Assembly: GCA_963702475.1 (NCBI GenBank)
Contig: CAVPCT010000003.1
Coordinates: forward strand, 320,001-384,000
Reading direction: 5' to 3'
Length of the DNA stretch: 64,000 nucleotides
From: an uncultured Thermoleophilia bacterium
GTDB taxonomy: Bacteria > Actinomycetota > Thermoleophilia > UBA2241
Shown: positions 1-64,000 of the stretch, piece after piece
Layout of the letters: the number at the start of each line of letters is the position of its first letter
How positions within the stretch are numbered: position 1 is the stretch's first letter
Notes under the pieces: model-generated
Told to the model about the DNA's origin: nothing
The model's database searches: none
What the model saw: the letters and a program-made list of their open reading frames with translations, nothing else
Translations under genes and position numbers: made by a program

Positions 1-85
1 CGCGCCCCTGGAGATACAGCTGAGCGCCCCCTGAGGCTCGAAGAGCACGCCCGGTCCGGCGACCAGGCGATGTGGCCACCGGCCT

Positions 86-152
86 CGTAGTTTCCCCAGC
101 CGCGACCCCGTACTATCCCGAGTTCCCCTGCCCCCGCGGTCGTGCCTAGGCT
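86..152 (+). promoter_or_regulatory. Degenerate copy of the shared box + -10 promoter element, upstream of the rhodanese operon
   Basis: CGTAGTTTCCCCAG at 86, CGTACTATCCCGAG at 109 (23 bp later), TAGGCT at 147-152; same layout as the copies at 8006 and 25389. Confidence 0.5.
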
Positions 153-230
153 CACCTTGAGGCCGGTCCCGCGCCAAGCGGACCGCCCCACCCCGTCAGT
201 GACCATTCGGGAACTCACAAGGAGGGCGCC

Positions 231-620
231 ATGCCCAAGTCAGTCGCGGAGATGGTCGGCGAGGCCAGGGCCATGATCGCGGTTGTCTCGCCGCAGGACG
301 CCAAGGCCGAGTCGGACGCGGGCGCCGTCGTCTTCCTGGACGTCCGCGAGCCCGTGGAGTGGGAGCACCACGTCACCGGTGCCCTCCAGGTGCCGCGCGG
401 CCTGCTCGAGTTCGCCGCCGACCCCGCCAGTCCCAGTCACAAGGGAGGGTTGGAGCCCGACGCCAGGGTGATCGTCTACTGCCGCTCCGGCACACGCGCC
501 GCCCTCGCCACCGCCACGCTCGTGACGCTCGGCTACTCCAACGTCGCCAACCTCGAGGGCGGCTTCAACGCGTGGAAGGAAGCGGGCCTGCCTGTGACCG
601 AGCACCACGAGGCGTACTGA
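231..620 (+). CDS. Rhodanese-like domain protein (sulfurtransferase)
   Basis: LDVREPxEW, YCRSGxRA and NLEGGFNAW motifs; AAGGAGG RBS. Confidence 0.9.
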   Translation: MPKSVAEMVGEARAMIAVVSPQDAKAESDAGAVVFLDVREPVEWEHHVTGALQVPRGLLEFAADPASPSHKGGLEPDARVIVYCRSGTRAALATATLVTLGYSNVANLEGGFNAWKEAGLPVTEHHEAY

Positions 621-622
621 CC

Positions 623-1504
623 GTGACGATCCAGGAGCCTGTCGATCATCCACCGCTGGCGGGTCTGACGTTCGTCGTCGCCAGCATGCTGGGGACGGGT
701 CTGAGCCTGACGGTGTCGCAGATCCTCCAGCCTCTGAAGAACGCACGCCTCGTGATCCTGGCGCTTGTCGCCAACTTCGTGCTGGTACCGCTGGTCGCCT
801 ATGGGATCACGCTCGTCATCCCGTTGGACGAACCGCTCAAGATAGGCCTCATCGTGCTGGCCACCGCGGCCGGCGCGCCGTTCCTGGTCAAGGAGGTGCA
901 GGCAGCGAAGGGCGAGCTCTCCGTCGGCGTCGGGCTGATGTTCCTGCTGATGATCGTGACCATCCTCTACGTGCCGCTCGTCCTGCCCCTGCTGCTTCCC
1001 GGCGTCGACGTGGCCGCCGGAGATATCGCCAAGTCCCTGATCGTCACGATGCTCATCCCCCTCGCGCTCGGTCTCCTGTTCCGGTCGCACTCCGCAGAGG
1101 GCGCCGCGCGCTGGGCGCCGGTCATGAACAAGCTGTCCGGCATCGCCCTGCTCCTCATGCTCGTGATGGGCCTGGGCCTCAACATCTCCAGCATCATCGA
1201 CCTGATCGGCTCGTACGGCTTCCTGGCGCTCGTCCTCTTCGTCGTCGCCTCCCTCGCGATCGGCTTCGCCTGCGGAGGGCGGGAAGCGGCCACCCGCAGC
1301 GTGCTGGGGCTGGGCACGGCCCAGCGTAACGTGGCGGCCGCGATCCTCGTGGCGAGCCTGAACTTCGGCGGCACCGCGACGCTGCCCTACATCCTCGTGG
1401 CCTCCATCGTGCTGCCACTGATCCTGCTCCCGGCCGCCAAGGTGCTGGGGAGGCGCAGCGCCGCGATGGCCGGCGAGCAAGGAGAGGGACCTGAGCATGG
1501 CTGA
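623..1504 (+). CDS. Bile acid:sodium symporter (BASS/Acr3-like) family transporter
   Basis: SMLGTGLSLT, ANFVLVP, AAGAPF and AQRNVAAA motifs; multiple TM helices; GTG start inferred just after the upstream stop. Confidence 0.85.
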   Translation: MTIQEPVDHPPLAGLTFVVASMLGTGLSLTVSQILQPLKNARLVILALVANFVLVPLVAYGITLVIPLDEPLKIGLIVLATAAGAPFLVKEVQAAKGELSVGVGLMFLLMIVTILYVPLVLPLLLPGVDVAAGDIAKSLIVTMLIPLALGLLFRSHSAEGAARWAPVMNKLSGIALLLMLVMGLGLNISSIIDLIGSYGFLALVLFVVASLAIGFACGGREAATRSVLGLGTAQRNVAAAILVASLNFGGTATLPYILVASIVLPLILLPAAKVLGRRSAAMAGEQGEGPEHG

Positions 1505-2669
1505 GACAGAACGCGTCAGCACCACCGTGCCGCTGGACTGGAACGAGGTGTGGTTCACCAACTGCCCCATGGTGTCCGCCAACAACGTGGACCAGGAGCT
1601 GGGCTGGTGCCGCGAGGAGTTCAAGAAGATCGGCGTCGAGTACGCCTACTTCCGCCACGCCCCCGAGAACAACTGGTACCCGCACTACATCCACAACCTC
1701 GACAACCTCATCCGCTTCGGCGGCCTCTACCCGCCGATCCACGTCAACGCCGACATCCGCCGCACCGTGCTCCTCGGCGCGACCTGGGTCTACGAGGGCG
1801 GCTGCATGGCGGTGCGCGCCCGCGACAAGGTCTTCCGGATGCAGGACCTGAAGGGCAAGAAGATCGGCATCACCAAGAGCCTGAACACCATCAAGAACGA
1901 CTGGTGGCGGATCCAGGAGCACATGGGCATCGAGAACATGCTCATGCTCCACGACATGACCATGGACGACATCGAGCTCGTCGAGTTCCCGTACCCCGAC
2001 GACTGGTACGACAAGCCCGAGATGCTGCCGTGCGCCGATGAACAACCCGTCCGAGCTGTGGATGCGCCGTGACCACAAGCACGACTACGCCTTCCGCCCG
2101 CTGGAGAAGGCGCTCGTCGCCGGCACGGTCGATGCCATCTACACCCAGAGCAAGGTCTTCCAGCACACTCCAGGAGGCCACCGGGCAGATCAAGATCGAT
2201 CGAGGACCTGTCCAAGCTCCCGGACTGGACGCATCCAGGTCGCCAACACCCCCGCCGTCATCACCTGCACCGACGTGATGGCGAACGAGCACCCCGAGCT
2301 CGTCATCGCCTACATGAAGGCCATGATCAAGGTCGGGCGCTGGGCGAACGAGAACAAGCACGCCGCCGGCGCAGATCCTCAACCGGCAGACGTTCTACCT
2401 CGACGCCGAGGACACCTACCAGGGCATCAAGGACGTCGACATGGTGCCCAGCCTGAGCGCGCGGAACCTGGAGTGCGTCAAGATCGGCAAGGACTTCATG
2501 GTCAGCCACGGCTACATCAAGCACGACTTCGACGTGGACGCGTGGGCCCGCCCGGAGTTCCTCGAGCAGGCGGCCGAGGAAGTCCTCAAGGAGGAGTGGG
2601 CAGCGCCGGAGCTGGAGCAAGCTGCCCCAGGGCGGCGGGCTCGAGGTGGAGGGCATGCGGCTCGGGTAG
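1497..2669 (+). CDS. DszB-like / SsuA-fold protein (putative desulfinase), frameshifted in this assembly
   Basis: WFTNCP, PHY, IRFGGLYPP and DLKGKKIGI resemble DszB; continues across ORFs 2038 and 2441, ending SWSKLPQGGGLEVEGMRLG* at 2669. Confidence 0.7.
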
Positions 2670-2754
2670 GCAGCGGTCGCCGCACCACGTGGCGGGCCGG
2701 ACCGCGTCCAAGGTCCGGCCGCCCGCGCTTCGAGGACCGAGTGAGGAGACGAGG

Positions 2755-3632
2755 ATGACCGCGACTGTCGAGAGAGCGACACGCGCATGCAGCGACTCGG
2801 CTACCGGGCGCCGGACCGATGTCCCCGAGCCGGAGGAGCTCGTGCTCGGTCGAGTACGTCTCCGGTGGGCAGGATGCGCGATCGTCACCCTCAACCGGCC
2901 GCACGCCGACAACGCGGTCACGACGGAGCTCGCCGCTCAGCTGATCGAGATCCTCGAGACCATCGACGCCCGCGCCTCCGTGCGCGTCGCCATCCTGACC
3001 GAGTGCCGGTGACCGGGCCTTCTCGGTCGGCGGCGACCTGTACCAGCGCAAGCAGATGACCAAGGAGCAGTGGCTGCGCCAGCGCCAGGTCTTCGACCGG
3101 GTGCTGCTACAACGCTGCGGCAGCTGCGCCGGCCGATCATCGCCGCGGTCCACGGCATGGCCTACGGCGGTGGCTGCGAGATGGCCATCAGCATGCGACT
3201 TCATCATCGCGTCCGACGATGCCGTCTTCGGCCAGCCCGAGGCGATGGTCGGCCTGTCCGCCGGCGGTGGCTCCCCGGTCTTCCTGCCCCGGCTCCTCCC
3301 TCCGGGCAGGGCCATGCAGATGCTGATGACCGGAGATCCGATCACGGCCCAGGAGGCCTACCGCCTGGGCATGGTCAACGAGCTCCACCCGCGGGCCGAG
3401 CTGATGGACGCGGTCGTGGCCATCGCGGAGCAGGATCGCGCGCCAACTCGCCGACCGCCGTGCAGGCGGTCAAGCGGGCGGTCAGTCATGGGCCAGGGCG
3501 AGCCGGTCGAGCAGGCGATCGCGATCATGATGGAGTCAGCACTGGCGCTCCGTGGTCCATCCCGACCGCGTCGAGGGCATCAAGGCCTACACCGAGGGTC
3601 GCGAGCCGGTGTTCCCGGACCCGGACTTCTGA
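2755..3632 (+). CDS. Enoyl-CoA hydratase/isomerase (crotonase) family, frameshifted
   Basis: IVTLNRP, IIAAVHGMAYGGGCE, CDFIIASDDAVFGQPE and MLMTGDPITAQEAYRLGMVN split over several frames; ends PVFPDPDF*. Confidence 0.85.
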
Positions 3633-3691
3633 GCTGGAGCAAGCTGCCGCACGGCGGCGGGCTTGAGGTCGAGGGCGTCAGGCTGGGATAG
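3631..3691 (+). repeat. Diverged 61-bp duplicate of the 3' end of the DszB-like gene (2609-2669)
   Basis: 52/61 nt identical; encodes SWSKLPHGGGLEVEGVRLG* versus SWSKLPQGGGLEVEGMRLG*. Confidence 0.85.
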
Positions 3692-3733
3692 TCGGGGGAT
3701 CTGTCTGCCGATAGCTCAGAGAACGGAGAGCTG

Positions 3734-4200
3734 ATGAACGACGAAGTCATGGACGAGCTGGGGCCGATCGACTATCTGATCGTCGAGTTCCCGGCCGGCA
3801 AGGCCGACTTCTCCGGCGCGATGGCGGAGAAGCTGAAGGGGCTGGTCGAGGCGGGCATCGTGCGCGTGCTCGACCTGCTCATCATCACCAAGGACGAGGG
3901 CGGCGAGGTCGACGCCTTCGAGCTGCACGAGTTCGAGGACGGAGGCGCCGGCGCACTCCGTGAGATCGGCGCCGAGTTCGCGCAGCTGCTCTCGGAGGAA
4001 GACGTCGCCCACATCGCCGCGGCGCTCGAGCCCGGTACGGTGGCCGCGGCGCTCGTCTGGGAGAACACTTGGGCCGCGCCGTTCGCGGCCTCGATCGCAA
4101 GTCCTGCGGCCGGCTGGTCGGCAGCGGTCGCATCCCCGTGAAGGCGATCCTCGCCGCCGCCGAGGCGGGCGCGGATGCTGCATCGAAGGAAGGAGCTTGA
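3734..4200 (+). CDS. DUF6325-like protein (paralog of 8522), frameshifted near the 3' end
   Basis: LGPIDYLIVEFP...VRVLDLL...LVWENTWAAPF; correct frame ends IPVKAILAAAEAG...KEGA* at 4200. Confidence 0.75.
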
Positions 4201-4201
4201 G

Positions 4202-4393
4202 ATGCCTCTAGGACCAGGACGCAGAGGACCGGGCGTGATCGGGCACCCGGTAGTGCGCACGGCCGCCGTGGTCGCCGTCGTCACCCCCGGGCGCGGCGCG
4301 CCCGGGCCCGGCATGAGGCCGGGGCGCGTCGGCGCGCCGGGCATAGGCGTCAGGCCCGGCCCGGGACCGGGGCGACTCGGCCCGGGACGCTGA
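4202..4393 (+). CDS. Small Pro/Gly/Arg-rich hypothetical protein
   Basis: GAAGGAG RBS; ATG 1 nt after the upstream stop; central hydrophobic VVRTAAVVAVV. Confidence 0.6.
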   Translation: MPLGPGRRGPGVIGHPVVRTAAVVAVVTPGRGAPGPGMRPGRVGAPGIGVRPGPGPGRLGPGR

Positions 4394-4507
4394 GCCGACC
4401 GACGGCGGACGGGCGGCGAGCCGGGAGCGGGAGCCCCGAGCGTGACCTTGGGCGGGGACGGGAGCGCGGTCTCTCATCCCCGCCCACTCTGCGTTTCGAC
4501 GCCGTCC

Positions 4508-5205
4508 TCAGCCTGCGTCCACGTCCGCCGCCGGCCTGCCGCCGCCGAGATGTGCCACCAGGATGTAGACGCTCACCATGAGCACCCACGCCGGGAAGAT
4601 CTGGATGATCCAGAAGGCCGACGTGAAGACGAACAGCAGGACGAGCGCCACGGCGTAGGTCAGGAACGCCATCCACCTCGGCATCACGCCGGTACGCAGC
4701 CACAGCGTCGCCTGAGAGAGCAGGAAGACGGCGGCCATCCTCAGGGCGTAGACAGCGAAGATCTGCGCCACGACCTCCCGGCCGTAGAGGAACGTGCTGC
4801 TGGCCGCGAACGTCCCGGGCGACTTGGCATAGGCGGCCGCGAGGGCGCCCGCCGACGCGGCGGCCGCGAACACCATCGCCAGGAAGAGCAGCCCGCTGCC
4901 GAGGAAGACGGTGGAGAAGAACTGGTCCTCGAAGCGTCCCAACGCTCCCGCGCCACGGCGATGAACCAGAGGAAGAAGAGTCCGGCGAAGGGGATGAGCG
5001 CCAGCGCGAACTTGAACGCTCCAGAGTCGGCCGCCAGCCAGTCGCCCGTGTCCGTCGCGGCGTCGGCCACGGTGTGATCCAGGATCATCACGCTGAAGCT
5101 GAAGAGCACGGCGAAGAGGATGCCGGCGATGGCGCCGGCTATGGGCGTCGCCGCCCGCCGCGGGACCTTCGTGATGGTGGGGCGACCTGACGCAGTGGGA
5201 TTCAT
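4508..5205 (-). CDS. Hypothetical integral membrane protein (paralog of 11686..12408), one frameshift
   Basis: AGAIAGILF, PFAGLFFLWFI and EDQFFSTVFLGSGL motifs shared with the paralog. Confidence 0.75.
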
Positions 5206-5240
5206 GTCGATCCTCTCTGACGTGAGGAGCATCGGCCGCC

Positions 5241-6540
5241 TCACTTCGGCTGATCGTCCGTGCGAGGCTGGTCGAGACCGCCGGCTCCCAGATGGCGGCG
5301 CTGGCGTGGCATCGTCGCTGCCACAGCCTCCGCCGCTTTCGGGTGCCTCTCGGTACGGCCCTCGTACCAGCGATGATAGACGCTCACCAGCGGCGCCGAG
5401 GTGAGGCCGTGGAGCACGACACTGAGCGCGACGGTGACGATGACCGCGGTGAGAAGCGTCTCCCCCTGCGGTACCCCTCGTTCGATGACGAGCAGGCCGA
5501 ACACGACCGAGGCGAGGCCACGTGGTCCGAACCAGCCTATGAAGGCCACGGTGGGCGCCCGGACTCCCTTGCCCAGCAGAGCGATCGCGACCGGGAGCAT
5601 GCGCACCAGCGTGAGGCTGAGCGCCGCGTACAGGACGACCTGCCAGGTGATGTGCGGGATCGCCCAGGCGATCGCGGCGGCGCCGAAGCCGATCCAGGTC
5701 ACGGCCGCGAGCACTCCGCCCGTCTCTCGGTGAACAGCGTCGATTCCGAACCCTGTTCGCCGGAGAAGCGGCCGAACGCCATGCCGCCCACGAAGGCGGC
5801 GATGAAGACGCTGCCACCGAGCCCCAGTGCGATGGCGAAGGCCAGCAGCGCGGCGGCGAGCGGGAGGATCTGCCGCCACTCGCTTCCGGTCCAGCCGCGC
5901 TGGCCGGCGACCCGCAGGAGCAGGCCGCCCAGCACGCCGGCGATCACGCCGGCCAGGAGCCCCCATCCGATCTGCGCCGCAGCGTTGCTGACCACGGCCC
6001 AGGTGATACCCGTCGTGAGCTCGGTGTTCGCGAGATCGAGCGCGACGAGGAAGAAGGGCACGGCGAGGCCGTCGTTGAGACCGCTCTCCACGTCCAGGGC
6101 CTGCCGCACGCGCGCCGGCACGGACGTGTCGGTGACGACGCGCTGGCCGAGGGCCGCGTCGGTCGAGCAGAGCATCGTGGAGAGGAGGAAGACTGAGGTG
6201 AGTGCCATGCCGGGGAACGTGAGGACCCCCACGCCGAAACCGGCGAGCACGTTCAGCGGCTAACGGCTGAGCAGCAGGCGCTCGGCCTGCCAGCTCGATG
6301 ACGCAGGGCGCCCAGGTCCAGTCGGGCCGCGTCGCTGAACAGCAGGAGGACGAGCGTCACCTCCGTGAACCTCGGCCACGGCGCTCTCGAGCGAGACGTC
6401 GATCAGTCCGAGAACGTACGCCCCGGCGACGAAGCCGGCGGCCACGAAGACCAGGGCCGAGGTGATGCGCGCCGGTCGAGCGGCCGCGAGAACGCGCTCC
6501 ACGCAAGGACCAGGACGGCGATGATCGCCAGTGTCATCAT
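5241..6540 (-). CDS. NhaP/CPA1 cation:proton antiporter, several frameshifts
   Basis: TDAALGQ, VESGLNDG and GWFGPRGLAS motifs; close paralog of 14075..15383. Confidence 0.85.
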
Positions 6541-7780
6541 GCCGCAGGGCTCCTGTCAGGTGTTGGCTGCTCGAGCAGAGCCGCGAGACGGTCCCTGCGC
6601 AGATGAAGCGGTGGCCGGCGGGTGGCCGGGGCCAGGTCGCCCAGGTCGTTCAGCAGGCGCTCGAGGCGCCGCCGCACCTGCGCGTGGCCGGCGCCCATGT
6701 CGATGAGCTCATCGAAGGACAGCGAGACATAGTCGTCCCAGCGCGGGAGCGGAAGGAGTACGCGCGCCCGGCCGCGGGGCCCATCACCCCGACGTCGAGG
6801 TCGCGCCCGACCAGCGCTCGCAGCAGGCTCTCCACGTTGTCGAGGACCTGCGTGGCCGTGGTCGGATCGTTTACGGCCGGGACAGGGCGCGCAGCGCGAT
6901 GTCGACGAGCACACGAAAGGCCAGCGCGGGGTCCTGTTCGAAGGTCCGCTCCGCGCCGGTCCGGATCGCCTTCACGACCACCGAGTCCAGCGACGAGGCG
7001 GCCGCCCCATGGACGACGGCGATCGGGGTGTGCGCATGCACCATCTCCCCGATGGGGACGACGATCTCGACCGCGGCGTCCGCTTCTTGCGCGGCGGCGA
7101 TGATCCCGGGACATCGATCGCCTGGATGATGCCGGGCCTCTGGTCCAGAGCAGCTCGCGCCGGCCATCGGGAAGGGCGCGCCGTCCCCGGTCGGGTCGGC
7201 CTCGCTCAGCGGCCTGTCCGGATACACGCCGTCGAGGACCTGACGCCCGCGGCTCGTGACTGGACGAGCGTCGAGGCGAGCTGGACAGAGCTGAACGCGC
7301 GCATCTGCAGGCTGCGAAAGAGGGCGATCGCCGCGAGCAGGAGGACGACGATCACGATCGGGATGAGACCTGTGACTTCCTCGTCGCACCCGTGCTGAAG
7401 GCGGCGACGAACGAGAAGACGAGTACGCCGGTGTAGAACCCGAATGCGTGCCAGACTATCGGCGCCGTGTAGAACAGGTTGAGCCGCGGGGTGAACGTGG
7501 TCGAACCGAACTGCACGACCAGGAACAGCAGCGAGAAGATGACCCCGATGAAGGTGAGAAGGCCGGCCCCAACGGCCAGCAGCACCTGGACGGTCTCGAC
7601 GCGGGGCACCGTGAAGCCCACGGGGATCTGCGCTATGACCAGTCCCAGGAAGACGCCGGCGAGCACGTAGAAGAGCTGGGTGATGCCGACGCGCAGACGC
7701 CGGCGCCGCCGGAGCCCTCGGCCAAGCTTCCGTATGGGCCTGGTGTCCGCGTACGCGCTACCGGTGCGCCCTGTCTCCAC
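6537..7780 (-). CDS. DUF2254-like membrane protein, frameshifted
   Basis: LVVQFGSTTFTPRL, ERTFEQDPALAFRVLVDIALRALS and AVNDPTTATQVLD motifs in successive frames. Confidence 0.8.
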
Positions 7781-7869
7781 GTCACCCTCCTCGGCAACTC
7801 GCGGTCCTGAGCCGAGGCCTTCGATTGCTCCCGCGGGGATGCCGGTCGGCGCCCCGGCGGCTCCATCCG

Positions 7870-7912
7870 AGCCTAGTAGGTATGCGAGCCGCTGTGACCT
7901 CGTGAAACTACG
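7870..7912 (-). promoter_or_regulatory. Conserved promoter element driving the DUF2254-NhaP operon
   Basis: Minus strand reads CGTAGTTTCACGAGGTCACAG-N16-TAGGCT. Confidence 0.75.
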
Positions 7913-7982
7913 TGCCCGTTTCGGCTGCGTCCGCGGGCAGAAGCGGAGGTCAGATCAGACGCGTCGGCGCGACGCGACACCC

Positions 7983-8048
7983 CGTAGTTCCCGAGACGCC
8001 GTCCTCGTAGTTTCCCGAGGTCACAGCCATTCCCGTTCACACTAGCCT
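7983..8048 (+). promoter_or_regulatory. Conserved promoter element driving the 8096-11646 operon
   Basis: CGTAGTTCCCGAG at 7983, CGTAGTTTCCCGAGGTCACAG at 8006-8026, N16, TAGCCT at 8043-8048. Confidence 0.75.
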
Positions 8049-8095
8049 CCACTCAGACATACGTCGTGAAGCCCAGACCACAGAACGGAGAGCGC

Positions 8096-8386
8096 ATGTG
8101 CTGTTTCGTCACCGTGTTCGTCCTGCTCGGCCCGCGCGCTGGCGTGGTCGTGTGGTGGCTCGTGGACCCCGCCCGCTGGCAACTCGCGTTCAGCAGTTGG
8201 CTCTGGCCGGTGATCGGCTTCTTCATCGCGCCGTGGACGACCATGGCCTGGGTGGCCGTGGCGCCGGGCGGCGTGAACGGACTCGACTGGCTGTGGGTCG
8301 GGCTCGCCGTCTTCCTTGACGTCGCCTCCTGGAGCGGCGGTGCCTACGGCAACCGTGGCCGCATCTCCGGCTCTCAGGCTGCCTGA
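8096..8386 (+). CDS. Small Trp-rich membrane protein
   Basis: MCCFVTVFVLLGPR...GFFIAPWTTMAW; GGAG RBS; about 3 hydrophobic segments. Confidence 0.75.
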   Translation: MCCFVTVFVLLGPRAGVVVWWLVDPARWQLAFSSWLWPVIGFFIAPWTTMAWVAVAPGGVNGLDWLWVGLAVFLDVASWSGGAYGNRGRISGSQAA

Positions 8387-8521
8387 GCAGGGGTACCAGC
8401 GAGCGGACCAAGGAACGGGCCCGGGAGGGGCAGGCACGACCCCCCGCCTCCCCTCCCGGGACCCCTCTGAGAGACCAACGACAGCGACATGCGCTGCGGC
8501 GTTGCGAAAGGAGGCTGACCG

Positions 8522-8989
8522 ATGAGCCAGCCATCAGCAGAAGACCTGGGCCCCGTCGACTACCTCGTCGTCGAGTTCCCCCGCGACCGCGCCAACTTCT
8601 CCGGCGAGGTGAAGGCCGAACTCGCCGCGCTCGTGCAGACCGGTACCGTGCGCGTGCTCGACCTGCTCTTCCTCAAGAAGCACGCGGACGGCACGTTCGA
8701 GGGTTTCGAGAAGCACGACTTCGACGATCCCGATGCGGCCGCCCTCAGCGACCTTGCCGACCAGGTCCAGGAGATCCTCACCGAAGAGGACCTTGCCAAC
8801 ATCGCCGGCGCCCTCGAGCCCGAGACCATCGCCGCCGTGCTCGTCTGGGAGAACGCGTGGGCGGCGCCGTTCGCAGGCGCCCTGCGCCGCGCCGGCGGCC
8901 AGCTCGTGGCCACCGGCCGCATCCCCATCCAGGCCATCCTCGCCGCCGCCGAAGAGGCGGAGGAGCGAGCGCAGACGGACGGGGAGTGA
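8522..8989 (+). CDS. DUF6325-like protein
   Basis: LGPVDYLVVEFP...VWENAWAAPF...GGQLVATGRIP; AAGGAGG RBS. Confidence 0.85.
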   Translation: MSQPSAEDLGPVDYLVVEFPRDRANFSGEVKAELAALVQTGTVRVLDLLFLKKHADGTFEGFEKHDFDDPDAAALSDLADQVQEILTEEDLANIAGALEPETIAAVLVWENAWAAPFAGALRRAGGQLVATGRIPIQAILAAAEEAEERAQTDGE

Positions 8990-9135
8990 CGCACGGCCGG
9001 AGACACCGTCTCCGTGCCAGAGAGAAGCGGAGGACAGGACGCAGAAGGCGTCCGCCGTGAGCGGAGGCTGAGTCGCAGTGGGCGAGTGTGCGGCGGTCGT
9101 GACCGCCGCGTCAGTAGAAGACATGAGGAGGGGAT

Positions 9136-9516
9136 TTGAGTAACAGAGGCACAGAGGTCGGAGGCTCCAACTGGAGCATGTTCGCCGGGGTCTTTCTGGC
9201 GATCGCCGGCCTGTTCAACGCCCTGGACGGCCTGGTGGCCCTCGTCCAGAAGGAGTACTTCAACGAGGGCGCCCTGGTGTACCAGAACATGCAGGTGTGG
9301 GGCTGGGTGTTCCTCATCGTCGGCATCGTGCAGCTCGTCGTGGGCTGGCAGGTCATCAGCCGCGCCGCATGGGCGCGCTGGGTCGGCGTGGTCATCGCCA
9401 TCGTCAGCATGATGATCGCCTTCTTCGCCATCGGGGCGTACCCGTGGTGGGCGCTGCTCATCATCGTGATCGACGCCATCGTCGTGTGGGGCCTCACGGC
9501 CCGTTGGGAGAGCTGA
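9136..9516 (+). CDS. DUF7144-like 4-TM membrane protein
   Basis: WSMFAGVFL...WGWVFLIVG...WARWVGV...AYPWWAL; GAGGAGGG RBS with TTG start. Confidence 0.75.
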   Translation: MSNRGTEVGGSNWSMFAGVFLAIAGLFNALDGLVALVQKEYFNEGALVYQNMQVWGWVFLIVGIVQLVVGWQVISRAAWARWVGVVIAIVSMMIAFFAIGAYPWWALLIIVIDAIVVWGLTARWES

Positions 9517-9520
9517 ACCT

Positions 9521-10042
9521 ATGAGCGAGATGATGGTCCTGGGCTTCGAGAACGAGATGGAGGCCGACCGCTTCGGCCTCAAGCTCGCGGAGCTGCAGAA
9601 GGACATGATCGTGCAGCTGAGCGACGCCGCCGAGGTCGTGCGCGACGCCGACGGCAAACCGCACGTGAAGAGCGGCGACCACCTGGTCGGCGCGGGCGCC
9701 ATGGGCGGCGCCTTCTGGGGCATGCTCTTCGGCCTGCTCTTCTTCATGCCCTTCCTGGGCATGGCGATCGGCGCCGGCATGGGCGCGCTCTTCGGCAAGA
9801 TGGGGAAGACCGGCATCCAGCAGAAGGTGCTCGAGCAGATGGGCGACGCCATCCCGCCCGGCAAGGCCGGCTGGTTCCTCATCATCACTCAGGTGACGGA
9901 GGACAAGTTCCTGGCTGCCATCGAGGGCACGAACGCGACGCTCGTGCGCTCGAACCTCACGGCTGAGGAAGAAGAGCAGCTCAAGCACGCATTCGGTGCC
10001 AAGCACCACAAGAAGCAGACGGCGGAGAGCGAGACCGCCTGA
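9521..10042 (+). CDS. DUF1269 domain protein
   Basis: DAAEVVRDADGK followed by glycine-zipper GAGAMGGAFWGMLFGLLF...GAGMGALFG. Confidence 0.85.
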   Translation: MSEMMVLGFENEMEADRFGLKLAELQKDMIVQLSDAAEVVRDADGKPHVKSGDHLVGAGAMGGAFWGMLFGLLFFMPFLGMAIGAGMGALFGKMGKTGIQQKVLEQMGDAIPPGKAGWFLIITQVTEDKFLAAIEGTNATLVRSNLTAEEEEQLKHAFGAKHHKKQTAESETA

Positions 10043-10150
10043 GCTTCACGACCTGAGCGCGGCGGGGCGGTTCTCCCCGGCCTCCCGCCGCGCCACTCCT
10101 GTCACCTGGCTGCCGGGCGCGCCGGCGTGGACATCTGAGGAGGTGCCGCC

Positions 10151-10849
10151 GTGGCGGACACACCGGCCACACGAGGGGCGAAGAGCAAGAGTCGCCTGGA
10201 GGCGTTCAGCGACGGCGTCTTCGCCATCGCCATCACCCTGCTCGTGCTCGAGATCGCCGTCCCGGTGGCCGCAGGCGGCCACCTGTTCTCGGAGCTCCTG
10301 CACGAGCGCACGGTGTACATCGGGTACTTCATCGCGTTCATGAGCATCGGCGCGGTGTGGATCGAGCACAGCGCTCTCACCGAGGCCCTCGAGCGCGTGG
10401 ACGCCGGATTCCTGCGTCTGAACCTGCTGCTGTTGCTGCTCGTGTCCTTCCTGCCGTTCCCGGCCAGGGTGATGGAGGAGTACCTGACGCTGACCGACAC
10501 CGAGGTCGGTGGCGAGCGGACGGCCGTGGCGTTCTTCGGGCTCGTCCTCGTCCTCATGAGCCTGATGCTCATCGTCCTGGGACGCTACGCCGAGCGCGAA
10601 GGGCTCTTCGGTGGTGACCTGGCCGAGGAGCGCCGCGAGGACAACCGCCTGCGCTATCAGCTCGGTCCCGCCCTCATCGCCTACATCGCCGCCACCGCGC
10701 TCGGGCTCGTCCAGCCGTACATCGGCGTGACGCTCTACTTCCTGATCGGCGTCTACCTGCTCCTGCCGGTCCGCACCATCAAGCGGCTCCTCGGACGGGG
10801 CGGCAAGGATGCGCAGGCCGGCGACTCGACAACCGATGGGAGTGACTGA
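10151..10849 (+). CDS. TMEM175 family K+ channel (DUF1211)
   Basis: RLEAFSDGVFAIAITLLVLEI signature. Confidence 0.92.
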   Translation: MADTPATRGAKSKSRLEAFSDGVFAIAITLLVLEIAVPVAAGGHLFSELLHERTVYIGYFIAFMSIGAVWIEHSALTEALERVDAGFLRLNLLLLLLVSFLPFPARVMEEYLTLTDTEVGGERTAVAFFGLVLVLMSLMLIVLGRYAEREGLFGGDLAEERREDNRLRYQLGPALIAYIAATALGLVQPYIGVTLYFLIGVYLLLPVRTIKRLLGRGGKDAQAGDSTTDGSD

Positions 10850-11646
10850 TGGCCACCACACCGAATGCAGCAGGCCCGGCGCTCGACGCCGAGCAACTGG
10901 TCGAGCTCCTCAGGCTCGTCAAGGGGTCGAAGAGCGTAGAGCTCAAGCTCACCATACCGGCCGAGCACCACCGTGCCACCGTCGAGGCTCTGAGCATCGA
11001 CCCCCTCGACGGCCAGATGCGGCTGGTGACGTTCTTCGACACGCCCGATCTGACGCTGAACCGCGCCGGCGTCGTGGTGCGGTGCCGGCGCATCCAGGGC
11101 GGCAAGGCCGACTCGGTCGTCAAGCTGCGCCCGGTCGTGCCGGACGACTTGCCGGCGAAGCTCCGCGCGCTGCCGTCGTTCGGCATCGAGGTGGACGCCA
11201 TGCCCGGCGGCTTCGTGTGCTCGGCCTCGTACAAGGCCGAAGCCGACCCCGGCCAGACGAAGCTCGCCAGCCTCGGACAGGCGCCGGTGCACAAGGCCTT
11301 CAGCAAGGAGCAACGGGCCTTCTTCAAGGAGCACGCCCCTGAGGGCCTCGGCCTGGACGATCTCAGCGTGCTGGGTCCGGTCTTTGTGATCAAGGTGCCG
11401 TTCACACCCGCAGAGCTCGCGCACAAGCTGGTCGCCGAGCTGTGGCTGTTCCCGGACGGCGCCCGCATCCTCGAGCTCTCCACGAAGAGCACGCCGCAGG
11501 ACCTCGCGGACGTCCTCGCCTCCGTCCACGACCACCTGGTGTCCAAGGGCGTGGACCGTCACGGCGACCAGCAGACCAAGACGAAGCACGCCCTGGAGTT
11601 CTTCACGAAGGCTCTGGAGGCTCACCGGGAGAACGCGGGCGACTGA
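10849..11646 (+). CDS. CYTH-like (triphosphate tunnel) protein
   Basis: SVELKL (ExExK-like), FFDTPDLTL, VVRCRR, VVKLRP, ILELSTK and QQTKT. Confidence 0.7.
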   Translation: MATTPNAAGPALDAEQLVELLRLVKGSKSVELKLTIPAEHHRATVEALSIDPLDGQMRLVTFFDTPDLTLNRAGVVVRCRRIQGGKADSVVKLRPVVPDDLPAKLRALPSFGIEVDAMPGGFVCSASYKAEADPGQTKLASLGQAPVHKAFSKEQRAFFKEHAPEGLGLDDLSVLGPVFVIKVPFTPAELAHKLVAELWLFPDGARILELSTKSTPQDLADVLASVHDHLVSKGVDRHGDQQTKTKHALEFFTKALEAHRENAGD

Positions 11647-11685
11647 GCGACGCAGCTGACTCGAGTAAGGCCCACCCCTCTCGCT

Positions 11686-12408
11686 TCAGGCCTGCTCCTT
11701 GGGACGACGGCGCCCTCCCGTGACCAGGATGTACACGCTGATCACCGTCACCCAGGCCGGCAGGAGCAGCACGATCGGTTCGAAGAAGCTCACGCTCAAG
11801 AGAAGCACCGCTGCGATCAAGAAACCGCTCAGTGAGATCCAGCGAGACCAGCGGGCGCGCCGGGCGATCGTCGACGTCGCGAGCATGAAGACGCCTGCCA
11901 CCTTGGCCGAATACACGAACAGGAACGAGTAGCCGACCGATCGCGCGAAGCCGACCGTCGCGACATCGGTCGGCGCCGCAAGCCCGAAGCGGTTGCCGGC
12001 GATGAGCCCACCCAGCACCGCGCCGCCGGCGAACAGCATGGCGACGAAGATCAGGCCGCTGCCCAGGAAGACCGTGGCGAAGAACCTGTCCTCACGGTCG
12101 CCGATGCGGTCGCGGATGACGCCGATGAACCACAGGAAGGCGATCCCCGCGAACGGCAGCATGTAGAGACCGACCAGGGCCGCATCGGAGCTCGAGCCAC
12201 TCAGGTTGGCCATCACCTGCTCCGTGTCGAGCGCGATGCCCACGACCTTGGACAGCAGGTAGAGCGCGACGACGAAGAGGACGGCGAAGATGATCCCTGC
12301 TACGCCGGCCGCGCGCGGCGTCGTCAGTCCCCGCTCGGCTGCGCTCGCGAACCGGGGCGGTCTATCGTCGGTCGGTCTCGAAGTAGCCACACTTCCTCCA
12401 GAAGTCAC
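11686..12408 (-). CDS. Hypothetical integral membrane protein
   Basis: TTPRAAGVAG, PFAGIAFLWFIGVIRDRIGDREDRFFATVFLGSG; exact start uncertain. Confidence 0.8.
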   Translation of the reverse strand: MTSGGSVATSRPTDDRPPRFASAAERGLTTPRAAGVAGIIFAVLFVVALYLLSKVVGIALDTEQVMANLSGSSSDAALVGLYMLPFAGIAFLWFIGVIRDRIGDREDRFFATVFLGSGLIFVAMLFAGGAVLGGLIAGNRFGLAAPTDVATVGFARSVGYSFLFVYSAKVAGVFMLATSTIARRARWSRWISLSGFLIAAVLLLSVSFFEPIVLLLPAWVTVISVYILVTGGRRRPKEQA

Positions 12409-14073
12409 TCAGTCGGCCTTGCGCGCCTTCAACCGCAGCCGCGCCGCTTCGTATGCTTCCTCCGTAGAGCGGTAGACGAGACTCCGCGCAGGGAAGATGT
12501 TGTCGCGCCCCAGCAGCTCCGCGAGACCGGTGCGCTCGAGCTGATCGCCCATGCGCTCGCCGACTCCGGCCAGCAGCAGGGCGCCGCCGCCGGCCTGGAG
12601 CTGCTCGGCCCACTTGCGCAGCAGCCCGATCGCGCTGCTGCCGAGCTCGCCACGCCCGCGCAGACGTACCACGAGCGCGGCGCCTCGCGTGCCGCGTACC
12701 TCCGGAAGCTTGGCGTCGATGGCCTCGGTGTCCGCGTAGAACACGCTGCCGTAGATGTCGATGATGGTGACGTCATCGTCGGGCAGGCGCTCGGGCGGGT
12801 CTTCTTCGCTGAAGCGGCCCTCGCCGGCTCGCCTGAGCCTGCGGACCTTGATGTCCAGCGAGGAGCTGGAGACGTGCTGGATGGTCGAGAGCACCACGCC
12901 GATCAGCACCGCGTACTGGAGCGGGACAGCGAGGGTGAGCGCGAGCGTGAACAGCATGATGATCCTCGCCGCCCAGTTGGTGCGCCAGACCTCCAGGAAG
13001 GCCGCGGGCTTGAGCGACGCCGCCGCGGCGACGATGAGCAGGGCGGCGACGGTGGGAAGCGGCACCTTCTCGACGTAGCTGCCGAAGAGCAGGAGGACGA
13101 CCGCGACGAGCACCCCGGCGTAGACGTTCGCCCAGCGAGAGCGTGCGCCGGAGCTCACATTGAGCGCCGAGGACGAGACCGACCCGCCCATGGGCATGCC
13201 GCTGAAGAAGCTCATCACGCCGTTCGCGGCGCCTTGGGCCACGAAGTCCCGCGAGGAGTCGCCGTAGGTGCCGCCGGGGTTGGGCACGCTCTTGCTGACC
13301 CCGGCGCCCTGCACAAGGCCGATCACAGCGATGGCGACCGCCGGCACGATGAGCCCGGGCGCGTACGAGAGGTCGGGCATCTGGAACTGCGGCAGGCTCG
13401 ACGGGATCGAGGCGATGTCCTCGACAAGAGCCACGGACGCCGGACAGATCACGGCGGTCGCGACCGTGGCGGCGGCGAAGGCGATGACCATCGAGAACTT
13501 GACCACCGCCGTGCGGTTGAGCACCAGGATGAGCACGATGGTGGCGAGCCCTACCGCGAACGTCGGCCAGTCGATCTCGCCCATGTGGAACAGCAGATCG
13601 ACCGTCTTGGCGACCTTGTTCGAGTACTCGCTGCTGTAGCCGGTGAGGTCGCCGAGTTGCCCCAGGATGATGAGGATACAGACTCCCGTGATGAAGCCGA
13701 CCATGACGCTGTTGGAGACGAACTTCGTGATCCAGCCGAGCCTGGCGAGGCCTAGCGCCAGCTGGATCGCGCCGACCAGCAGCGTGAGGACCAGAAGCAT
13801 GGCGACGCGCTCGCCGCTGTCGTGCCCGCCCATCGCGTCCGCGACTGCCAGTGAGATCGCGCCGGTCGTCGTCACCGTCATGAACACCGACCCGGCGAAG
13901 AGCGCTCCGACGGGCGTGCCGATGATGAGGGTGTTGAGGCCGTTGACCGGCTTCGCCAGGGCCAGGATGGCCGAGGCCATCGCGTCCGGGATCTGTACCA
14001 GCCCGTTGGTGAGTCCCGCGGCCAGGTCGCCGCGCAGGTCTTTCCTTTTCGGGAGGTCGAGACGCACTTTCAT
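12409..14073 (-). CDS. SulP/SLC26 anion transporter with STAS domain
   Basis: DLAAGL, FVSNSVMVGFITG, QGAAN...GGSVSSS; C-terminal STAS domain (IYGSVFYA). Confidence 0.9.
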   Translation of the reverse strand: MKVRLDLPKRKDLRGDLAAGLTNGLVQIPDAMASAILALAKPVNGLNTLIIGTPVGALFAGSVFMTVTTTGAISLAVADAMGGHDSGERVAMLLVLTLLVGAIQLALGLARLGWITKFVSNSVMVGFITGVCILIILGQLGDLTGYSSEYSNKVAKTVDLLFHMGEIDWPTFAVGLATIVLILVLNRTAVVKFSMVIAFAAATVATAVICPASVALVEDIASIPSSLPQFQMPDLSYAPGLIVPAVAIAVIGLVQGAGVSKSVPNPGGTYGDSSRDFVAQGAANGVMSFFSGMPMGGSVSSSALNVSSGARSRWANVYAGVLVAVVLLLFGSYVEKVPLPTVAALLIVAAAASLKPAAFLEVWRTNWAARIIMLFTLALTLAVPLQYAVLIGVVLSTIQHVSSSSLDIKVRRLRRAGEGRFSEEDPPERLPDDDVTIIDIYGSVFYADTEAIDAKLPEVRGTRGAALVVRLRGRGELGSSAIGLLRKWAEQLQAGGGALLLAGVGERMGDQLERTGLAELLGRDNIFPARSLVYRSTEEAYEAARLRLKARKAD

Positions 14074-14074
14074 C

Positions 14075-15383
14075 TCAGCCCCGAGGTCCGCCGGCGCGCA
14101 ACCGCTCGAGATCGGCGGCCGTCAGGTGGCGACGCTGGCGCGGCACCGTCGCCGCCACCGCTTCCTCCGCCGACGGGTGGTCCTCGGCGTGGCCCTCGTA
14201 CCAGCGATGGTACGCCGCCACCAGCGGCACCGATGTCAGGCCGTGGAGCAGCACGCTCAGCGCCACCGTGACGATCACGGTCGTGAGCAGGGTCTCCTCC
14301 TCCGGCACGCCCCGCTCCAGCACGAGAAGCGCGAACACCACACTGGCGAGTCCCCGGGGCCCGAACCAGCCGATGAAGGCGAGCGTCGGGAGGCGGAGGC
14401 CCTGGCGGGCCATGGCGATGGCCACGGGAAGCATGCGGACGAGGGTGAGGCTGAGCACGGCGTACAGGACGACCCGCCACGTGATGTGCGGGAGGGCAAA
14501 GGTCAGTGCCAGCGCTCCGAACCCGATCCAGGTGAAGGCCGCGAGCAGGCCGCCGGTCTCTTCCGTGAACACGGTGATGGCGGAGCCGCGCTGCCCGGAC
14601 ATCGCCCCGAAGGCGAGGCCGCCGACGAACGCGGCGATGAAGCCGCTGCCGCCGAGCGTCACGGCGAGAGCATAGGCGAGCAGGGCGATGGCCAGCGGGA
14701 TGATCTGCCGCCACTCGCCCTCGATCCAGCCGCGCCGATCGGCGGTGCGAAACAGCAGCGCGCCGACGATGCCGGCGGCGAGGCCGGCGCCGAGGCCCCA
14801 GCCGAGCTGCTCCGCCGCGTTCCTGATGACCGCCCAGGTGACCCCTGTGGTGAGCTCTGCGTTGGCCAGGTCGAGCGCCACCAGGAAGAAGGGCACGGCG
14901 ATGCCGTCGTTGAGTCCGCCCTCCACATCGAGCGCCTGGCGGACGCGGGCCGGCACCGAGGCGTCGGTCACGACCTTCTGGCCGAGCGCTGCGTCGGTAG
15001 GGCAGAGGATCGTCGAGAGCAGGAACACGGAGGCCAGCGCCATGCCCGGGAACACCAGCACCCCGATGCCGGTCCCGGCGAGCAGCGTCAAAGGGAGGCC
15101 GATGAGGAGCAGGCGGCTCGGCCAGCCGAGCTCGTGGCGCAGCGCGCGCAGGTCGAGCCGCGAGGCGTCGCTGAAGAGGAGCAGGACCAGCGCTACCTCC
15201 GTGACCGTCTCGACCGCTGTATCCTCGGCCGAGACGTCCAGCAGGCCGAGGACCTTGGCCCCGACGAGGAAACCCGCCACGGTGAAGACGATGGCCGAGG
15301 TAGATCCCGCGCCGGTCGAGCGGCTTCGAGACGACACCCCAGATGACGATGATGGCGACGATCGTCGCGAGGCCGATCATCAC
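14075..15383 (-). CDS. NhaP/CPA1 cation:proton antiporter, one frameshift near 15300
   Basis: LLFSDASRLD, PTDAALG, VEGGLNDG and GWFGPRGLAS. Confidence 0.88.
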
Positions 15384-16582
15384 TCCTCCTGCGTGGGCGA
15401 AGCGGCCGAGCCGAGTGCCAGGCTCGCCGGCTGTCCCGGCTCGACCGCCGCCGCCACCTCATCCGAGAAGACGCCCGCCGCCCGCAGGCGCGCGACGGCG
15501 TCGATGGCGATCTTCAGGAACGGTGCCGCGAACACGCCGCCGATGGCTCCGAACAGCAGGCTGCCGGCCGTGGTCGCGAAGAGTATGACCAGGGGGTGCA
15601 GCTTGAGCGCCGACCCCAGGGCGAACTGCGAGACCAAGGTCTGCAGGTAGCCGTTCGAGATGATCACGATGATCAGCATGGGGATCGCCATGGCCGGCCC
15701 CCCGGCGCCGAGGGCGATGAGCACGGCGAAGGCGCCGCTGATGATTGCGCCGAAGAACGGGATGTAGTTGGTGAACCAGCCGACGATGCCGATGGTCGCC
15801 GCCAGCGGCACGCCGATGATGAGCGCGCCGACGAACATCACGCCGCCGTTGAACAGGCCGGTCAGCGTGCTCCCCCAGATGTAGCCGCGGAAGAAGCGCG
15901 CGCTGTTGGCGAGGATCGCATAGCCCACGGGCTGCGGGACCGAGCCCATGTGCCGCGACGCCCAGGCGCCGATCTGACGACCCTGGATGAGGACCCAGAC
16001 GAGGATGTTGAGGCTGATGAAGATGCCGAACAGAAGGGTGCCGAGACCGCTGATCGCGCTGGCAAGCGTGCCGGCCACCCCGCCCGCGGCGTTCTTGAGC
16101 AGATCCTGCAGGCCCGCCTTCAGTGAGTCGACCGTCGACGCGGGCACACTCGTCGCGCTCAGTGCCTTCTGCAGCTGCGCGACGGCCTCGTCGAGGCGCT
16201 GCTGGATCTCGGGCACCTGGTTCACCACGCTGTAGGTGATGATCAGCGCGATGCCGACCGCAAGGGCGACGAGGCCGACGACGACGAGGAGTGCGCCGAG
16301 CCACCGCGGGAAGTGGTGCTTGTGGAGCCAGTCGACCACCGGCAGGAACGTGCCGCCCAGCAGCACGGCGAAGAGGGCCGAGATCACGAGCACGCTCGTC
16401 GCGGCCAGGAGGGCCATGAGTGCGACGAGCAGGATGAGGACGCCGATGCCGATCCAGCTCCAGCGGCCCGCGTCACCCGCCCAGCGGGGCACCGCGAAGG
16501 ACCTGCCCGGCGCGGCGCGGTCCGTCTCGTCGCCGGGCGCGATGGGCGCGGCCTCGCCGGTCTGTCGCGAGCGGCCGGCCAT
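15380..16582 (-). CDS. AI-2E (PerM/TqsA) family transporter
   Basis: NYIPFFGAII and LKLHPLVILF...GGVFAAP motifs; ATG start inferred. Confidence 0.85.
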   Translation of the reverse strand: MAGRSRQTGEAAPIAPGDETDRAAPGRSFAVPRWAGDAGRWSWIGIGVLILLVALMALLAATSVLVISALFAVLLGGTFLPVVDWLHKHHFPRWLGALLVVVGLVALAVGIALIITYSVVNQVPEIQQRLDEAVAQLQKALSATSVPASTVDSLKAGLQDLLKNAAGGVAGTLASAISGLGTLLFGIFISLNILVWVLIQGRQIGAWASRHMGSVPQPVGYAILANSARFFRGYIWGSTLTGLFNGGVMFVGALIIGVPLAATIGIVGWFTNYIPFFGAIISGAFAVLIALGAGGPAMAIPMLIIVIISNGYLQTLVSQFALGSALKLHPLVILFATTAGSLLFGAIGGVFAAPFLKIAIDAVARLRAAGVFSDEVAAAVEPGQPASLALGSAASPTQEE

Positions 16583-16779
16583 CAGGCCCGCCCCAGGTCG
16601 GCCGGACGAGGCGACGCGCCGCCTGGCCTCTGGCGGATCCGCGCGCAGATGTCGCCCGCGCGATGGCGGAGGTGGCGGTTCAGCAACAGCACTCCATTCG
16701 TGTCGAACGCCGCGGGGACAGAGGGACTCTCCGGCCTCCAGGCGTCGGCCTAAGGACGCCGCGGAGGCCGTTCTTCGCA

Positions 16780-16814
16780 GAGGCGGGGCCTGCCGGCTTG
16801 GCAGGCCCCGCCTC
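16780..16814 (-). terminator. Hairpin terminator downstream of arylsulfatase
   Basis: GAGGCGGGGCCTGCC-GGCTT-GGCAGGCCCCGCCTC perfect 15-bp stem. Confidence 0.7.
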
Positions 16815-16836
16815 GCTCCGATATGTTGCCCGTGAC

Positions 16837-19191
16837 CTACTGCCGCGCCATGTGCATGCGCAGCTCGGCCTCGGGGTCGTGGATCAGCTCGCCGCTCACG
16901 TCCACGGTCACCTCGTGCAGCGTCCCGGTGAACTTGAAGGGGCTGGGGTAGTCCGGTGTGACCGGGGAGCCCGGGTTGGCACCGCACGTCAGGGCGCCCG
17001 GGTTGAGCATGAACGGCGTCGTCGTCGGCGCCTCCGCGTTGGCGACCAGGGCGCCGTCGACGTAGAGCTGCAGTCGTCCTGGAGCGCCCTTACCGTGCTG
17101 CAGGTCAGGCTCGCCCGTCGGCTCGAACTCGAAGCGCAGCTCGTGCTTGCCGGCCGGCACGTCCGCCTCCGTCGTCACCGAGTAGAGGGCGCGGCCCACC
17201 CAGTTGTGGACGTAGTGGAGCTTGCGGTCCTTCATGTACAGCGAGTAACCGCCTGCGGCACAGCCCTGACAGAGCAGCACGCCCTCGGCGCCCTCCTCCG
17301 GGATCTCGACGCTTGCCGTGATGCTGTGCGGCCGGTTCATGACGCGCGGTGCCGCGAAGAACGGCACCGACTGCGTCCCGGCCCGGTAGGTGTAGCTCTC
17401 CCGGGGCACGGCCACCAGAGGCTTCTCGGAGATCATCCGGGCGAGGCCGCTGCCGTCGACCGGCATGACGTCGTACTTGCCGGCCTCCACGTACCAGGTG
17501 GCGATGAGCGCGATCAGCTTGTCGCGGTTCTCCTCGGCGAGGTCGTGGTTCTCGGCGAAGTCCTCGTCGGTGTGGTAGAGCTCCCAGCCGTGCGCATCGA
17601 GTTCCGCGAGCTTCTCCGACGAGATCGGCTGGCCGAAGCCGACGCCGGCCTCGGTGAACGACGGGCCCGGCCAGGGGCAGACCGCTCGCCAGCCGTCGTG
17701 GTAGATGGCGCGGTGGCCGAGCATCTCGAAGTACTGCGTGTGGTGCTTGCTCGCGGCGCTGCCGTCGTCGAGCGCGTGCGCGAAGCTCACGCCCTGGATG
17801 GGCGACTGCGTGACGCCTCTGATGGCCGCCGGCGGCTCCAGGTCGAGCAGGTCGAGCACGGTCGGCACCATGTCGATGATGTGCGCGTACTGGGTCCGGA
17901 CCTCGCCCCTGGCCTTGACGCCGGCCGGCCAGGAGACGATGAACGGGTCGCAGGCGCCGCCGCGGTAGGTCTCCCGCTTCCAGCGCCGGAAGGGCGTGTT
18001 GCCCGCGTTGGTCCAGCCCCAGGGGTAGTGGTTGAAGTGCTTGGGGCCGCCGATCTCGTCGAGGACCGCGAGGCTCTCCTCGAGTGGCTCCTGCGCGTTG
18101 TTGAAGAACTGCGCCTCGTTGGTGGTCCCGGTGGGGCCGCCCTCCGCGCTGGCGCCGTTGTCGGAGATCACCATGACGATGGTGTTCTCGAGCAGCCCCT
18201 CGGCGCGCAGGTAGTCGAGCAGCCGCCCGAGGTGGTGGTCGGTGTGGCTGAGGAAGCCGGCGAACACCTCCATCATGCGGCTGGAGAGCTTGCGCGCCTC
18301 GGCGGGCAGCGAGTCCCAGTCGGGCACGTCGGGGTCGTGGCGCGAGAGCTCCGTGTTTGCCGGGACGATCCCCAGCTCCTTCTGCCGCGCGAGGGTCTTC
18401 TCGCGGTACGCCTGCCAGCCGTCGTCGAACTGGCCGGCGTACTTGTCGGCCCACTCCTTGGGCACGTGGTGCGGCGCGTGCGTGGCGCCGAAGCAGAGGT
18501 GCAGGTAGAAGGGCTTGTCGGGGTCGATCTGGCGCGCGTCGGCGATGAACTCGATCGACTTGTCGACGAGGTCCGGTGTCAGGTGGTAGCCCTCCTCGGG
18601 CGTCGCCGGCGGCTCCACCTGGTGGTTGTCGTAGACCAGGTCGGGATACCACTGGCTCGTGTCGCCGCCGAGGAAGCCGTAGAAGCGCTCGAAGCCGCGC
18701 GCCAGCGGCCAACGGTCGTAGGGACCGGCCGCGGTCTCCTGGTTGCTCGGAGTGAGGTGCCATTTGCCGACCATGTAGGTGTTGTAGCCGTGCTCGAGCA
18801 GCATCTCGGAGAGCATCCCGTTCTCGAACGGCATGACGCCGTTATAGCCGGGATAGCCAGTGGCGAACTCGGTGATGCAGGCCATGCCGTTGCTGTGGTG
18901 GTTGCGCCCGGTGACGACGCAGGCGCGGCTCGGCGAGCAGAGCGCCGTGGTGTGCATGTTGTTGAAGCGCAGGCCGTCGGCGGCGAGCGCGTCGAAGTTC
19001 GGCGTCTCTATCGGGCTGCCGTAGCAGCCCAGGTTGCCGAAACCGGTGTCGTCGAGGACGACGAAGAGCACGTTGGGGGTGGCCTTCTTGGCCCGCACCG
19101 GCGCCGGCCACGCTTCGCTCGACTCGTCGGTGGTGCGGCCGATCACGCCGGGGAAGGCCGCACCTTTCGGATACTCGACTATCGCCATCAT
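16837..19191 (-). CDS. Arylsulfatase (AtsA-like, Cys-type formylglycine sulfatase)
   Basis: VLDDTGFG, LCSPSR (CxPxR), GKWHL, ATHAPHH, SDNGAS and YHDGWRA. Confidence 0.93.
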   Translation of the reverse strand: MMAIVEYPKGAAFPGVIGRTTDESSEAWPAPVRAKKATPNVLFVVLDDTGFGNLGCYGSPIETPNFDALAADGLRFNNMHTTALCSPSRACVVTGRNHHSNGMACITEFATGYPGYNGVMPFENGMLSEMLLEHGYNTYMVGKWHLTPSNQETAAGPYDRWPLARGFERFYGFLGGDTSQWYPDLVYDNHQVEPPATPEEGYHLTPDLVDKSIEFIADARQIDPDKPFYLHLCFGATHAPHHVPKEWADKYAGQFDDGWQAYREKTLARQKELGIVPANTELSRHDPDVPDWDSLPAEARKLSSRMMEVFAGFLSHTDHHLGRLLDYLRAEGLLENTIVMVISDNGASAEGGPTGTTNEAQFFNNAQEPLEESLAVLDEIGGPKHFNHYPWGWTNAGNTPFRRWKRETYRGGACDPFIVSWPAGVKARGEVRTQYAHIIDMVPTVLDLLDLEPPAAIRGVTQSPIQGVSFAHALDDGSAASKHHTQYFEMLGHRAIYHDGWRAVCPWPGPSFTEAGVGFGQPISSEKLAELDAHGWELYHTDEDFAENHDLAEENRDKLIALIATWYVEAGKYDVMPVDGSGLARMISEKPLVAVPRESYTYRAGTQSVPFFAAPRVMNRPHSITASVEIPEEGAEGVLLCQGCAAGGYSLYMKDRKLHYVHNWVGRALYSVTTEADVPAGKHELRFEFEPTGEPDLQHGKGAPGRLQLYVDGALVANAEAPTTTPFMLNPGALTCGANPGSPVTPDYPSPFKFTGTLHEVTVDVSGELIHDPEAELRMHMARQ

Positions 19192-19323
19192 GACCTCCGT
19201 GGGGCGGTGGACCGAGACAGGTGTGCGTGAGTGCGCGAGGTGACTCCGGGTCTGCGACGGCAAGCCCTCCGCTGCCGAAAGCCTTCATCCCGGGAGGGGG
19301 CCGCTCGAGTTGTCTGCGCTGCA

Positions 19324-19341
19324 TCTTACCGATGGGTAAGA
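19324..19341. promoter_or_regulatory. Putative TetR operator
   Basis: TCTTACC-GATG-GGTAAGA perfect inverted repeat between the divergent arylsulfatase and tetR genes. Confidence 0.65.
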
Positions 19342-19408
19342 AAGATGCAAGTGCTGGCCTCGGTAGCTTCCCAAGGTGATTGAATGGCAGCGGAACAAGG
19401 AGGCTCTG

Positions 19409-20056
19409 ATGACCGACGAGCGCCCGGTCAAGCGGCGGCGCGGCCGCGAAGCGACCACCGCCGCGATCCTGGACGCAGCGCAGGAGCTGTTCGCCGCTCA
19501 CGGCTACCATGCCGTAGCCGTCCGGGACATCGCGGAGCGGGCCGAAGTCACGCATGCGCTGGTGCACCAGTACGTCGGCAGCAAGGCCGACGTCTTCCGC
19601 GCCGTCCTGGCCCGCAGCGAGGGCCTCATCGTGTCAGCCGCGCCCGACAACCCCGACCTGCTCGAGTCCGCCGGCCTCATGCTGCGGACGGCGCTCGGCG
19701 ACGCCGGCCAGGCCCACCTCCGTCTCATCGTCCGCTCGGCGCTGAACGGCCTCAGCTACGAGCGATCCATCGGCCAGTTCGACGCCACCGAGCGGCTCGT
19801 CGGGCTCGCCGAGCTGGCTTCGACGTCGGCACCTGCCGCGGAGCGCACGGAGAAGGATCTCGACCCGCGCCTCGTGATCGGCTGCTTCGTGAGCCTGCTT
19901 CTCGGCTGGACGGCCGCCGGGTCGTGGATCCGGCCGGCCCTGGGGCTCCAGGACATGGACGACGCCGAGCTGATCGGCGGCGTCGAGCGAATCCTCCTGG
20001 GCCTGCTGAGCAGCAACCTGGCGGGTGTCGGACGCGACGACGGGCCTGGTGCCTGA
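19409..20056 (+). CDS. TetR/AcrR family transcriptional regulator
   Basis: ILDAAQELFAAHGY...VRDIAERAEVTHALVHQYVGSK HTH; AAGGAGG RBS. Confidence 0.9.
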   Translation: MTDERPVKRRRGREATTAAILDAAQELFAAHGYHAVAVRDIAERAEVTHALVHQYVGSKADVFRAVLARSEGLIVSAAPDNPDLLESAGLMLRTALGDAGQAHLRLIVRSALNGLSYERSIGQFDATERLVGLAELASTSAPAAERTEKDLDPRLVIGCFVSLLLGWTAAGSWIRPALGLQDMDDAELIGGVERILLGLLSSNLAGVGRDDGPGA

Positions 20057-20184
20057 ACAACACGTCTGGCGTCCAGGTCCACGGCGCGCCCACGGCAAGG
20101 ATGCGTTCTCAGGCTCACGTTGCTCCGCGGTGAACGATAGTGGAGCATGCGCCATGGAAGGGGACCGTTCGAGGAGGGGACCGC

Positions 20185-21864
20185 ATGAGCAAGGAATCGA
20201 CGGCCGCGACGGCCGGCGCCGGTACGGCCGCCACGGCGGCCAAGGCGGGCGCCGGCCTCATCCTGTTCACGCTGGCCACCGGCCAGTTCCTCATGACCCT
20301 GGACACGTCGGTCATGAACGTGTCCATCGCCACGGTCGCCAGCGATCTCGGCACGACCGTGACGGGCGTGCAGACCGCCATCACCCTGTACACGCTGGTG
20401 ATGGCCAGCCTCATGGTGCTCGGCGGCAAGATCGGCACGATGATCGGCCGCAAGCGGGCCTTCGCCATCGGCTGCGTCATCTACGGCTGCGGCTCGATGA
20501 CCACCGCCCTCTCGCCCAACCTCACGATCCTCATCATCGGCTGGTCGTTCCTGGAGGGCATCGGCGCCATCCTCATCATGCCGGCCATCGTCGGGCTGGT
20601 GGCCGGCAACTTCCCGCCCGCGGGCAGGCCCAAGGCGTACGGCCTCATCGCCGCCGCCGGCGCCATCGCCGTCGCCGTCGGCCCCGTCATCGGCGGCTTC
20701 ATGACCACGTACTTCTCGTGGCGTTACGTGTTCGCCGGCGAGGTCATCATCGTCATCGCCATCCTCTTCCTGGCGCGACGCGCCGCGGACGAGCCGGCGG
20801 CCGCACGTCCGCACCTCGACCTCATCGGGGTCGTGGTGTCGTCGGCGGGCCTCGCCCTCCTCGTCCTCGGCGTGCTCAAGTCGTCCACGTGGGGCTGGAT
20901 CCTGCCCAACGAGGGCGCGTCCTCGCTCTTCGGCCTCTCGCTGACCCTGTGGTTCATCACCGCCGGGCTCTTCCTGCTGTGGCTGTTCCTGCGCTGGCAA
21001 CGCCGTCTGGAGAACGCCGGCAAGGAGCCGCTCATCGCGCCGGCGCTCTTCAAGCACAAGCAGCTCACCGGCGGCCTCGTCACCTTCCTCTTCCAGTTCC
21101 TCATCCAGGCCGGGGTGTTCTTCATCGTGCCGCTGTTCCTCTCGGTGGTGCTGGGCATGTCGCCGATGGCCACCGGCGTGCGCCTGCTGCCGCTGTCGCT
21201 GTCACTGCTCGTGGCTGCGGTGGGCATCCCGCGCCTGCTGCCGCACGCCAACCCGCGACGCGTCGTGCGCGTCGGCATGCTCGCCCTCGTCGCCGGCATC
21301 GTGGTGCTGATCGCCAGCCTCGAGGTGGGCGTCGACTCCTCCATCGTGTTCGCGCCGATGCTCATCATCGGCTTCGGCATCGGCGCTCTGGCCTCGCAGC
21401 TCGGCAACGTCACCGTGTCCTCCGTGCCGACCGAGAAGAGCGGCGAGGTGGGCGGCCTGCAGAACACCGCCAGCCAGCTGGGCGCGTCGTTCGGCACGGC
21501 GCTGGCGGGCTCGATCCTGATCGCCGCGCTCACGGCGTCGTTCCTCACCGGGATCGAGCAGAATCCCAGCATCCCGCAGAGCGTCAAGGACCAGGCCAAC
21601 GTCAACCTTGCCGCCGGCGCCCCGTTCATGTCGGAGGCAGACCTGGAGAAGCAGATGAAGGAGGCCGGCTACACGCAGGAGCAGATCGACGTCGCTGTGG
21701 AGCAGAACGAGGTCTCGCAGATCGACGGCCTGCGTGCGGCGCTCTCGATCCTCGGCATCATCGGCGTGATCGCGCTGTTCTTCACCGGCAGCATCCCGAA
21801 GCGGCAGCCGGGGTCCGGCCCGGAGCCGCCGCCGGGGGCTGAGGCGGCGCCCGCGGCGGGCTGA
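20185..21864 (+). CDS. MFS transporter, DHA2 (14-TM) type
   Basis: QFLMTLDTSVMNV, GGKIGTMIGRKR, GPVIGGFMTTYFSWR. Confidence 0.9.
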   Translation: MSKESTAATAGAGTAATAAKAGAGLILFTLATGQFLMTLDTSVMNVSIATVASDLGTTVTGVQTAITLYTLVMASLMVLGGKIGTMIGRKRAFAIGCVIYGCGSMTTALSPNLTILIIGWSFLEGIGAILIMPAIVGLVAGNFPPAGRPKAYGLIAAAGAIAVAVGPVIGGFMTTYFSWRYVFAGEVIIVIAILFLARRAADEPAAARPHLDLIGVVVSSAGLALLVLGVLKSSTWGWILPNEGASSLFGLSLTLWFITAGLFLLWLFLRWQRRLENAGKEPLIAPALFKHKQLTGGLVTFLFQFLIQAGVFFIVPLFLSVVLGMSPMATGVRLLPLSLSLLVAAVGIPRLLPHANPRRVVRVGMLALVAGIVVLIASLEVGVDSSIVFAPMLIIGFGIGALASQLGNVTVSSVPTEKSGEVGGLQNTASQLGASFGTALAGSILIAALTASFLTGIEQNPSIPQSVKDQANVNLAAGAPFMSEADLEKQMKEAGYTQEQIDVAVEQNEVSQIDGLRAALSILGIIGVIALFFTGSIPKRQPGSGPEPPPGAEAAPAAG

Positions 21865-21873
21865 CCGGGCGCC

Positions 21874-21922
21874 GACGCGAAAGGGGGCGGAGGCGCCTTC
21901 GGCCTCCGCCCCCTTTCGCGTC
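21874..21922. terminator. Bidirectional terminator between convergent MFS and SulP genes
   Basis: 21-bp perfect stem GACGCGAAAGGGGGCGGAGGC / GCCTCCGCCCCCTTTCGCGTC. Confidence 0.85.
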
Positions 21923-23740
21923 TCAGGCGCCGGCCGCCACCCGAGCGGGCCGGCTCGGGCGACTCAGGTCTTCTGCTCCGTCGTCGGGGCGTCGTCGCCG
22001 CCGTGGGTCTGTCTGCTCGCGCCCGTGCCGGCCGCCGGCTTCAGGCGCCGGCGGCAGAGGTCCGAGGGCCTCGACCGCTCGCACCGCCGCCTTCAGCGTC
22101 GGGTAGAAGTGGTCCCGGTCGAGTGTGTCGAAGAGGCCGTAGCTCAGCACGCGGTCCTGGAGCCGGTCGCGGAGCTCGGCGAACGCCAGGTGGACCCCCC
22201 GCGCGTTGAGCTCGTTGTCCAGCTGCTCGAGCATCCCGGCCGCGGTGACGTCGATGTCGGTGACCGCCTCGCACTGCAGGACGATCCAGGCGGGCGACTG
22301 CTCGCGGGCGAGGCGCCGGACCTGCTCACGGAAGATCCCGGAGTTGGCGAAGAAGAGCGGCGCCTCCCAGCGGTACACCACGATCCCCGGACGCTGGCGC
22401 GCGTCCGGATACTTGTCCACGCCGTGCCATCCGGGCAGCCCGTCGACCTGCCCGAGCACGGCCCCATGGGGCCACCAGTTGCGGCGGAAGAACATCAGGA
22501 CCGCGAGGATGACGGCGATGGCGATGCCCCACAGCACGCCGAAGAGGATGACGCCGACGGTGGCGACGAGAGAGAGCGCGAGGGCGCTCTTGCGGACGCG
22601 GAAGTAGCGGCCGAGGATGGCGAGGTCCATCAGCGAGACGGCGGCGAAGATCACGACCGCGGCGAGCGTGGTCTGCGGGAGGTCGGCCAGCAGCGAGGGG
22701 AAGAACAGCAGCATCAGGGCGACGAGGCCGGCGCCCACCAGGCCCGTGACCTGGCTCTTGGCGCCGGATTGTTCGGCCACCGCCGTGCGCGACCCGCTCG
22801 TCGACACCGCGAAGCCCTGGAAGAAGCCCGCGGCGATGTTGGCGGCGCCCATGCCGATCATCTCCTGGTCGGGGTCGACCTCGTCGCCGCGCCTGGCGGC
22901 GAAGCTCGTCGAGGTGGCGATGGTGTCGGTGAGAGAGACCAGGGTGATGCCGACGGCGGCGATGAGCAGAGGCCCCACGTCACTCCAGGTCGTGAAGGGG
23001 AAGGACGGCGTGGGGACGCCCTGCGGCAGGGAACCCACCGTCTTCACGCTCTGCTCGGCGAGCCCGAACACCGCCGACGCGACGGTGGCCCCGACGACCG
23101 CCACCAGCACGGACGGCACGCGGCGCGTGAGCAGCGGGAGCAGGAACAGGACCGCCAGGCACGCCAGCCCGACGGCGAGCGTGGTGGCGTCGGTCTGGTC
23201 GAGGCCGGCGAAGAAGGCCTGCACGTCGTCGATGAACGTGTCCGCGTCGGTCGAGAACCCGAACAGCTTGGGCAGCTGGCCGACGATGATGGTGACGGCC
23301 AGGCCGTTCATGTAGCCGACCTGTACCTCCTTGGAGAGCAGGTCGGCCACGAAGCCGAGCTTGCCGAGGCCCATACCGATCTCGATGAGGCCCACGAACA
23401 CGGCCATCATGCCGGCCAGGGCGATGGCGGTGGCCGGGTCGTCCGTCACCAGCAGCGGCACGATGGCGGCGAAGATCAGGGGCGAGACGGACGAGTCCGG
23501 CCCGAGCACCAGGATCCGCGACGGGCCGAAGATGGCGTACCCGATCAGGCAGGCGATGGTCGTGTAGAGGCCGGTGACGGGAGGCAGCCCGGCCAGCTCC
23601 GCGTAGGCCATCCCCTGCGGGACCAGGATGGCGGCCAGCACGATGCCGGCCACCAGGTCCTTGCGCAGCCAGCGCCGCTCGTAGGAGCGGACCGCTGCCA
23701 CGCCCGGCATCCACCGTGCGATCCCCTCGTGACGCGCCAT
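21923..23740 (-). CDS. SulP/SLC26 anion transporter with STAS domain
   Basis: DLVAGIVLAAILVPQGMAYAELAGLPPVTGLY, STSGSRTA, PLFFANS and VTDIDVTA. Confidence 0.92.
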   Translation of the reverse strand: MARHEGIARWMPGVAAVRSYERRWLRKDLVAGIVLAAILVPQGMAYAELAGLPPVTGLYTTIACLIGYAIFGPSRILVLGPDSSVSPLIFAAIVPLLVTDDPATAIALAGMMAVFVGLIEIGMGLGKLGFVADLLSKEVQVGYMNGLAVTIIVGQLPKLFGFSTDADTFIDDVQAFFAGLDQTDATTLAVGLACLAVLFLLPLLTRRVPSVLVAVVGATVASAVFGLAEQSVKTVGSLPQGVPTPSFPFTTWSDVGPLLIAAVGITLVSLTDTIATSTSFAARRGDEVDPDQEMIGMGAANIAAGFFQGFAVSTSGSRTAVAEQSGAKSQVTGLVGAGLVALMLLFFPSLLADLPQTTLAAVVIFAAVSLMDLAILGRYFRVRKSALALSLVATVGVILFGVLWGIAIAVILAVLMFFRRNWWPHGAVLGQVDGLPGWHGVDKYPDARQRPGIVVYRWEAPLFFANSGIFREQVRRLAREQSPAWIVLQCEAVTDIDVTAAGMLEQLDNELNARGVHLAFAELRDRLQDRVLSYGLFDTLDRDHFYPTLKAAVRAVEALGPLPPAPEAGGRHGREQTDPRRRRRPDDGAEDLSRPSRPARVAAGA

Positions 23741-23769
23741 CGCTACCTGCCCTCCCGTCGGCGCGACGG

Positions 23770-24690
23770 TCAGGCGGGTCCGCCGAAGCGCTCGAGCAGC
23801 ACGCCGTGCCGAAGGCCGCGGTCGCTGACCGTCAGGTCGCTCTTCCTGAGTTTGTCCATCACCGTGCGCACGACGCAAGCGCCGGCGAGGATCACGTCGG
23901 CGCGCTTGGGCTGAAGACCGACGATCTGCCGGCGGGCTGCGACGTCGCGCGTCCGGAACAGGTCCAGCTGCCGGTCGACCTCGGCGCGGTCGAGCACTGC
24001 GCCCTGCACCGCATCGGGCTCGTAGTGCTCGAGGCCCAGCATGACCGCCGTCATGTTGGTGATCGCGCCGCCCATGCCGATGAGATGGCCGGGCGGCGGC
24101 TCGCCGTCGAGACGGGAGAACTCGCCGGCGATCGCGGCGAGCGCGTCGTCGAGCTGCTCCCGCGCGATGGTCCCGTCGAGCCCATGCTCGGCCGTGAGCC
24201 GCACAGCGCCGACGTTCAGGCTGTACTGCTCCTCGACGGCGCCGTCACGGCCGTACGTGAACTGGGTGCTGCCGCCGCCGGTGTCGAACACGACCACCCG
24301 GCCCTGGCCCAGGCTCAGGCCGGCTTGGGTCGCCAGGTAGGCGAGCCGGCCTTCCTCCGTGCCGGGGAGCACCTCGATGGAGATCCCACACCGTTCGCGC
24401 ACGTTCGCCATGAACGAGTCGCTGTTCCTCGCTGTGCGCATGCCCATGGTGCCGACCGCGACGAGCCCGGCGACGTCGTGCTGTCGGGCCTCCTCGACCA
24501 TGCCGCAGATAGCGTCTGCGGTGCGCGCGATGGCCTCAGGGGCGATCTCACCCGTCTCGGCGATGCCCTCGCCGAGACGGCTCACCTTCGCCCGGTCGAC
24601 GAGCGTGCTCCACGTGCCGTCGTCGTGCCGCTCGCCGACGTGGAACTTGACCGAGTTGGTGCCGACGTCGATGACCGCAAATGCCGTCAC
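23770..24690 (-). CDS. Ppx/GppA family phosphatase
   Basis: IDVGTNSVK, EEGRLAY, DTGGGSTQ, RADVILAG and GLRHGVL. Confidence 0.9.
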   Translation of the reverse strand: MTAFAVIDVGTNSVKFHVGERHDDGTWSTLVDRAKVSRLGEGIAETGEIAPEAIARTADAICGMVEEARQHDVAGLVAVGTMGMRTARNSDSFMANVRERCGISIEVLPGTEEGRLAYLATQAGLSLGQGRVVVFDTGGGSTQFTYGRDGAVEEQYSLNVGAVRLTAEHGLDGTIAREQLDDALAAIAGEFSRLDGEPPPGHLIGMGGAITNMTAVMLGLEHYEPDAVQGAVLDRAEVDRQLDLFRTRDVAARRQIVGLQPKRADVILAGACVVRTVMDKLRKSDLTVSDRGLRHGVLLERFGGPA

Positions 24691-24699
24691 GTGACCACC

Positions 24700-25295
24700 T
24701 CAGTCCTGCATGCCGATGGCGGCCTTGAGCCACCTCGGGTAGCTGGTGTTGGGCCGGTCCAGGAGGCCGAGACCTCGCACCGTCGCGACCACCTGCGCGG
24801 CGTCGGTCGATTCGACGGCCAGCGTGCGCACCTGCCGTCCCTCCGCGGTGACGTCGGTGACCTCGACCATGCACCCGCCGATCGTGTAGTGACGGCGGTG
24901 CTTCCGGACGCGGAACCGCGCGCACGCCCCGGTCCGGTGCGGCGAGCAGCGCAAGGAGATCGTCGCGACGAGAGAGCGTCTGACTTGCGAGGCGGAGCGC
25001 TCACACCGAGGGCGGCGCAGACCTTGAGCGCTTCGCCGTGCGGCAGCGGGAACGACTCCTTGAGGGCCGGCCGCCACTGCTGGAGGCCGGCCTCGTCGAC
25101 GTGCTCGAGGACCTTGACGTCCATGAGGCCGGCGCGGATCTTGACGGCGGCTTCCGCCTCCGGCGATACCAGGTAGACCTCGTCGCTGTCGGCGACGAGG
25201 TCGGGCTCAGCGTCCGGGACAGACAACACCGCGTCCGCCGCCCCCGATGCCGAGCCGAACGTGCGCCACTCCCAGCGCGGGACGATCGTGCTCAT
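24700..25295 (-). CDS. Hypothetical CYTH-like protein upstream of Ppx, one frameshift
   Basis: PRWEWRTFG, DEVYL, VKIRAGLMDVK, then VRKHRRHYTIGGCMVEVTDV...TLAVES in a second frame. Confidence 0.65.
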
Positions 25296-25346
25296 GCCGT
25301 TCTCCTGCTCAGAGGGATCGTGCGTGCGTGAGTCCTTCGAACATGA

Positions 25347-25412
25347 ACGCTATCGGGAGGGCGGAGACCTGTGACCTCGGAAATCTACGGGGCGCGCGCC
25401 CGCATGACTACG
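25347..25412 (-). promoter_or_regulatory. Conserved promoter element driving the CYTH-Ppx-SulP operon
   Basis: Minus strand: CGTAG at 25412, CGTAGATTTCCGAGGTCACAG at 25389-25369, N16, TAGCGT. Confidence 0.75.
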
Positions 25413-25457
25413 AGGTCGCCGAGGCGTCGCGCGTGAAGGGCTGACGGGCGTGGCCGA

Positions 25458-25493
25458 GAAGGGGGCGGGGGCCGCATGGCCCCCGCCCCCTTC
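25458..25493 (-). terminator. Hairpin terminator after the glycogen debranching-like gene
   Basis: GAAGGGGGCGGGGGCC-GCAT-GGCCCCCGCCCCCTTC. Confidence 0.75.
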
Positions 25494-25532
25494 GTTGTCT
25501 CTCAGTCGCGGTGCAGGTCTGTGACCGCGGTC

Positions 25533-27647
25533 TCACTTGCCGCGCTTCCTTGCCGTCTTCTTCGGCTGCGCGAGCACGCCGAGGTGCTGTGGCGGACGCG
25601 GTCGGCTGCCGACGTCCACGCGGCCGCGGCCGAAAGCGTCCAGCTTGCCCCAGCGACCGGGGATGTCGAGTAGCTCCAGCCGGCCGATCCCCTGCGGCAG
25701 GGCCGGGTCCACGATGAGGTGATCACCGGTCGGTTCGAGCCCGAGCATCGTGCGGAGCAGGAGCAAGGGAGTGCCCGTGGACCACGCCTGCGGGCTGCAC
25801 GACGTGGGGTACTGCACCGGGTACTTGGTCAGTTCGCGCGGGTAACCGCCGAACGCCTCGGGCAGCCGCCCGTCGAAGAACTCGGCGGCGTCGAGAATAC
25901 CGGCGGCGATGCGCGCCGCCTCCTCGGCGAAGCCGTAGCGGCGCAGGCCCCAGGCGATGAACGAGTTGTCGAACGGCCAGATGGTGCCCACGTGGTAGCC
26001 GATCGGGTTGTAGCGACCCTGGCCCTCGGCGAACGTGCGCACCCCCCAGCCCGAGTACATCGCCGGCGACATGAGGTGTCTGACGATGGCCCTGGCCTTG
26101 GAGGCGTCGACGATGCCGCTCCACAGCAGGTGGCCGTTGTTGGAGGCCAGGCCGTCGACCTTGCTGCCGTCCGGCTCGAGGGCGATGGCGAAGTACTGGC
26201 CGTCCTCCACCCAGAAGTCACGGTTGAAGCGGCGCTTGAGTTCGGCGGCCTCCTTCTCGAGCCGGTCGCCGAAGCCGGGGTCCTTCCACACCAGGCGCGC
26301 GAGCCTGGCGGCGCGCATCTTGGCATCGTAGGCGTACCCCTGCAGCTCGCAGGTGGCGCGCGGAAAGCCCGGCAGCCGCCCGTCGCGGTACGAGATGGAG
26401 TCCCAGGAGTCCTTCCAGCACTGGTTCTCGAGCCCGGTCTTCTCGTTGCGCCGCTGGTAGGCGATGTAGCCGTTGCCCTGCAGGTCGGCATAGTCGTCGA
26501 TCCAGGCGAGCGCGGCCCGCGCCTCGCGCTCGAGGGCACGCACGAGCTTCGTGTCGCCGGTCCAGCGTTCGTACTCGTCGAGCAACACCAGGTACAGCGG
26601 TGTCGCGTCCACCGACCCGTAGTAGGGGGAGTGCGGCCGCTCCTCGAAGGCCGTCATCTCGCCGAAGCGCAGCTCGTGCAGGATGCGACCCGGGTCTTCG
26701 TCGCGGAAGTCGTCGCGGCGTGACCCCTGCCACAGGCCGAGAGCCGTCAGCGTGGTGCGCGCCAGGTCGGCGTTGAACGGCAGCGCCTGCAGGCTGGTGA
26801 AGATGCTGTCGCGCCCGAACATGGTCATGAACCAGGGGAGCCCGGCGGCCGGCAGGTAGTGGCCGGGCAGCATGACCGGCGAGAACCTGAGCGCCGCCAG
26901 GTCCACGAGCGAACGGTGATACGTACGCTTGAGCGGGTCCCAGTCGCAGTTCAGGGTGGGGGCGTCGTCGAGCCACTTCTTGAGGCCGGCCTCCATGACG
27001 GATTCGGCCTTGCGTCCAGGGGTCCCGCCGACCGCGGCACCGGCCGCCACGCCGCGGGGATCACGACCGAGCACGACGTTGAGCTCGGTCGTCCAGCGCC
27101 CGTGCGGCTCCACGCGGACGGCGAAGCTGAGGCCGTGTTCGTCCACCGAGCACGGCTCCGTGGCCGATACCCACGTCTCGCGCTGGTAGGTCTCGCGGCG
27201 GTAGCCGAGCACCAGGCTCTCGCCGTCGACGCTCGTGCAGTACTCGCCCTTCTTGGCGATGTCGTCCTTGACTTCGAACAAGTCGGCGAAGTCCGAGGCG
27301 GCCTCGATGCGCACCTCCAGGTCGACCGGCTTCTCGTCGTGATTGAGGATGGTGAGCTCCTCGCGGAAGCCGTTGCTGATGGCGCGCTGCCTGATGACGG
27401 ACAGCTTGGCGTCGATGTACACGGTCCCCGTTCCCGGGACGAGGAAGAAGCGCGTCTCGAAGTACTGCAGGTCGTCCACCGACAGCGGGTTCAGACGCTG
27501 GCCGTCGACCGTGAGGATCCAGCGTGAGAGGAACCTCGTGTCGAAGGAGAACAGGCCCGTCGGGTCGGTCAGCGACGCCTCGATGTCGCCGCGCTCGTCG
27601 CTGACCACGAAGGTGTTGCCGTTGAGGATCTTGACCGCGGGGCTCAT
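25533..27647 (-). CDS. Amylo-alpha-1,6-glucosidase / glycogen debranching family protein
   Basis: DTRFLS N-domain, AAGLPWFMTMFGRDS, YYGSVDATPL, NQCWKDS and PQAWS. Confidence 0.9.
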   Translation of the reverse strand: MSPAVKILNGNTFVVSDERGDIEASLTDPTGLFSFDTRFLSRWILTVDGQRLNPLSVDDLQYFETRFFLVPGTGTVYIDAKLSVIRQRAISNGFREELTILNHDEKPVDLEVRIEAASDFADLFEVKDDIAKKGEYCTSVDGESLVLGYRRETYQRETWVSATEPCSVDEHGLSFAVRVEPHGRWTTELNVVLGRDPRGVAAGAAVGGTPGRKAESVMEAGLKKWLDDAPTLNCDWDPLKRTYHRSLVDLAALRFSPVMLPGHYLPAAGLPWFMTMFGRDSIFTSLQALPFNADLARTTLTALGLWQGSRRDDFRDEDPGRILHELRFGEMTAFEERPHSPYYGSVDATPLYLVLLDEYERWTGDTKLVRALEREARAALAWIDDYADLQGNGYIAYQRRNEKTGLENQCWKDSWDSISYRDGRLPGFPRATCELQGYAYDAKMRAARLARLVWKDPGFGDRLEKEAAELKRRFNRDFWVEDGQYFAIALEPDGSKVDGLASNNGHLLWSGIVDASKARAIVRHLMSPAMYSGWGVRTFAEGQGRYNPIGYHVGTIWPFDNSFIAWGLRRYGFAEEAARIAAGILDAAEFFDGRLPEAFGGYPRELTKYPVQYPTSCSPQAWSTGTPLLLLRTMLGLEPTGDHLIVDPALPQGIGRLELLDIPGRWGKLDAFGRGRVDVGSRPRPPQHLGVLAQPKKTARKRGK

Positions 27648-28018
27648 GACTGCCGCTCCGCGTAGCCGGCGGCCGGCAGACCTTCGGCGCCGGGCGAGCC
27701 CGGGAACAGGCGCTGCAGTGCCGTCAGCAGGACGATCTTGCCCTGCACATGGAGCGCGTCGCGCAGCAGGGCCGCCATGGCGTTGGCCCTGCCGCTCAGG
27801 ACGGCCTCGATCGTGGCCCGGTCGCCCGAGACCACGCAGTCAGGCTCGGCTCCCTCGCGATCCACGGCCACCATCCCCTTCTTCATGGTCACGTACCAGC
27901 GTTCGACTTCGTCGCCCTCACGCACGTCGAAGCGCACGACGCCGTCGAAGAGGGCCACGGGTCGCTCGTAGCAGCGTTCTGTGAGCGCCTCGAGAAGATT
28001 CGGGTCCAGGAGTGTCAT
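27644..28018 (-). CDS. SCP2 sterol-binding domain protein
   Basis: VRFDV...W.V...PDCVV...GRANAMAALLR...VQG; overlaps the start of the downstream gene. Confidence 0.75.
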   Translation of the reverse strand: MTLLDPNLLEALTERCYERPVALFDGVVRFDVREGDEVERWYVTMKKGMVAVDREGAEPDCVVSGDRATIEAVLSGRANAMAALLRDALHVQGKIVLLTALQRLFPGSPGAEGLPAAGYAERQS

Positions 28019-28032
28019 GGTCATCGCCTCCC

Positions 28033-28800
28033 TCACAGACCTTGATTCCAGTGAGACATGCCGCCGTCCACGTAGTAGGTGCTGCCGGTGACGTAGGCGG
28101 CGTCGTCCGAGGCGAGAAAGGCGGCCACGGACGCGACCTCGTCGGGCTCGCCGAGTCGGCCGCTCGGGATGACCGCCTGCAGCTCGTGCAGCAGCTCTCC
28201 GTCCCCGAGCGTGCGCTTGTTGATGGGCGTGGCTATGGCGCCCGGGGCAATGTTGTTGACCGTGATGCCGTGGGGCGCCAGCTCCTGGCAGATGGTGCGG
28301 CTGAGCATGCGCATGCCGCCCTTCGACGCCGTGTACGTCGCGTAGTTCAAGAATGCCACGTCCTCGTGGATCGACGAAACGTTGACGATGCGCCCGCCGT
28401 GGCCGGCCTCGATCATGAGGCGGGCGGCGGCCTGCGCCGCGAAGAACGCGCCCTTGAGGTTCACGCCGAGCACCAGGTCGTAGTGCTGCTCGCTCACGTC
28501 CACGAACGGCTCGCGGACCTCCACCCCGGCGTTGTTGACGAGGATGTCGAGGCGGCCGAGGGCGGCGTGCGCATCGTGCACCAGGCCCGAGGCTTCCGCG
28601 ACCACGCCGACGTTGGCGCCGAGCACCACGGCCTTCCTGCCCAGCTGCTCGATCTGCGCCGCTACCGCCCGTGCTTCGTCCTCCTCCCTGTGGTAGTGGA
28701 CTGCCACATCGGCGCCTTCGCGCGCGAAGCGCAGGGCGATGGCCTCGCCGATGCCGCTCGAGCTGCCCGTCACGAGCGCTGCTTTGCCTCTGAGTCTCAT
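28033..28800 (-). CDS. SDR oxidoreductase (glucose 1-dehydrogenase-like)
   Basis: TGSSSGIG, NNAG, SSIHE, YTASKGG and PGAIATPIN. Confidence 0.9.
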   Translation of the reverse strand: MRLRGKAALVTGSSSGIGEAIALRFAREGADVAVHYHREEDEARAVAAQIEQLGRKAVVLGANVGVVAEASGLVHDAHAALGRLDILVNNAGVEVREPFVDVSEQHYDLVLGVNLKGAFFAAQAAARLMIEAGHGGRIVNVSSIHEDVAFLNYATYTASKGGMRMLSRTICQELAPHGITVNNIAPGAIATPINKRTLGDGELLHELQAVIPSGRLGEPDEVASVAAFLASDDAAYVTGSTYYVDGGMSHWNQGL

Positions 28801-28819
28801 GGAGTCTGCCTTTCTGTGG

Positions 28820-29704
28820 TCAACCAGCGAACGCGTCGGTGCGCAGGCCGGCGACGCCGACGTCCAGGCGCAGCAACGCGCCGGCCAGCGGCTGGCCGGC
28901 GCGTTCGGCGTCGCTGAGCCCCTCTCGGCGCGTGGTCACGTACAGGTCGCGCAGGGCATCGCCGCCGAAGCAGCAGCTCGTGACGCGCGACACCGGCAGG
29001 TCGACGACGCCGATGAGCTCGCCGTCGGGCGAGTACCGGTGGAGGCCCCAGCCCCCGTGGAGCGCGACCCACACGCAGCCCTCGGCGTCAACGGCGAGGC
29101 CGTCGGGGACGGCGCCCTCGACTTCGACGCGCGCGAAAGCCCGCCGGTTCTCGACGGTCCCCTCGGTGAGGTCGCAGTCGAACACGTCGACCTGCCGGGT
29201 CGGGCTGTCGATGAAGTAGAAGAGCCGGCCGGATGGACTCCAGCCGAGGCCGTTGGAGATGGTCGTGCCCGTGAGCACCTTGGTCACACTCAGGTCCGGG
29301 TCGACGCGGTAGAGGCCGGCCACGGGCGAGCACTCGTCGAGCGCCATCGTGCCCACCCAGAGGCGCCCGGCCGCGTCGCAGGCGCCGTCGTTGGTGCGCG
29401 TGTCGGTGCGGCCAGGCTCAAGGTGCGCGATCAGCGTGGACGGCCTGCCGTCGAGCAGGTGCAGGCCGTCCGGCAGGCCGATCACCACGCCGCCGCGCCG
29501 GCGGGGCAGCGCCAGGCTCACGAGCCCGTCGGCCTCCGTCTCGGTGTCGGTCCCGGTGGCGGGGTCGTAGCGGTGCACCCGCCGCCCCACGATGTCCACC
29601 CAGAGCAGGGTGCCGGTGGACTCGTCCCAGCGCGGCCCTTCTCCCAGCTGGGCGGCCGGCGGGACGGCGATGTCGAGCTCGCAGGCGATGCGACCCTCCG
29701 TCAT
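28820..29704 (-). CDS. SMP-30/gluconolactonase/LRE family protein
   Basis: LGEGPRW, RTNDG, ISNGLGWS, PDGLAVD and CFGG..LRDLYVT. Confidence 0.9.
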   Translation of the reverse strand: MTEGRIACELDIAVPPAAQLGEGPRWDESTGTLLWVDIVGRRVHRYDPATGTDTETEADGLVSLALPRRRGGVVIGLPDGLHLLDGRPSTLIAHLEPGRTDTRTNDGACDAAGRLWVGTMALDECSPVAGLYRVDPDLSVTKVLTGTTISNGLGWSPSGRLFYFIDSPTRQVDVFDCDLTEGTVENRRAFARVEVEGAVPDGLAVDAEGCVWVALHGGWGLHRYSPDGELIGVVDLPVSRVTSCCFGGDALRDLYVTTRREGLSDAERAGQPLAGALLRLDVGVAGLRTDAFAG

Positions 29705-29711
29705 CCCCGCC

Positions 29712-31421
29712 TCACAGGGTCGCGAAGATCTCGTGCGCCAGCATGCCGCCGGCGACCGTGCGCGCGGTGAAGCCGTTCTGGAGGAGGATCCGCGTGGCGT
29801 AGTAGGCGCGCTGGCCCGAGCGGCAGACGACGAGGATCTCCTTGTCGCGCGGGAGCTCGTCGAGGCGCCCGCGCAGCTCGTCCACGGGGATGTTGACAAC
29901 ACCGGGGAGCTGCTCGACGGCGAGCTCCTCGGGGTGGCGTACGTCGAGGACGAAGGCGCCGTCCAGCGCGTCCCAGTGCGCGATCGGCATGTCGCCGCGC
30001 AGCACGTTCGCGGCCACCATGCCGGCGAAGTTGGCCGGCGACTTGGCCGCGCCGAACTGCGGCGCGTAGCTGAGCTCGCACTCCTCGAGGTCGTACACGG
30101 TCGCCCCCAGCTGGATCGCCATCGCCAGGGCGTCGATGCGCTTGTCGACGCCCTCCCGGCCCACAGCCTGCGCTCCGAGCAGCGTGCCGTCGGACTTGCG
30201 GAAGAGGATCTTCATGGCGAGGAGGGTCGCGCCCGGGTAGTAGCCGGCGTGCGAGTTGGGGTACAGGTAGACCTTCTCGTAGTCCTCGTCGCCGCGGCGC
30301 TTGAGCGTCTTCTCGTTCAGGCCGGTCCAGGCGACGGCGCCGCCGAAGGCGCCGAGGATCGCGGTGCCCTGCGTGCCGCGGAAGTGAGAGTCCCGGCCGG
30401 CGATGACGTCGGCGGCGATGCGGCCCTGCCGGTTGGCCGGCCCGGCGAGCGCCACCAGGCAGTCCTCGCCGGTCAGGCAGTCCACTTTCTCGACCGCGTC
30501 GCCCACGGCGAAGATGTCGGGGTCGCTGGTGCGCTGCTGGTCGTCAACGCGGATGCCGCCGCGGGCGCCCACCTCGATGCCGGCCATCTCCGCGAGCGCC
30601 GTCTCGGGCTTCACGCCGATGCCAAGGATGACGATGTCGGCGGGGTAGACCTCATCCGGCCCGACGACGACGTCGAGCGAGCCATCGTCCGCCTGCCGGA
30701 ACGCCGACGCTCCTGCGCCCAGAACCACCTTCACGCCGTTCTTGTCGAGGTGGCGCTCAAGATACCGCGCCATCTCCGGGTCGAGCGGGCCCATGATCTG
30801 GTCGCCGCGCTGCAGCAGGGTGACCTCGAAGCCGAGGCCCACCAGGTTCTCCGCCGTCTCGATGCCGATGAACCCGCCTCCGACGACGACCGCGCGGAGC
30901 TCCCGCCGCCGCGTCTGCATGCCGGTGTAGGTGCCGAGCCCGGCCGTCCTGCCGCGCCGCTCCTCGACCCACGTGCGGATCTGGGCGGCGTCGGGGACCG
31001 TCCTCACGCCGAAGATGCCGGGCAGGTCGATGCCGGGCAGCGGCGGGCGGATGGGGGCCGCGCCGGGGGACAGCACCAGCTTGTCGTAGGGCTCCGTGCT
31101 CAACTCGCCGGTCGTCCGGTCCTTGAGCTGCGCGGTCTTGCCGCGCGCGTCGATGCCGACCACCTCGCAGTCCGTGCGTGCATCCACGTTGAACATGTCG
31201 CGGAAGGTGTCCGCTGTGGCGACGAGCAGGCTCGCCTGCTGCTCGATCACGCCGCCGATGTAGTACGGCAGGCCGCAATTGGCGTACGAGACGTAGGGTC
31301 CGCGCTCTACCATGAGGATCCGCGCGGTCTCGTCCAGGCGGCGCAGGCGCGCGGCGCACGAGGCCCCACCTGCCACGCCGCCCACGATGATGACCTTGAT
31401 GCCGTCAGCAGTCTCGTTCAT
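29712..31421 (-). CDS. CoA-disulfide/persulfide reductase with C-terminal rhodanese domain (Cdr/Npsr-like)
   Basis: GGVAGGAS, SYANCGLPYY, ALAGPANRQGR, HAGYYPGA, LSYAPQF; rhodanese CRSGQR. Confidence 0.9.
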   Translation of the reverse strand: MNETADGIKVIIVGGVAGGASCAARLRRLDETARILMVERGPYVSYANCGLPYYIGGVIEQQASLLVATADTFRDMFNVDARTDCEVVGIDARGKTAQLKDRTTGELSTEPYDKLVLSPGAAPIRPPLPGIDLPGIFGVRTVPDAAQIRTWVEERRGRTAGLGTYTGMQTRRRELRAVVVGGGFIGIETAENLVGLGFEVTLLQRGDQIMGPLDPEMARYLERHLDKNGVKVVLGAGASAFRQADDGSLDVVVGPDEVYPADIVILGIGVKPETALAEMAGIEVGARGGIRVDDQQRTSDPDIFAVGDAVEKVDCLTGEDCLVALAGPANRQGRIAADVIAGRDSHFRGTQGTAILGAFGGAVAWTGLNEKTLKRRGDEDYEKVYLYPNSHAGYYPGATLLAMKILFRKSDGTLLGAQAVGREGVDKRIDALAMAIQLGATVYDLEECELSYAPQFGAAKSPANFAGMVAANVLRGDMPIAHWDALDGAFVLDVRHPEELAVEQLPGVVNIPVDELRGRLDELPRDKEILVVCRSGQRAYYATRILLQNGFTARTVAGGMLAHEIFATL

Positions 31422-31480
31422 GGCTCCCGTCGCTCCCTTTCGCGAGGCGCCCCTGTGGACGCACCAGACTCTCTCAACCG

Positions 31481-31523
31481 AGGATAGTCAGCCCCCCTGT
31501 GCCTGTGACCTCGGGAAAGTACG
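31481..31523 (-). promoter_or_regulatory. Conserved promoter element driving the 31421-25533 operon
   Basis: Minus strand reads CGTACTTTCCCGAGGTCACAG-N16-TATCCT. Confidence 0.75.
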
Positions 31524-31549
31524 AGCGGGGCGCACGAAGAAGTCCCGGG

Positions 31550-33041
31550 CTACACGTGCCCGCGCTGCCAGGCGGCGAGGGCGTGCGCCGTCGCCGCCGT
31601 CGCCAGCGTCACTTCGCGAAAGCGCCCGTAGAAGTCGTCGTACAGGGGCTTGAGCGACGGGTCGGGCACGACCTCGCGCTCCTGGCCGCCCCACCGCGTC
31701 TCCAGGTCCGCCGCGCCGCCGGCCACGGCCGCGAAGAACGCGGCGCCGACGGCCGCCCGTCCTTCGCCGGGCCCGACGTCCTGCGGTAGCCCCGTCACGT
31801 CGCGAGACGATCTGCGGCCACAGCGGGTCCGTCACGCCGCCGCCGCTACTGCGCAGGCGCCCTATCGTGGCCCCGGCCTCGGCCATGGTCTCGAGGTTGT
31901 GGCGGACGGCGTAGGCGGCCGCCTCGAGGAGCGCCCGGAACAGGTGCCCGCGGCCGTGGGCGGGGGTGAGGCCGAGGATCGCACCACGCAGGTCGGGATC
32001 GAACCACGGCGTCCGCTCCCCGGCGAAGTAGGGCAGGGCCAGCAGGCCGCCGGCCCCCGCGCCAGCGGCGGCGGACTCGGCGAACAGGTCCGCGAACGGG
32101 GGGCCGCCCGTCAGCTCGCGCAGCCATACGGTCAGCGCGCCGGCGGAGCCCACACCCGCGGCTACGTTGTGCGAGCCGGGCGTGAAGCCGACGGTGCGCC
32201 AGAGCCGCGGGTCTGCGCGGGCGGGGCTGCCTACCTCGGTGAGGAACATGCTGGTGCCGTAGACCAGCAGCCCGATGCCGGGACCGCGCAATCCCGCGGC
32301 GGCTACCTCGGCCCACGAGTCGTTGGAGCCGGCGGCGACGGGCGTGCCTTCGGCGAGGCCGGTGGCCGCGGCCGCCGCCCGCGTCACCCGGCCGCAGGTC
32401 TCGTGCGGCCACACCAGCCGTGGCAGGGGGAGACCGGGCGCGGCCACCTCCGCCCAGTCCTGCAGCCACTCGTTGCGCTCGACGTCGTACAGAGGACCCC
32501 AGTGACCGGCGCTGTGGTGGTCGAGCACGTACTCGCCGGTGAGGCGCGCGACGAGGTACGAGGCGGAACCGTACGCGCGCCGCGTCGCCGCCCACACCTG
32601 CGGCTCCTCGTCGGCCAGCCAGCGAAGCTTGGGGCCGACCGACTGGCTCGTGAGCTGCGCGCCGCAGTGGGAGAGGATCGCCTCCGCGCCCAGCTCCGTG
32701 GTGAGCCGTACGATCTGCTCGCGGGCTCGGCTGTCGATGCCGTACAGGATAGCCGGACGCAGGGGCTTGGCGGCTGCGTCCGCCGCGAGCAGGCACGGTC
32801 CGAGCCCGCACACACCCACCCCGGCGACCCGGTCTGAGCGCCCGTCCAGGAGGCGACGGCTCACCGCTGCGGCACTCTCCCACCAGTCGCGCCCGGCGTC
32901 TTGCTCGGCCCACGCGGGCCGCGGGCGCGAGATGCCGTGCGGCAGCTGCTCGTCGGCCACCCGGTGCCCGGTCTCATCGACGAGCACGCCCCTCGTCCCC
33001 GACGAGCCCACGTCGATGCCCAGAAAGAGTCGCGCTGCCAC
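31550..33041 (-). CDS. FGGY family carbohydrate kinase (xylulokinase-like), frameshift near 31800
   Basis: LGIDVGSSGT, PAILYGIDSRA, LPYFAGERTP and LRHNLE-like motifs. Confidence 0.85.
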
Positions 33042-33212
33042 CGTGTCCCCTCCTCGCCCCGGGAGCACCTCGCAACGGCTGGTTCGGGCTCCGTCGGCTT
33101 TGTGCCCGAAACGGCGGGAGTTCAGCCTCGTCGCGGTTGAGCGTGGTGTGACGGGGGTACCCTTGCGTCGGAATCTGCGCGGCCGTACGGCCGCGCCACA
33201 CTCGGAGGGACC

Positions 33213-33722
33213 ATGAGCGACGCACCACTCGACCTGTACATCGCCGGCTACGACGATCCGGACGCTGCCAAAGAGGACTTCGACGCCCTCAAGAAGGCGC
33301 AGCGCGACGGCGTCGTCTTCATCGACGGGGCCGTGCTGATCAGCCGCGATGACGACGGCACCATCCACGTCAAGGAGACCGGCGACCACGACGTGCTCAA
33401 GGGCTCGGTCATCGGCGTCGGCGCCGGCCTCGTCGTAGGCCTGTTCGCGCCGCCGCTGCTCGGCGCCCTGGTCGTGGGCGGCATCATCGGCGGCGTCACC
33501 GGCAAGCTGGTCAAGCACCACCAGGAGAAGAACATCGCCAAGGACGTCGAAGACACGATCCCGCCCGGCACGTCCGGCATCGTCGCCGTCTTCGAAGAGG
33601 TCTGGGTGGACGCGGTCGAAAAGCAGCTCAAGAAGGCCGTCAAGAAGGCCTGCAAGGAGGCCGACAAGGAGACCGCCAAGGAGCTCAAGGCGGCCCTCAA
33701 GGCCGAGGAGGTCGGTTCCTGA
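33213..33722 (+). CDS. DUF1269 domain protein
   Basis: AVLISRDDDGTIHV + GVGAGLVVGLFAPPLLG...IPPGTSG; GGAGG RBS. Confidence 0.8.
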   Translation: MSDAPLDLYIAGYDDPDAAKEDFDALKKAQRDGVVFIDGAVLISRDDDGTIHVKETGDHDVLKGSVIGVGAGLVVGLFAPPLLGALVVGGIIGGVTGKLVKHHQEKNIAKDVEDTIPPGTSGIVAVFEEVWVDAVEKQLKKAVKKACKEADKETAKELKAALKAEEVGS

Positions 33723-33798
33723 GGCCCGGGCCGGCACAGCGCAGCGCGCGCGGTCACTGTGACCTGGCAAACGGATCTGAACACACAGGGAGAAATGC

Positions 33799-34296
33799 AT
33801 GAGTGAATTGATGGTCCTCGGCTTCGAGGACGAGGCCGCCGCGGACGCGTTCGGCGTCAAGCTCAGCGAGATGCAGAAGGACATGATCGTCCAGCTGCAG
33901 GACGCCGCTATGGTAGTGCGTGACGCCGACGGCAAGCCGCACGTCAAGCACGGTCACGGCATGGTCGGCGCCGGCGCCCTCGGCGGCGCCTTCTTCGGCA
34001 TGCTCTTCGGCCTGCTGTTCTTCGTGCCGTTCCTGGGCTTCGCCATCGGCGCGGGCCTCGGTGCGCTGTTCGGCAAGATGGGCAAGAGCAGCATCGACCA
34101 GCAGGTCCTCGAGCAGATGGGCGACGCGGTACCGCCGGGCAAGGCCGGCTGGTTCCTGCTCATCGGGCAGATGACGGAGGACAAGTTCCTCGCCGAGGTG
34201 GAGGGCACGCACGCCAAGGTCGTGCGCACCAACCTCACGCAGGAGCAGGAGGACGCGCTGAAAGAGGCCTTCGGGGCCGACAAGCACCAGAAGTAG
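33799..34296 (+). CDS. DUF1269 domain protein, close paralog of 9521..10042
   Basis: Long near-identical stretches (MVLGFE, QKDMIVQL, DADGKPHVK, PPGKAGWFL, TEDKFLA). Confidence 0.88.
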   Translation: MSELMVLGFEDEAAADAFGVKLSEMQKDMIVQLQDAAMVVRDADGKPHVKHGHGMVGAGALGGAFFGMLFGLLFFVPFLGFAIGAGLGALFGKMGKSSIDQQVLEQMGDAVPPGKAGWFLLIGQMTEDKFLAEVEGTHAKVVRTNLTQEQEDALKEAFGADKHQK

Positions 34297-34324
34297 GACC
34301 ACGCGGTGCGGCTGCGCCGGAAGG

Positions 34325-34368
34325 ACGAGGAGGGGCGCGGAGCCGGCAGGCTCCGCGCCCCTCCTCGT
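34325..34368. terminator. Bidirectional hairpin terminator
   Basis: 20-bp perfect stem ACGAGGAGGGGCGCGGAGCC-GGCA-GGCTCCGCGCCCCTCCTCGT between convergent genes. Confidence 0.8.
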
Positions 34369-34419
34369 ACGTGTGCAGCGCCGGCGGTCTGCGCCGCCGC
34401 CGGCCTCACGCTCCCCGGG

Positions 34420-35283
34420 CTATTTCGCCACGTAGTGCGCGAGCGCCGCGCCCTCAGCGTCCCTCAGCCAGAGCTCGTCGCCCTCGATCGTGTAGGTCGC
34501 GGTCAGCGGCAGCGCCGCGAGGTACGCGGCCTCCTGCTCCATCAGCTCGGGGGATCCGGCCATCATGGTCGCGACGATCTCCGCGGCGATGGACATCGTG
34601 TCGCCCGTCGTTGAGTACGTGGTCGAGTACTGGTTGACGGACGCGTTGCCGCTGAGGCTGCCGTCCTCGCCGAACACAGCCGTGATGGTGCTGTCGGCGG
34701 CGAGCGACACCAGGGCCTCCCTGCCGTTGTTGTACGCGAGGGCGTTCCACGTGGTGCCCTCGAGCGCTGTCGGCACGGCGACCTCGTACCTGACCAGCGT
34801 CGCGCCCTGGTCGTCCTTCAGCGTCAGCGAGTCATCGGTGACGGCGAACGATGCGGCTTTGCTGAGCGCGTCGAAGTACGCCTGCTCCTGCGCCATGGCG
34901 TCCTCGGGTCCGGCCATGAGCGTCGCCGCCGCCTGCTCGATGGCGATCCCGTCGGGAGCTTCCGTGGTGTACGCGGCCGTGTAGCGGTTGACGCCGCCGG
35001 AGCCGCTGATGACGCCGTTCTCGAACGTGGCCGTGACCTCGGCCCCGTCGGCGGGCGGCGTGGTCACGCCGGCGATCTCGACGGCCCTCCAGACCCTGTC
35101 ACCGAGGGACGCCGCGGCGTCCGTTGCAGCGTCGTCCGTCGCGGCGTCCGAGCCGCACGCGGACGCCGCGAACGGCAGCGCCACCACGAGCCCCAGAACG
35201 GCGGCCAGGACCATGGATCGAGCGCGGTGTCCGCGCACGGTGGGACTGCGCCGGCGAGCGGCACTGGGGCGATGGGACTCCAT
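34420..35283 (-). CDS. META/HslJ domain lipoprotein with two META domains
   Basis: Lipobox ASAC; two repeats of ...SG..GVN.Y...Y...AT(L/M)MAG...M.QE.AY..AL. Confidence 0.8.
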   Translation of the reverse strand: MESHRPSAARRRSPTVRGHRARSMVLAAVLGLVVALPFAASACGSDAATDDAATDAAASLGDRVWRAVEIAGVTTPPADGAEVTATFENGVISGSGGVNRYTAAYTTEAPDGIAIEQAAATLMAGPEDAMAQEQAYFDALSKAASFAVTDDSLTLKDDQGATLVRYEVAVPTALEGTTWNALAYNNGREALVSLAADSTITAVFGEDGSLSGNASVNQYSTTYSTTGDTMSIAAEIVATMMAGSPELMEQEAAYLAALPLTATYTIEGDELWLRDAEGAALAHYVAK

Positions 35284-35480
35284 CGATCCTCCTTCAGGAG
35301 ACGCTGACAAGACCGGCGACGCAGCAGAGTGTACCCCGGCGCCGACAGACGAGAGACGCCGCGGGTCACGGGCGCGGCACATGCCTGCGGCCGAAAGGCG
35401 ACGCGCCTGACAGACCGGATCCCGCGACGAGGCGTCGATCTGGACCGCCTCGCCGGTCGCGGACCGCGCGGGGAGCCGGC

Positions 35481-36914
35481 TCAGGGGTCGCAGAGGGTGG
35501 CGGCGTCCTTCTCGAAGCGCATCTTGCACATGGCGTACTCCTCCGGCACCGTGATCGGGTAGTCGCCGTCGAAGCAGGCTCGGCAGAACTGGTTACGAGG
35601 CAGGCCGGTGCTGGCCTGCAGGCCGTCGAGCGTGAGGTAGTGCAGGCTGGTGGCTCCGACCTTGCGGCGGATGTCGTCCACGCTCATGTTGGCGGCGATG
35701 AGCTCCGCCCGCGTCGCCATGTCGATGCCGTAGAAGCAGGGCCACTGGATCGGCGGAGAGCTGATGCGCAGGTGCACCTCGGCGGCCCCGGCGCTGAACA
35801 GCATCTCGACCAGCTTGCTGGTGGTGTTGCCGCGCACGATGGAGTCATCGACCACCACCAGCCGCTTCCCCCGGATGACCTCGGTCAGCGGGTTGAGCTT
35901 CATGCGGATGCCCACCTGCCGCAGCTGGTCGTCGGGCTGGATGAACGTGCGGTGCACGTAGCGGTTCTTGATGAGGCCCTCGGTGTAGGGGATGCCGGAG
36001 GCTGAGGCGTAGCCGATGGCGGCCGGCATGCCCGTGTCGGGCACGGGGATGACGAGGTCGGCCTCGACCGGGGCCTCCATGGCCAGGTGCCTGCCCATCT
36101 CCTGGCGTGCGATGTGCAGGGTCCTGCCGGCCATCACGCTGTCGGGCCGCGCGAAGTAGATGAACTCGAAGATGCACAGGGCCGGGCGCGAGCCCTCGAG
36201 CTCCACGCGCTCGCTGCGCAGGCCGTGTTCCTTGTCGGCGATGACGATCTCGCCGGGCTGGATCTCGCGCACGAAGTGGGCGCCGATGATGTTGAGCCCG
36301 GCCGTCTCGCTGCTGATGACGGGGTGCCCCTCGTACTCGCCAAGACAGAGCGGGCGCACGCCGTAGGGGTCGCGGAAGCCGACCAGGGAGTCGCCGCTCA
36401 TCACGGCCGCCGAGAAGGCGCCGCGGATCTTGGCCACTGCAGTGCGCACGGCGCTGAGCAGGTCGCTGTCGGCCTCGTGGGCGATGAGCGCCGTGATGAC
36501 CTCGGTGTCGGTGGTCCCCGAGAACTTGACGCCCTGGCGCATGAGCTCGTCGCGCAGCTCCGTCGTGTTGACGAGGTTGCCGTTGTGGCCCAGGGCGATG
36601 ACGTCGCCGTTGCGGCTGCGCACCAGCGGCTGGGAGTTGGCCCAGTGGCTCGAGCCCGTGGTGCTGTAGCGCACGTGACCGATGGCGTGCTGACCGCTGA
36701 GGCTCTGCAGCATCTGCTCGTTGAACACCTGGCTGACCAGACCGAGGTCCTTGATGACGGTGATCTGGCCGTCGTCGCTCACGGCGATGCCCGCGCTTTC
36801 CTGCCCGCGGTGTTGCAGCGCGTAAAGCCCGAAGAAGGTGAGGCGCGCGACGTCGTGACCCGGCGCGTGGATGCCGAAGACGCCACAGCTGTCATGGAGG
36901 TGGTCGTTGTGCAC
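35481..36914 (-). CDS. purF: Amidophosphoribosyltransferase
   Basis: SCGVFG, LQHRGQESAG, GHVRYSTTG and VVVDDSIVRGNT. Confidence 0.96.
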   Translation of the reverse strand: MHNDHLHDSCGVFGIHAPGHDVARLTFFGLYALQHRGQESAGIAVSDDGQITVIKDLGLVSQVFNEQMLQSLSGQHAIGHVRYSTTGSSHWANSQPLVRSRNGDVIALGHNGNLVNTTELRDELMRQGVKFSGTTDTEVITALIAHEADSDLLSAVRTAVAKIRGAFSAAVMSGDSLVGFRDPYGVRPLCLGEYEGHPVISSETAGLNIIGAHFVREIQPGEIVIADKEHGLRSERVELEGSRPALCIFEFIYFARPDSVMAGRTLHIARQEMGRHLAMEAPVEADLVIPVPDTGMPAAIGYASASGIPYTEGLIKNRYVHRTFIQPDDQLRQVGIRMKLNPLTEVIRGKRLVVVDDSIVRGNTTSKLVEMLFSAGAAEVHLRISSPPIQWPCFYGIDMATRAELIAANMSVDDIRRKVGATSLHYLTLDGLQASTGLPRNQFCRACFDGDYPITVPEEYAMCKMRFEKDAATLCDP

Positions 36915-36931
36915 GGTGCTCGTTCTGATGG

Positions 36932-39228
<2,297 letters not shown>

Positions 39229-39232
<4 letters not shown>

Positions 39233-39957
39233 GCCGTCACCTCCGCGCCGCGCAGGGCGTCGATCATGGACTGGAAGAACACGCGCCCGTCGGCGCCGCC
39301 GGCCATCCACTCCTCCACCGAGTTCTCCGGGTGCGGCATCATGCCGAACACGTTGCGGGTGTCGTTGCAGACGCCGGCGATGTCGTCAAGGGAGCCGTTG
39401 GGGTTGGCGCCCGGGGCGCGGTCACCCTCAGCGTTGACGTACCGCACCACGACCTGGTCGTTGGCCACGAGCTGCTCGAACGTCGCCGGGTCGACCGTGT
39501 AGTTGCCCTCGTTGTGCTTGACGACGATGCGCAGCACGTCGCCCTTCGCGCACGCGCGGGTGAACGGCGTGTCCGCCGTCTCGACGCGCAGGTTGACGTA
39601 CTTGCAGACGAACTTGAGGCCCGTGTTCCTGATGAGGCCGCCGGGCAGGAGGCCGGCCTCGATGAGGATCTGGAAGCCGTTGCAGATGCCCATCACGAGG
39701 CCGCCGTCGGCGGCGAACGAGGTGATGGACTCCATGATGGGGCTGAAGCGGGCGATGGCGCCGCAGCGCAGGTAGTCGCCGTAGCTGAACCCGCCGGGGA
39801 TGACGATGCCGTCGACGCCCTTGAGGTCGGTGTCCTTGTGCCACAGGTACTCGGCGGTGACGCCGGGGAAGGTCTCGAGGCCGTGGTGCGTGTCGCCGTC
39901 GGTGTTGATGCCGGGGAAGACGACCACGCCCAGGCGCACGGGGGAAGCGGAGCCCAT
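39229..39957 (-). CDS. purQ: FGAM synthase subunit PurQ
   Basis: PGGFSYGDYLR, GICNGFQIL and MMPHPE. Confidence 0.96.
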
Positions 39958-39964
39958 GCCTGCC

Positions 39965-40216
39965 TCACCCCTCGGTGATCTCGAAGGTGTAGTCCTCGAT
40001 GATCGGGTTGCTGAGCAGCTTGCGGCACATGTCGTCGACCTGGGCGCGGGCGGCCCCTTCGGTGAGGCCCGCGCCCTCGATGCTCAGGTCGATGATCTTG
40101 CCGACCCGCACCCCGCTCACGCCCTCGAAGCCGAGGTTGGGGAGCGAGCGCTCGACGGCCGCGCCCTGGGGGTCGAGGATGCCTTGTTTGGGCGTGACGT
40201 AGACGCGGACGTTCAT
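39965..40216 (-). CDS. purS: FGAM synthase subunit PurS
   Basis: ILDPQG...VRVGK...LLSNPIIEDY. Confidence 0.95.
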   Translation of the reverse strand: MNVRVYVTPKQGILDPQGAAVERSLPNLGFEGVSGVRVGKIIDLSIEGAGLTEGAARAQVDDMCRKLLSNPIIEDYTFEITEG

Positions 40217-40451
40217 CAAGCTCACCTGCCCGTGAGAGGAAGTGCGGGGACCCCCTGAGTCTACCGCAGGACGGACGCGCGCCGTTAGGCTGCCGGCGGA
40301 GTCCTCCCCCTGCCGGGCTGCGTGCTGCCCGCTGCGCCTCACCCGGGGAACCCGATGTGCTCGCCTGCCACGGTCCCGTGCATGGCCAGAGTTTGCCCAC
40401 GGGAATACGGCATGGCAGAGACCACGAACCCCTGGACTACGGAGGACGAGG

Positions 40452-41639
40452 ATGGCGCGAGTACTCATGTACTCCATGGAGTGGTGCCCGTACTGCGCCA
40501 AGGCCAAGGCGCTGATGGGCGCGAAAGGCATCGAGTACGACGAGGTGGACGTCACTCACGACGAGGCGAAGGCGCTCGAGATGATCGAGCGCACCGGCCA
40601 GCGCGGTGTGCCGCAGTTCTTCATCGACGGCCAGTGGATCGGCGGCTACGATAGCCTCGCCTACATGAACGCCACCGGGGCGCTCGACCAGATGTTCGGC
40701 ATCGAGCCCAAGGTGGACCTGCAGCGGGTATGGGACGTGGCGGTGGTGGGCGGCGGACCGGCCGGCCTCTCGGCCGCGCTGTACGCCGCCCGCAAGAACC
40801 TGTCCACGATCCTCATCACCATGGACCTCGGCGGCCAGGTCGGCATCACGCACCTGGTGACCAACTACCCCGGGCTGCCGGTGATCGAGGGCCCGGAGCT
40901 CGTGCGCCTCATGTTCGAGCAGGCGTACATGTACGGGCTCGAGCGCCTCATCGGCGAGCGCGTCACGGGCGTGCGGGTCGAAGGACGCGCCAAGGTCCTC
41001 GAGTTGCAGTCGGGCAAAGAGGTCAAGGCGCGCGCCGTGATCGTCGCCAGCGGCGCCCAGAAGCGCAAGCTGGAGATCCCCGGCGAGGACGAGTTCTCGG
41101 GGCGCGGCGTCGTCTACTGCTCTACGTGCGACGGCCCCTTCTACCGGGACAAGACGATCGCCATCGTGGGCGGCGGCAACTCGGCCATGGAGGCCGCCAT
41201 CGAGATGAGCGGCATCGCGAAGAAGGTCTATGTGGTCAGCCGCAAGGAGTGGACCGGCGACGACGTCCTGGTCGACAAGGCGTCCAGCGCGCCCGGCATC
41301 AAGAAGCTGGTCGGGTACGAGCCGCTCGAGATCGCGGGCAACGAGGTGGTGGAGAAGCTCCGCCTGCGCAACCTCAAGAAGGGTACCGAACGCACGCTCA
41401 GCGTGGACGGGGTCTTCATCGAGGTCGGCCTCTCGCCGAACTCGGAGCCCCTGCTCGACCTGGCCAACACCAACCAGCGCGGCGAGGTCATCGTCGACGC
41501 CATGGGCGACACCGGTGTGCGCGGGGTGTTCGCCGCCGGCGACGTCACGGCGACCAAGGACAAGCAGATCGTCATCGCCGCCGGCGAGGGCGCCAAGGCG
41601 GCCCTGGCGGCGTTCGACTACCTCATCACTCAGCGCTGA
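40452..41639 (+). CDS. Glutaredoxin-thioredoxin reductase (TrxB/AhpF-like) fusion
   Basis: N-terminal WCPYC...VPQ...GGYD Grx domain; GGGPAG, YCSTCDG, GGGNSA and FAAGDVT. Confidence 0.9.
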   Translation: MARVLMYSMEWCPYCAKAKALMGAKGIEYDEVDVTHDEAKALEMIERTGQRGVPQFFIDGQWIGGYDSLAYMNATGALDQMFGIEPKVDLQRVWDVAVVGGGPAGLSAALYAARKNLSTILITMDLGGQVGITHLVTNYPGLPVIEGPELVRLMFEQAYMYGLERLIGERVTGVRVEGRAKVLELQSGKEVKARAVIVASGAQKRKLEIPGEDEFSGRGVVYCSTCDGPFYRDKTIAIVGGGNSAMEAAIEMSGIAKKVYVVSRKEWTGDDVLVDKASSAPGIKKLVGYEPLEIAGNEVVEKLRLRNLKKGTERTLSVDGVFIEVGLSPNSEPLLDLANTNQRGEVIVDAMGDTGVRGVFAAGDVTATKDKQIVIAAGEGAKAALAAFDYLITQR

Positions 41640-41730
41640 CGCGAGGGCGGCGCCGGCCGGCCGCGGGCGCGGGCCGGCGCCGCCCTCGCAAGGTGCGCGC
41701 GCCGCGGCCGCGTGCGTTCGCGGCGCGCTC

Positions 41731-43538
41731 TCACGTCTCCCCGCGGCCGCCCGTGTGCCGCACGATGAACTCCACCGTGCGGCGATCGTAGTCCACGCGG
41801 TGCTCGAGGCCGCTGATCTCGTGACCCTCGTCCTCGTAGATCACCGCCTCACACTCCACGCCCCTTGCCAGGAGGCGCTCCCTCACGTCGCCGATCTGTT
41901 TTGGCGGGCAGCGGGGGTCCAGGCGCCCGCCGAGCAGCAGCAGGGGCGCCTCGATCCGGTCCAGGTGGGTGATCGGAGAGTAGTACTCCAGCTTGGCGCG
42001 GTCCTTGACGATGTCGCCGGTGTTCTCGCGGTCCCACCAGCGCAGGTCGAAGCGGATGTCCGGATCGGTCTGCGCCTCGATGAAGTCGAAGAACGGTACG
42101 CCGGCCACGCCGCAGGCCCAGAGGTCCGGGAATTGCGTGAGCATGGCCATGGTCAGGAAGCCGCCCCAGCTGCGGCCGGTGACGGCGACGCGCGCGGGGT
42201 CACAGCCGTGGGCCACGAGGAAGCGGTGAGCGGCGGCCACATCGAGCGCCTCGCCTTGGCCCATCAGGTAGCGGTTGGCCAGTTGCCAGCGGCGGCCATA
42301 CCCGTCGCTGCCCCGGTAGTTGGGGTGCACGACGGTCAGCCCGGCCGCGACGAACGCCTGTCGAAGGGGGTCCCACTCGTTGGCGTGGTGCCAGGTCGGG
42401 CCGCCGTGGACGAGCACGACCCCGGCGCCTGTGGGCTCGTCGGGCTCGACGAGCAGGGCCGGCACCTCGGCGAGATGGTCGAGGCTCGTGTACCGTGCCG
42501 GGCGGGCGCGGGCGAAGCGCCGCTCGTCGAGGTCCGGGGGCAGCGCCTCGACGAGGCGCACCGGCGGACCGTCGATCGGCACGCGGAAGAGCTCCGGCGG
42601 CCGCCGCGGACCGCTCAGCACCACGAGTAGCGCAGTGCCGTCGGGCGAGAACGACGGCTGGTAGTGGTTTCCCGGCCCCACCGAGAGGTCGCGCAGCTCG
42701 TCGGTCTGGAGATCGAGGAGGACCAGCCCCGTCTCCCCGTCGCGCTCGACGAGGAACGCGAGGCTGCCACCGTCCGGAGCCCACACCGGGTGGTGCGCGT
42801 CGGACTCGCCCTGCCATGCCCAGGTGACTTCCCCGGTCGCCAAGTGGAAGACGCCGATCGCCGGGTGGTCGAACGGGCCGCCGCTGAAGGCGAGTCTCTG
42901 GCCGTCGTGCGCCCAGGACGGGTGGGCGGCGTAGAAGTCGTCCGCGCCGCCCACGATCGTCGGTGGCGCCCCCGCTCACGTCCAGCACAGAGACGGCTGT
43001 GTCTTGCCCGCGCGTGCCGGCCGCCACCGCCACCCGCGTCCCGTCCGGCGACCAGCGCGGCGAGCTCTCCGTGTACGGGAAGTCGATGAGGTGACGCAGG
43101 GCTGCTGCCGCCGGGCGACGCCTCGCACGGCATCAGCGCCACCGAGTAGCCCTCGCCGTGCGACGCGGTCATGGCGAGGGTCGAGCCGTCCGGGGACAGG
43201 TCGAAGTCGGGGAGGGGCGAGAGGTCGGGGGTCTCCGGCAGCAGATTGTCGAGGTCGCCGGTCGCGGGGTCGTAGCGGTAGAAGTCGTAGCACTCCGAGC
43301 CGCGGTCGTCACAGGCGAAGTAGAGCCGCCCGTCGGGCGCGAACTGCGGGCACAGACAGGCGTCGTCGAGGTCGCCCACGCGGCGCAGGTCCCCGCCGTC
43401 CGGACGCGCAAGGAACACCTGCCAGTCGCCGTCGCGGTAGAGCTGCACGGCGAGCGTGGCGCCGTCAGGGGCCACTGAGAACGGTCTGTAGTCCGCGCCC
43501 ACGCAGGGGACGGACGCCAAGCGCTCGATCAAGGTCAT
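41731..43538 (-). CDS. S9 prolyl oligopeptidase family with PD40 beta-propeller, frameshifted
   Basis: HGGP, NYRGSDGYG, GRSWGG, DPRC and EGHE; N-terminus lies in another frame. Confidence 0.88.
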
Positions 43539-43854
43539 CGGCACTCCTCCTGATGTGTGCTGCGATGCCGTGTGCAAGGAGCGGTCGGCGAATGTCGACC
43601 ACCTGTCCCTGGCGCGCTCGTCCTGAGGACCGATGCGGCAGCGGTCCGGATGTGCTGCAGCCGCCGCCCATCTCAACCCCTGGTCCGACGCGACGGCAAG
43701 GTCTGGGCGCTACCCTGGACGCACCGTGAACACCGCGGCGCGGCGCAGTCGCCAAGCCGGGGTGCGTCAGGGGTGTCGCCCGTACTTCCCAGCCCACGAC
43801 GGAGGCCGCGTGCGCGCTCGTCAGCCCAGTCCGCCCCGTACCCGTGCGCTCGCC

Positions 43855-44163
43855 TCAGCCGCGGGTCTCCGCGAACCGCTTGAACTCCGCCAGGTCCCTC
43901 TCGAGGTGAGCACCCACCGCGGCTTCGGCGGCCGCGTCGCCCTCGTAGGTCACCCTGACGGTGACGCGCGTGCGGTCGCCGGGGAGCTTGACCATGGCCA
44001 CCAATGCGCCCTGCTCGGCATCCTCGGCGAGCGACCACTCGATGTCCGCCTCGGTGCTTGTGCGGTAGTGACCCACCAGGCAGCGGAACATGAACTCCGT
44101 CCACTCGTGATCAGCCTTGCTGATGTCCGTGTCCACTTCGATCGAGCGCTCGATGGCCGGCAT
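43855..44163 (-). CDS. Small SRPBCC/cyclase-like protein
   Basis: IERSIEVDTD...WT.F...IEW...DLAEFKRFAE. Confidence 0.6.
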   Translation of the reverse strand: MPAIERSIEVDTDISKADHEWTEFMFRCLVGHYRTSTEADIEWSLAEDAEQGALVAMVKLPGDRTRVTVRVTYEGDAAAEAAVGAHLERDLAEFKRFAETRG

Positions 44164-44243
44164 GGTTCCCTCCAGTCCCGTCGGTTGTCCTCGATGCCGT
44201 GTTTGTCCACCGCAGAGACCCCTCAAACGGCGGCGAGACTCCA

Positions 44244-46213
<1,970 letters not shown>

Positions 46214-46240
46214 GGTGTGAAGCCTACCCGAACGCGGGGC

Positions 46241-47778
46241 CTACGGTCTGATGACGACCGGCATGCCCACCACGATGCGGTCGAAGAGGTCGACGGCGTC
46301 CCAGTTGTGCATGCGGATACAGCCGTGCGACGCGTAGGTGCCGATGGAGCCGTCGGCGCTCGGAGGCACGCCGTGGATACCCACGCCCGTGGCGCTCGTG
46401 CCCATCCAGCGAGTGCCGAGCGGGTTCTCGGTGCCGGGCGGGATGGGCTGCGCGTCTTTCGCCCAGTCGGAGTCGGGCGGAAGCCAGGTGGGATCCTCGA
46501 TCTTGTCGACGATGTGGAAGCTGCCGGTCGGTGTGGGGTACGCGGGCGCTCCTGTGGCGACGCGGTAGGTCTTGACGACCTTGCCGTCGCGGTACAGGTA
46601 CAGCCTGAGCTCACCGATGTCGACGACGATCTGCCCCCCAGGGCCGTGAGCACGCTGCCGCCGACGATGCCGTCCGCGGTCATGCCGTACTGGGATTGGA
46701 ACTTCTTGACGGCCTTCTCGGTCTTGTCGTCGTACGTGCCGGTGATGTCGCCGGTATACACGCCGTCGGCGGCGAGCAGTTTCTGGAGCTTCCTGACGTC
46801 CTTGCCCTGGGCGCCCTTCCACATGGTCTTGGAGCCGAAGTGCTCGGTGCTGTCGACGAGAAACGTCTGCTTGCGGGTGACGACGTTGCCGCCCTTGTCC
46901 GAGGCCGTGACGGTGATGGTGTGCTTGCCTTGGGCGAGGCCCTTGAGGTCGATGCGGCCGCGGGACGCGGGACCCGAGTAGTCCACCTCCTCACCGTCCA
47001 CGACGACGGTGACCTTGGGCTCGCCGAGCTGGTCCTGCGCGTTGATGCTGAACTTGAACGAGGCGCGCTTCGCGACCTTGTCCACCGTGGTCGTCTTGAG
47101 CACCGGGGCCTCGGCGTCCACGTACACGTCCATCTGGCGCGCCGTGGAGTTGCCGGCCCGGTCGGTGGTCGTGAGGGTGACGTCAGAGGGGCCGTCCGCG
47201 AGTTTGACGCTGACCGAGTAGTTGCCGGCGGCGTCTGCCTGGCCGGAGGCCTTGATGGCGCCGCTGGTCACCGTGACCAGGGCGTAGGGCTCGGTGGTGC
47301 CGCTGAACGTGGGCGGTGAGGTGTTGAGGCGGCCCTGGCCGCTGGACGCCTCGAGCTTGAGCTTGGGAATGCTGGTGTCGACGGTGAAGCGCCAGGCTTC
47401 GTTCACGGTCCGTCGGATCAGGTTGGAGCTGCGGGCGCTGAACGTGACGGCGTGCTCGCCGTCGCCCAGCTCGCCGGTAGTGAACGTGAGCCTGTCGCCG
47501 TCCCGGCTGGTGCTCGCGGTGATGTTCTTGCCGTCCAGAGTGACGCGGATGTCCTTGAGGTTCGAGAGGCCGTTGATGTCCAGCACCACCTCGGTGGACG
47601 GGTTCCTGACGTACAAGCCCGGGCCCGGCGTGACGGCGGCGACGCGCGGCACGCCGATGACCTGCCAGGCGGCCACGGCTGCCAACAGGCACACCGCCGC
47701 GATGACGATGAAGGGCCAACGGCGGCGGCGCGTGTGTTGAGGCTCTTGCCTGTAGACGGTGTAGCCGGGGGTGGCCAC
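46241..47778 (-). CDS. L,D-transpeptidase (YkuD) with Ig-like and peptidoglycan-binding domains, frameshift near 46640
   Basis: N-terminal TM helix; DVRKLQ...FQ...ADGIVG; NPLGTRWM...IHG...SHGCIRM. Confidence 0.88.
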
Positions 47779-47898
47779 TACTTCCTTTCTTGGACGATTT
47801 CGGTCCGATTATACCCGAGGACCCGGCCGGATGGAACGTTGGATGGCGGAATGTCCCAGAGAGCAGGAAAACGGCGGGCCGCGCGAAATGCGGGCCAC

Positions 47899-48669
47899 AT
47901 GGATGAAACGCTGAGCGACCTGCTGGCGGAGGTGGCCTCCGGCCGCCTCGCGCCGGACGCCGCCGCCGAGCGCCTGCGGCGCTTCGGTTACACGGCGGTG
48001 GGCGACTACGCGCGCCTTGACGTGTCGCGGGCGGCCCGCAAAGGCGTGCCCGAGGTCGTCTATGCCGAGGGCAAGACGGCGGAGCAGCTCGTCGAGATCG
48101 TCGGCCGCTTTCTGCAGCACGGTCCGGCGGTGCTGTGCAGTCGGGTCACGCCGGAGCAGGCAGCCGCACTCCTGGCCGGCGTGGCGGGCGAGCTCGAGCA
48201 TGACGAGCGCAGCCGTGTGGTGATCGCCCGCCGGCCCGGCGAGCAGCCGCCGGCGGGCCGCGGCGTCGTCGGCGTCCTCGCGGCCGGTACCAGCGACGTG
48301 CCCGCGGCCGGGGAGGCCGTCGCCATGTGCCGCGCCATGGGCGTCGCCGTCGTAACCGCTTTCGACGTGGGCGTGGCGGGTCTGCACAGGCTGGCGACCC
48401 CACTGGAGGAGATGCGCGCCGCCGGCGCCGCCGCCCTGGTCGTGGCCGCCGGCATGGAGGGCGCACTGCCGTCGGTCGTCACCGGACTCGCCGACGTGCC
48501 GGTGATCGGCCTTCCCACATCCACCGGCTACGGCCTGGGCGGACGCGGCGAGGCTGCGCTCCTCGGCATGCTCCAGAGTTGCAGCCCCGGCCTTGTCGTC
48601 GTGAACATCGACAACGGCATCGGCGCCGGGGCGACGGCGGCGCTCATCGCCAGGCGGAGCGCCACGTGA
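47899..48669 (+). CDS. larB: Nickel pincer cofactor biosynthesis protein LarB
   Basis: GVPEVVYAEGKT, AGTSD, DVGVAGLHRL, AGMEGALPS and VNIDNG. Confidence 0.92.
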   Translation: MDETLSDLLAEVASGRLAPDAAAERLRRFGYTAVGDYARLDVSRAARKGVPEVVYAEGKTAEQLVEIVGRFLQHGPAVLCSRVTPEQAAALLAGVAGELEHDERSRVVIARRPGEQPPAGRGVVGVLAAGTSDVPAAGEAVAMCRAMGVAVVTAFDVGVAGLHRLATPLEEMRAAGAAALVVAAGMEGALPSVVTGLADVPVIGLPTSTGYGLGGRGEAALLGMLQSCSPGLVVVNIDNGIGAGATAALIARRSAT

Positions 48670-49094
48670 AGACCGTCGCCCTGATCCTCCGCGACCACCG
48701 CGACGAGCTCTGGCAGGCGTTGTCAGACCGCGTGCGCGACGTCGTCGCGGAGGACTACCACGAGCTCATCGCCAGCCAGGTCGGGCAGCACATGGTGCGC
48801 AGCCTCACCGACGACTTCGTGACGTGCTCCGAGTCCGAGCCGTACGAGCTGCCCGGGTTGTACCGGCAGGCGGAGGAGCGGGTCGCGGGGGAGGCCACAT
48901 CACGCGTCCAGCTCGGCTTCGACCGCATGGACATGGTGCGCACCCTGCAGGGGCTGCGCGGCGCCGCCGTCGACGTGCTGGTCGACGCCATGGCCGCCGG
49001 AGAGGTGCCCTCCTTCGCCGACACCCTCTTCCAGCTCAGGGCCGTCGACGACCTGCTTGACGCGCTCGTGCGCGCCGTGTGGGAGGCGGCCTGA
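48666..49094 (+). CDS. Hypothetical helical protein (RsbRD-N/globin-like sensor possible)
   Basis: GTGA overlap with the larB stop; R..LGF...D pattern. Confidence 0.55.
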   Translation: MKTVALILRDHRDELWQALSDRVRDVVAEDYHELIASQVGQHMVRSLTDDFVTCSESEPYELPGLYRQAEERVAGEATSRVQLGFDRMDMVRTLQGLRGAAVDVLVDAMAAGEVPSFADTLFQLRAVDDLLDALVRAVWEAA

Positions 49095-49205
49095 CGGGCG
49101 TCGCGCCGGACGGCCGCCGCCGGCCGTCCGGCGATCCGCGCGCTTCTTCCCGCACCGCCGGGGGCTCACTTGCGCCTCTCCGGCGGCGCGGGTAGGGTGG
49201 CCGCG

Positions 49206-50270
49206 ATGCTTCAGCTGGCGCTCATCTACGGCGGCCGCTCGGCCGAGCACGAGATCTCCGTGGCCTCGGCCCGTTTCGTCTCCGCCATGCTCGACCGCGA
49301 CAGGTACGAGGTCGTCCCGGTGGGCATCACGAAAGAGGGTCGGTGGGTCCTGCCGCGTGACCCGGAGGCGGCTCTGGCCGATGGGCTCGAGGCGAGTCCG
49401 TGCGACCCTGTCCACCTCGTCGCCGACCCCGCGCAGCCTGGTCTGCTTGTCGCCGACGGGTCGTTCCGGCCGCTGGACTTCGCCTTTCCCATCATGCACG
49501 GCACGTTCGCCGAGGACGGCACCATCCAGGGGCTCCTGGAGATGGCCGGCCTCGCCTACGCGGGATCCGGCGTGCTGGCGAGCGCGGTCGGCATGGACAA
49601 GGAGATCATGAAGGCCGTCTTCGCCGCGGCCGGGCTGCCGCAGGTGGACCACGTCGTGCTGCGCGACGGCGCTGCCGTGGAGCCCGGCGCCGTCGCGCTG
49701 GTCGAAGACAGGCTCGCCTACCCGGTGTTCGTCAAGCCGGCCAATCTCGGCTCGAGCGTGGGCATGACCAAGGCCCACGACCGCGCCGAGCTCGCTCCGG
49801 CGCTCGGCCTGGCGGCCTCGTACGACCGCAAGGTCATCGTCGAGGCCACCTCGACGGGCCGCGAGATCGAGTGCGCGGTCCTGGGTAATGAGGAGCCGCG
49901 GGCCTCCGTCGCCGGCGAGGTCCTCCCCGTGAACGAGTACTACGACTACGAGTCCAAGTACACAGAGGGGATGATGGAGTTCGTCATCCCCGCCGCCGTC
50001 GACGACACCATCATGGCGCGCGCGCGGGCGCTGGCCCAGGCCGCCTTCTCGGCCATCGATGCCAGCGGGTTCGCGCGCTGTGACTTTTTCCTCGAGTCCG
50101 ACGGGCGTGTGCTCGTGAACGAGATCAACACCATCCCCGGCATGACAGCCATGAGCGGGTTCCCCCGTCTGTGGGCCGCCACGGGGGTCGACGGGCCGGC
50201 GCTGGTCGAGGAGATCGTGCGGCTCGGCCTGGCGCGGCACGAGGCGCGCGCCATCCGCACCGATCACTGA
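49206..50270 (+). CDS. ddl: D-alanine--D-alanine ligase
   Basis: GGRSAEHEIS, EDGTIQG, VKPANLGSSVG, YDYESKY and NEINTIPG. Confidence 0.95.
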   Translation: MLQLALIYGGRSAEHEISVASARFVSAMLDRDRYEVVPVGITKEGRWVLPRDPEAALADGLEASPCDPVHLVADPAQPGLLVADGSFRPLDFAFPIMHGTFAEDGTIQGLLEMAGLAYAGSGVLASAVGMDKEIMKAVFAAAGLPQVDHVVLRDGAAVEPGAVALVEDRLAYPVFVKPANLGSSVGMTKAHDRAELAPALGLAASYDRKVIVEATSTGREIECAVLGNEEPRASVAGEVLPVNEYYDYESKYTEGMMEFVIPAAVDDTIMARARALAQAAFSAIDASGFARCDFFLESDGRVLVNEINTIPGMTAMSGFPRLWAATGVDGPALVEEIVRLGLARHEARAIRTDH

Positions 50271-50374
50271 GCTACGGAAGAGGGCTCAGCTGACGGGGCG
50301 GCGCAGCGGCACCGGCTACTGAGCTACGGAAGAGGGCTCAGCTGACGGGGCGGCGCAGCGGCACCGGCTACTGA
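50266..50374. repeat. Perfect 52-bp tandem duplication containing a CTGAGC...GCTCAG hairpin
   Basis: ACTGAGCTACGGAAGAGGGCTCAGCTGACGGGGCGGCGCAGCGGCACCGGCT x2, plus a trailing ACTGA. Confidence 0.9.
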
Positions 50375-50413
50375 CCGACGCAGGCGCCGCCACCCAGGGG
50401 CGCCCCGCTCACC

Positions 50414-50827
50414 TCACCGCGAGCTGCGTGTGGCGCTGGGGTTCGTCACCCGTTCGACCCACTCTCTGAGGCCGACGTAGCGGAGGAGCTTGAACGCGCG
50501 CGTCTTGGCGTGGGCCTTCGCCGTGACGGTGAAGACCGCCGACCCGTCGGCCGCCGTGGACACCTCGAAGCCCATGAGCTCCTCGTTCGCGATCACCAGG
50601 GCCTGCTGCGCGGCGAGCTTGGCGGCGGTTGGGCTCTGTGTCTGGACGTACTCGGTCGCGGCCGCGCGAGCCGCGCGCAGGGCGTCGTCCTTGACGCTCT
50701 GGTTCGCCCAGAAGATGGCGAGGCCGTCCAGCACGGCGACGGCGAGGACCACGATGATGACGACGAGCCAGACGATCTCGCGGATGAAGCCGTCCTCTGC
50801 ACGCCAGCGTGCGCTCACCTTGCTCAC
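50414..50827 (-). CDS. Hypothetical N-terminally anchored protein (Tad/pilin-like)
   Basis: AEDGFIREIVWLVVIIVVLAVAVLDG, then A.RAARAAA, typical of TadE/G-like proteins. Confidence 0.55.
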   Translation of the reverse strand: MSKVSARWRAEDGFIREIVWLVVIIVVLAVAVLDGLAIFWANQSVKDDALRAARAAATEYVQTQSPTAAKLAAQQALVIANEELMGFEVSTAADGSAVFTVTAKAHAKTRAFKLLRYVGLREWVERVTNPSATRSSR

Positions 50828-50858
50828 GCCTCCGTGGTCGCCTGCGGTCCTGTCGCAC

Positions 50859-52151
50859 TCAGTGTACTGCAGGGGGCGTGATGAGGTGGATGCAGAGCAC
50901 TGCCAGGTCGTCGGCGGGAGGCCGGGCCGAGAACGCCTCGCCCTCCTGGAGGAGCCGGTCCACGACCTCCGCTGCCGGGAGGTCGTGGCAGCCCCGCAGG
51001 ACGTCGGGGAGCGCGTCCTCGAAGAACCCGCCGGACGCGTCGCGCAGCTCGGTGAGTCCGTCGGTGAAGAACAGGACCACATCGCCTTGCCGCAGCTCGA
51101 TGGTCTCCTGAGGGTACGGCGCCAGCGCCGCGCCCAACTCGACGCCGATGGCCGGCTCCGTGAGCAGCAGCGGCCTCTCGACGCGGTCGGCGCGCACGAT
51201 GAAGGGCGTGGGGTGCCCGGCGCTGGCGAGCTGAAGGAGCCCACGCGTCACGCTCAGGGTGCCGAAGAGCACGGTGACGAAGCGCTCGAAGTCCCCTACG
51301 AAGTCCGGTTGCTCGAGGAGGGCCGTGCGCAGCTCCTGCAGCGCCTCGCCCGGATGGGTGGGCCACGACAGCTGACCGCCCTGGACGGCGGCGCGCAGCA
51401 CGTACTTCGTCACGAACGTGACGGCCATGGCGTCCACCCCCTTGCCGGCGACGTCGCCGATCGCGAACGCGAGGGCGCCCGGAGAGCGGCTGTAGAAGTC
51501 GACGAAGTCGCCGCCGCTCAAGACGCCGGCACTCGCCGAGCGATACGAGAAGGCGATGTCGAGTCCGTCCAGGCGCGGGGGCTTCTGGGGGAGCAGCTTG
51601 CGCTGCAGGCGGTCGGCGATGTCGGCCTGGACGGCGCAGAACTCGGTGACGCAGCGCCGCCGCTCCCGCACCTCGTCCAGGCGGACCGTAGCCAGGCGGG
51701 CCAGCGCCGCCAGCGCCTGCAGGTCGGCGTCGGTGTACGCCTCGTCCCGGCCGACCGCCACGAGACAGGGCGACGCCTCGGTCGGCGCGAGAGGTACGGC
51801 GGCGGCGTGGGTTACCTCGCCCCCGAAGACCCGCTCCGCCGCCGCGCCGCCGAGGGTCACCGGCGCCCCGCCGGCGCTGCCCGACGCGCCCACCCCAGGC
51901 GGCCACCGTTGGCTGCGGGCAGCCCATCCCTCGGTCTGGCGGTAGCGCTCCTGCGCCTCGGTCGCGCCGGCTTCGCCGCGTGCAACCAGGCCGTGCCCCG
52001 AGCGGGTGAGCCGGCAGGCGGCCTCGACCGTGGCGCGCAGCACGGCGTCGGTCTCGCAGGCCGCCGTCAGAGCGGCGACGGCGTCGAGGGCTCGCACCGT
52101 CGCATCGGCGTCGCTGCACAGGTGCTCGGGCGTTGTGTGGGGCGGCGCCAT
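50859..52151 (-). CDS. SpoIIE/RsbU-type PP2C phosphatase with degenerate GAF
   Basis: LQRKLLP, GGDFVDF, IGDVAGKG, SAGHP, FTDGLTE and DDLAVL. Confidence 0.9.
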   Translation of the reverse strand: MAPPHTTPEHLCSDADATVRALDAVAALTAACETDAVLRATVEAACRLTRSGHGLVARGEAGATEAQERYRQTEGWAARSQRWPPGVGASGSAGGAPVTLGGAAAERVFGGEVTHAAAVPLAPTEASPCLVAVGRDEAYTDADLQALAALARLATVRLDEVRERRRCVTEFCAVQADIADRLQRKLLPQKPPRLDGLDIAFSYRSASAGVLSGGDFVDFYSRSPGALAFAIGDVAGKGVDAMAVTFVTKYVLRAAVQGGQLSWPTHPGEALQELRTALLEQPDFVGDFERFVTVLFGTLSVTRGLLQLASAGHPTPFIVRADRVERPLLLTEPAIGVELGAALAPYPQETIELRQGDVVLFFTDGLTELRDASGGFFEDALPDVLRGCHDLPAAEVVDRLLQEGEAFSARPPADDLAVLCIHLITPPAVH

Positions 52152-52158
52152 GACCCGG

Positions 52159-52698
52159 TCAGCCGCGGGGCCGCGAGAGTGCCAGCGTGACCCCTGCCTG
52201 GATGCCGACGGCGACGATCGCCATGAGCAGGGCCCAGCTCATCGGCAGGCCCAGGATGTTCACCACGAACACGAGCGTCACCGCCCACAGGAGCGCACCG
52301 GGGAGGACGTTGCGGACGAGGCGGCGGCGCATGCCGAGCAGGGCGAGGCGCCGCCGCATCCCTTGGCCGCGGGCGGTGTCGTCCAGATAGCTGGCCGCGC
52401 GTGCGTGCAGCCGGGACGTGAGCTCGCTGCCGTCGGTGGCGTACAGACGGCAGTGCAGCGGCAACCCCGAGCGCCGGCGCAGCACTGCGTCCTGCGCCCG
52501 TGCGAAGTACTCCACCAGCGAGAAGAAGCGGTCATCCTGAGAGAGCTTGCCGCTGGCCAGCGTGATGTCCAGGTAGAGGCGGTTCTCCGCGACGTCGTAG
52601 AGGATCGACGAGCGCCAGGCGCGCCTGTCGAAGAACGCCCCGAGAAACCGGTCCAGGTCGGCCGGGATGGTCTCGACGTCCTGCGGTTCTCTCGTCAT
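52159..52698 (-). CDS. Hypothetical protein with two C-terminal TM helices
   Basis: Fills the gap between genes on the same strand; hydrophobic C-terminus. Confidence 0.6.
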   Translation of the reverse strand: MTREPQDVETIPADLDRFLGAFFDRRAWRSSILYDVAENRLYLDITLASGKLSQDDRFFSLVEYFARAQDAVLRRRSGLPLHCRLYATDGSELTSRLHARAASYLDDTARGQGMRRRLALLGMRRRLVRNVLPGALLWAVTLVFVVNILGLPMSWALLMAIVAVGIQAGVTLALSRPRG

Positions 52699-52832
52699 GG
52701 TCTGATTGTACCCGCGGGCGCGCGAGGCGGCAGCCGCAGACCCCGGGTCGGGGCCGGGCGCGGCGATACGGTAGACTACCCGCGGCCATCAACGGGCGGT
52801 CCCGCCCTGCACCCGGATCACAGGAGCTCTTC

Positions 52833-54098
52833 GTGAAGATCGCAGTCATCGGCCTCGGCTACGTCGGCCTGCCGCTGGCCATGGTGTTCGCGGAGGCGGG
52901 CACGCGGGTCGTCGGCATCGAGGCAGTGGCGGCGCGCTGCGACGAGGTCAATGCGGGCCGCAGCTACATCCAGGACGTGTCGTCCGACGCGCTGAAGGCA
53001 GTGGTCGACGCGGGGCTCGTCGGCGCCACCACCGACTACGCTGCGACCGAGGACTGCGACGCCATCATCATCTGCCTGCCCACGCCGCTCAACGCCAACC
53101 GCGAGCCCGACCTCTCGATGGTCAAGGACGCGACGGAGAAGCTGGCCGGGTACCTGCGGCGCGGCCAGCTGGTCACGCTGGAGAGCACCACCTACCCGGG
53201 CACGACGCGCGACGAGCTCGCGCCGATCCTCGAGAAGGGCTCAGGCCTCACCGCGGGCGTCGACTTCCACCTCGCCTTCTCGCCGGAGCGCGTCGACCCC
53301 GGCCGCACCGACTACACCACCAAGACCACGCCCAAGGTCATCGGCGGCCTCACCCCTGCGTGCACGGCGCGGGCGCTTGAGGTGTACGGGCCCGCGCTGG
53401 ACCACGTCGTACCGGTGAGCACCCCAGAGGTCGCGGAGATGACCAAGCTGCTGGAGAACATCTTCCGCAGCGTCAACATCGCCCTCATGAACGAGCTCGC
53501 CATGCTCTGCGACCGCATGAAGGTGGACGTGTGGGAGGTCATCGACGCGGCCGCCACCAAGCCGTTCGGCTTCATGAAGTTCCAGCCGGGACCGGGCCTG
53601 GGCGGCCACTGCATCCCCATCGACCCCTTCTACCTGAGCTGGAAGGCGCGCGCGTTCGACTTCTGGACGGAGTTCATCGAGCTGGCCGGCAAGGTCAACG
53701 AGAACATGCCGTACTTCTGCGTGGAGAAGCTGCACCGCGCGCTCAACACGCGCAACAAGAGTCTGAACGGGGCCAAGGTCCTCGTCCTGGGCGTCGCCTA
53801 CAAGGCGGACATCGACGACCTGCGCGAGAGCCCCGCGCTCAAGGTGATTCGCCTGCTGCGCGAGCACGGCGCCGACGTCGCCTATCACGACAGGTACTGC
53901 CCCGAGCTGGCCGAGTTCGGCCTGAGCTCGGTGCCGCTCGACGAGTATCGGAGCCTCGCCGGATACGACGTCGTGGCCATCGTCACGGCGCACTCGGACG
54001 TGGACTACCGGGCCCTCGTCAACGAGGCCGACCTAGTGGTCGACTTCCGCAACGCCACGGCCGGCATCCCGAGCACGGCCAACGTCTGGAAACTCTGA
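52833..54098 (+). CDS. UDP-N-acetylhexosamine 6-dehydrogenase (WbpA/WecC-like)
   Basis: GLGYVG, ESTTYPGTT, SPERVDPG, GGHCIPIDP and RESP. Confidence 0.93.
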   Translation: MKIAVIGLGYVGLPLAMVFAEAGTRVVGIEAVAARCDEVNAGRSYIQDVSSDALKAVVDAGLVGATTDYAATEDCDAIIICLPTPLNANREPDLSMVKDATEKLAGYLRRGQLVTLESTTYPGTTRDELAPILEKGSGLTAGVDFHLAFSPERVDPGRTDYTTKTTPKVIGGLTPACTARALEVYGPALDHVVPVSTPEVAEMTKLLENIFRSVNIALMNELAMLCDRMKVDVWEVIDAAATKPFGFMKFQPGPGLGGHCIPIDPFYLSWKARAFDFWTEFIELAGKVNENMPYFCVEKLHRALNTRNKSLNGAKVLVLGVAYKADIDDLRESPALKVIRLLREHGADVAYHDRYCPELAEFGLSSVPLDEYRSLAGYDVVAIVTAHSDVDYRALVNEADLVVDFRNATAGIPSTANVWKL

Positions 54099-54113
54099 GA
54101 GGGAGAACAACCC

Positions 54114-55145
54114 GTGACTGCTGACAAGGTCCGCGTCGGCGTGGTCGGGCTCGGCTACTGGGGCCCCAACCTGGCGCGCAACTTCGACCGTCTGCCCGGC
54201 GCCGATCTGGCGTACTGCTGCGACTTGGACGAGGCCAACCTCGTCAAGGCGCGCAGCCTCTACCCCGAGACCGTGGTCACCGACGACCTCGACCTGCTGC
54301 TCACCGACGACACGCTTGACGCGGTGGTCGTCGCCACCTCCGTGCCCACGCACTACGCGCTCGGCAAGCGCGTGCTGGACGCGGGCAAGCACGCGTTCAT
54401 CGAGAAGCCCATCGCGCTCAAGGCCGTGGACGCGCAGGACCTGCTCGACAGGGCCGAGGCCAACGGCGTCAAGCTCATGGTCGGTCACCTGCTCGAGTAC
54501 CACCCGGCCGTGAACAAGATGAAGGAGCTCGTCGACTCCGGCGAGCTCGGCCGCGTGTTCTACGCCTACGCCAACCGCCTCAACCTGGGCAAGGTGCGCA
54601 CTGACGAGAACGCGCTGTGGAGCCTCGGCCCGCACGACGTCAGCGTGCTCAACTACCTCACCGGCGACGAGCCCGAGGAGGTCAGCGCCCGCGGCGAGTG
54701 CTACCTGCAGGACCAGGTCGAGGACGTGGTGTTCGGGTACATCCGCTACGCGAGCGGGATGGTGGGGCACCTGCACGTGAGCTGGCTCGATCCGCACAAG
54801 AGCCGCAAGATCACCGTGGTCGGCGAGAAGAAGATGGTGGTGTTCGACGACATGGAGTCGGAGCGTAAGCTCACTATCTACGACAAGGGCGCGACCACCA
54901 CGCGCACCAAGTTCGAGACCTACGGCGAGTTCGTCACCCTGCACTTCGGTGACATCCACATCCCCAAGATCGGCAACGACGAGCCGCTGCGCATCGAGTG
55001 CCAGCACTTCATCGATTGCATCGTGGACGACGCGACGCCGCGCAGCGACGGCTACGACGCGCTCAAGGTGGTCAAGGTGCTGGACGCCATGGAACGGAGC
55101 CTGCGCGAGGGCGGCCGCCCGGTGAAGACGGCCGAGCTGTCATGA
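54114..55145 (+). CDS. Gfo/Idh/MocA oxidoreductase (WbpB-like)
   Basis: GLGYWG, EKP, MVGH, PHD and SWLDP. Confidence 0.88.
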   Translation: MTADKVRVGVVGLGYWGPNLARNFDRLPGADLAYCCDLDEANLVKARSLYPETVVTDDLDLLLTDDTLDAVVVATSVPTHYALGKRVLDAGKHAFIEKPIALKAVDAQDLLDRAEANGVKLMVGHLLEYHPAVNKMKELVDSGELGRVFYAYANRLNLGKVRTDENALWSLGPHDVSVLNYLTGDEPEEVSARGECYLQDQVEDVVFGYIRYASGMVGHLHVSWLDPHKSRKITVVGEKKMVVFDDMESERKLTIYDKGATTTRTKFETYGEFVTLHFGDIHIPKIGNDEPLRIECQHFIDCIVDDATPRSDGYDALKVVKVLDAMERSLREGGRPVKTAELS

Positions 55146-55861
55146 TGCTCTCGGGGGGTGTCTCCGAGCGCGCTCACAACCTGCTGCTCGGCGAGAACGT
55201 GCGCATCGGCGAGGGCGTCGTGTTCGGCGCCAACGTCGTGGTGTACGACGACACCGTCATCGGCGACGGCTGCTTCATCCAGGACGGCGCCGTGCTGGGC
55301 AAGGTGCCGTCCCTCTCGCCGACCAGCACCGCCAAGCGCGGGGAGCTCGCTCCGCTGGTGCTCGGCGCCGGCTGCGTGGTCAGCACCGGCGCGGTGGCCT
55401 ACCGCGGTACCACGCTCGGCGCCGGCTGCATCCTCGGCGACTACGCCGGCGTGCGCGAGCGCTGCACGCTTGGCGAGCGTGTCGTCGTCGGCCGCGGTAG
55501 CGTCGTCGAGAACGACACCACCATCGGCGACGGTACCAAGATCCAGACCAACGTGTACATCACCGCCTACATGACGATCGAGGACCGCTGCTTCATCGCC
55601 CCGTGCGTGCAGACCACCAACGACAACTTCATGGGGCGCACCGAGAAGCGGCATGCGCTCATCAAGGGCGCGACCATCCGCCGCGGCGCCCGCGTCGGCG
55701 GCGGCGTGGTGCTCTGCCCCGGCATCGAGATCGGCGAAGAGGCGTTCATCGCCGCCGGCGCCGTGGTCACGAAGGACGCGCCGGCCCGCAAGGTGCTCAT
55801 GGGCGTGCCGGCGCGCGTCGTGCGCGACGTGTACGAGGACGAGTTGCTCGAGAACCAGTAG
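55142..55861 (+). CDS. Hexapeptide-repeat N-acetyltransferase (WbpD-like)
   Basis: Left-handed beta-helix repeats; TKIQ, FIAP..TND, AGAVVTKD and GVPAR. Confidence 0.88.
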   Translation: MMLSGGVSERAHNLLLGENVRIGEGVVFGANVVVYDDTVIGDGCFIQDGAVLGKVPSLSPTSTAKRGELAPLVLGAGCVVSTGAVAYRGTTLGAGCILGDYAGVRERCTLGERVVVGRGSVVENDTTIGDGTKIQTNVYITAYMTIEDRCFIAPCVQTTNDNFMGRTEKRHALIKGATIRRGARVGGGVVLCPGIEIGEEAFIAAGAVVTKDAPARKVLMGVPARVVRDVYEDELLENQ

Positions 55862-55873
55862 TCTCGCCGCCCT

Positions 55874-57178
55874 TCAGGGCTCTGCAAGCGAGGACAGGTG
55901 CGTGGCGAGGCTTGGCCCGCCCTTGGGCAGTCCCAGCTTGCGGCGGATGCCCGCGCGGTGGAACGACACCGCGGAGCGTGAGACGTGCAGCGCCTCGGCG
56001 ATCTCGGCGCTCGTCTTGCCGAGGCGCACCAGGTTGGCCACCTCGCGCTCGCGGCGCGTGAGCGGCTCGCCGCCGCTGCCCGGTAAGCTCAGGTGCTGCC
56101 CGAACGGCCCGACGATCTCGCGCAGGTTCACACGAAGTGCCTCGAGCTCGAGACGCTCGGGCCGGTGCCGCAGCGCCCGGCCGAGGCGCTCGATGGTCGG
56201 CTCGAGCAGCTGCTCCACGTTGTGCACGACACGCTGCTCGAGCTCGCGGTTGTCCTGCTCGCGCTGCTCCAGAAGCACGCGCAAGGCCGTGTTGCGCTCG
56301 TCGAGGATGGTCGCCTGACGGCGGAGCGCCCGCTCGGAACGGGCCAGGTCGTCCTGCATCGCCTTCTGCTCCGTGATGTCCGTGCCGAGCAGGAAGTGCG
56401 CCCTGCGGCCCTCGATGTGGCAGGGGATCACGGTGAGCAGCAGGCTCTTCTTCTCGCCGTGTACGTCAGACTCCACCTCGAGCTCGGTCGTGACCTCGGG
56501 ATCCTCCCGGTAGCCCGTGACGAGGTCGACGACCTCGGGCGGAAAGTCATCGCGCACCGAGCAGCGGAGCATCTCCTCGCGCGAGCGGCGGAAGAACGAG
56601 AGTGCATAGGCGTCGGCGTCCACGTAGGCGCCCGACCCGTCGACCTGCAGGGCCGGGCTCGGTAGCCGGAAGAGCACGCTGCGCAGCTCCTCGACCTCGC
56701 GGGCCATGTCCCGGGCGCGCAGCTCGTGCGTGACGTCTCGCATGGCGCCGATCATGTTGGTCGGACGGCCGCCGCGGCCCGTGAGGAGCACGGCCTGGTC
56801 GCTGAAGACGAGCCAGCGGCCGTCCCTGTGCTGCATGCGGTACTCGGCGTGGAACGGCCTGCCGCCCTCAATGCTGCCGGCCAGCCCATCCATGACAGCC
56901 TCTCGGTCGTCGGAGTGGACGCATTCGAGCCAGCCGTCCAGGGCCCGCGGAAAGGCGCCGGGGTCGAGGCCGAGGAGCTCGTCGATCTGCTCCGAGAACG
57001 AGATCGCACCTGTCTCGAGATCCCAGTCGTAGAGGACGTCGAACGTGACCTGCAGGAAGGCCTGGAGGCGAGGGTCCTTCGCGGTGATGGGAGGGCGCGA
57101 TCGTTGCCCGTCCACAGCTGGGCGGTCTCGGGCACGGAGGATCCGGCGGAGCGCAGGAGGCACGTGGATACTAGGCAT
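55874..57178 (-). CDS. PAS-PAS-LuxR HTH transcriptional regulator
   Basis: DWDLETG...VHSDD...EYRM..DGRW PAS domain; second PAS; LTRREREVA...HRAGIRRKLG. Confidence 0.88.
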   Translation of the reverse strand: MPSIHVPPALRRILRARDRPAVDGQRSRPPITAKDPRLQAFLQVTFDVLYDWDLETGAISFSEQIDELLGLDPGAFPRALDGWLECVHSDDREAVMDGLAGSIEGGRPFHAEYRMQHRDGRWLVFSDQAVLLTGRGGRPTNMIGAMRDVTHELRARDMAREVEELRSVLFRLPSPALQVDGSGAYVDADAYALSFFRRSREEMLRCSVRDDFPPEVVDLVTGYREDPEVTTELEVESDVHGEKKSLLLTVIPCHIEGRRAHFLLGTDITEQKAMQDDLARSERALRRQATILDERNTALRVLLEQREQDNRELEQRVVHNVEQLLEPTIERLGRALRHRPERLELEALRVNLREIVGPFGQHLSLPGSGGEPLTRREREVANLVRLGKTSAEIAEALHVSRSAVSFHRAGIRRKLGLPKGGPSLATHLSSLAEP

Positions 57179-57194
57179 AACCTGGTAGTCACCT

Positions 57195-57237
57195 CGTAGT
57201 TTACTGGTCTTGCTCCCGGCGATTCTGGCGATAGATT
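57195..57237 (+). promoter_or_regulatory. Degenerate copy of the shared promoter element, upstream of the cupin
   Basis: CGTAGTTTACTGGTCTTGCTC-N16-TAGATT; same CGTAG-to-(-10) distance as the four strict copies. Confidence 0.45.
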
Positions 57238-57339
57238 GCGAGCAAGTCAACGCAGCGACATCGCTCCTTCCCGGGCATTTGTCCCGACTCCGGCACCAGA
57301 GCGGCAGGACACCGTACAACGGCGCGATGGGAGGCAGAC

Positions 57340-57686
57340 ATGGAGCTACACCACGTATCCGCGGCGGAGATCGCGACAGAGCCCCTGGACGTGGGGCCCG
57401 ACAGCAAGCTGCAGCTGGTGGACATCTTCGACCGTACCCAGGGGGCTCCGTTCTGCGCCGGGGTCTGCGAGGTGTTCCTGGCGCCCCCGTGGACTTCGAC
57501 TACGACGACGATGCCGCAGCGTGCTACATGCTGGAGGGCGACATCCTCCTCAGCGAGAACGGGGAGACGCGGGCGTTCAAGCCCGGGGACGTGGTCTACA
57601 TCCCCCAGAAGAAGGGCCTGGTCGTGTACTGGAGCACTGAGTCCTACGGCCGCTTCTTCTACGTCACGTATCCGCACTGGCGATGA
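57340..57686 (+). CDS. EutQ-like cupin, one frameshift near 57485
   Basis: APFCAG, then FDYDDD...YMLEG...PGDVVYIP...FFYVTYPHW; GGAGG RBS. Confidence 0.8.
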
Positions 57687-57773
57687 GGCGGGCGCCCGTC
57701 GTCGCGCGCGGAAGGCGGTCGCCGGTGACAGCTCGCGCGCAGTCCGTTCAGCCATCACTCACGGGGGGTAGCC

Positions 57774-59450
57774 GTGGCAACGGAACCTGAGCATCACGCC
57801 ACCACATGTTCCACGACGAGATGGACGCGCAGCACAAGCGCGACACCGAGCAGTTGGCCAAGTTCGGCTACACCCAGGAGCTCAAGCGCTCGCTCGGCTT
57901 CTTCTCCACCTTCGCCATCGCCTTCAGCTTCATCTCGGCGACCAACGGCTTCTACGCGCTCTTCTACTTCGGCCTGGACGTCGGCGGCCCGGCCGGCCTG
58001 ATCTGGCAGTGGCCGATGATCGTGTTCGGCCAGTTCATGGTCGCTCTGGTGTTCGCCGAGGCCGCCTCGCATTACCCGCTGGCCGGCGGTGTGTACCAGT
58101 GGGCCAAGCGGTTCATGGGCGGGAGCTATGGCTGGTTCGTGGCCTGGCTGTTCGCGGCGGCGCTTCTGGTGACGGTCGCGGCGGTCGCCTTCGGAGTGGC
58201 GCCGATCGTCTGCTCGCTCATGGGCTGGGATGCAAGCAACGCCACCACGCTGCTCTGGATCGCCATCGCCTTCGCCCTTGGCCCGATGATCCTGAACATC
58301 CTGAGCGTCAAGGTGACGGCCTTCTTCAACAACATCGGGACCGTCACCGAGATCATCGGGCTGGTGGTCATCGCCATCGCGTTGTACGCCGCCGTCATCT
58401 TCGGCAAGGGCGACCATCAGACCCTGGGCGTACTCTTCGATACCACGCCGGCGCCGGCCCCGGAGCCCTGTTCGGGTACGGCAGCATCTTCCTTGCGAGC
58501 ATGCTCACGGGCGCGTGGGTGCTGTACGGGTTCGACTCGGCGGGCGGTCTCGCCGAGGAGACCGTCAACCCGACACGTGAGGTGCCGCGGGCCATGCTGT
58601 TCGCGATCGGCATCACCGCCGTGCTCAGCGCGTTCTGGCTGGTTTCTATGGTCCTGGCCATCCCGGACGTCGCCGAGACGCAGGCGCAGGGGACGGGCGC
58701 GATCGCGTACATCTTCGATGCGCACTTCCCGACCTGGGTCACGGACCTCTTTCTCGTGGCGGTGATTGTGGCGATCTTCGTGTGCTGCCTGGCGATCCAA
58801 GCTGCTACGACGCGCCTGCTGTTCGCCTACGGTCGTGACAAGATGATCCCCGCCTCCAGGTTCTTCGCCTACGTGCATCCCAGCACGCGCACGCCGATGA
58901 CCTCTGCCATCTTCGTGGCCGTGGCCGCAGTCGTGGTGCTGCTCTACGTGAACCTCGGCGGCAGCGACCCCTTCCTCGCCATCGCCCGCGTCACCGCGTG
59001 GGCCACCGCAGGCACCTACATCGCCTACCAGATGGTCGTCTTCGGCGGCCTCGTGGCGAGATCAAGGGCTGGCCCAAGGAGAAGGCGTACTTCAACCTCA
59101 AGGGTTGGGGCTGGCCGGTCAACATCCTCGCGCTCATCTACGGCGTCTTCATGATCATCAATCTGGCGTGGCCGCGGACGCCCGACGCTGCCTGGTACGA
59201 CAACTACCTGGTCGTCGTCTCGCTGGCCGTCGTGCTCATCGCCGGCATCATCGTGTACGTCATCCAGCGGGCGCGTGGCGTCGACCTGAGCGTGACCATC
59301 CACGAGATCGACGAGTCGCCGGCCGAAGCCGTCGCGGTCGAGGCGATGGCGGCAGGTGAAGCCGGCCGCATGCTGAACACCGATGTGGTCACAGAGATGC
59401 AGCAGATGTCCGCAGACGACGATCCTGGGAAGGGAGGGATCACTTCGTAG
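57774..59450 (+). CDS. APC family amino acid/amine permease, about 3 frameshifts
   Basis: FGYTQELKRSL..FSTFAIAFSFIS, YPLAGGVYQW, YGFDSAGGLAEET and NLAWPR. Confidence 0.88.
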
Positions 59451-59661
59451 CGGTCGTGTGAGCGGGTCGGGGCGAGCGGCCGTCGGGCCGCCTCGCCGGC
59501 GTTCCGGCCCACGACAACGCCGCCTCAGGGCGGCGGGACGGAGGTGCGGCGGGCGGCGGCCGGATGGCCGCCGCCCCCGCGTCGGGGCCGGGCGGCATGA
59601 GTGCGCAGCTCACGCCGCCCGGCCCCGGGCACCTCCGCGGACACCGCCTCCGCCTTGCGTT

Positions 59662-59847
59662 TACGACGACGACGCTGCCGTCTGCTACATGCTCGAAGGC
59701 GACATCAGCCTCACCGAGGACGGTGAGTCGCGGTCCTTCCAGCCTGGGGACATCGTGTACATCCCTCAGCAGAAGGGGCTGGTCGTCTACTGGAGCACGC
59801 AGACGTACGGCAGGTTCTTCTACGTCACGTATCCTCACTGGCGCTGA
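59662..59847 (+). pseudogene. 5'-truncated second copy of the EutQ-like cupin
   Basis: 50/61 aa identical to 57501..57686; no homologous N-terminal half upstream. Confidence 0.7.
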
Positions 59848-60070
59848 CGCGGTCCGGCGCGTGAGGCCGAGGGCGGGCGGGGGAGCGGTGTACGCTCCCC
59901 CGTCCGCCCCGCGTATTCCGCGATTCCCCAACGCGCTGTCTGGCGCGTCCCGCCGTCGCCACCGCTCCATCGTCCCATCGTCGGTCGCACTCCACTGAGC
60001 ACTCCCGCGTTCCTTGCGTTAGAGTGCGTGTACACTCGAAACGCGGTCACGAGAGGCGGGTGGAGACGGG

Positions 60071-60862
60071 ATGGATGAGCAGCGGGTGGAGCGCGACGAC
60101 CGGCTCCGGGAAGGCGTCGGGCAGGATGGTCCCCTGACGGACGAATCCCAAGGCACTTCGGAGGCGCACGACGGAGCGGATGTCAAGGCCCCGCCGCGCA
60201 TGACGATGCGGTTCTCGCGCAAGCGCGTGCTCGTGCTCGGCGGCGCTTGTGCGGCCGGACTCGTCGGCGTGGTCGCGGGGCTGAGAGCCCTGGGCGGCTC
60301 GGCCGGCTCGGCGGTCTCCTCCGTCGGCGAAGCGGTGAAGGACAGGTTCGGTCCGTTCCCGGTGCGCAGCGTGGACGAGATCGACGAGACGCCCATCTCG
60401 AGGTGGACGGTGCAGGTCGACGGGCTGGTGGACACGCCGCTCACCGTCGACCACGCGCTGTGGACCACGCTGCCGCGACTGGACGAGACGGTCGACTTCC
60501 ACTGCGTCGAGGGCTGGAGCGTGGCGAACGTGAAGTGGGGCGGCGTGGCGCCCAGCGTCCTGCTGGACAGGGCCGGCGTACACCCCGAGGCCAAGTACGT
60601 GATCGTGCACGCGGAATCCGGTGTGTACGTGAGCACGCTCCCGCTCGAGCTCATGCGGGACCCGCAGACCGTGCTCGCCGATATGCTCGCCGAGGAGCCC
60701 CTCCCGCTCAAGCACGGCGGCCCCCTGCGGCTCGTGGTGCCCAAGCAGCTCGGCTACAAGAACGTGAAGTGGGTCTCCCGCCTCGAGGTCACGGACAAGC
60801 CGCAGGCCGGCTACTGGGAGAGCCGCGGCTATCCTGAGGACGCTCCGGCAGGAGCCGGTTGA
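60071..60862 (+). CDS. Molybdopterin-dependent oxidoreductase (MsrP/YedY, sulfite oxidase family)
   Basis: DFHCVEGWS, HGGPLRLVVP..GYKNVKW and GYWE; possible Tat-like leader SRKRVL. Confidence 0.9.
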   Translation: MDEQRVERDDRLREGVGQDGPLTDESQGTSEAHDGADVKAPPRMTMRFSRKRVLVLGGACAAGLVGVVAGLRALGGSAGSAVSSVGEAVKDRFGPFPVRSVDEIDETPISRWTVQVDGLVDTPLTVDHALWTTLPRLDETVDFHCVEGWSVANVKWGGVAPSVLLDRAGVHPEAKYVIVHAESGVYVSTLPLELMRDPQTVLADMLAEEPLPLKHGGPLRLVVPKQLGYKNVKWVSRLEVTDKPQAGYWESRGYPEDAPAGAG

Positions 60863-61030
60863 AGAGGTCAGATGCGCCCCAACCTGCCCAAGCTGTAGCG
60901 CTCGGGTGGAGCTCCGGGCGAGGCGCCGTGCCGGGGAGATAGCCATGCGTCGTGGGCTGCATCCCGGGTCTCGCGAAGAGCCGTGGCGGGGTACACTGTG
61001 CGGCGAGTCCACGAGCGTGGGGAGGCCCTG

Positions 61031-61195
61031 ATGAAGTACGTCTGCACCGTCTGTGACTACGTCTACGACCCTGAAGTGGGCGACCCGGACAACGGCATCG
61101 AGCCGGGTACCGCGTTCGAAGACCTGCCGGACGACTGGGTGTGCCCCGAGTGCGGCGTGGAGAAGGAAGAGTTCGCGCCCTTCGTGGAGGATTGA
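61031..61195 (+). CDS. Rubredoxin
   Basis: [10 protein letters not shown]...[16 protein letters not shown]. Confidence 0.95.
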
Positions 61196-61267
61196 CCGAC
61201 TGATCATCTTGGGTGGGGTCAACGCGCGGGGCGCCGGGCCGCAGGCGCCTCGCCGCCCCTCGCGCGT

Positions 61268-62500
61268 TCAGGGGGTCGCGGATGCGGCCGGCGACGCAGT
61301 CGCCCCGGCCGTGAGCTGCTCGAAGCCCTCGGCCAGCGACAGGAGCTCCTGGCGGGTGAGGGCGCCGGTGACGTAGACGGCCCGGCGTCCGTTGCCGACC
61401 AGCAGCGTCGGTCCGGTGGCCGCGTACCACGTGGCGGCGGTCCGCCCGGCGAAGACCCCGTACTCGAGCGGCGTCTGCTCGAACGACAGCGCCGTGGCGC
61501 GCGCGGTCTCCAGGGCGCTCTCGAAGGCGGCTGGAGACGTCGTCGGGCCGACCTGGCGGACCTCGAACCAGGTGAGGCCGCGCGTGAACAGCTGGACTAT
61601 CTGGCGCGCGGAGCCGGCTCCCGTACTCCCGCCTGTCTCGGAGCCCCACACCGCCGGCGCGTCGCCGGCCGCCGCCGTGGCGACCGCGGCCTGCACGAAG
61701 CCGTCGGGCGCGAGGCTGGAGACGAGCGGGTCGAAGCCGGCGGCCTCGCCGGCGGCCGCCGAGGACCGCTCGTAGGTGTAGGTGCGGTCCACCGTGACGG
61801 TGGCCGGAGCGGTGGTCCCCAGAGTCGAGGCGCCGGGCGAGGGCGTGCCGTCGAGAGTCGCCCAGTCGACGCCGGCGGCGAACGTGGAGGAACCGTCGGT
61901 CCACCAGGTCACGAGTCCGGACGACTGGTCCACGACCAGCTCCTGGGTCGCGCCGTCGAGCTTCAGCGCGGCACGCCACACCTCGCGCCCATCCTGTTCG
62001 AGCGGTTTGATGCCGACGCTCGTGTCGCCGTCCTCGACTGCCGCTCTGACGATGGCGGACAGGCCCTGGAGCTCGAGTGGCGAGTGAGTACTCAGGCGCC
62101 AGACGGGGGGCCAGGCGCCGACGGTGACGGCGCCGCCGCGCTCCGCCCCGTCCACGGTGGTCCATTCGCTGCGTCTTCCGGCGTCGTAGGAGGATGAGAC
62201 CAGAGCGGTGCTCTCGTCGTCCGGGCGGAACGCACCGGTCGCGTCCCCTCCGGCGGTCGCCGCGAACGCGCCCCCGCCGGCGCGCCCTGCTCCGTCAGCG
62301 GACGCGCTCTGCCACGTGTAGGTCCCGCTCGCACTGCGCAGGACGGGCGCCGGCGGCTGCGGCGGCGTCCGGATGATGAAGACGTAGGCCAGCACGAACA
62401 GCACTGAGAACGCCAGCAGCATGGTGGAGAGGCCGTGTGGGCGGGTGTGCGCCCGGGCCGCCCGGATGCGCTGGCTGGTACGGCGCGGTGGTTCGATCAT
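61268..62500 (-). CDS. Hypothetical membrane-anchored extracytoplasmic protein
   Basis: N-terminal TM helix; LVVDQSSGLV (LolA-like) and VTGALTRQELL.LA tail. Confidence 0.65.
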   Translation of the reverse strand: MIEPPRRTSQRIRAARAHTRPHGLSTMLLAFSVLFVLAYVFIIRTPPQPPAPVLRSASGTYTWQSASADGAGRAGGGAFAATAGGDATGAFRPDDESTALVSSSYDAGRRSEWTTVDGAERGGAVTVGAWPPVWRLSTHSPLELQGLSAIVRAAVEDGDTSVGIKPLEQDGREVWRAALKLDGATQELVVDQSSGLVTWWTDGSSTFAAGVDWATLDGTPSPGASTLGTTAPATVTVDRTYTYERSSAAAGEAAGFDPLVSSLAPDGFVQAAVATAAAGDAPAVWGSETGGSTGAGSARQIVQLFTRGLTWFEVRQVGPTTSPAAFESALETARATALSFEQTPLEYGVFAGRTAATWYAATGPTLLVGNGRRAVYVTGALTRQELLSLAEGFEQLTAGATASPAASATP

Positions 62501-62536
62501 GGCGTGACGCGGGCGTGCGGACCGCTCGGCGGGCGC

Positions 62537-62677
62537 TCAGCGCCCGCTCTTCGACCCGCCGACGAAGAACAGCGGAAGGAAGAGGAACGTGAACCCGAAC
62601 TTGCGCGAGACGAAGAGCGTGAGGGCGGCGATGAGGAGCGCCGCGCCCAGCATGACGAGCGTGCGGTTCAGGTCCAT
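62537..62677 (-). CDS. Small (46 aa) membrane protein absent from the ORF track
   Basis: MDLNRTLVMLGAALLIAALTLFVSRKFGFTFLFLPLFFVGGSKSGR*; GC-rich third codon positions. Confidence 0.6.
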   Translation of the reverse strand: MDLNRTLVMLGAALLIAALTLFVSRKFGFTFLFLPLFFVGGSKSGR

Positions 62678-62950
62678 GGCGACAGCGTGACGGGCGCGGC
62701 GGCGCTACGCAAGCCGCGCCTCCGCGGGAGCGCTGTCGGCGACGTCGCGCCGGGCGCTGTGAGGTGCATGCTTCTTCCGCCCCGGCCCAGGCATCATCAC
62801 CCCGTCGGCATCCTCAGCGTTCGTTGCAGAATACAACCATCGCAGAGGCGTCTGACGTCGAGTCTGCTGGGTCTGCCGGTGGCGGCGCGACCGCGGCGTG
62901 TGATTACCTTGGGGTCAGTCTCAGTGGCACCCGCCCCGAGGAGGAAGGGC

Positions 62951-64000
62951 GTGAAACGCAATCTGTTCGCGGGCCAGCGCCGCACCAGCGGCATCGGCCT
63001 CACCATGTTCAGCGACGACGAGCTCCGTATGATCCACCGCGGCACGCTCGTCGTCCTCGAGCGCACCGGCATCTGGGTGGAGCTGGACGAGGCGCTCGAC
63101 ATCTTCAGCGACGGCGGCTGCAGGGTCGACCGGGAGTCGCACATCGTCAGGATCCCGCCGCACATCGTGGAGGACTGCATCGCCGCCGCCCCCGAGGCCG
63201 TGGCGCTGTGCGGCCGCGACCCGAGGAACGACATCCTGCTCGAGCCCGGGCGCGTGGGCTTCAGCAACTTCGGCGAGGGCATCAAGGTCATCGATCCCTA
63301 CACCGGTGAGCTGCGGCCGTCCACCAAGAAGGACCTCGGCCAGATCGCCCGCCTGGTCGACGCGCTGCCCGACATCGACGTGTTCGAGATGGCCGTGGTC
63401 AGCGGCGACAAGCCGCCCGAGACGTTCTCGCTGCACAACCACGAGGCGGCGATCGTCAATCAGACGAAGCCCATCTCCGGCGGGGCCCAGGATGGCCGCG
63501 CCGTGCACACCACCGTCGAGATGCTGGCGGCCGTGCAGGGCAGCGAGGATGCGGTGCGCGAGCGCCCCATGATGGTCATGGGCACCTGCCCGGTGAGCCC
63601 GCTCAAGCTGGTCAAGGACTTCTGCGAGATCGTCATCGAGGCGGCGCGCGTCGGGCTGCCGTCCTGCGTGCTCAGCATGGCGATGGCCGGCGGCTCGTCG
63701 CCGGTGACGCTGGCCGGGACGCTCGTGACGCACAACGCCGAGGTGCTGGCCGGCCTCGTGCTCGCGCAGCTGACCGAGCGCGGCAGCAAGGTCCTGTACG
63801 GCTCGTCCACCACGGCCATGGACCTGCGGCTGGTCACGGCCTCCGTCGGCTCCCCCGAGTGCGCTCTCATCAGCGCCGGAGCGGCCGCGCTCGCGAAGCA
63901 GTACCGCCTGCCCAGCTACATCGCCGGGATGTAGGGCGACGGCAAGACCAGTGACGTGCAGACCGGTCACGAGAAGACCCTCACGGCTCTGATGGCGGCG
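62951..64000 (+). CDS. mttB: Trimethylamine:corrinoid methyltransferase, probably pyrrolysine-containing (in-frame TAG at 63932-63934); runs off the window end
   Basis: FSNFGEG, CPVSPL, SMAMAGGSSPVTLAGTLVTHNAEVL, YGSSTTAMDLR and GSPE; after the TAG the frame continues GDGKTSDVQTGHEKT. Confidence 0.92.

Follow-up and report, generated by a model that had tools for sequence, protein, structure and literature searches.

In Sinorhizobium meliloti and Caulobacter, the FixL-FixJ-FixT module unites a kinase, a response regulator (RR) and a lone receiver, and FixT is described as a receiver that is induced downstream as a feedback inhibitor (PMC7078487). The consensus obtained for FixJ by SELEX is GTAGTTTCCC and the fixK site is TAAGTAATTTCCCTTA, as given in an excerpt of PMC4999443. 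Excerpts on NarL describe a 16-bp site at -43.5, just 5' of the weak yeaR -35, and tandem sites at ogt (PMC10853779), and Osp of Rhodobacter sphaeroides is presented as a single receiver domain without Mg-binding acids, induced by the pathway that it inhibits (PMC9430884). We compared these systems with an island that carries a kinase, an RR, a lone receiver and a recurring promoter element.

The RR of this island combines a receiver with a GerE/LuxR helix-turn-helix (HTH) and is encoded beside a histidine kinase gene, and a 16-bp inverted-repeat site lies at a fixed position before predicted promoters, as in the NarL/FixJ family. Kinase, RR and lone receiver form one module, as in FixL-FixJ-FixT. 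The box, a 16-bp imperfect palindrome (CYCGTARTTTCCCGAG), contains the FixJ core GTA(A/G)TTTCCC, equal to the SELEX consensus in the excerpt, and its inner part is asymmetric like that of the fixK site quoted there; the outer three bases differ (arms TAA/TTA in FixJ, CTC/GAG here). The helix RTVEFHKY of the RR resembles RTVEVHRA of FixJ (shared pattern S-x-R-T-V-E-x-H-[RK]). The two systems, alike in the core but not in the outer arms and in two helix residues, allow a natural comparison that would show how flanking bases are read by LuxR-type helices. FixJ occupies two regions at its promoter, as is predicted here for the box and the distal half-site, but FixJ protects -69 to -44 and -57 to -31 at fixK according to the excerpt, whereas our strong box lies at about -43.5. 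The kinase is soluble and of the HisKA_3 class, reaching 66 bits where the FixL cut-off is 850 (FixL is of the HisKA class), and the RR scores 110 bits against a FixJ cut-off of 255. PAS_3 domains are present in the kinase; it has no conserved cofactor motif, its sensor domains vary among relatives, and no FixL-like motif was seen in the sequence consensus of 33 kinases. First downstream genes, of which 41 representatives were annotated, included no fixK or nifA, nor did the targets described below, and the receiver consensus has no four-Cys motif. On these comparisons, the system is not FixLJ.

Escherichia coli NarX/NarL likewise combines a HisKA_3 kinase with a REC-GerE regulator, and the predicted box position is that of NarL at yeaR in the excerpt. 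The yeaR site quoted there (TAACCAATAAATGGTA) differs from our box, however, as does the helix (TVKVH in NarL, TVEFH here); the second site at ogt is described as 33 bp away rather than 23 bp, the RR scores 113 against a NarL cut-off of 250, and we found no nitrate-respiration targets and an extra lone receiver. The best NCBIfam scores were those of the RR against MctR (159; cut-off 300) and of the kinase against MctS (147; cut-off 700) of Rhizobium, the RR reached 151 against PRK15369 (SsrB of Salmonella; cut-off 242), and the best natural PDB match of its HTH was EsrB. A limited literature search on MctS/MctR and SsrB found no matching binding motif, and atlas look-ups returned only generic receiver and GAF clusters. 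Searching for the motif strings and signature peptides, with most subscription journals, supplements and regulon databases outside the scope, gave unrelated eukaryotic papers only among the matches listed, and searching for DUF names retrieved no publication combining two of the five. The sensor-regulator pair is apparently unstudied and the switch apparently undescribed.

Promoter element and predicted targets

The window, by which we mean the whole stretch of 64,000 nucleotides analysed here, contains the four near-identical copies that an initial annotation had reported, at the same positions and on the same strands, with 0, 1, 1 and 2 mismatches; 100 dinucleotide shuffles gave 0 matches, and 0 are expected by chance. 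GTCACA occupies the -35 slot behind the 16-bp palindrome in each of the four, and TAnnnT follows after 17 bp; each copy lies between genes and points at the next gene start 90-135 bp away. The palindrome unit begins 2 bases 5' of the CGTAG by which the copies had been recognized, and the second CGTAG boxes described at 86/109, 7983/8006 and 25412/25389 are present. A half-site is frequent 22-24 bp 5' of the proximal box. Of 104 proximal boxes, 82 are followed by GTYAC; of 72 upstream boxes, only 2 are. GTYAC is therefore outside the repeated box unit. The host's housekeeping geometry, TTGACN-N17-TAnnnT, is enriched 7- to 49-fold in this genome, and GTCACA at -35 spacing before TAnnnT was seen 7 times against 0.7 expected. 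At the sequence level, these features fit the principal-sigma promoter proposed earlier, with an activator box abutting the -35 and tandem sites two turns apart. The box would be centred at about -43.5, a value that rests on the predicted start; for the five promoters of the window, transcription would begin near 159, 7863, 8055, 25340 and 31474. A near-identical contig from a sequencing run that may be DNA begins at 8028, 5' of the predicted start, although contigs cannot show starts, and RNA contigs from four runs were uninformative about starts.

Promoter 1 (107..152, +) comprises a box at 107-122, TTCCCC in the -35 slot and a -10 TAGGCT at 147-152, with a distal box at 84..99 (+; 23.1 bits) lying 23 bp 5' of the proximal one. 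It had been called degenerate, but its box is full (24.5 bits); the deviations are TTCCCC in place of GTCACA and a spacer that exceeds the others by one base. The predicted target operon 1 (231..4141, +; extent inferred from strand and spacing) encodes a rhodanese (231-620), an SBF transporter (623-1504), a DszB-like putative desulfinase (1497-2669, frameshifted here; an intact homolog matches DszB at E 4.5e-8), an enoyl-CoA hydratase (~2755-3632, frameshifted) and a DUF6325 protein (3734-4141). Promoter 2 (7870..7914, -; box 7899-7914, -35 GTCACA 7893-7898, -10 TAGGCT 7870-7875) faces operon 2 (4508..7780, -), with a DUF2254 protein and a Na+/H+ antiporter, both frameshifted, and a membrane protein. 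Promoter 3 (8004..8048, +; box 8004-8019, -35 GTCACA 8020-8025, -10 TAGCCT 8043-8048), with a distal half-site at 7981..7996 (+), precedes operon 3 (8096..11646, +), which encodes a small membrane protein, DUF6325, DUF7144 and DUF1269 proteins, a TMEM175-family channel and a 265-aa protein without family. Promoter 4 (25347..25391, -; box 25376-25391, -35 GTCACA 25370-25375, -10 TAGCGT 25347-25352), with a distal half-site at 25399..25414 (-), lies 96 bp from the start at 25295 in the open reading frame list, where operon 4 (21923..25295, -) begins; this holds genes for a ~200-aa protein without family, a Ppx/GppA phosphatase and a SulP-STAS permease. Promoter 5 (31481..31525, -; box 31510-31525, -35 GTCACA 31504-31509, -10 TATCCT 31481-31486) faces operon 5 (25533..31421, -), with genes for a CoA-disulfide-reductase-like protein with a rhodanese domain (below the CoA-disulfide reductase equivalog cut-off), an SMP-30 lactonase, an SDR, an SCP2 protein and a glycogen-debranching-like enzyme. 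Several island operons in the window have no box (sulfatase, MFS, DUF1269 pair). The predicted regulon would bring together families without a known function, namely DUF6325, DUF7144, DUF1269, DUF2254, a DszB-like enzyme and TMEM175-type channels.

Four further copies lie just 5' of the window (C3 312628-, 319283-, 319293+ and 319696+), and all nine sites are located between genes and face a gene start. In a genome-wide scan with a profile trained on relatives only, the eight island sites with a 17-bp spacer scored 23-45 bits, led by the promoter at 8004 (45.4 bits, the highest of the genome), and the next best site scored 12.4. The putative regulon of five to six operons suggested at first is revised to nine promoters on the island, five of which lie in the window. 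The sixth candidate (57193..57237, +), reported at 57195, does have the correct spacing to TAGATT, but we excluded it because it has a left half-site only, scores -1.5 bits on the same profile and lies outside the island. This half-site sits in the divergent promoter of a PAS-PAS-LuxR gene (55874-57115). Near-matches at 19362 and 56508 were also rejected (-18.8 bits; inside gene).

Association of the element with the response regulator

The nine element promoters belong to one 58-kb island between purF (35481..36914, -), its right boundary, and purM (C3:296140-297279), its left boundary. The island also encodes, 5' of the window, the cytoplasmic GAF-PAS-PAS-HisKA_3 kinase (C3:312746-314743), the NarL/FixJ-type RR (C3:314764-315390) and the atypical lone receiver (C3:312128-312538). 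These genes lie ~5 kb before the window. Among the 25 LuxR-HTH loci of the genome, only this RR has a site within 10 kb. The LuxR/NarL-type binder that had been postulated thus fits as a class, and the likely binder is the island RR, not either LuxR protein in the window.

Among congeners, the motif was found in 19 of 19 RR-positive but 2 of 34 RR-negative genomes, the latter two with one 2-mismatch site each. A class sample (n = 150) contained the RR in 5 genomes and the strict motif in 5, with 4 genomes common to both and variant sites in the fifth RR genome. In RR-selected loci, 1.25 Mb in total, we counted 98 box matches, whereas Markov controls gave 3-6, and TAnnnT stood exactly 23 nt behind the box in 66 cases, against 1 each at +22 and +24. 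The RR loci compared numbered 80 and came from about ten phyla; 75 had a site, among them 14 of the 19 that had contributed no training site, and 5 had none above threshold. These counts include kin, which are not independent cases. The helix RTVEFHKY is identical in 79 of the 80 aligned RRs, helix and box both being invariant among the RR loci, and of the 77 loci that extend far enough, 76 have the kinase core directly 5' of the RR. Selecting metagenome loci by motif, we found a piece of the kinase, RR or receiver in 79 of 119 (69 of these loci are shorter than 2 kb). In the 63 non-actinobacterial loci, the kinase occurred 59 times, the RR 63 and the receiver 52, and the next best cargo 16; across phyla, only these three are common to the loci. 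Three genomes (G056, 95% complete, G392 and G395) have a site, and neither RR nor receiver was found in them. Overall, the kinase-RR pair, the small receiver and the motif co-occur in bacteria of many phyla, and in the predicted promoters near the RR the palindrome, the GTYACR hexamer and TAnnnT hold a fixed spacing before genes.

A quick RR tree of low support (75 rows, from extracted loci with full-length distinct RRs) required 16 changes for 10 phylum labels, the minimum being 9; this is compatible with transfer but no proof of it, and foreign contigs may be present in some bins. The system also occurs in a cultured strain, Rhizobium leguminosarum ATCC 14479. The receiver occurred in 2 of 201 genomes of a phylum sample centred on G165, whereas in soil and sediment assemblies, where this two-component family without prior study is common, homologs of the receiver numbered 3361 at E 1e-15, some of which may fall outside this clade.

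The rhodanese operon served as a cargo control. In 7 RR-negative congeners, 8 of 8 island loci keep the rhodanese-DszB-like operon, without a box and with a divergent TetR. Moreover, the rhodanese gene is under TetR instead of the box in three RR-positive or motif-bearing loci, and the cargo is therefore not fixed. In the loci compared, the motif follows the RR, not the cargo genes.

Proposed circuit and alternative readers

We propose that the soluble GAF-PAS-PAS-HisKA_3 kinase would phosphorylate the RR, a dimer of which would bind the palindrome at about -43.5 beside the non-consensus -35 and recruit the host polymerase with its principal sigma, in the way that NarL acts at yeaR. A second, weaker dimer could occupy the half-site 22-24 bp 5', leading to cooperativity, and the lone receiver, induced by the RR, may damp the kinase in the manner of FixT or Osp. 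In our view, it is highly probable that the motif is the site through which the two-component system of the island activates its promoters. Kinase, regulator, probable feedback receiver, predicted binding site, promoter geometry and targets would then make up a complete testable circuit.

An RR acting as a repressor, its box blocking polymerase at the -35, would fit with the box touching that hexamer and with the divergent TetR of the orthologous rhodanese operon elsewhere, TetR being a usually repressing family. We consider this improbable, since the hexamer in the -35 slot departs from the consensus (it is GTCACA, or TTCCC in three promoters, against TTGACN in the housekeeping promoters of this genome), the strict spacing to the -10 is an activator requirement and NarL activates from the same position. 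Still less probable is another reader, whether an alternative sigma factor, an island TetR, the PAS-LuxR protein (55874-57115), the LuxR protein at 44199-44963 or an FxkR-like OmpR-type regulator on GTTACA-N4-GTTACA. GTCACA is conserved to a degree unusual for a weak -35 (63 of 104 exact), and GTTTCC-N4-GTCACA loosely fits the spacing in the published FxkR consensus. In the left hexamer, however, T and C stand at two positions that are both A in FxkR, and we rejected the direct repeat from the column frequencies and because no OmpR family is among the top shared gene clusters annotated, a set that is not exhaustive; no sigma family is among them either. The TetR and PAS-LuxR proteins were discarded as binders for having no homolog in the 80 RR loci, and the LuxR protein, which was outside that homolog query set, for having no site within 10 kb. 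Comparison of TCACA with the CRP consensus half-site also ended in rejection from the column frequencies. In several verrucomicrobial loci the -10 becomes CAnnnT while box and -35 stay, as expected if the host sigma reads the promoter. With box and -35 conserved between phyla, such a promoter would be a candidate broad-host inducible part.

It is hardly credible that the copies are promoter-duplication relics or recombination sites of a mobile island without shared regulation. Three promoters near the window start do have a 23-nt identical stretch in common, and spacers are on average 47% alike among relatives, where many sites are orthologous promoters. In this genome, by contrast, the box-to--10 spacers have drifted to 35% identity, near background, with box, -35 and -10 kept; the nine sites are all intergenic and oriented, and RR-negative islands have none.

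The signal might be a sulfur or redox metabolite of the cytoplasm, and the regulon might serve sulfinate/persulfide handling together with ion, pH and polyphosphate homeostasis, which is a tentative guess. Equally conjectural is a host-independent plug-in switch, with a frozen RR helix, an Asp-to-Arg pseudo-receiver and a cassette whose GTCACA is silent alone and read by any host's principal sigma once the RR sits at -43.5. Such a switch might move across about ten phyla, swap sensor domains (cytoplasmic GAF/PAS or periplasmic), adapt only its -10 and capture operons by promoter replacement, displacing TetR at the sulfinate/persulfide operon.

The lone receiver

Like FixT and Osp, the receiver is a single domain with a degenerate Mg-binding pocket, encoded under the pathway's own box. 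Its second Mg-binding Asp is replaced, mostly by Arg (acidic-pocket pair D-R in 57 of 66 sequences, D-D in 0 of 62 matched), whereas phospho-acceptor Asp, Ser/Thr and Lys are all retained. Osp acts on the CckA-ChpT-CtrA relay and lacks the Lys that is kept here. A model of the receiver with a kinase-core dimer scored 0.46 against 0.00 for the best control, a value that the tool grades as weak and that a resemblance to solved kinase-receiver complexes may explain; the runs agreed in at least 90% of contacts, and partner pLDDT was at least 81. Of 157 solved pairs, 116 attain the mark for this complex score, as do 2 of 215 mismatched ones; 18 of these solved pairs and both mismatches lie at 0.60 or below.

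From these features, we lean towards a receiver that the RR induces and that in turn damps the kinase, as FixT and Osp do. With the same binder, the receiver could instead be a phosphate sink or pair with the receiver domain of the RR, poisoning or stabilising its dimer. The retained phospho-acceptor Asp, Ser/Thr and Lys, a fold resembling NarL/RcsB receivers and 35-40% identity to the RR's own receiver domain speak for this reading, which we hold to be plausible yet less probable, given that the second acidic-pocket Asp is missing in all 62 matched sequences and that the precedents FixT and Osp are reported to be unphosphorylated and to act on the kinase (PMC7078487, PMC9430884). Twelve of 72 receiver genes had no box directly 5', and 60 of the 72 had one within 260 bp, although the gene changes position.

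Anatomy and distribution of the promoter element

We observed a recurring promoter element in the window, which corresponds to C3:320001-384000 of genome G000. Four core copies proposed in the initial annotation are present at 7912 (-), 8006 (+), 25389 (-) and 31523 (-) with 0-2 mismatches (0 in 100 shuffles), each followed by GTCACA, 17 bp and TAnnnT. A degenerate copy proposed at 109 retains a full box (at 107-122), but has TTCCCC in the -35 slot and a spacer one base longer. The copy proposed at 57195 was ruled out, as it consists of the left half only and an independent profile gives it a score of -1.5. The element, CYCGTART|TTCCCGAG, forms an imperfect palindrome of 16 bp whose end lies 23 nt upstream of the -10; taking the -10 as -12 to -7, the box is predicted to span about -51 to -36 (centre -43.5). 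We compared 104 sites drawn from 61 related loci. The hexamer behind the box, which lay outside the seed profile, was GTCACA in 63 of them and had a GTYAC-like form in 82, and a start-site-like pyrimidine then purine occurred 7 nt behind the -10. The tandem arrangement proposed earlier was also recovered: 72 of the 104 sites have a left half-site 22-24 bp upstream, with one match elsewhere over distances of 9 to 40. The right half of this upstream site is degenerate, and because only 2 of the 72 are followed by GTYAC, GTCACA belongs to the promoter and not to the repeated box. The reading as a principal-sigma promoter agrees with the housekeeping promoters of this genome (G000), which share the 17-bp geometry, with TTGACN. 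In several verrucomicrobial loci the -10 is CAnnnT while box and -35 are retained, which fits a host sigma factor reading the -10 and a mobile response regulator (RR) reading the box.

Scanning G000 with a profile trained on relatives only, we found that eight sites stand out with 23-45 bits (next best 12.4), and that all of them fall within C3:312-352 kb. Together with the site at 107 these make nine, all intergenic and each pointing at a gene, in line with the orientation first described for the window. They lie inside a ~58-kb island between purF and purM. The putative regulon of five to six operons suggested earlier would comprise five promoters in the window, without 57195, and nine in the island. 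Predicted targets are the window operons (beginning with rhodanese at 231, and those at 4508-7780, 8096, 21923-25295 and 25533-31421), a lone receiver accompanied by SHOCT and DUF6325 genes, PPK2 together with a P-type ATPase, and two small membrane proteins; the sulfatase, MFS and DUF1269-pair operons of the island lack the box. The pur gene cluster is thereby interrupted from C3:297279 to window 35481. The promoters at C3 319293, 319696 and 320107 have the same proximal box sequence, and all three read TTCCC at the -35 position. Within a divergent pair (L002:19265-19311, C3:319268-319308) the boxes are 9 bp apart, so each could act as the other's distal site. Frameshifts at window 1497-3632, 5241-7780, 31550-32987 and 57806-59450 (DszB-like, enoyl-CoA hydratase, DUF2254, Na+/H+ antiporter, FGGY kinase and amino-acid permease genes) are probably assembly indels, and the same may hold for the additional base in the spacer of promoter 107.

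Association with a response regulator

The region C3:312128-315390 encodes the lone receiver, a divergent GAF-PAS-PAS-HisKA_3-HATPase kinase without a membrane segment, and the REC-GerE RR (314764-315390), the only one of 25 LuxR-HTH loci in G000 with a site within 10 kb. The best 80 genome matches listed for the RR (65-85% identical) are titled Actinomycetota, Acidobacteriota, Gemmatimonadota, Verrucomicrobiota, Planctomycetota, delta-, beta- and gamma-proteobacteria, Krumholzibacteriota and others, a few bins possibly being mislabelled. These 80 loci contained 98 box matches (3-6 in Markov controls), with a full site in 75, including 14 of the 19 outside the training set. When 30 of these genomes were scanned in full, 20 returned the motif, nearly always near the RR (reversed control, 0). 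Conversely, a motif-only metagenome scan gave 122 loci, and after removal of 3 duplicates 79 of 119 held part of the kinase, RR or receiver. Within the genus, the motif occurred in 19 of 19 RR-positive versus 2 of 34 RR-negative genomes; in a class sample, four of five RR genomes had the strict pattern and the fifth variants, and one genome had an orphan site. In these comparisons, kin are non-independent and many genomes incomplete. Altogether, three genomes with orphan sites (L084:10371, L231:13477, L232:8806) yielded neither RR nor receiver, and we read these sites as remnants or assembly gaps. Some RRs are nearly identical although their bins carry titles of different phyla (L004/L006, L067/L068), and a row titled Bifidobacteriaceae sits among Verrucomicrobiota (L077); we read both as recent transfer or mis-binning.

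The motif could instead have followed the cargo. A DszB-like gene is present in 28 of 53 congeners, RR-negative ones included, and eight island loci from seven RR-negative genomes bearing it carried island genes and no box; the two further regions retrieved (G392, G395) have the single orphan sites. Among 26 rhodanese rows (3 duplicates), 14 had an upstream box (four having been picked by motif), 12 a divergent TetR gene and none both. Since RR-negative islands lack the box and rhodanese upstream DNA holds either box or TetR, the motif tracks the RR, not the cargo. Judged by these sequences, the RR system and TetR apparently substitute for each other at the rhodanese operon, and the TetR ligand could point to the substrate of the DszB-like enzyme. 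In L223-L230, L008, L091 and L141 this TetR gene is conserved and lies divergently to rhodanese-DszB-like operons; the promoter DNA is AT-rich and TACTAC/GTAGTA-like.

Predicted mode of action

The RR helix RTVEFHKY, identical in 79 of 80 aligned sequences, is close to that of S. meliloti FixJ (RTVEVHRA). Compared with the FixJ class I SELEX consensus (GTAGTTTCCC) and the fixK site (TAAGTAATTTCCCTTA; primary papers as cited in PMC4999443), the box has an equal core and TA/GG asymmetry, whereas the outer arms differ. Its position resembles that of NarL at yeaR: according to PMC10853779, activation there runs via alphaCTD from a 16-bp site centred at -43.5, NarL making no contact with sigma4, and sigma4 retains an extensive contact with the -35, which would explain selection on GTCACA. 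We infer that the RR would activate from the box at -43.5 in this manner. The system resembles FixL-FixJ-FixT in logic and box core. Membership of the FixL, FixJ, NarL, MctR or SsrB families was rejected, scores falling below each cut-off. Neither the motif nor the signature peptides or the names of the cargo led to a description in the literature searched, which covered few subscription journals. A cultured carrier is R. leguminosarum ATCC 14479 (plasmid NZ_CP030763), with kinase, RR with identical helix and D-R-H receiver; its sites are weak (11-17 bits) and look partly decayed.

The lone receiver occurs in 68 of the best 80 RR loci listed. Of 72 receiver genes, 36 lie downstream of the RR, 8 divergent from the kinase and 28 elsewhere, and 60 have a box within 260 bp. 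It has a NarL/RcsB-type fold and retains Asp, Ser and Lys, with D-R-H versus D-D-H in the RR. PMC7078487 and PMC9430884 describe FixT and Osp as receiver-only feedback inhibitors of kinase autophosphorylation, Osp being without Mg-binding acids. Complex prediction of receiver and kinase core gave a weak signal (0.46 versus 0.00) that may echo solved kinase-receiver pairs.

Sensors, cargo and neighbouring features

The sensor regions are diverse, with one to several PAS domains, GAF present or absent, and a membrane anchor in 7 of 25 checked; no cofactor motif was evident in them. Two proteins are the most widely shared cargo across phyla, each present in 16 of the 63 non-actinobacterial loci: a DszB-like protein (E 4.5e-8; its N-C and His/Arg positions are invariant and match DszB) and a fusion of CoA-disulfide reductase and rhodanese. 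Up to 3 kb upstream of them, a box on the same strand was present in 22 of 27 loci for the former and 16 of 25 for the latter. DcaP porin, glutaminase, aspartate-alanine exchanger, PPK2, SulP and sulfatase also recur. With low confidence, we propose sulfur-compound handling plus acid and ion homeostasis as the output. The DszB-like protein (window 1497-2669; intact copy L012:5348-6511) is cytoplasmic, with 65-93% identity among 15 aligned and only a weak SsuA/NMT1 match in family libraries.

In addition, G000 encodes PAS-PAS-LuxR proteins whose helix is of the TVxFHR type, about seven paralogs in total. Four of them have GTAGT/ACTAC repeats in divergent upstream DNA (window 57116-57240, C3:1064520, C4:354303, C5:951574), which suggests a motif family of their own, with the 57195 site among its members. 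An inverted repeat with 8-bp arms (window 19320-19349) separates the sulfatase operon from a divergent TetR gene and is likely a TetR operator. Duplicated EutQ-like cupin genes (window 57489-57686 and 59689-59847; 83% DNA identity over 191 bp) lie on both sides of the amino-acid permease.
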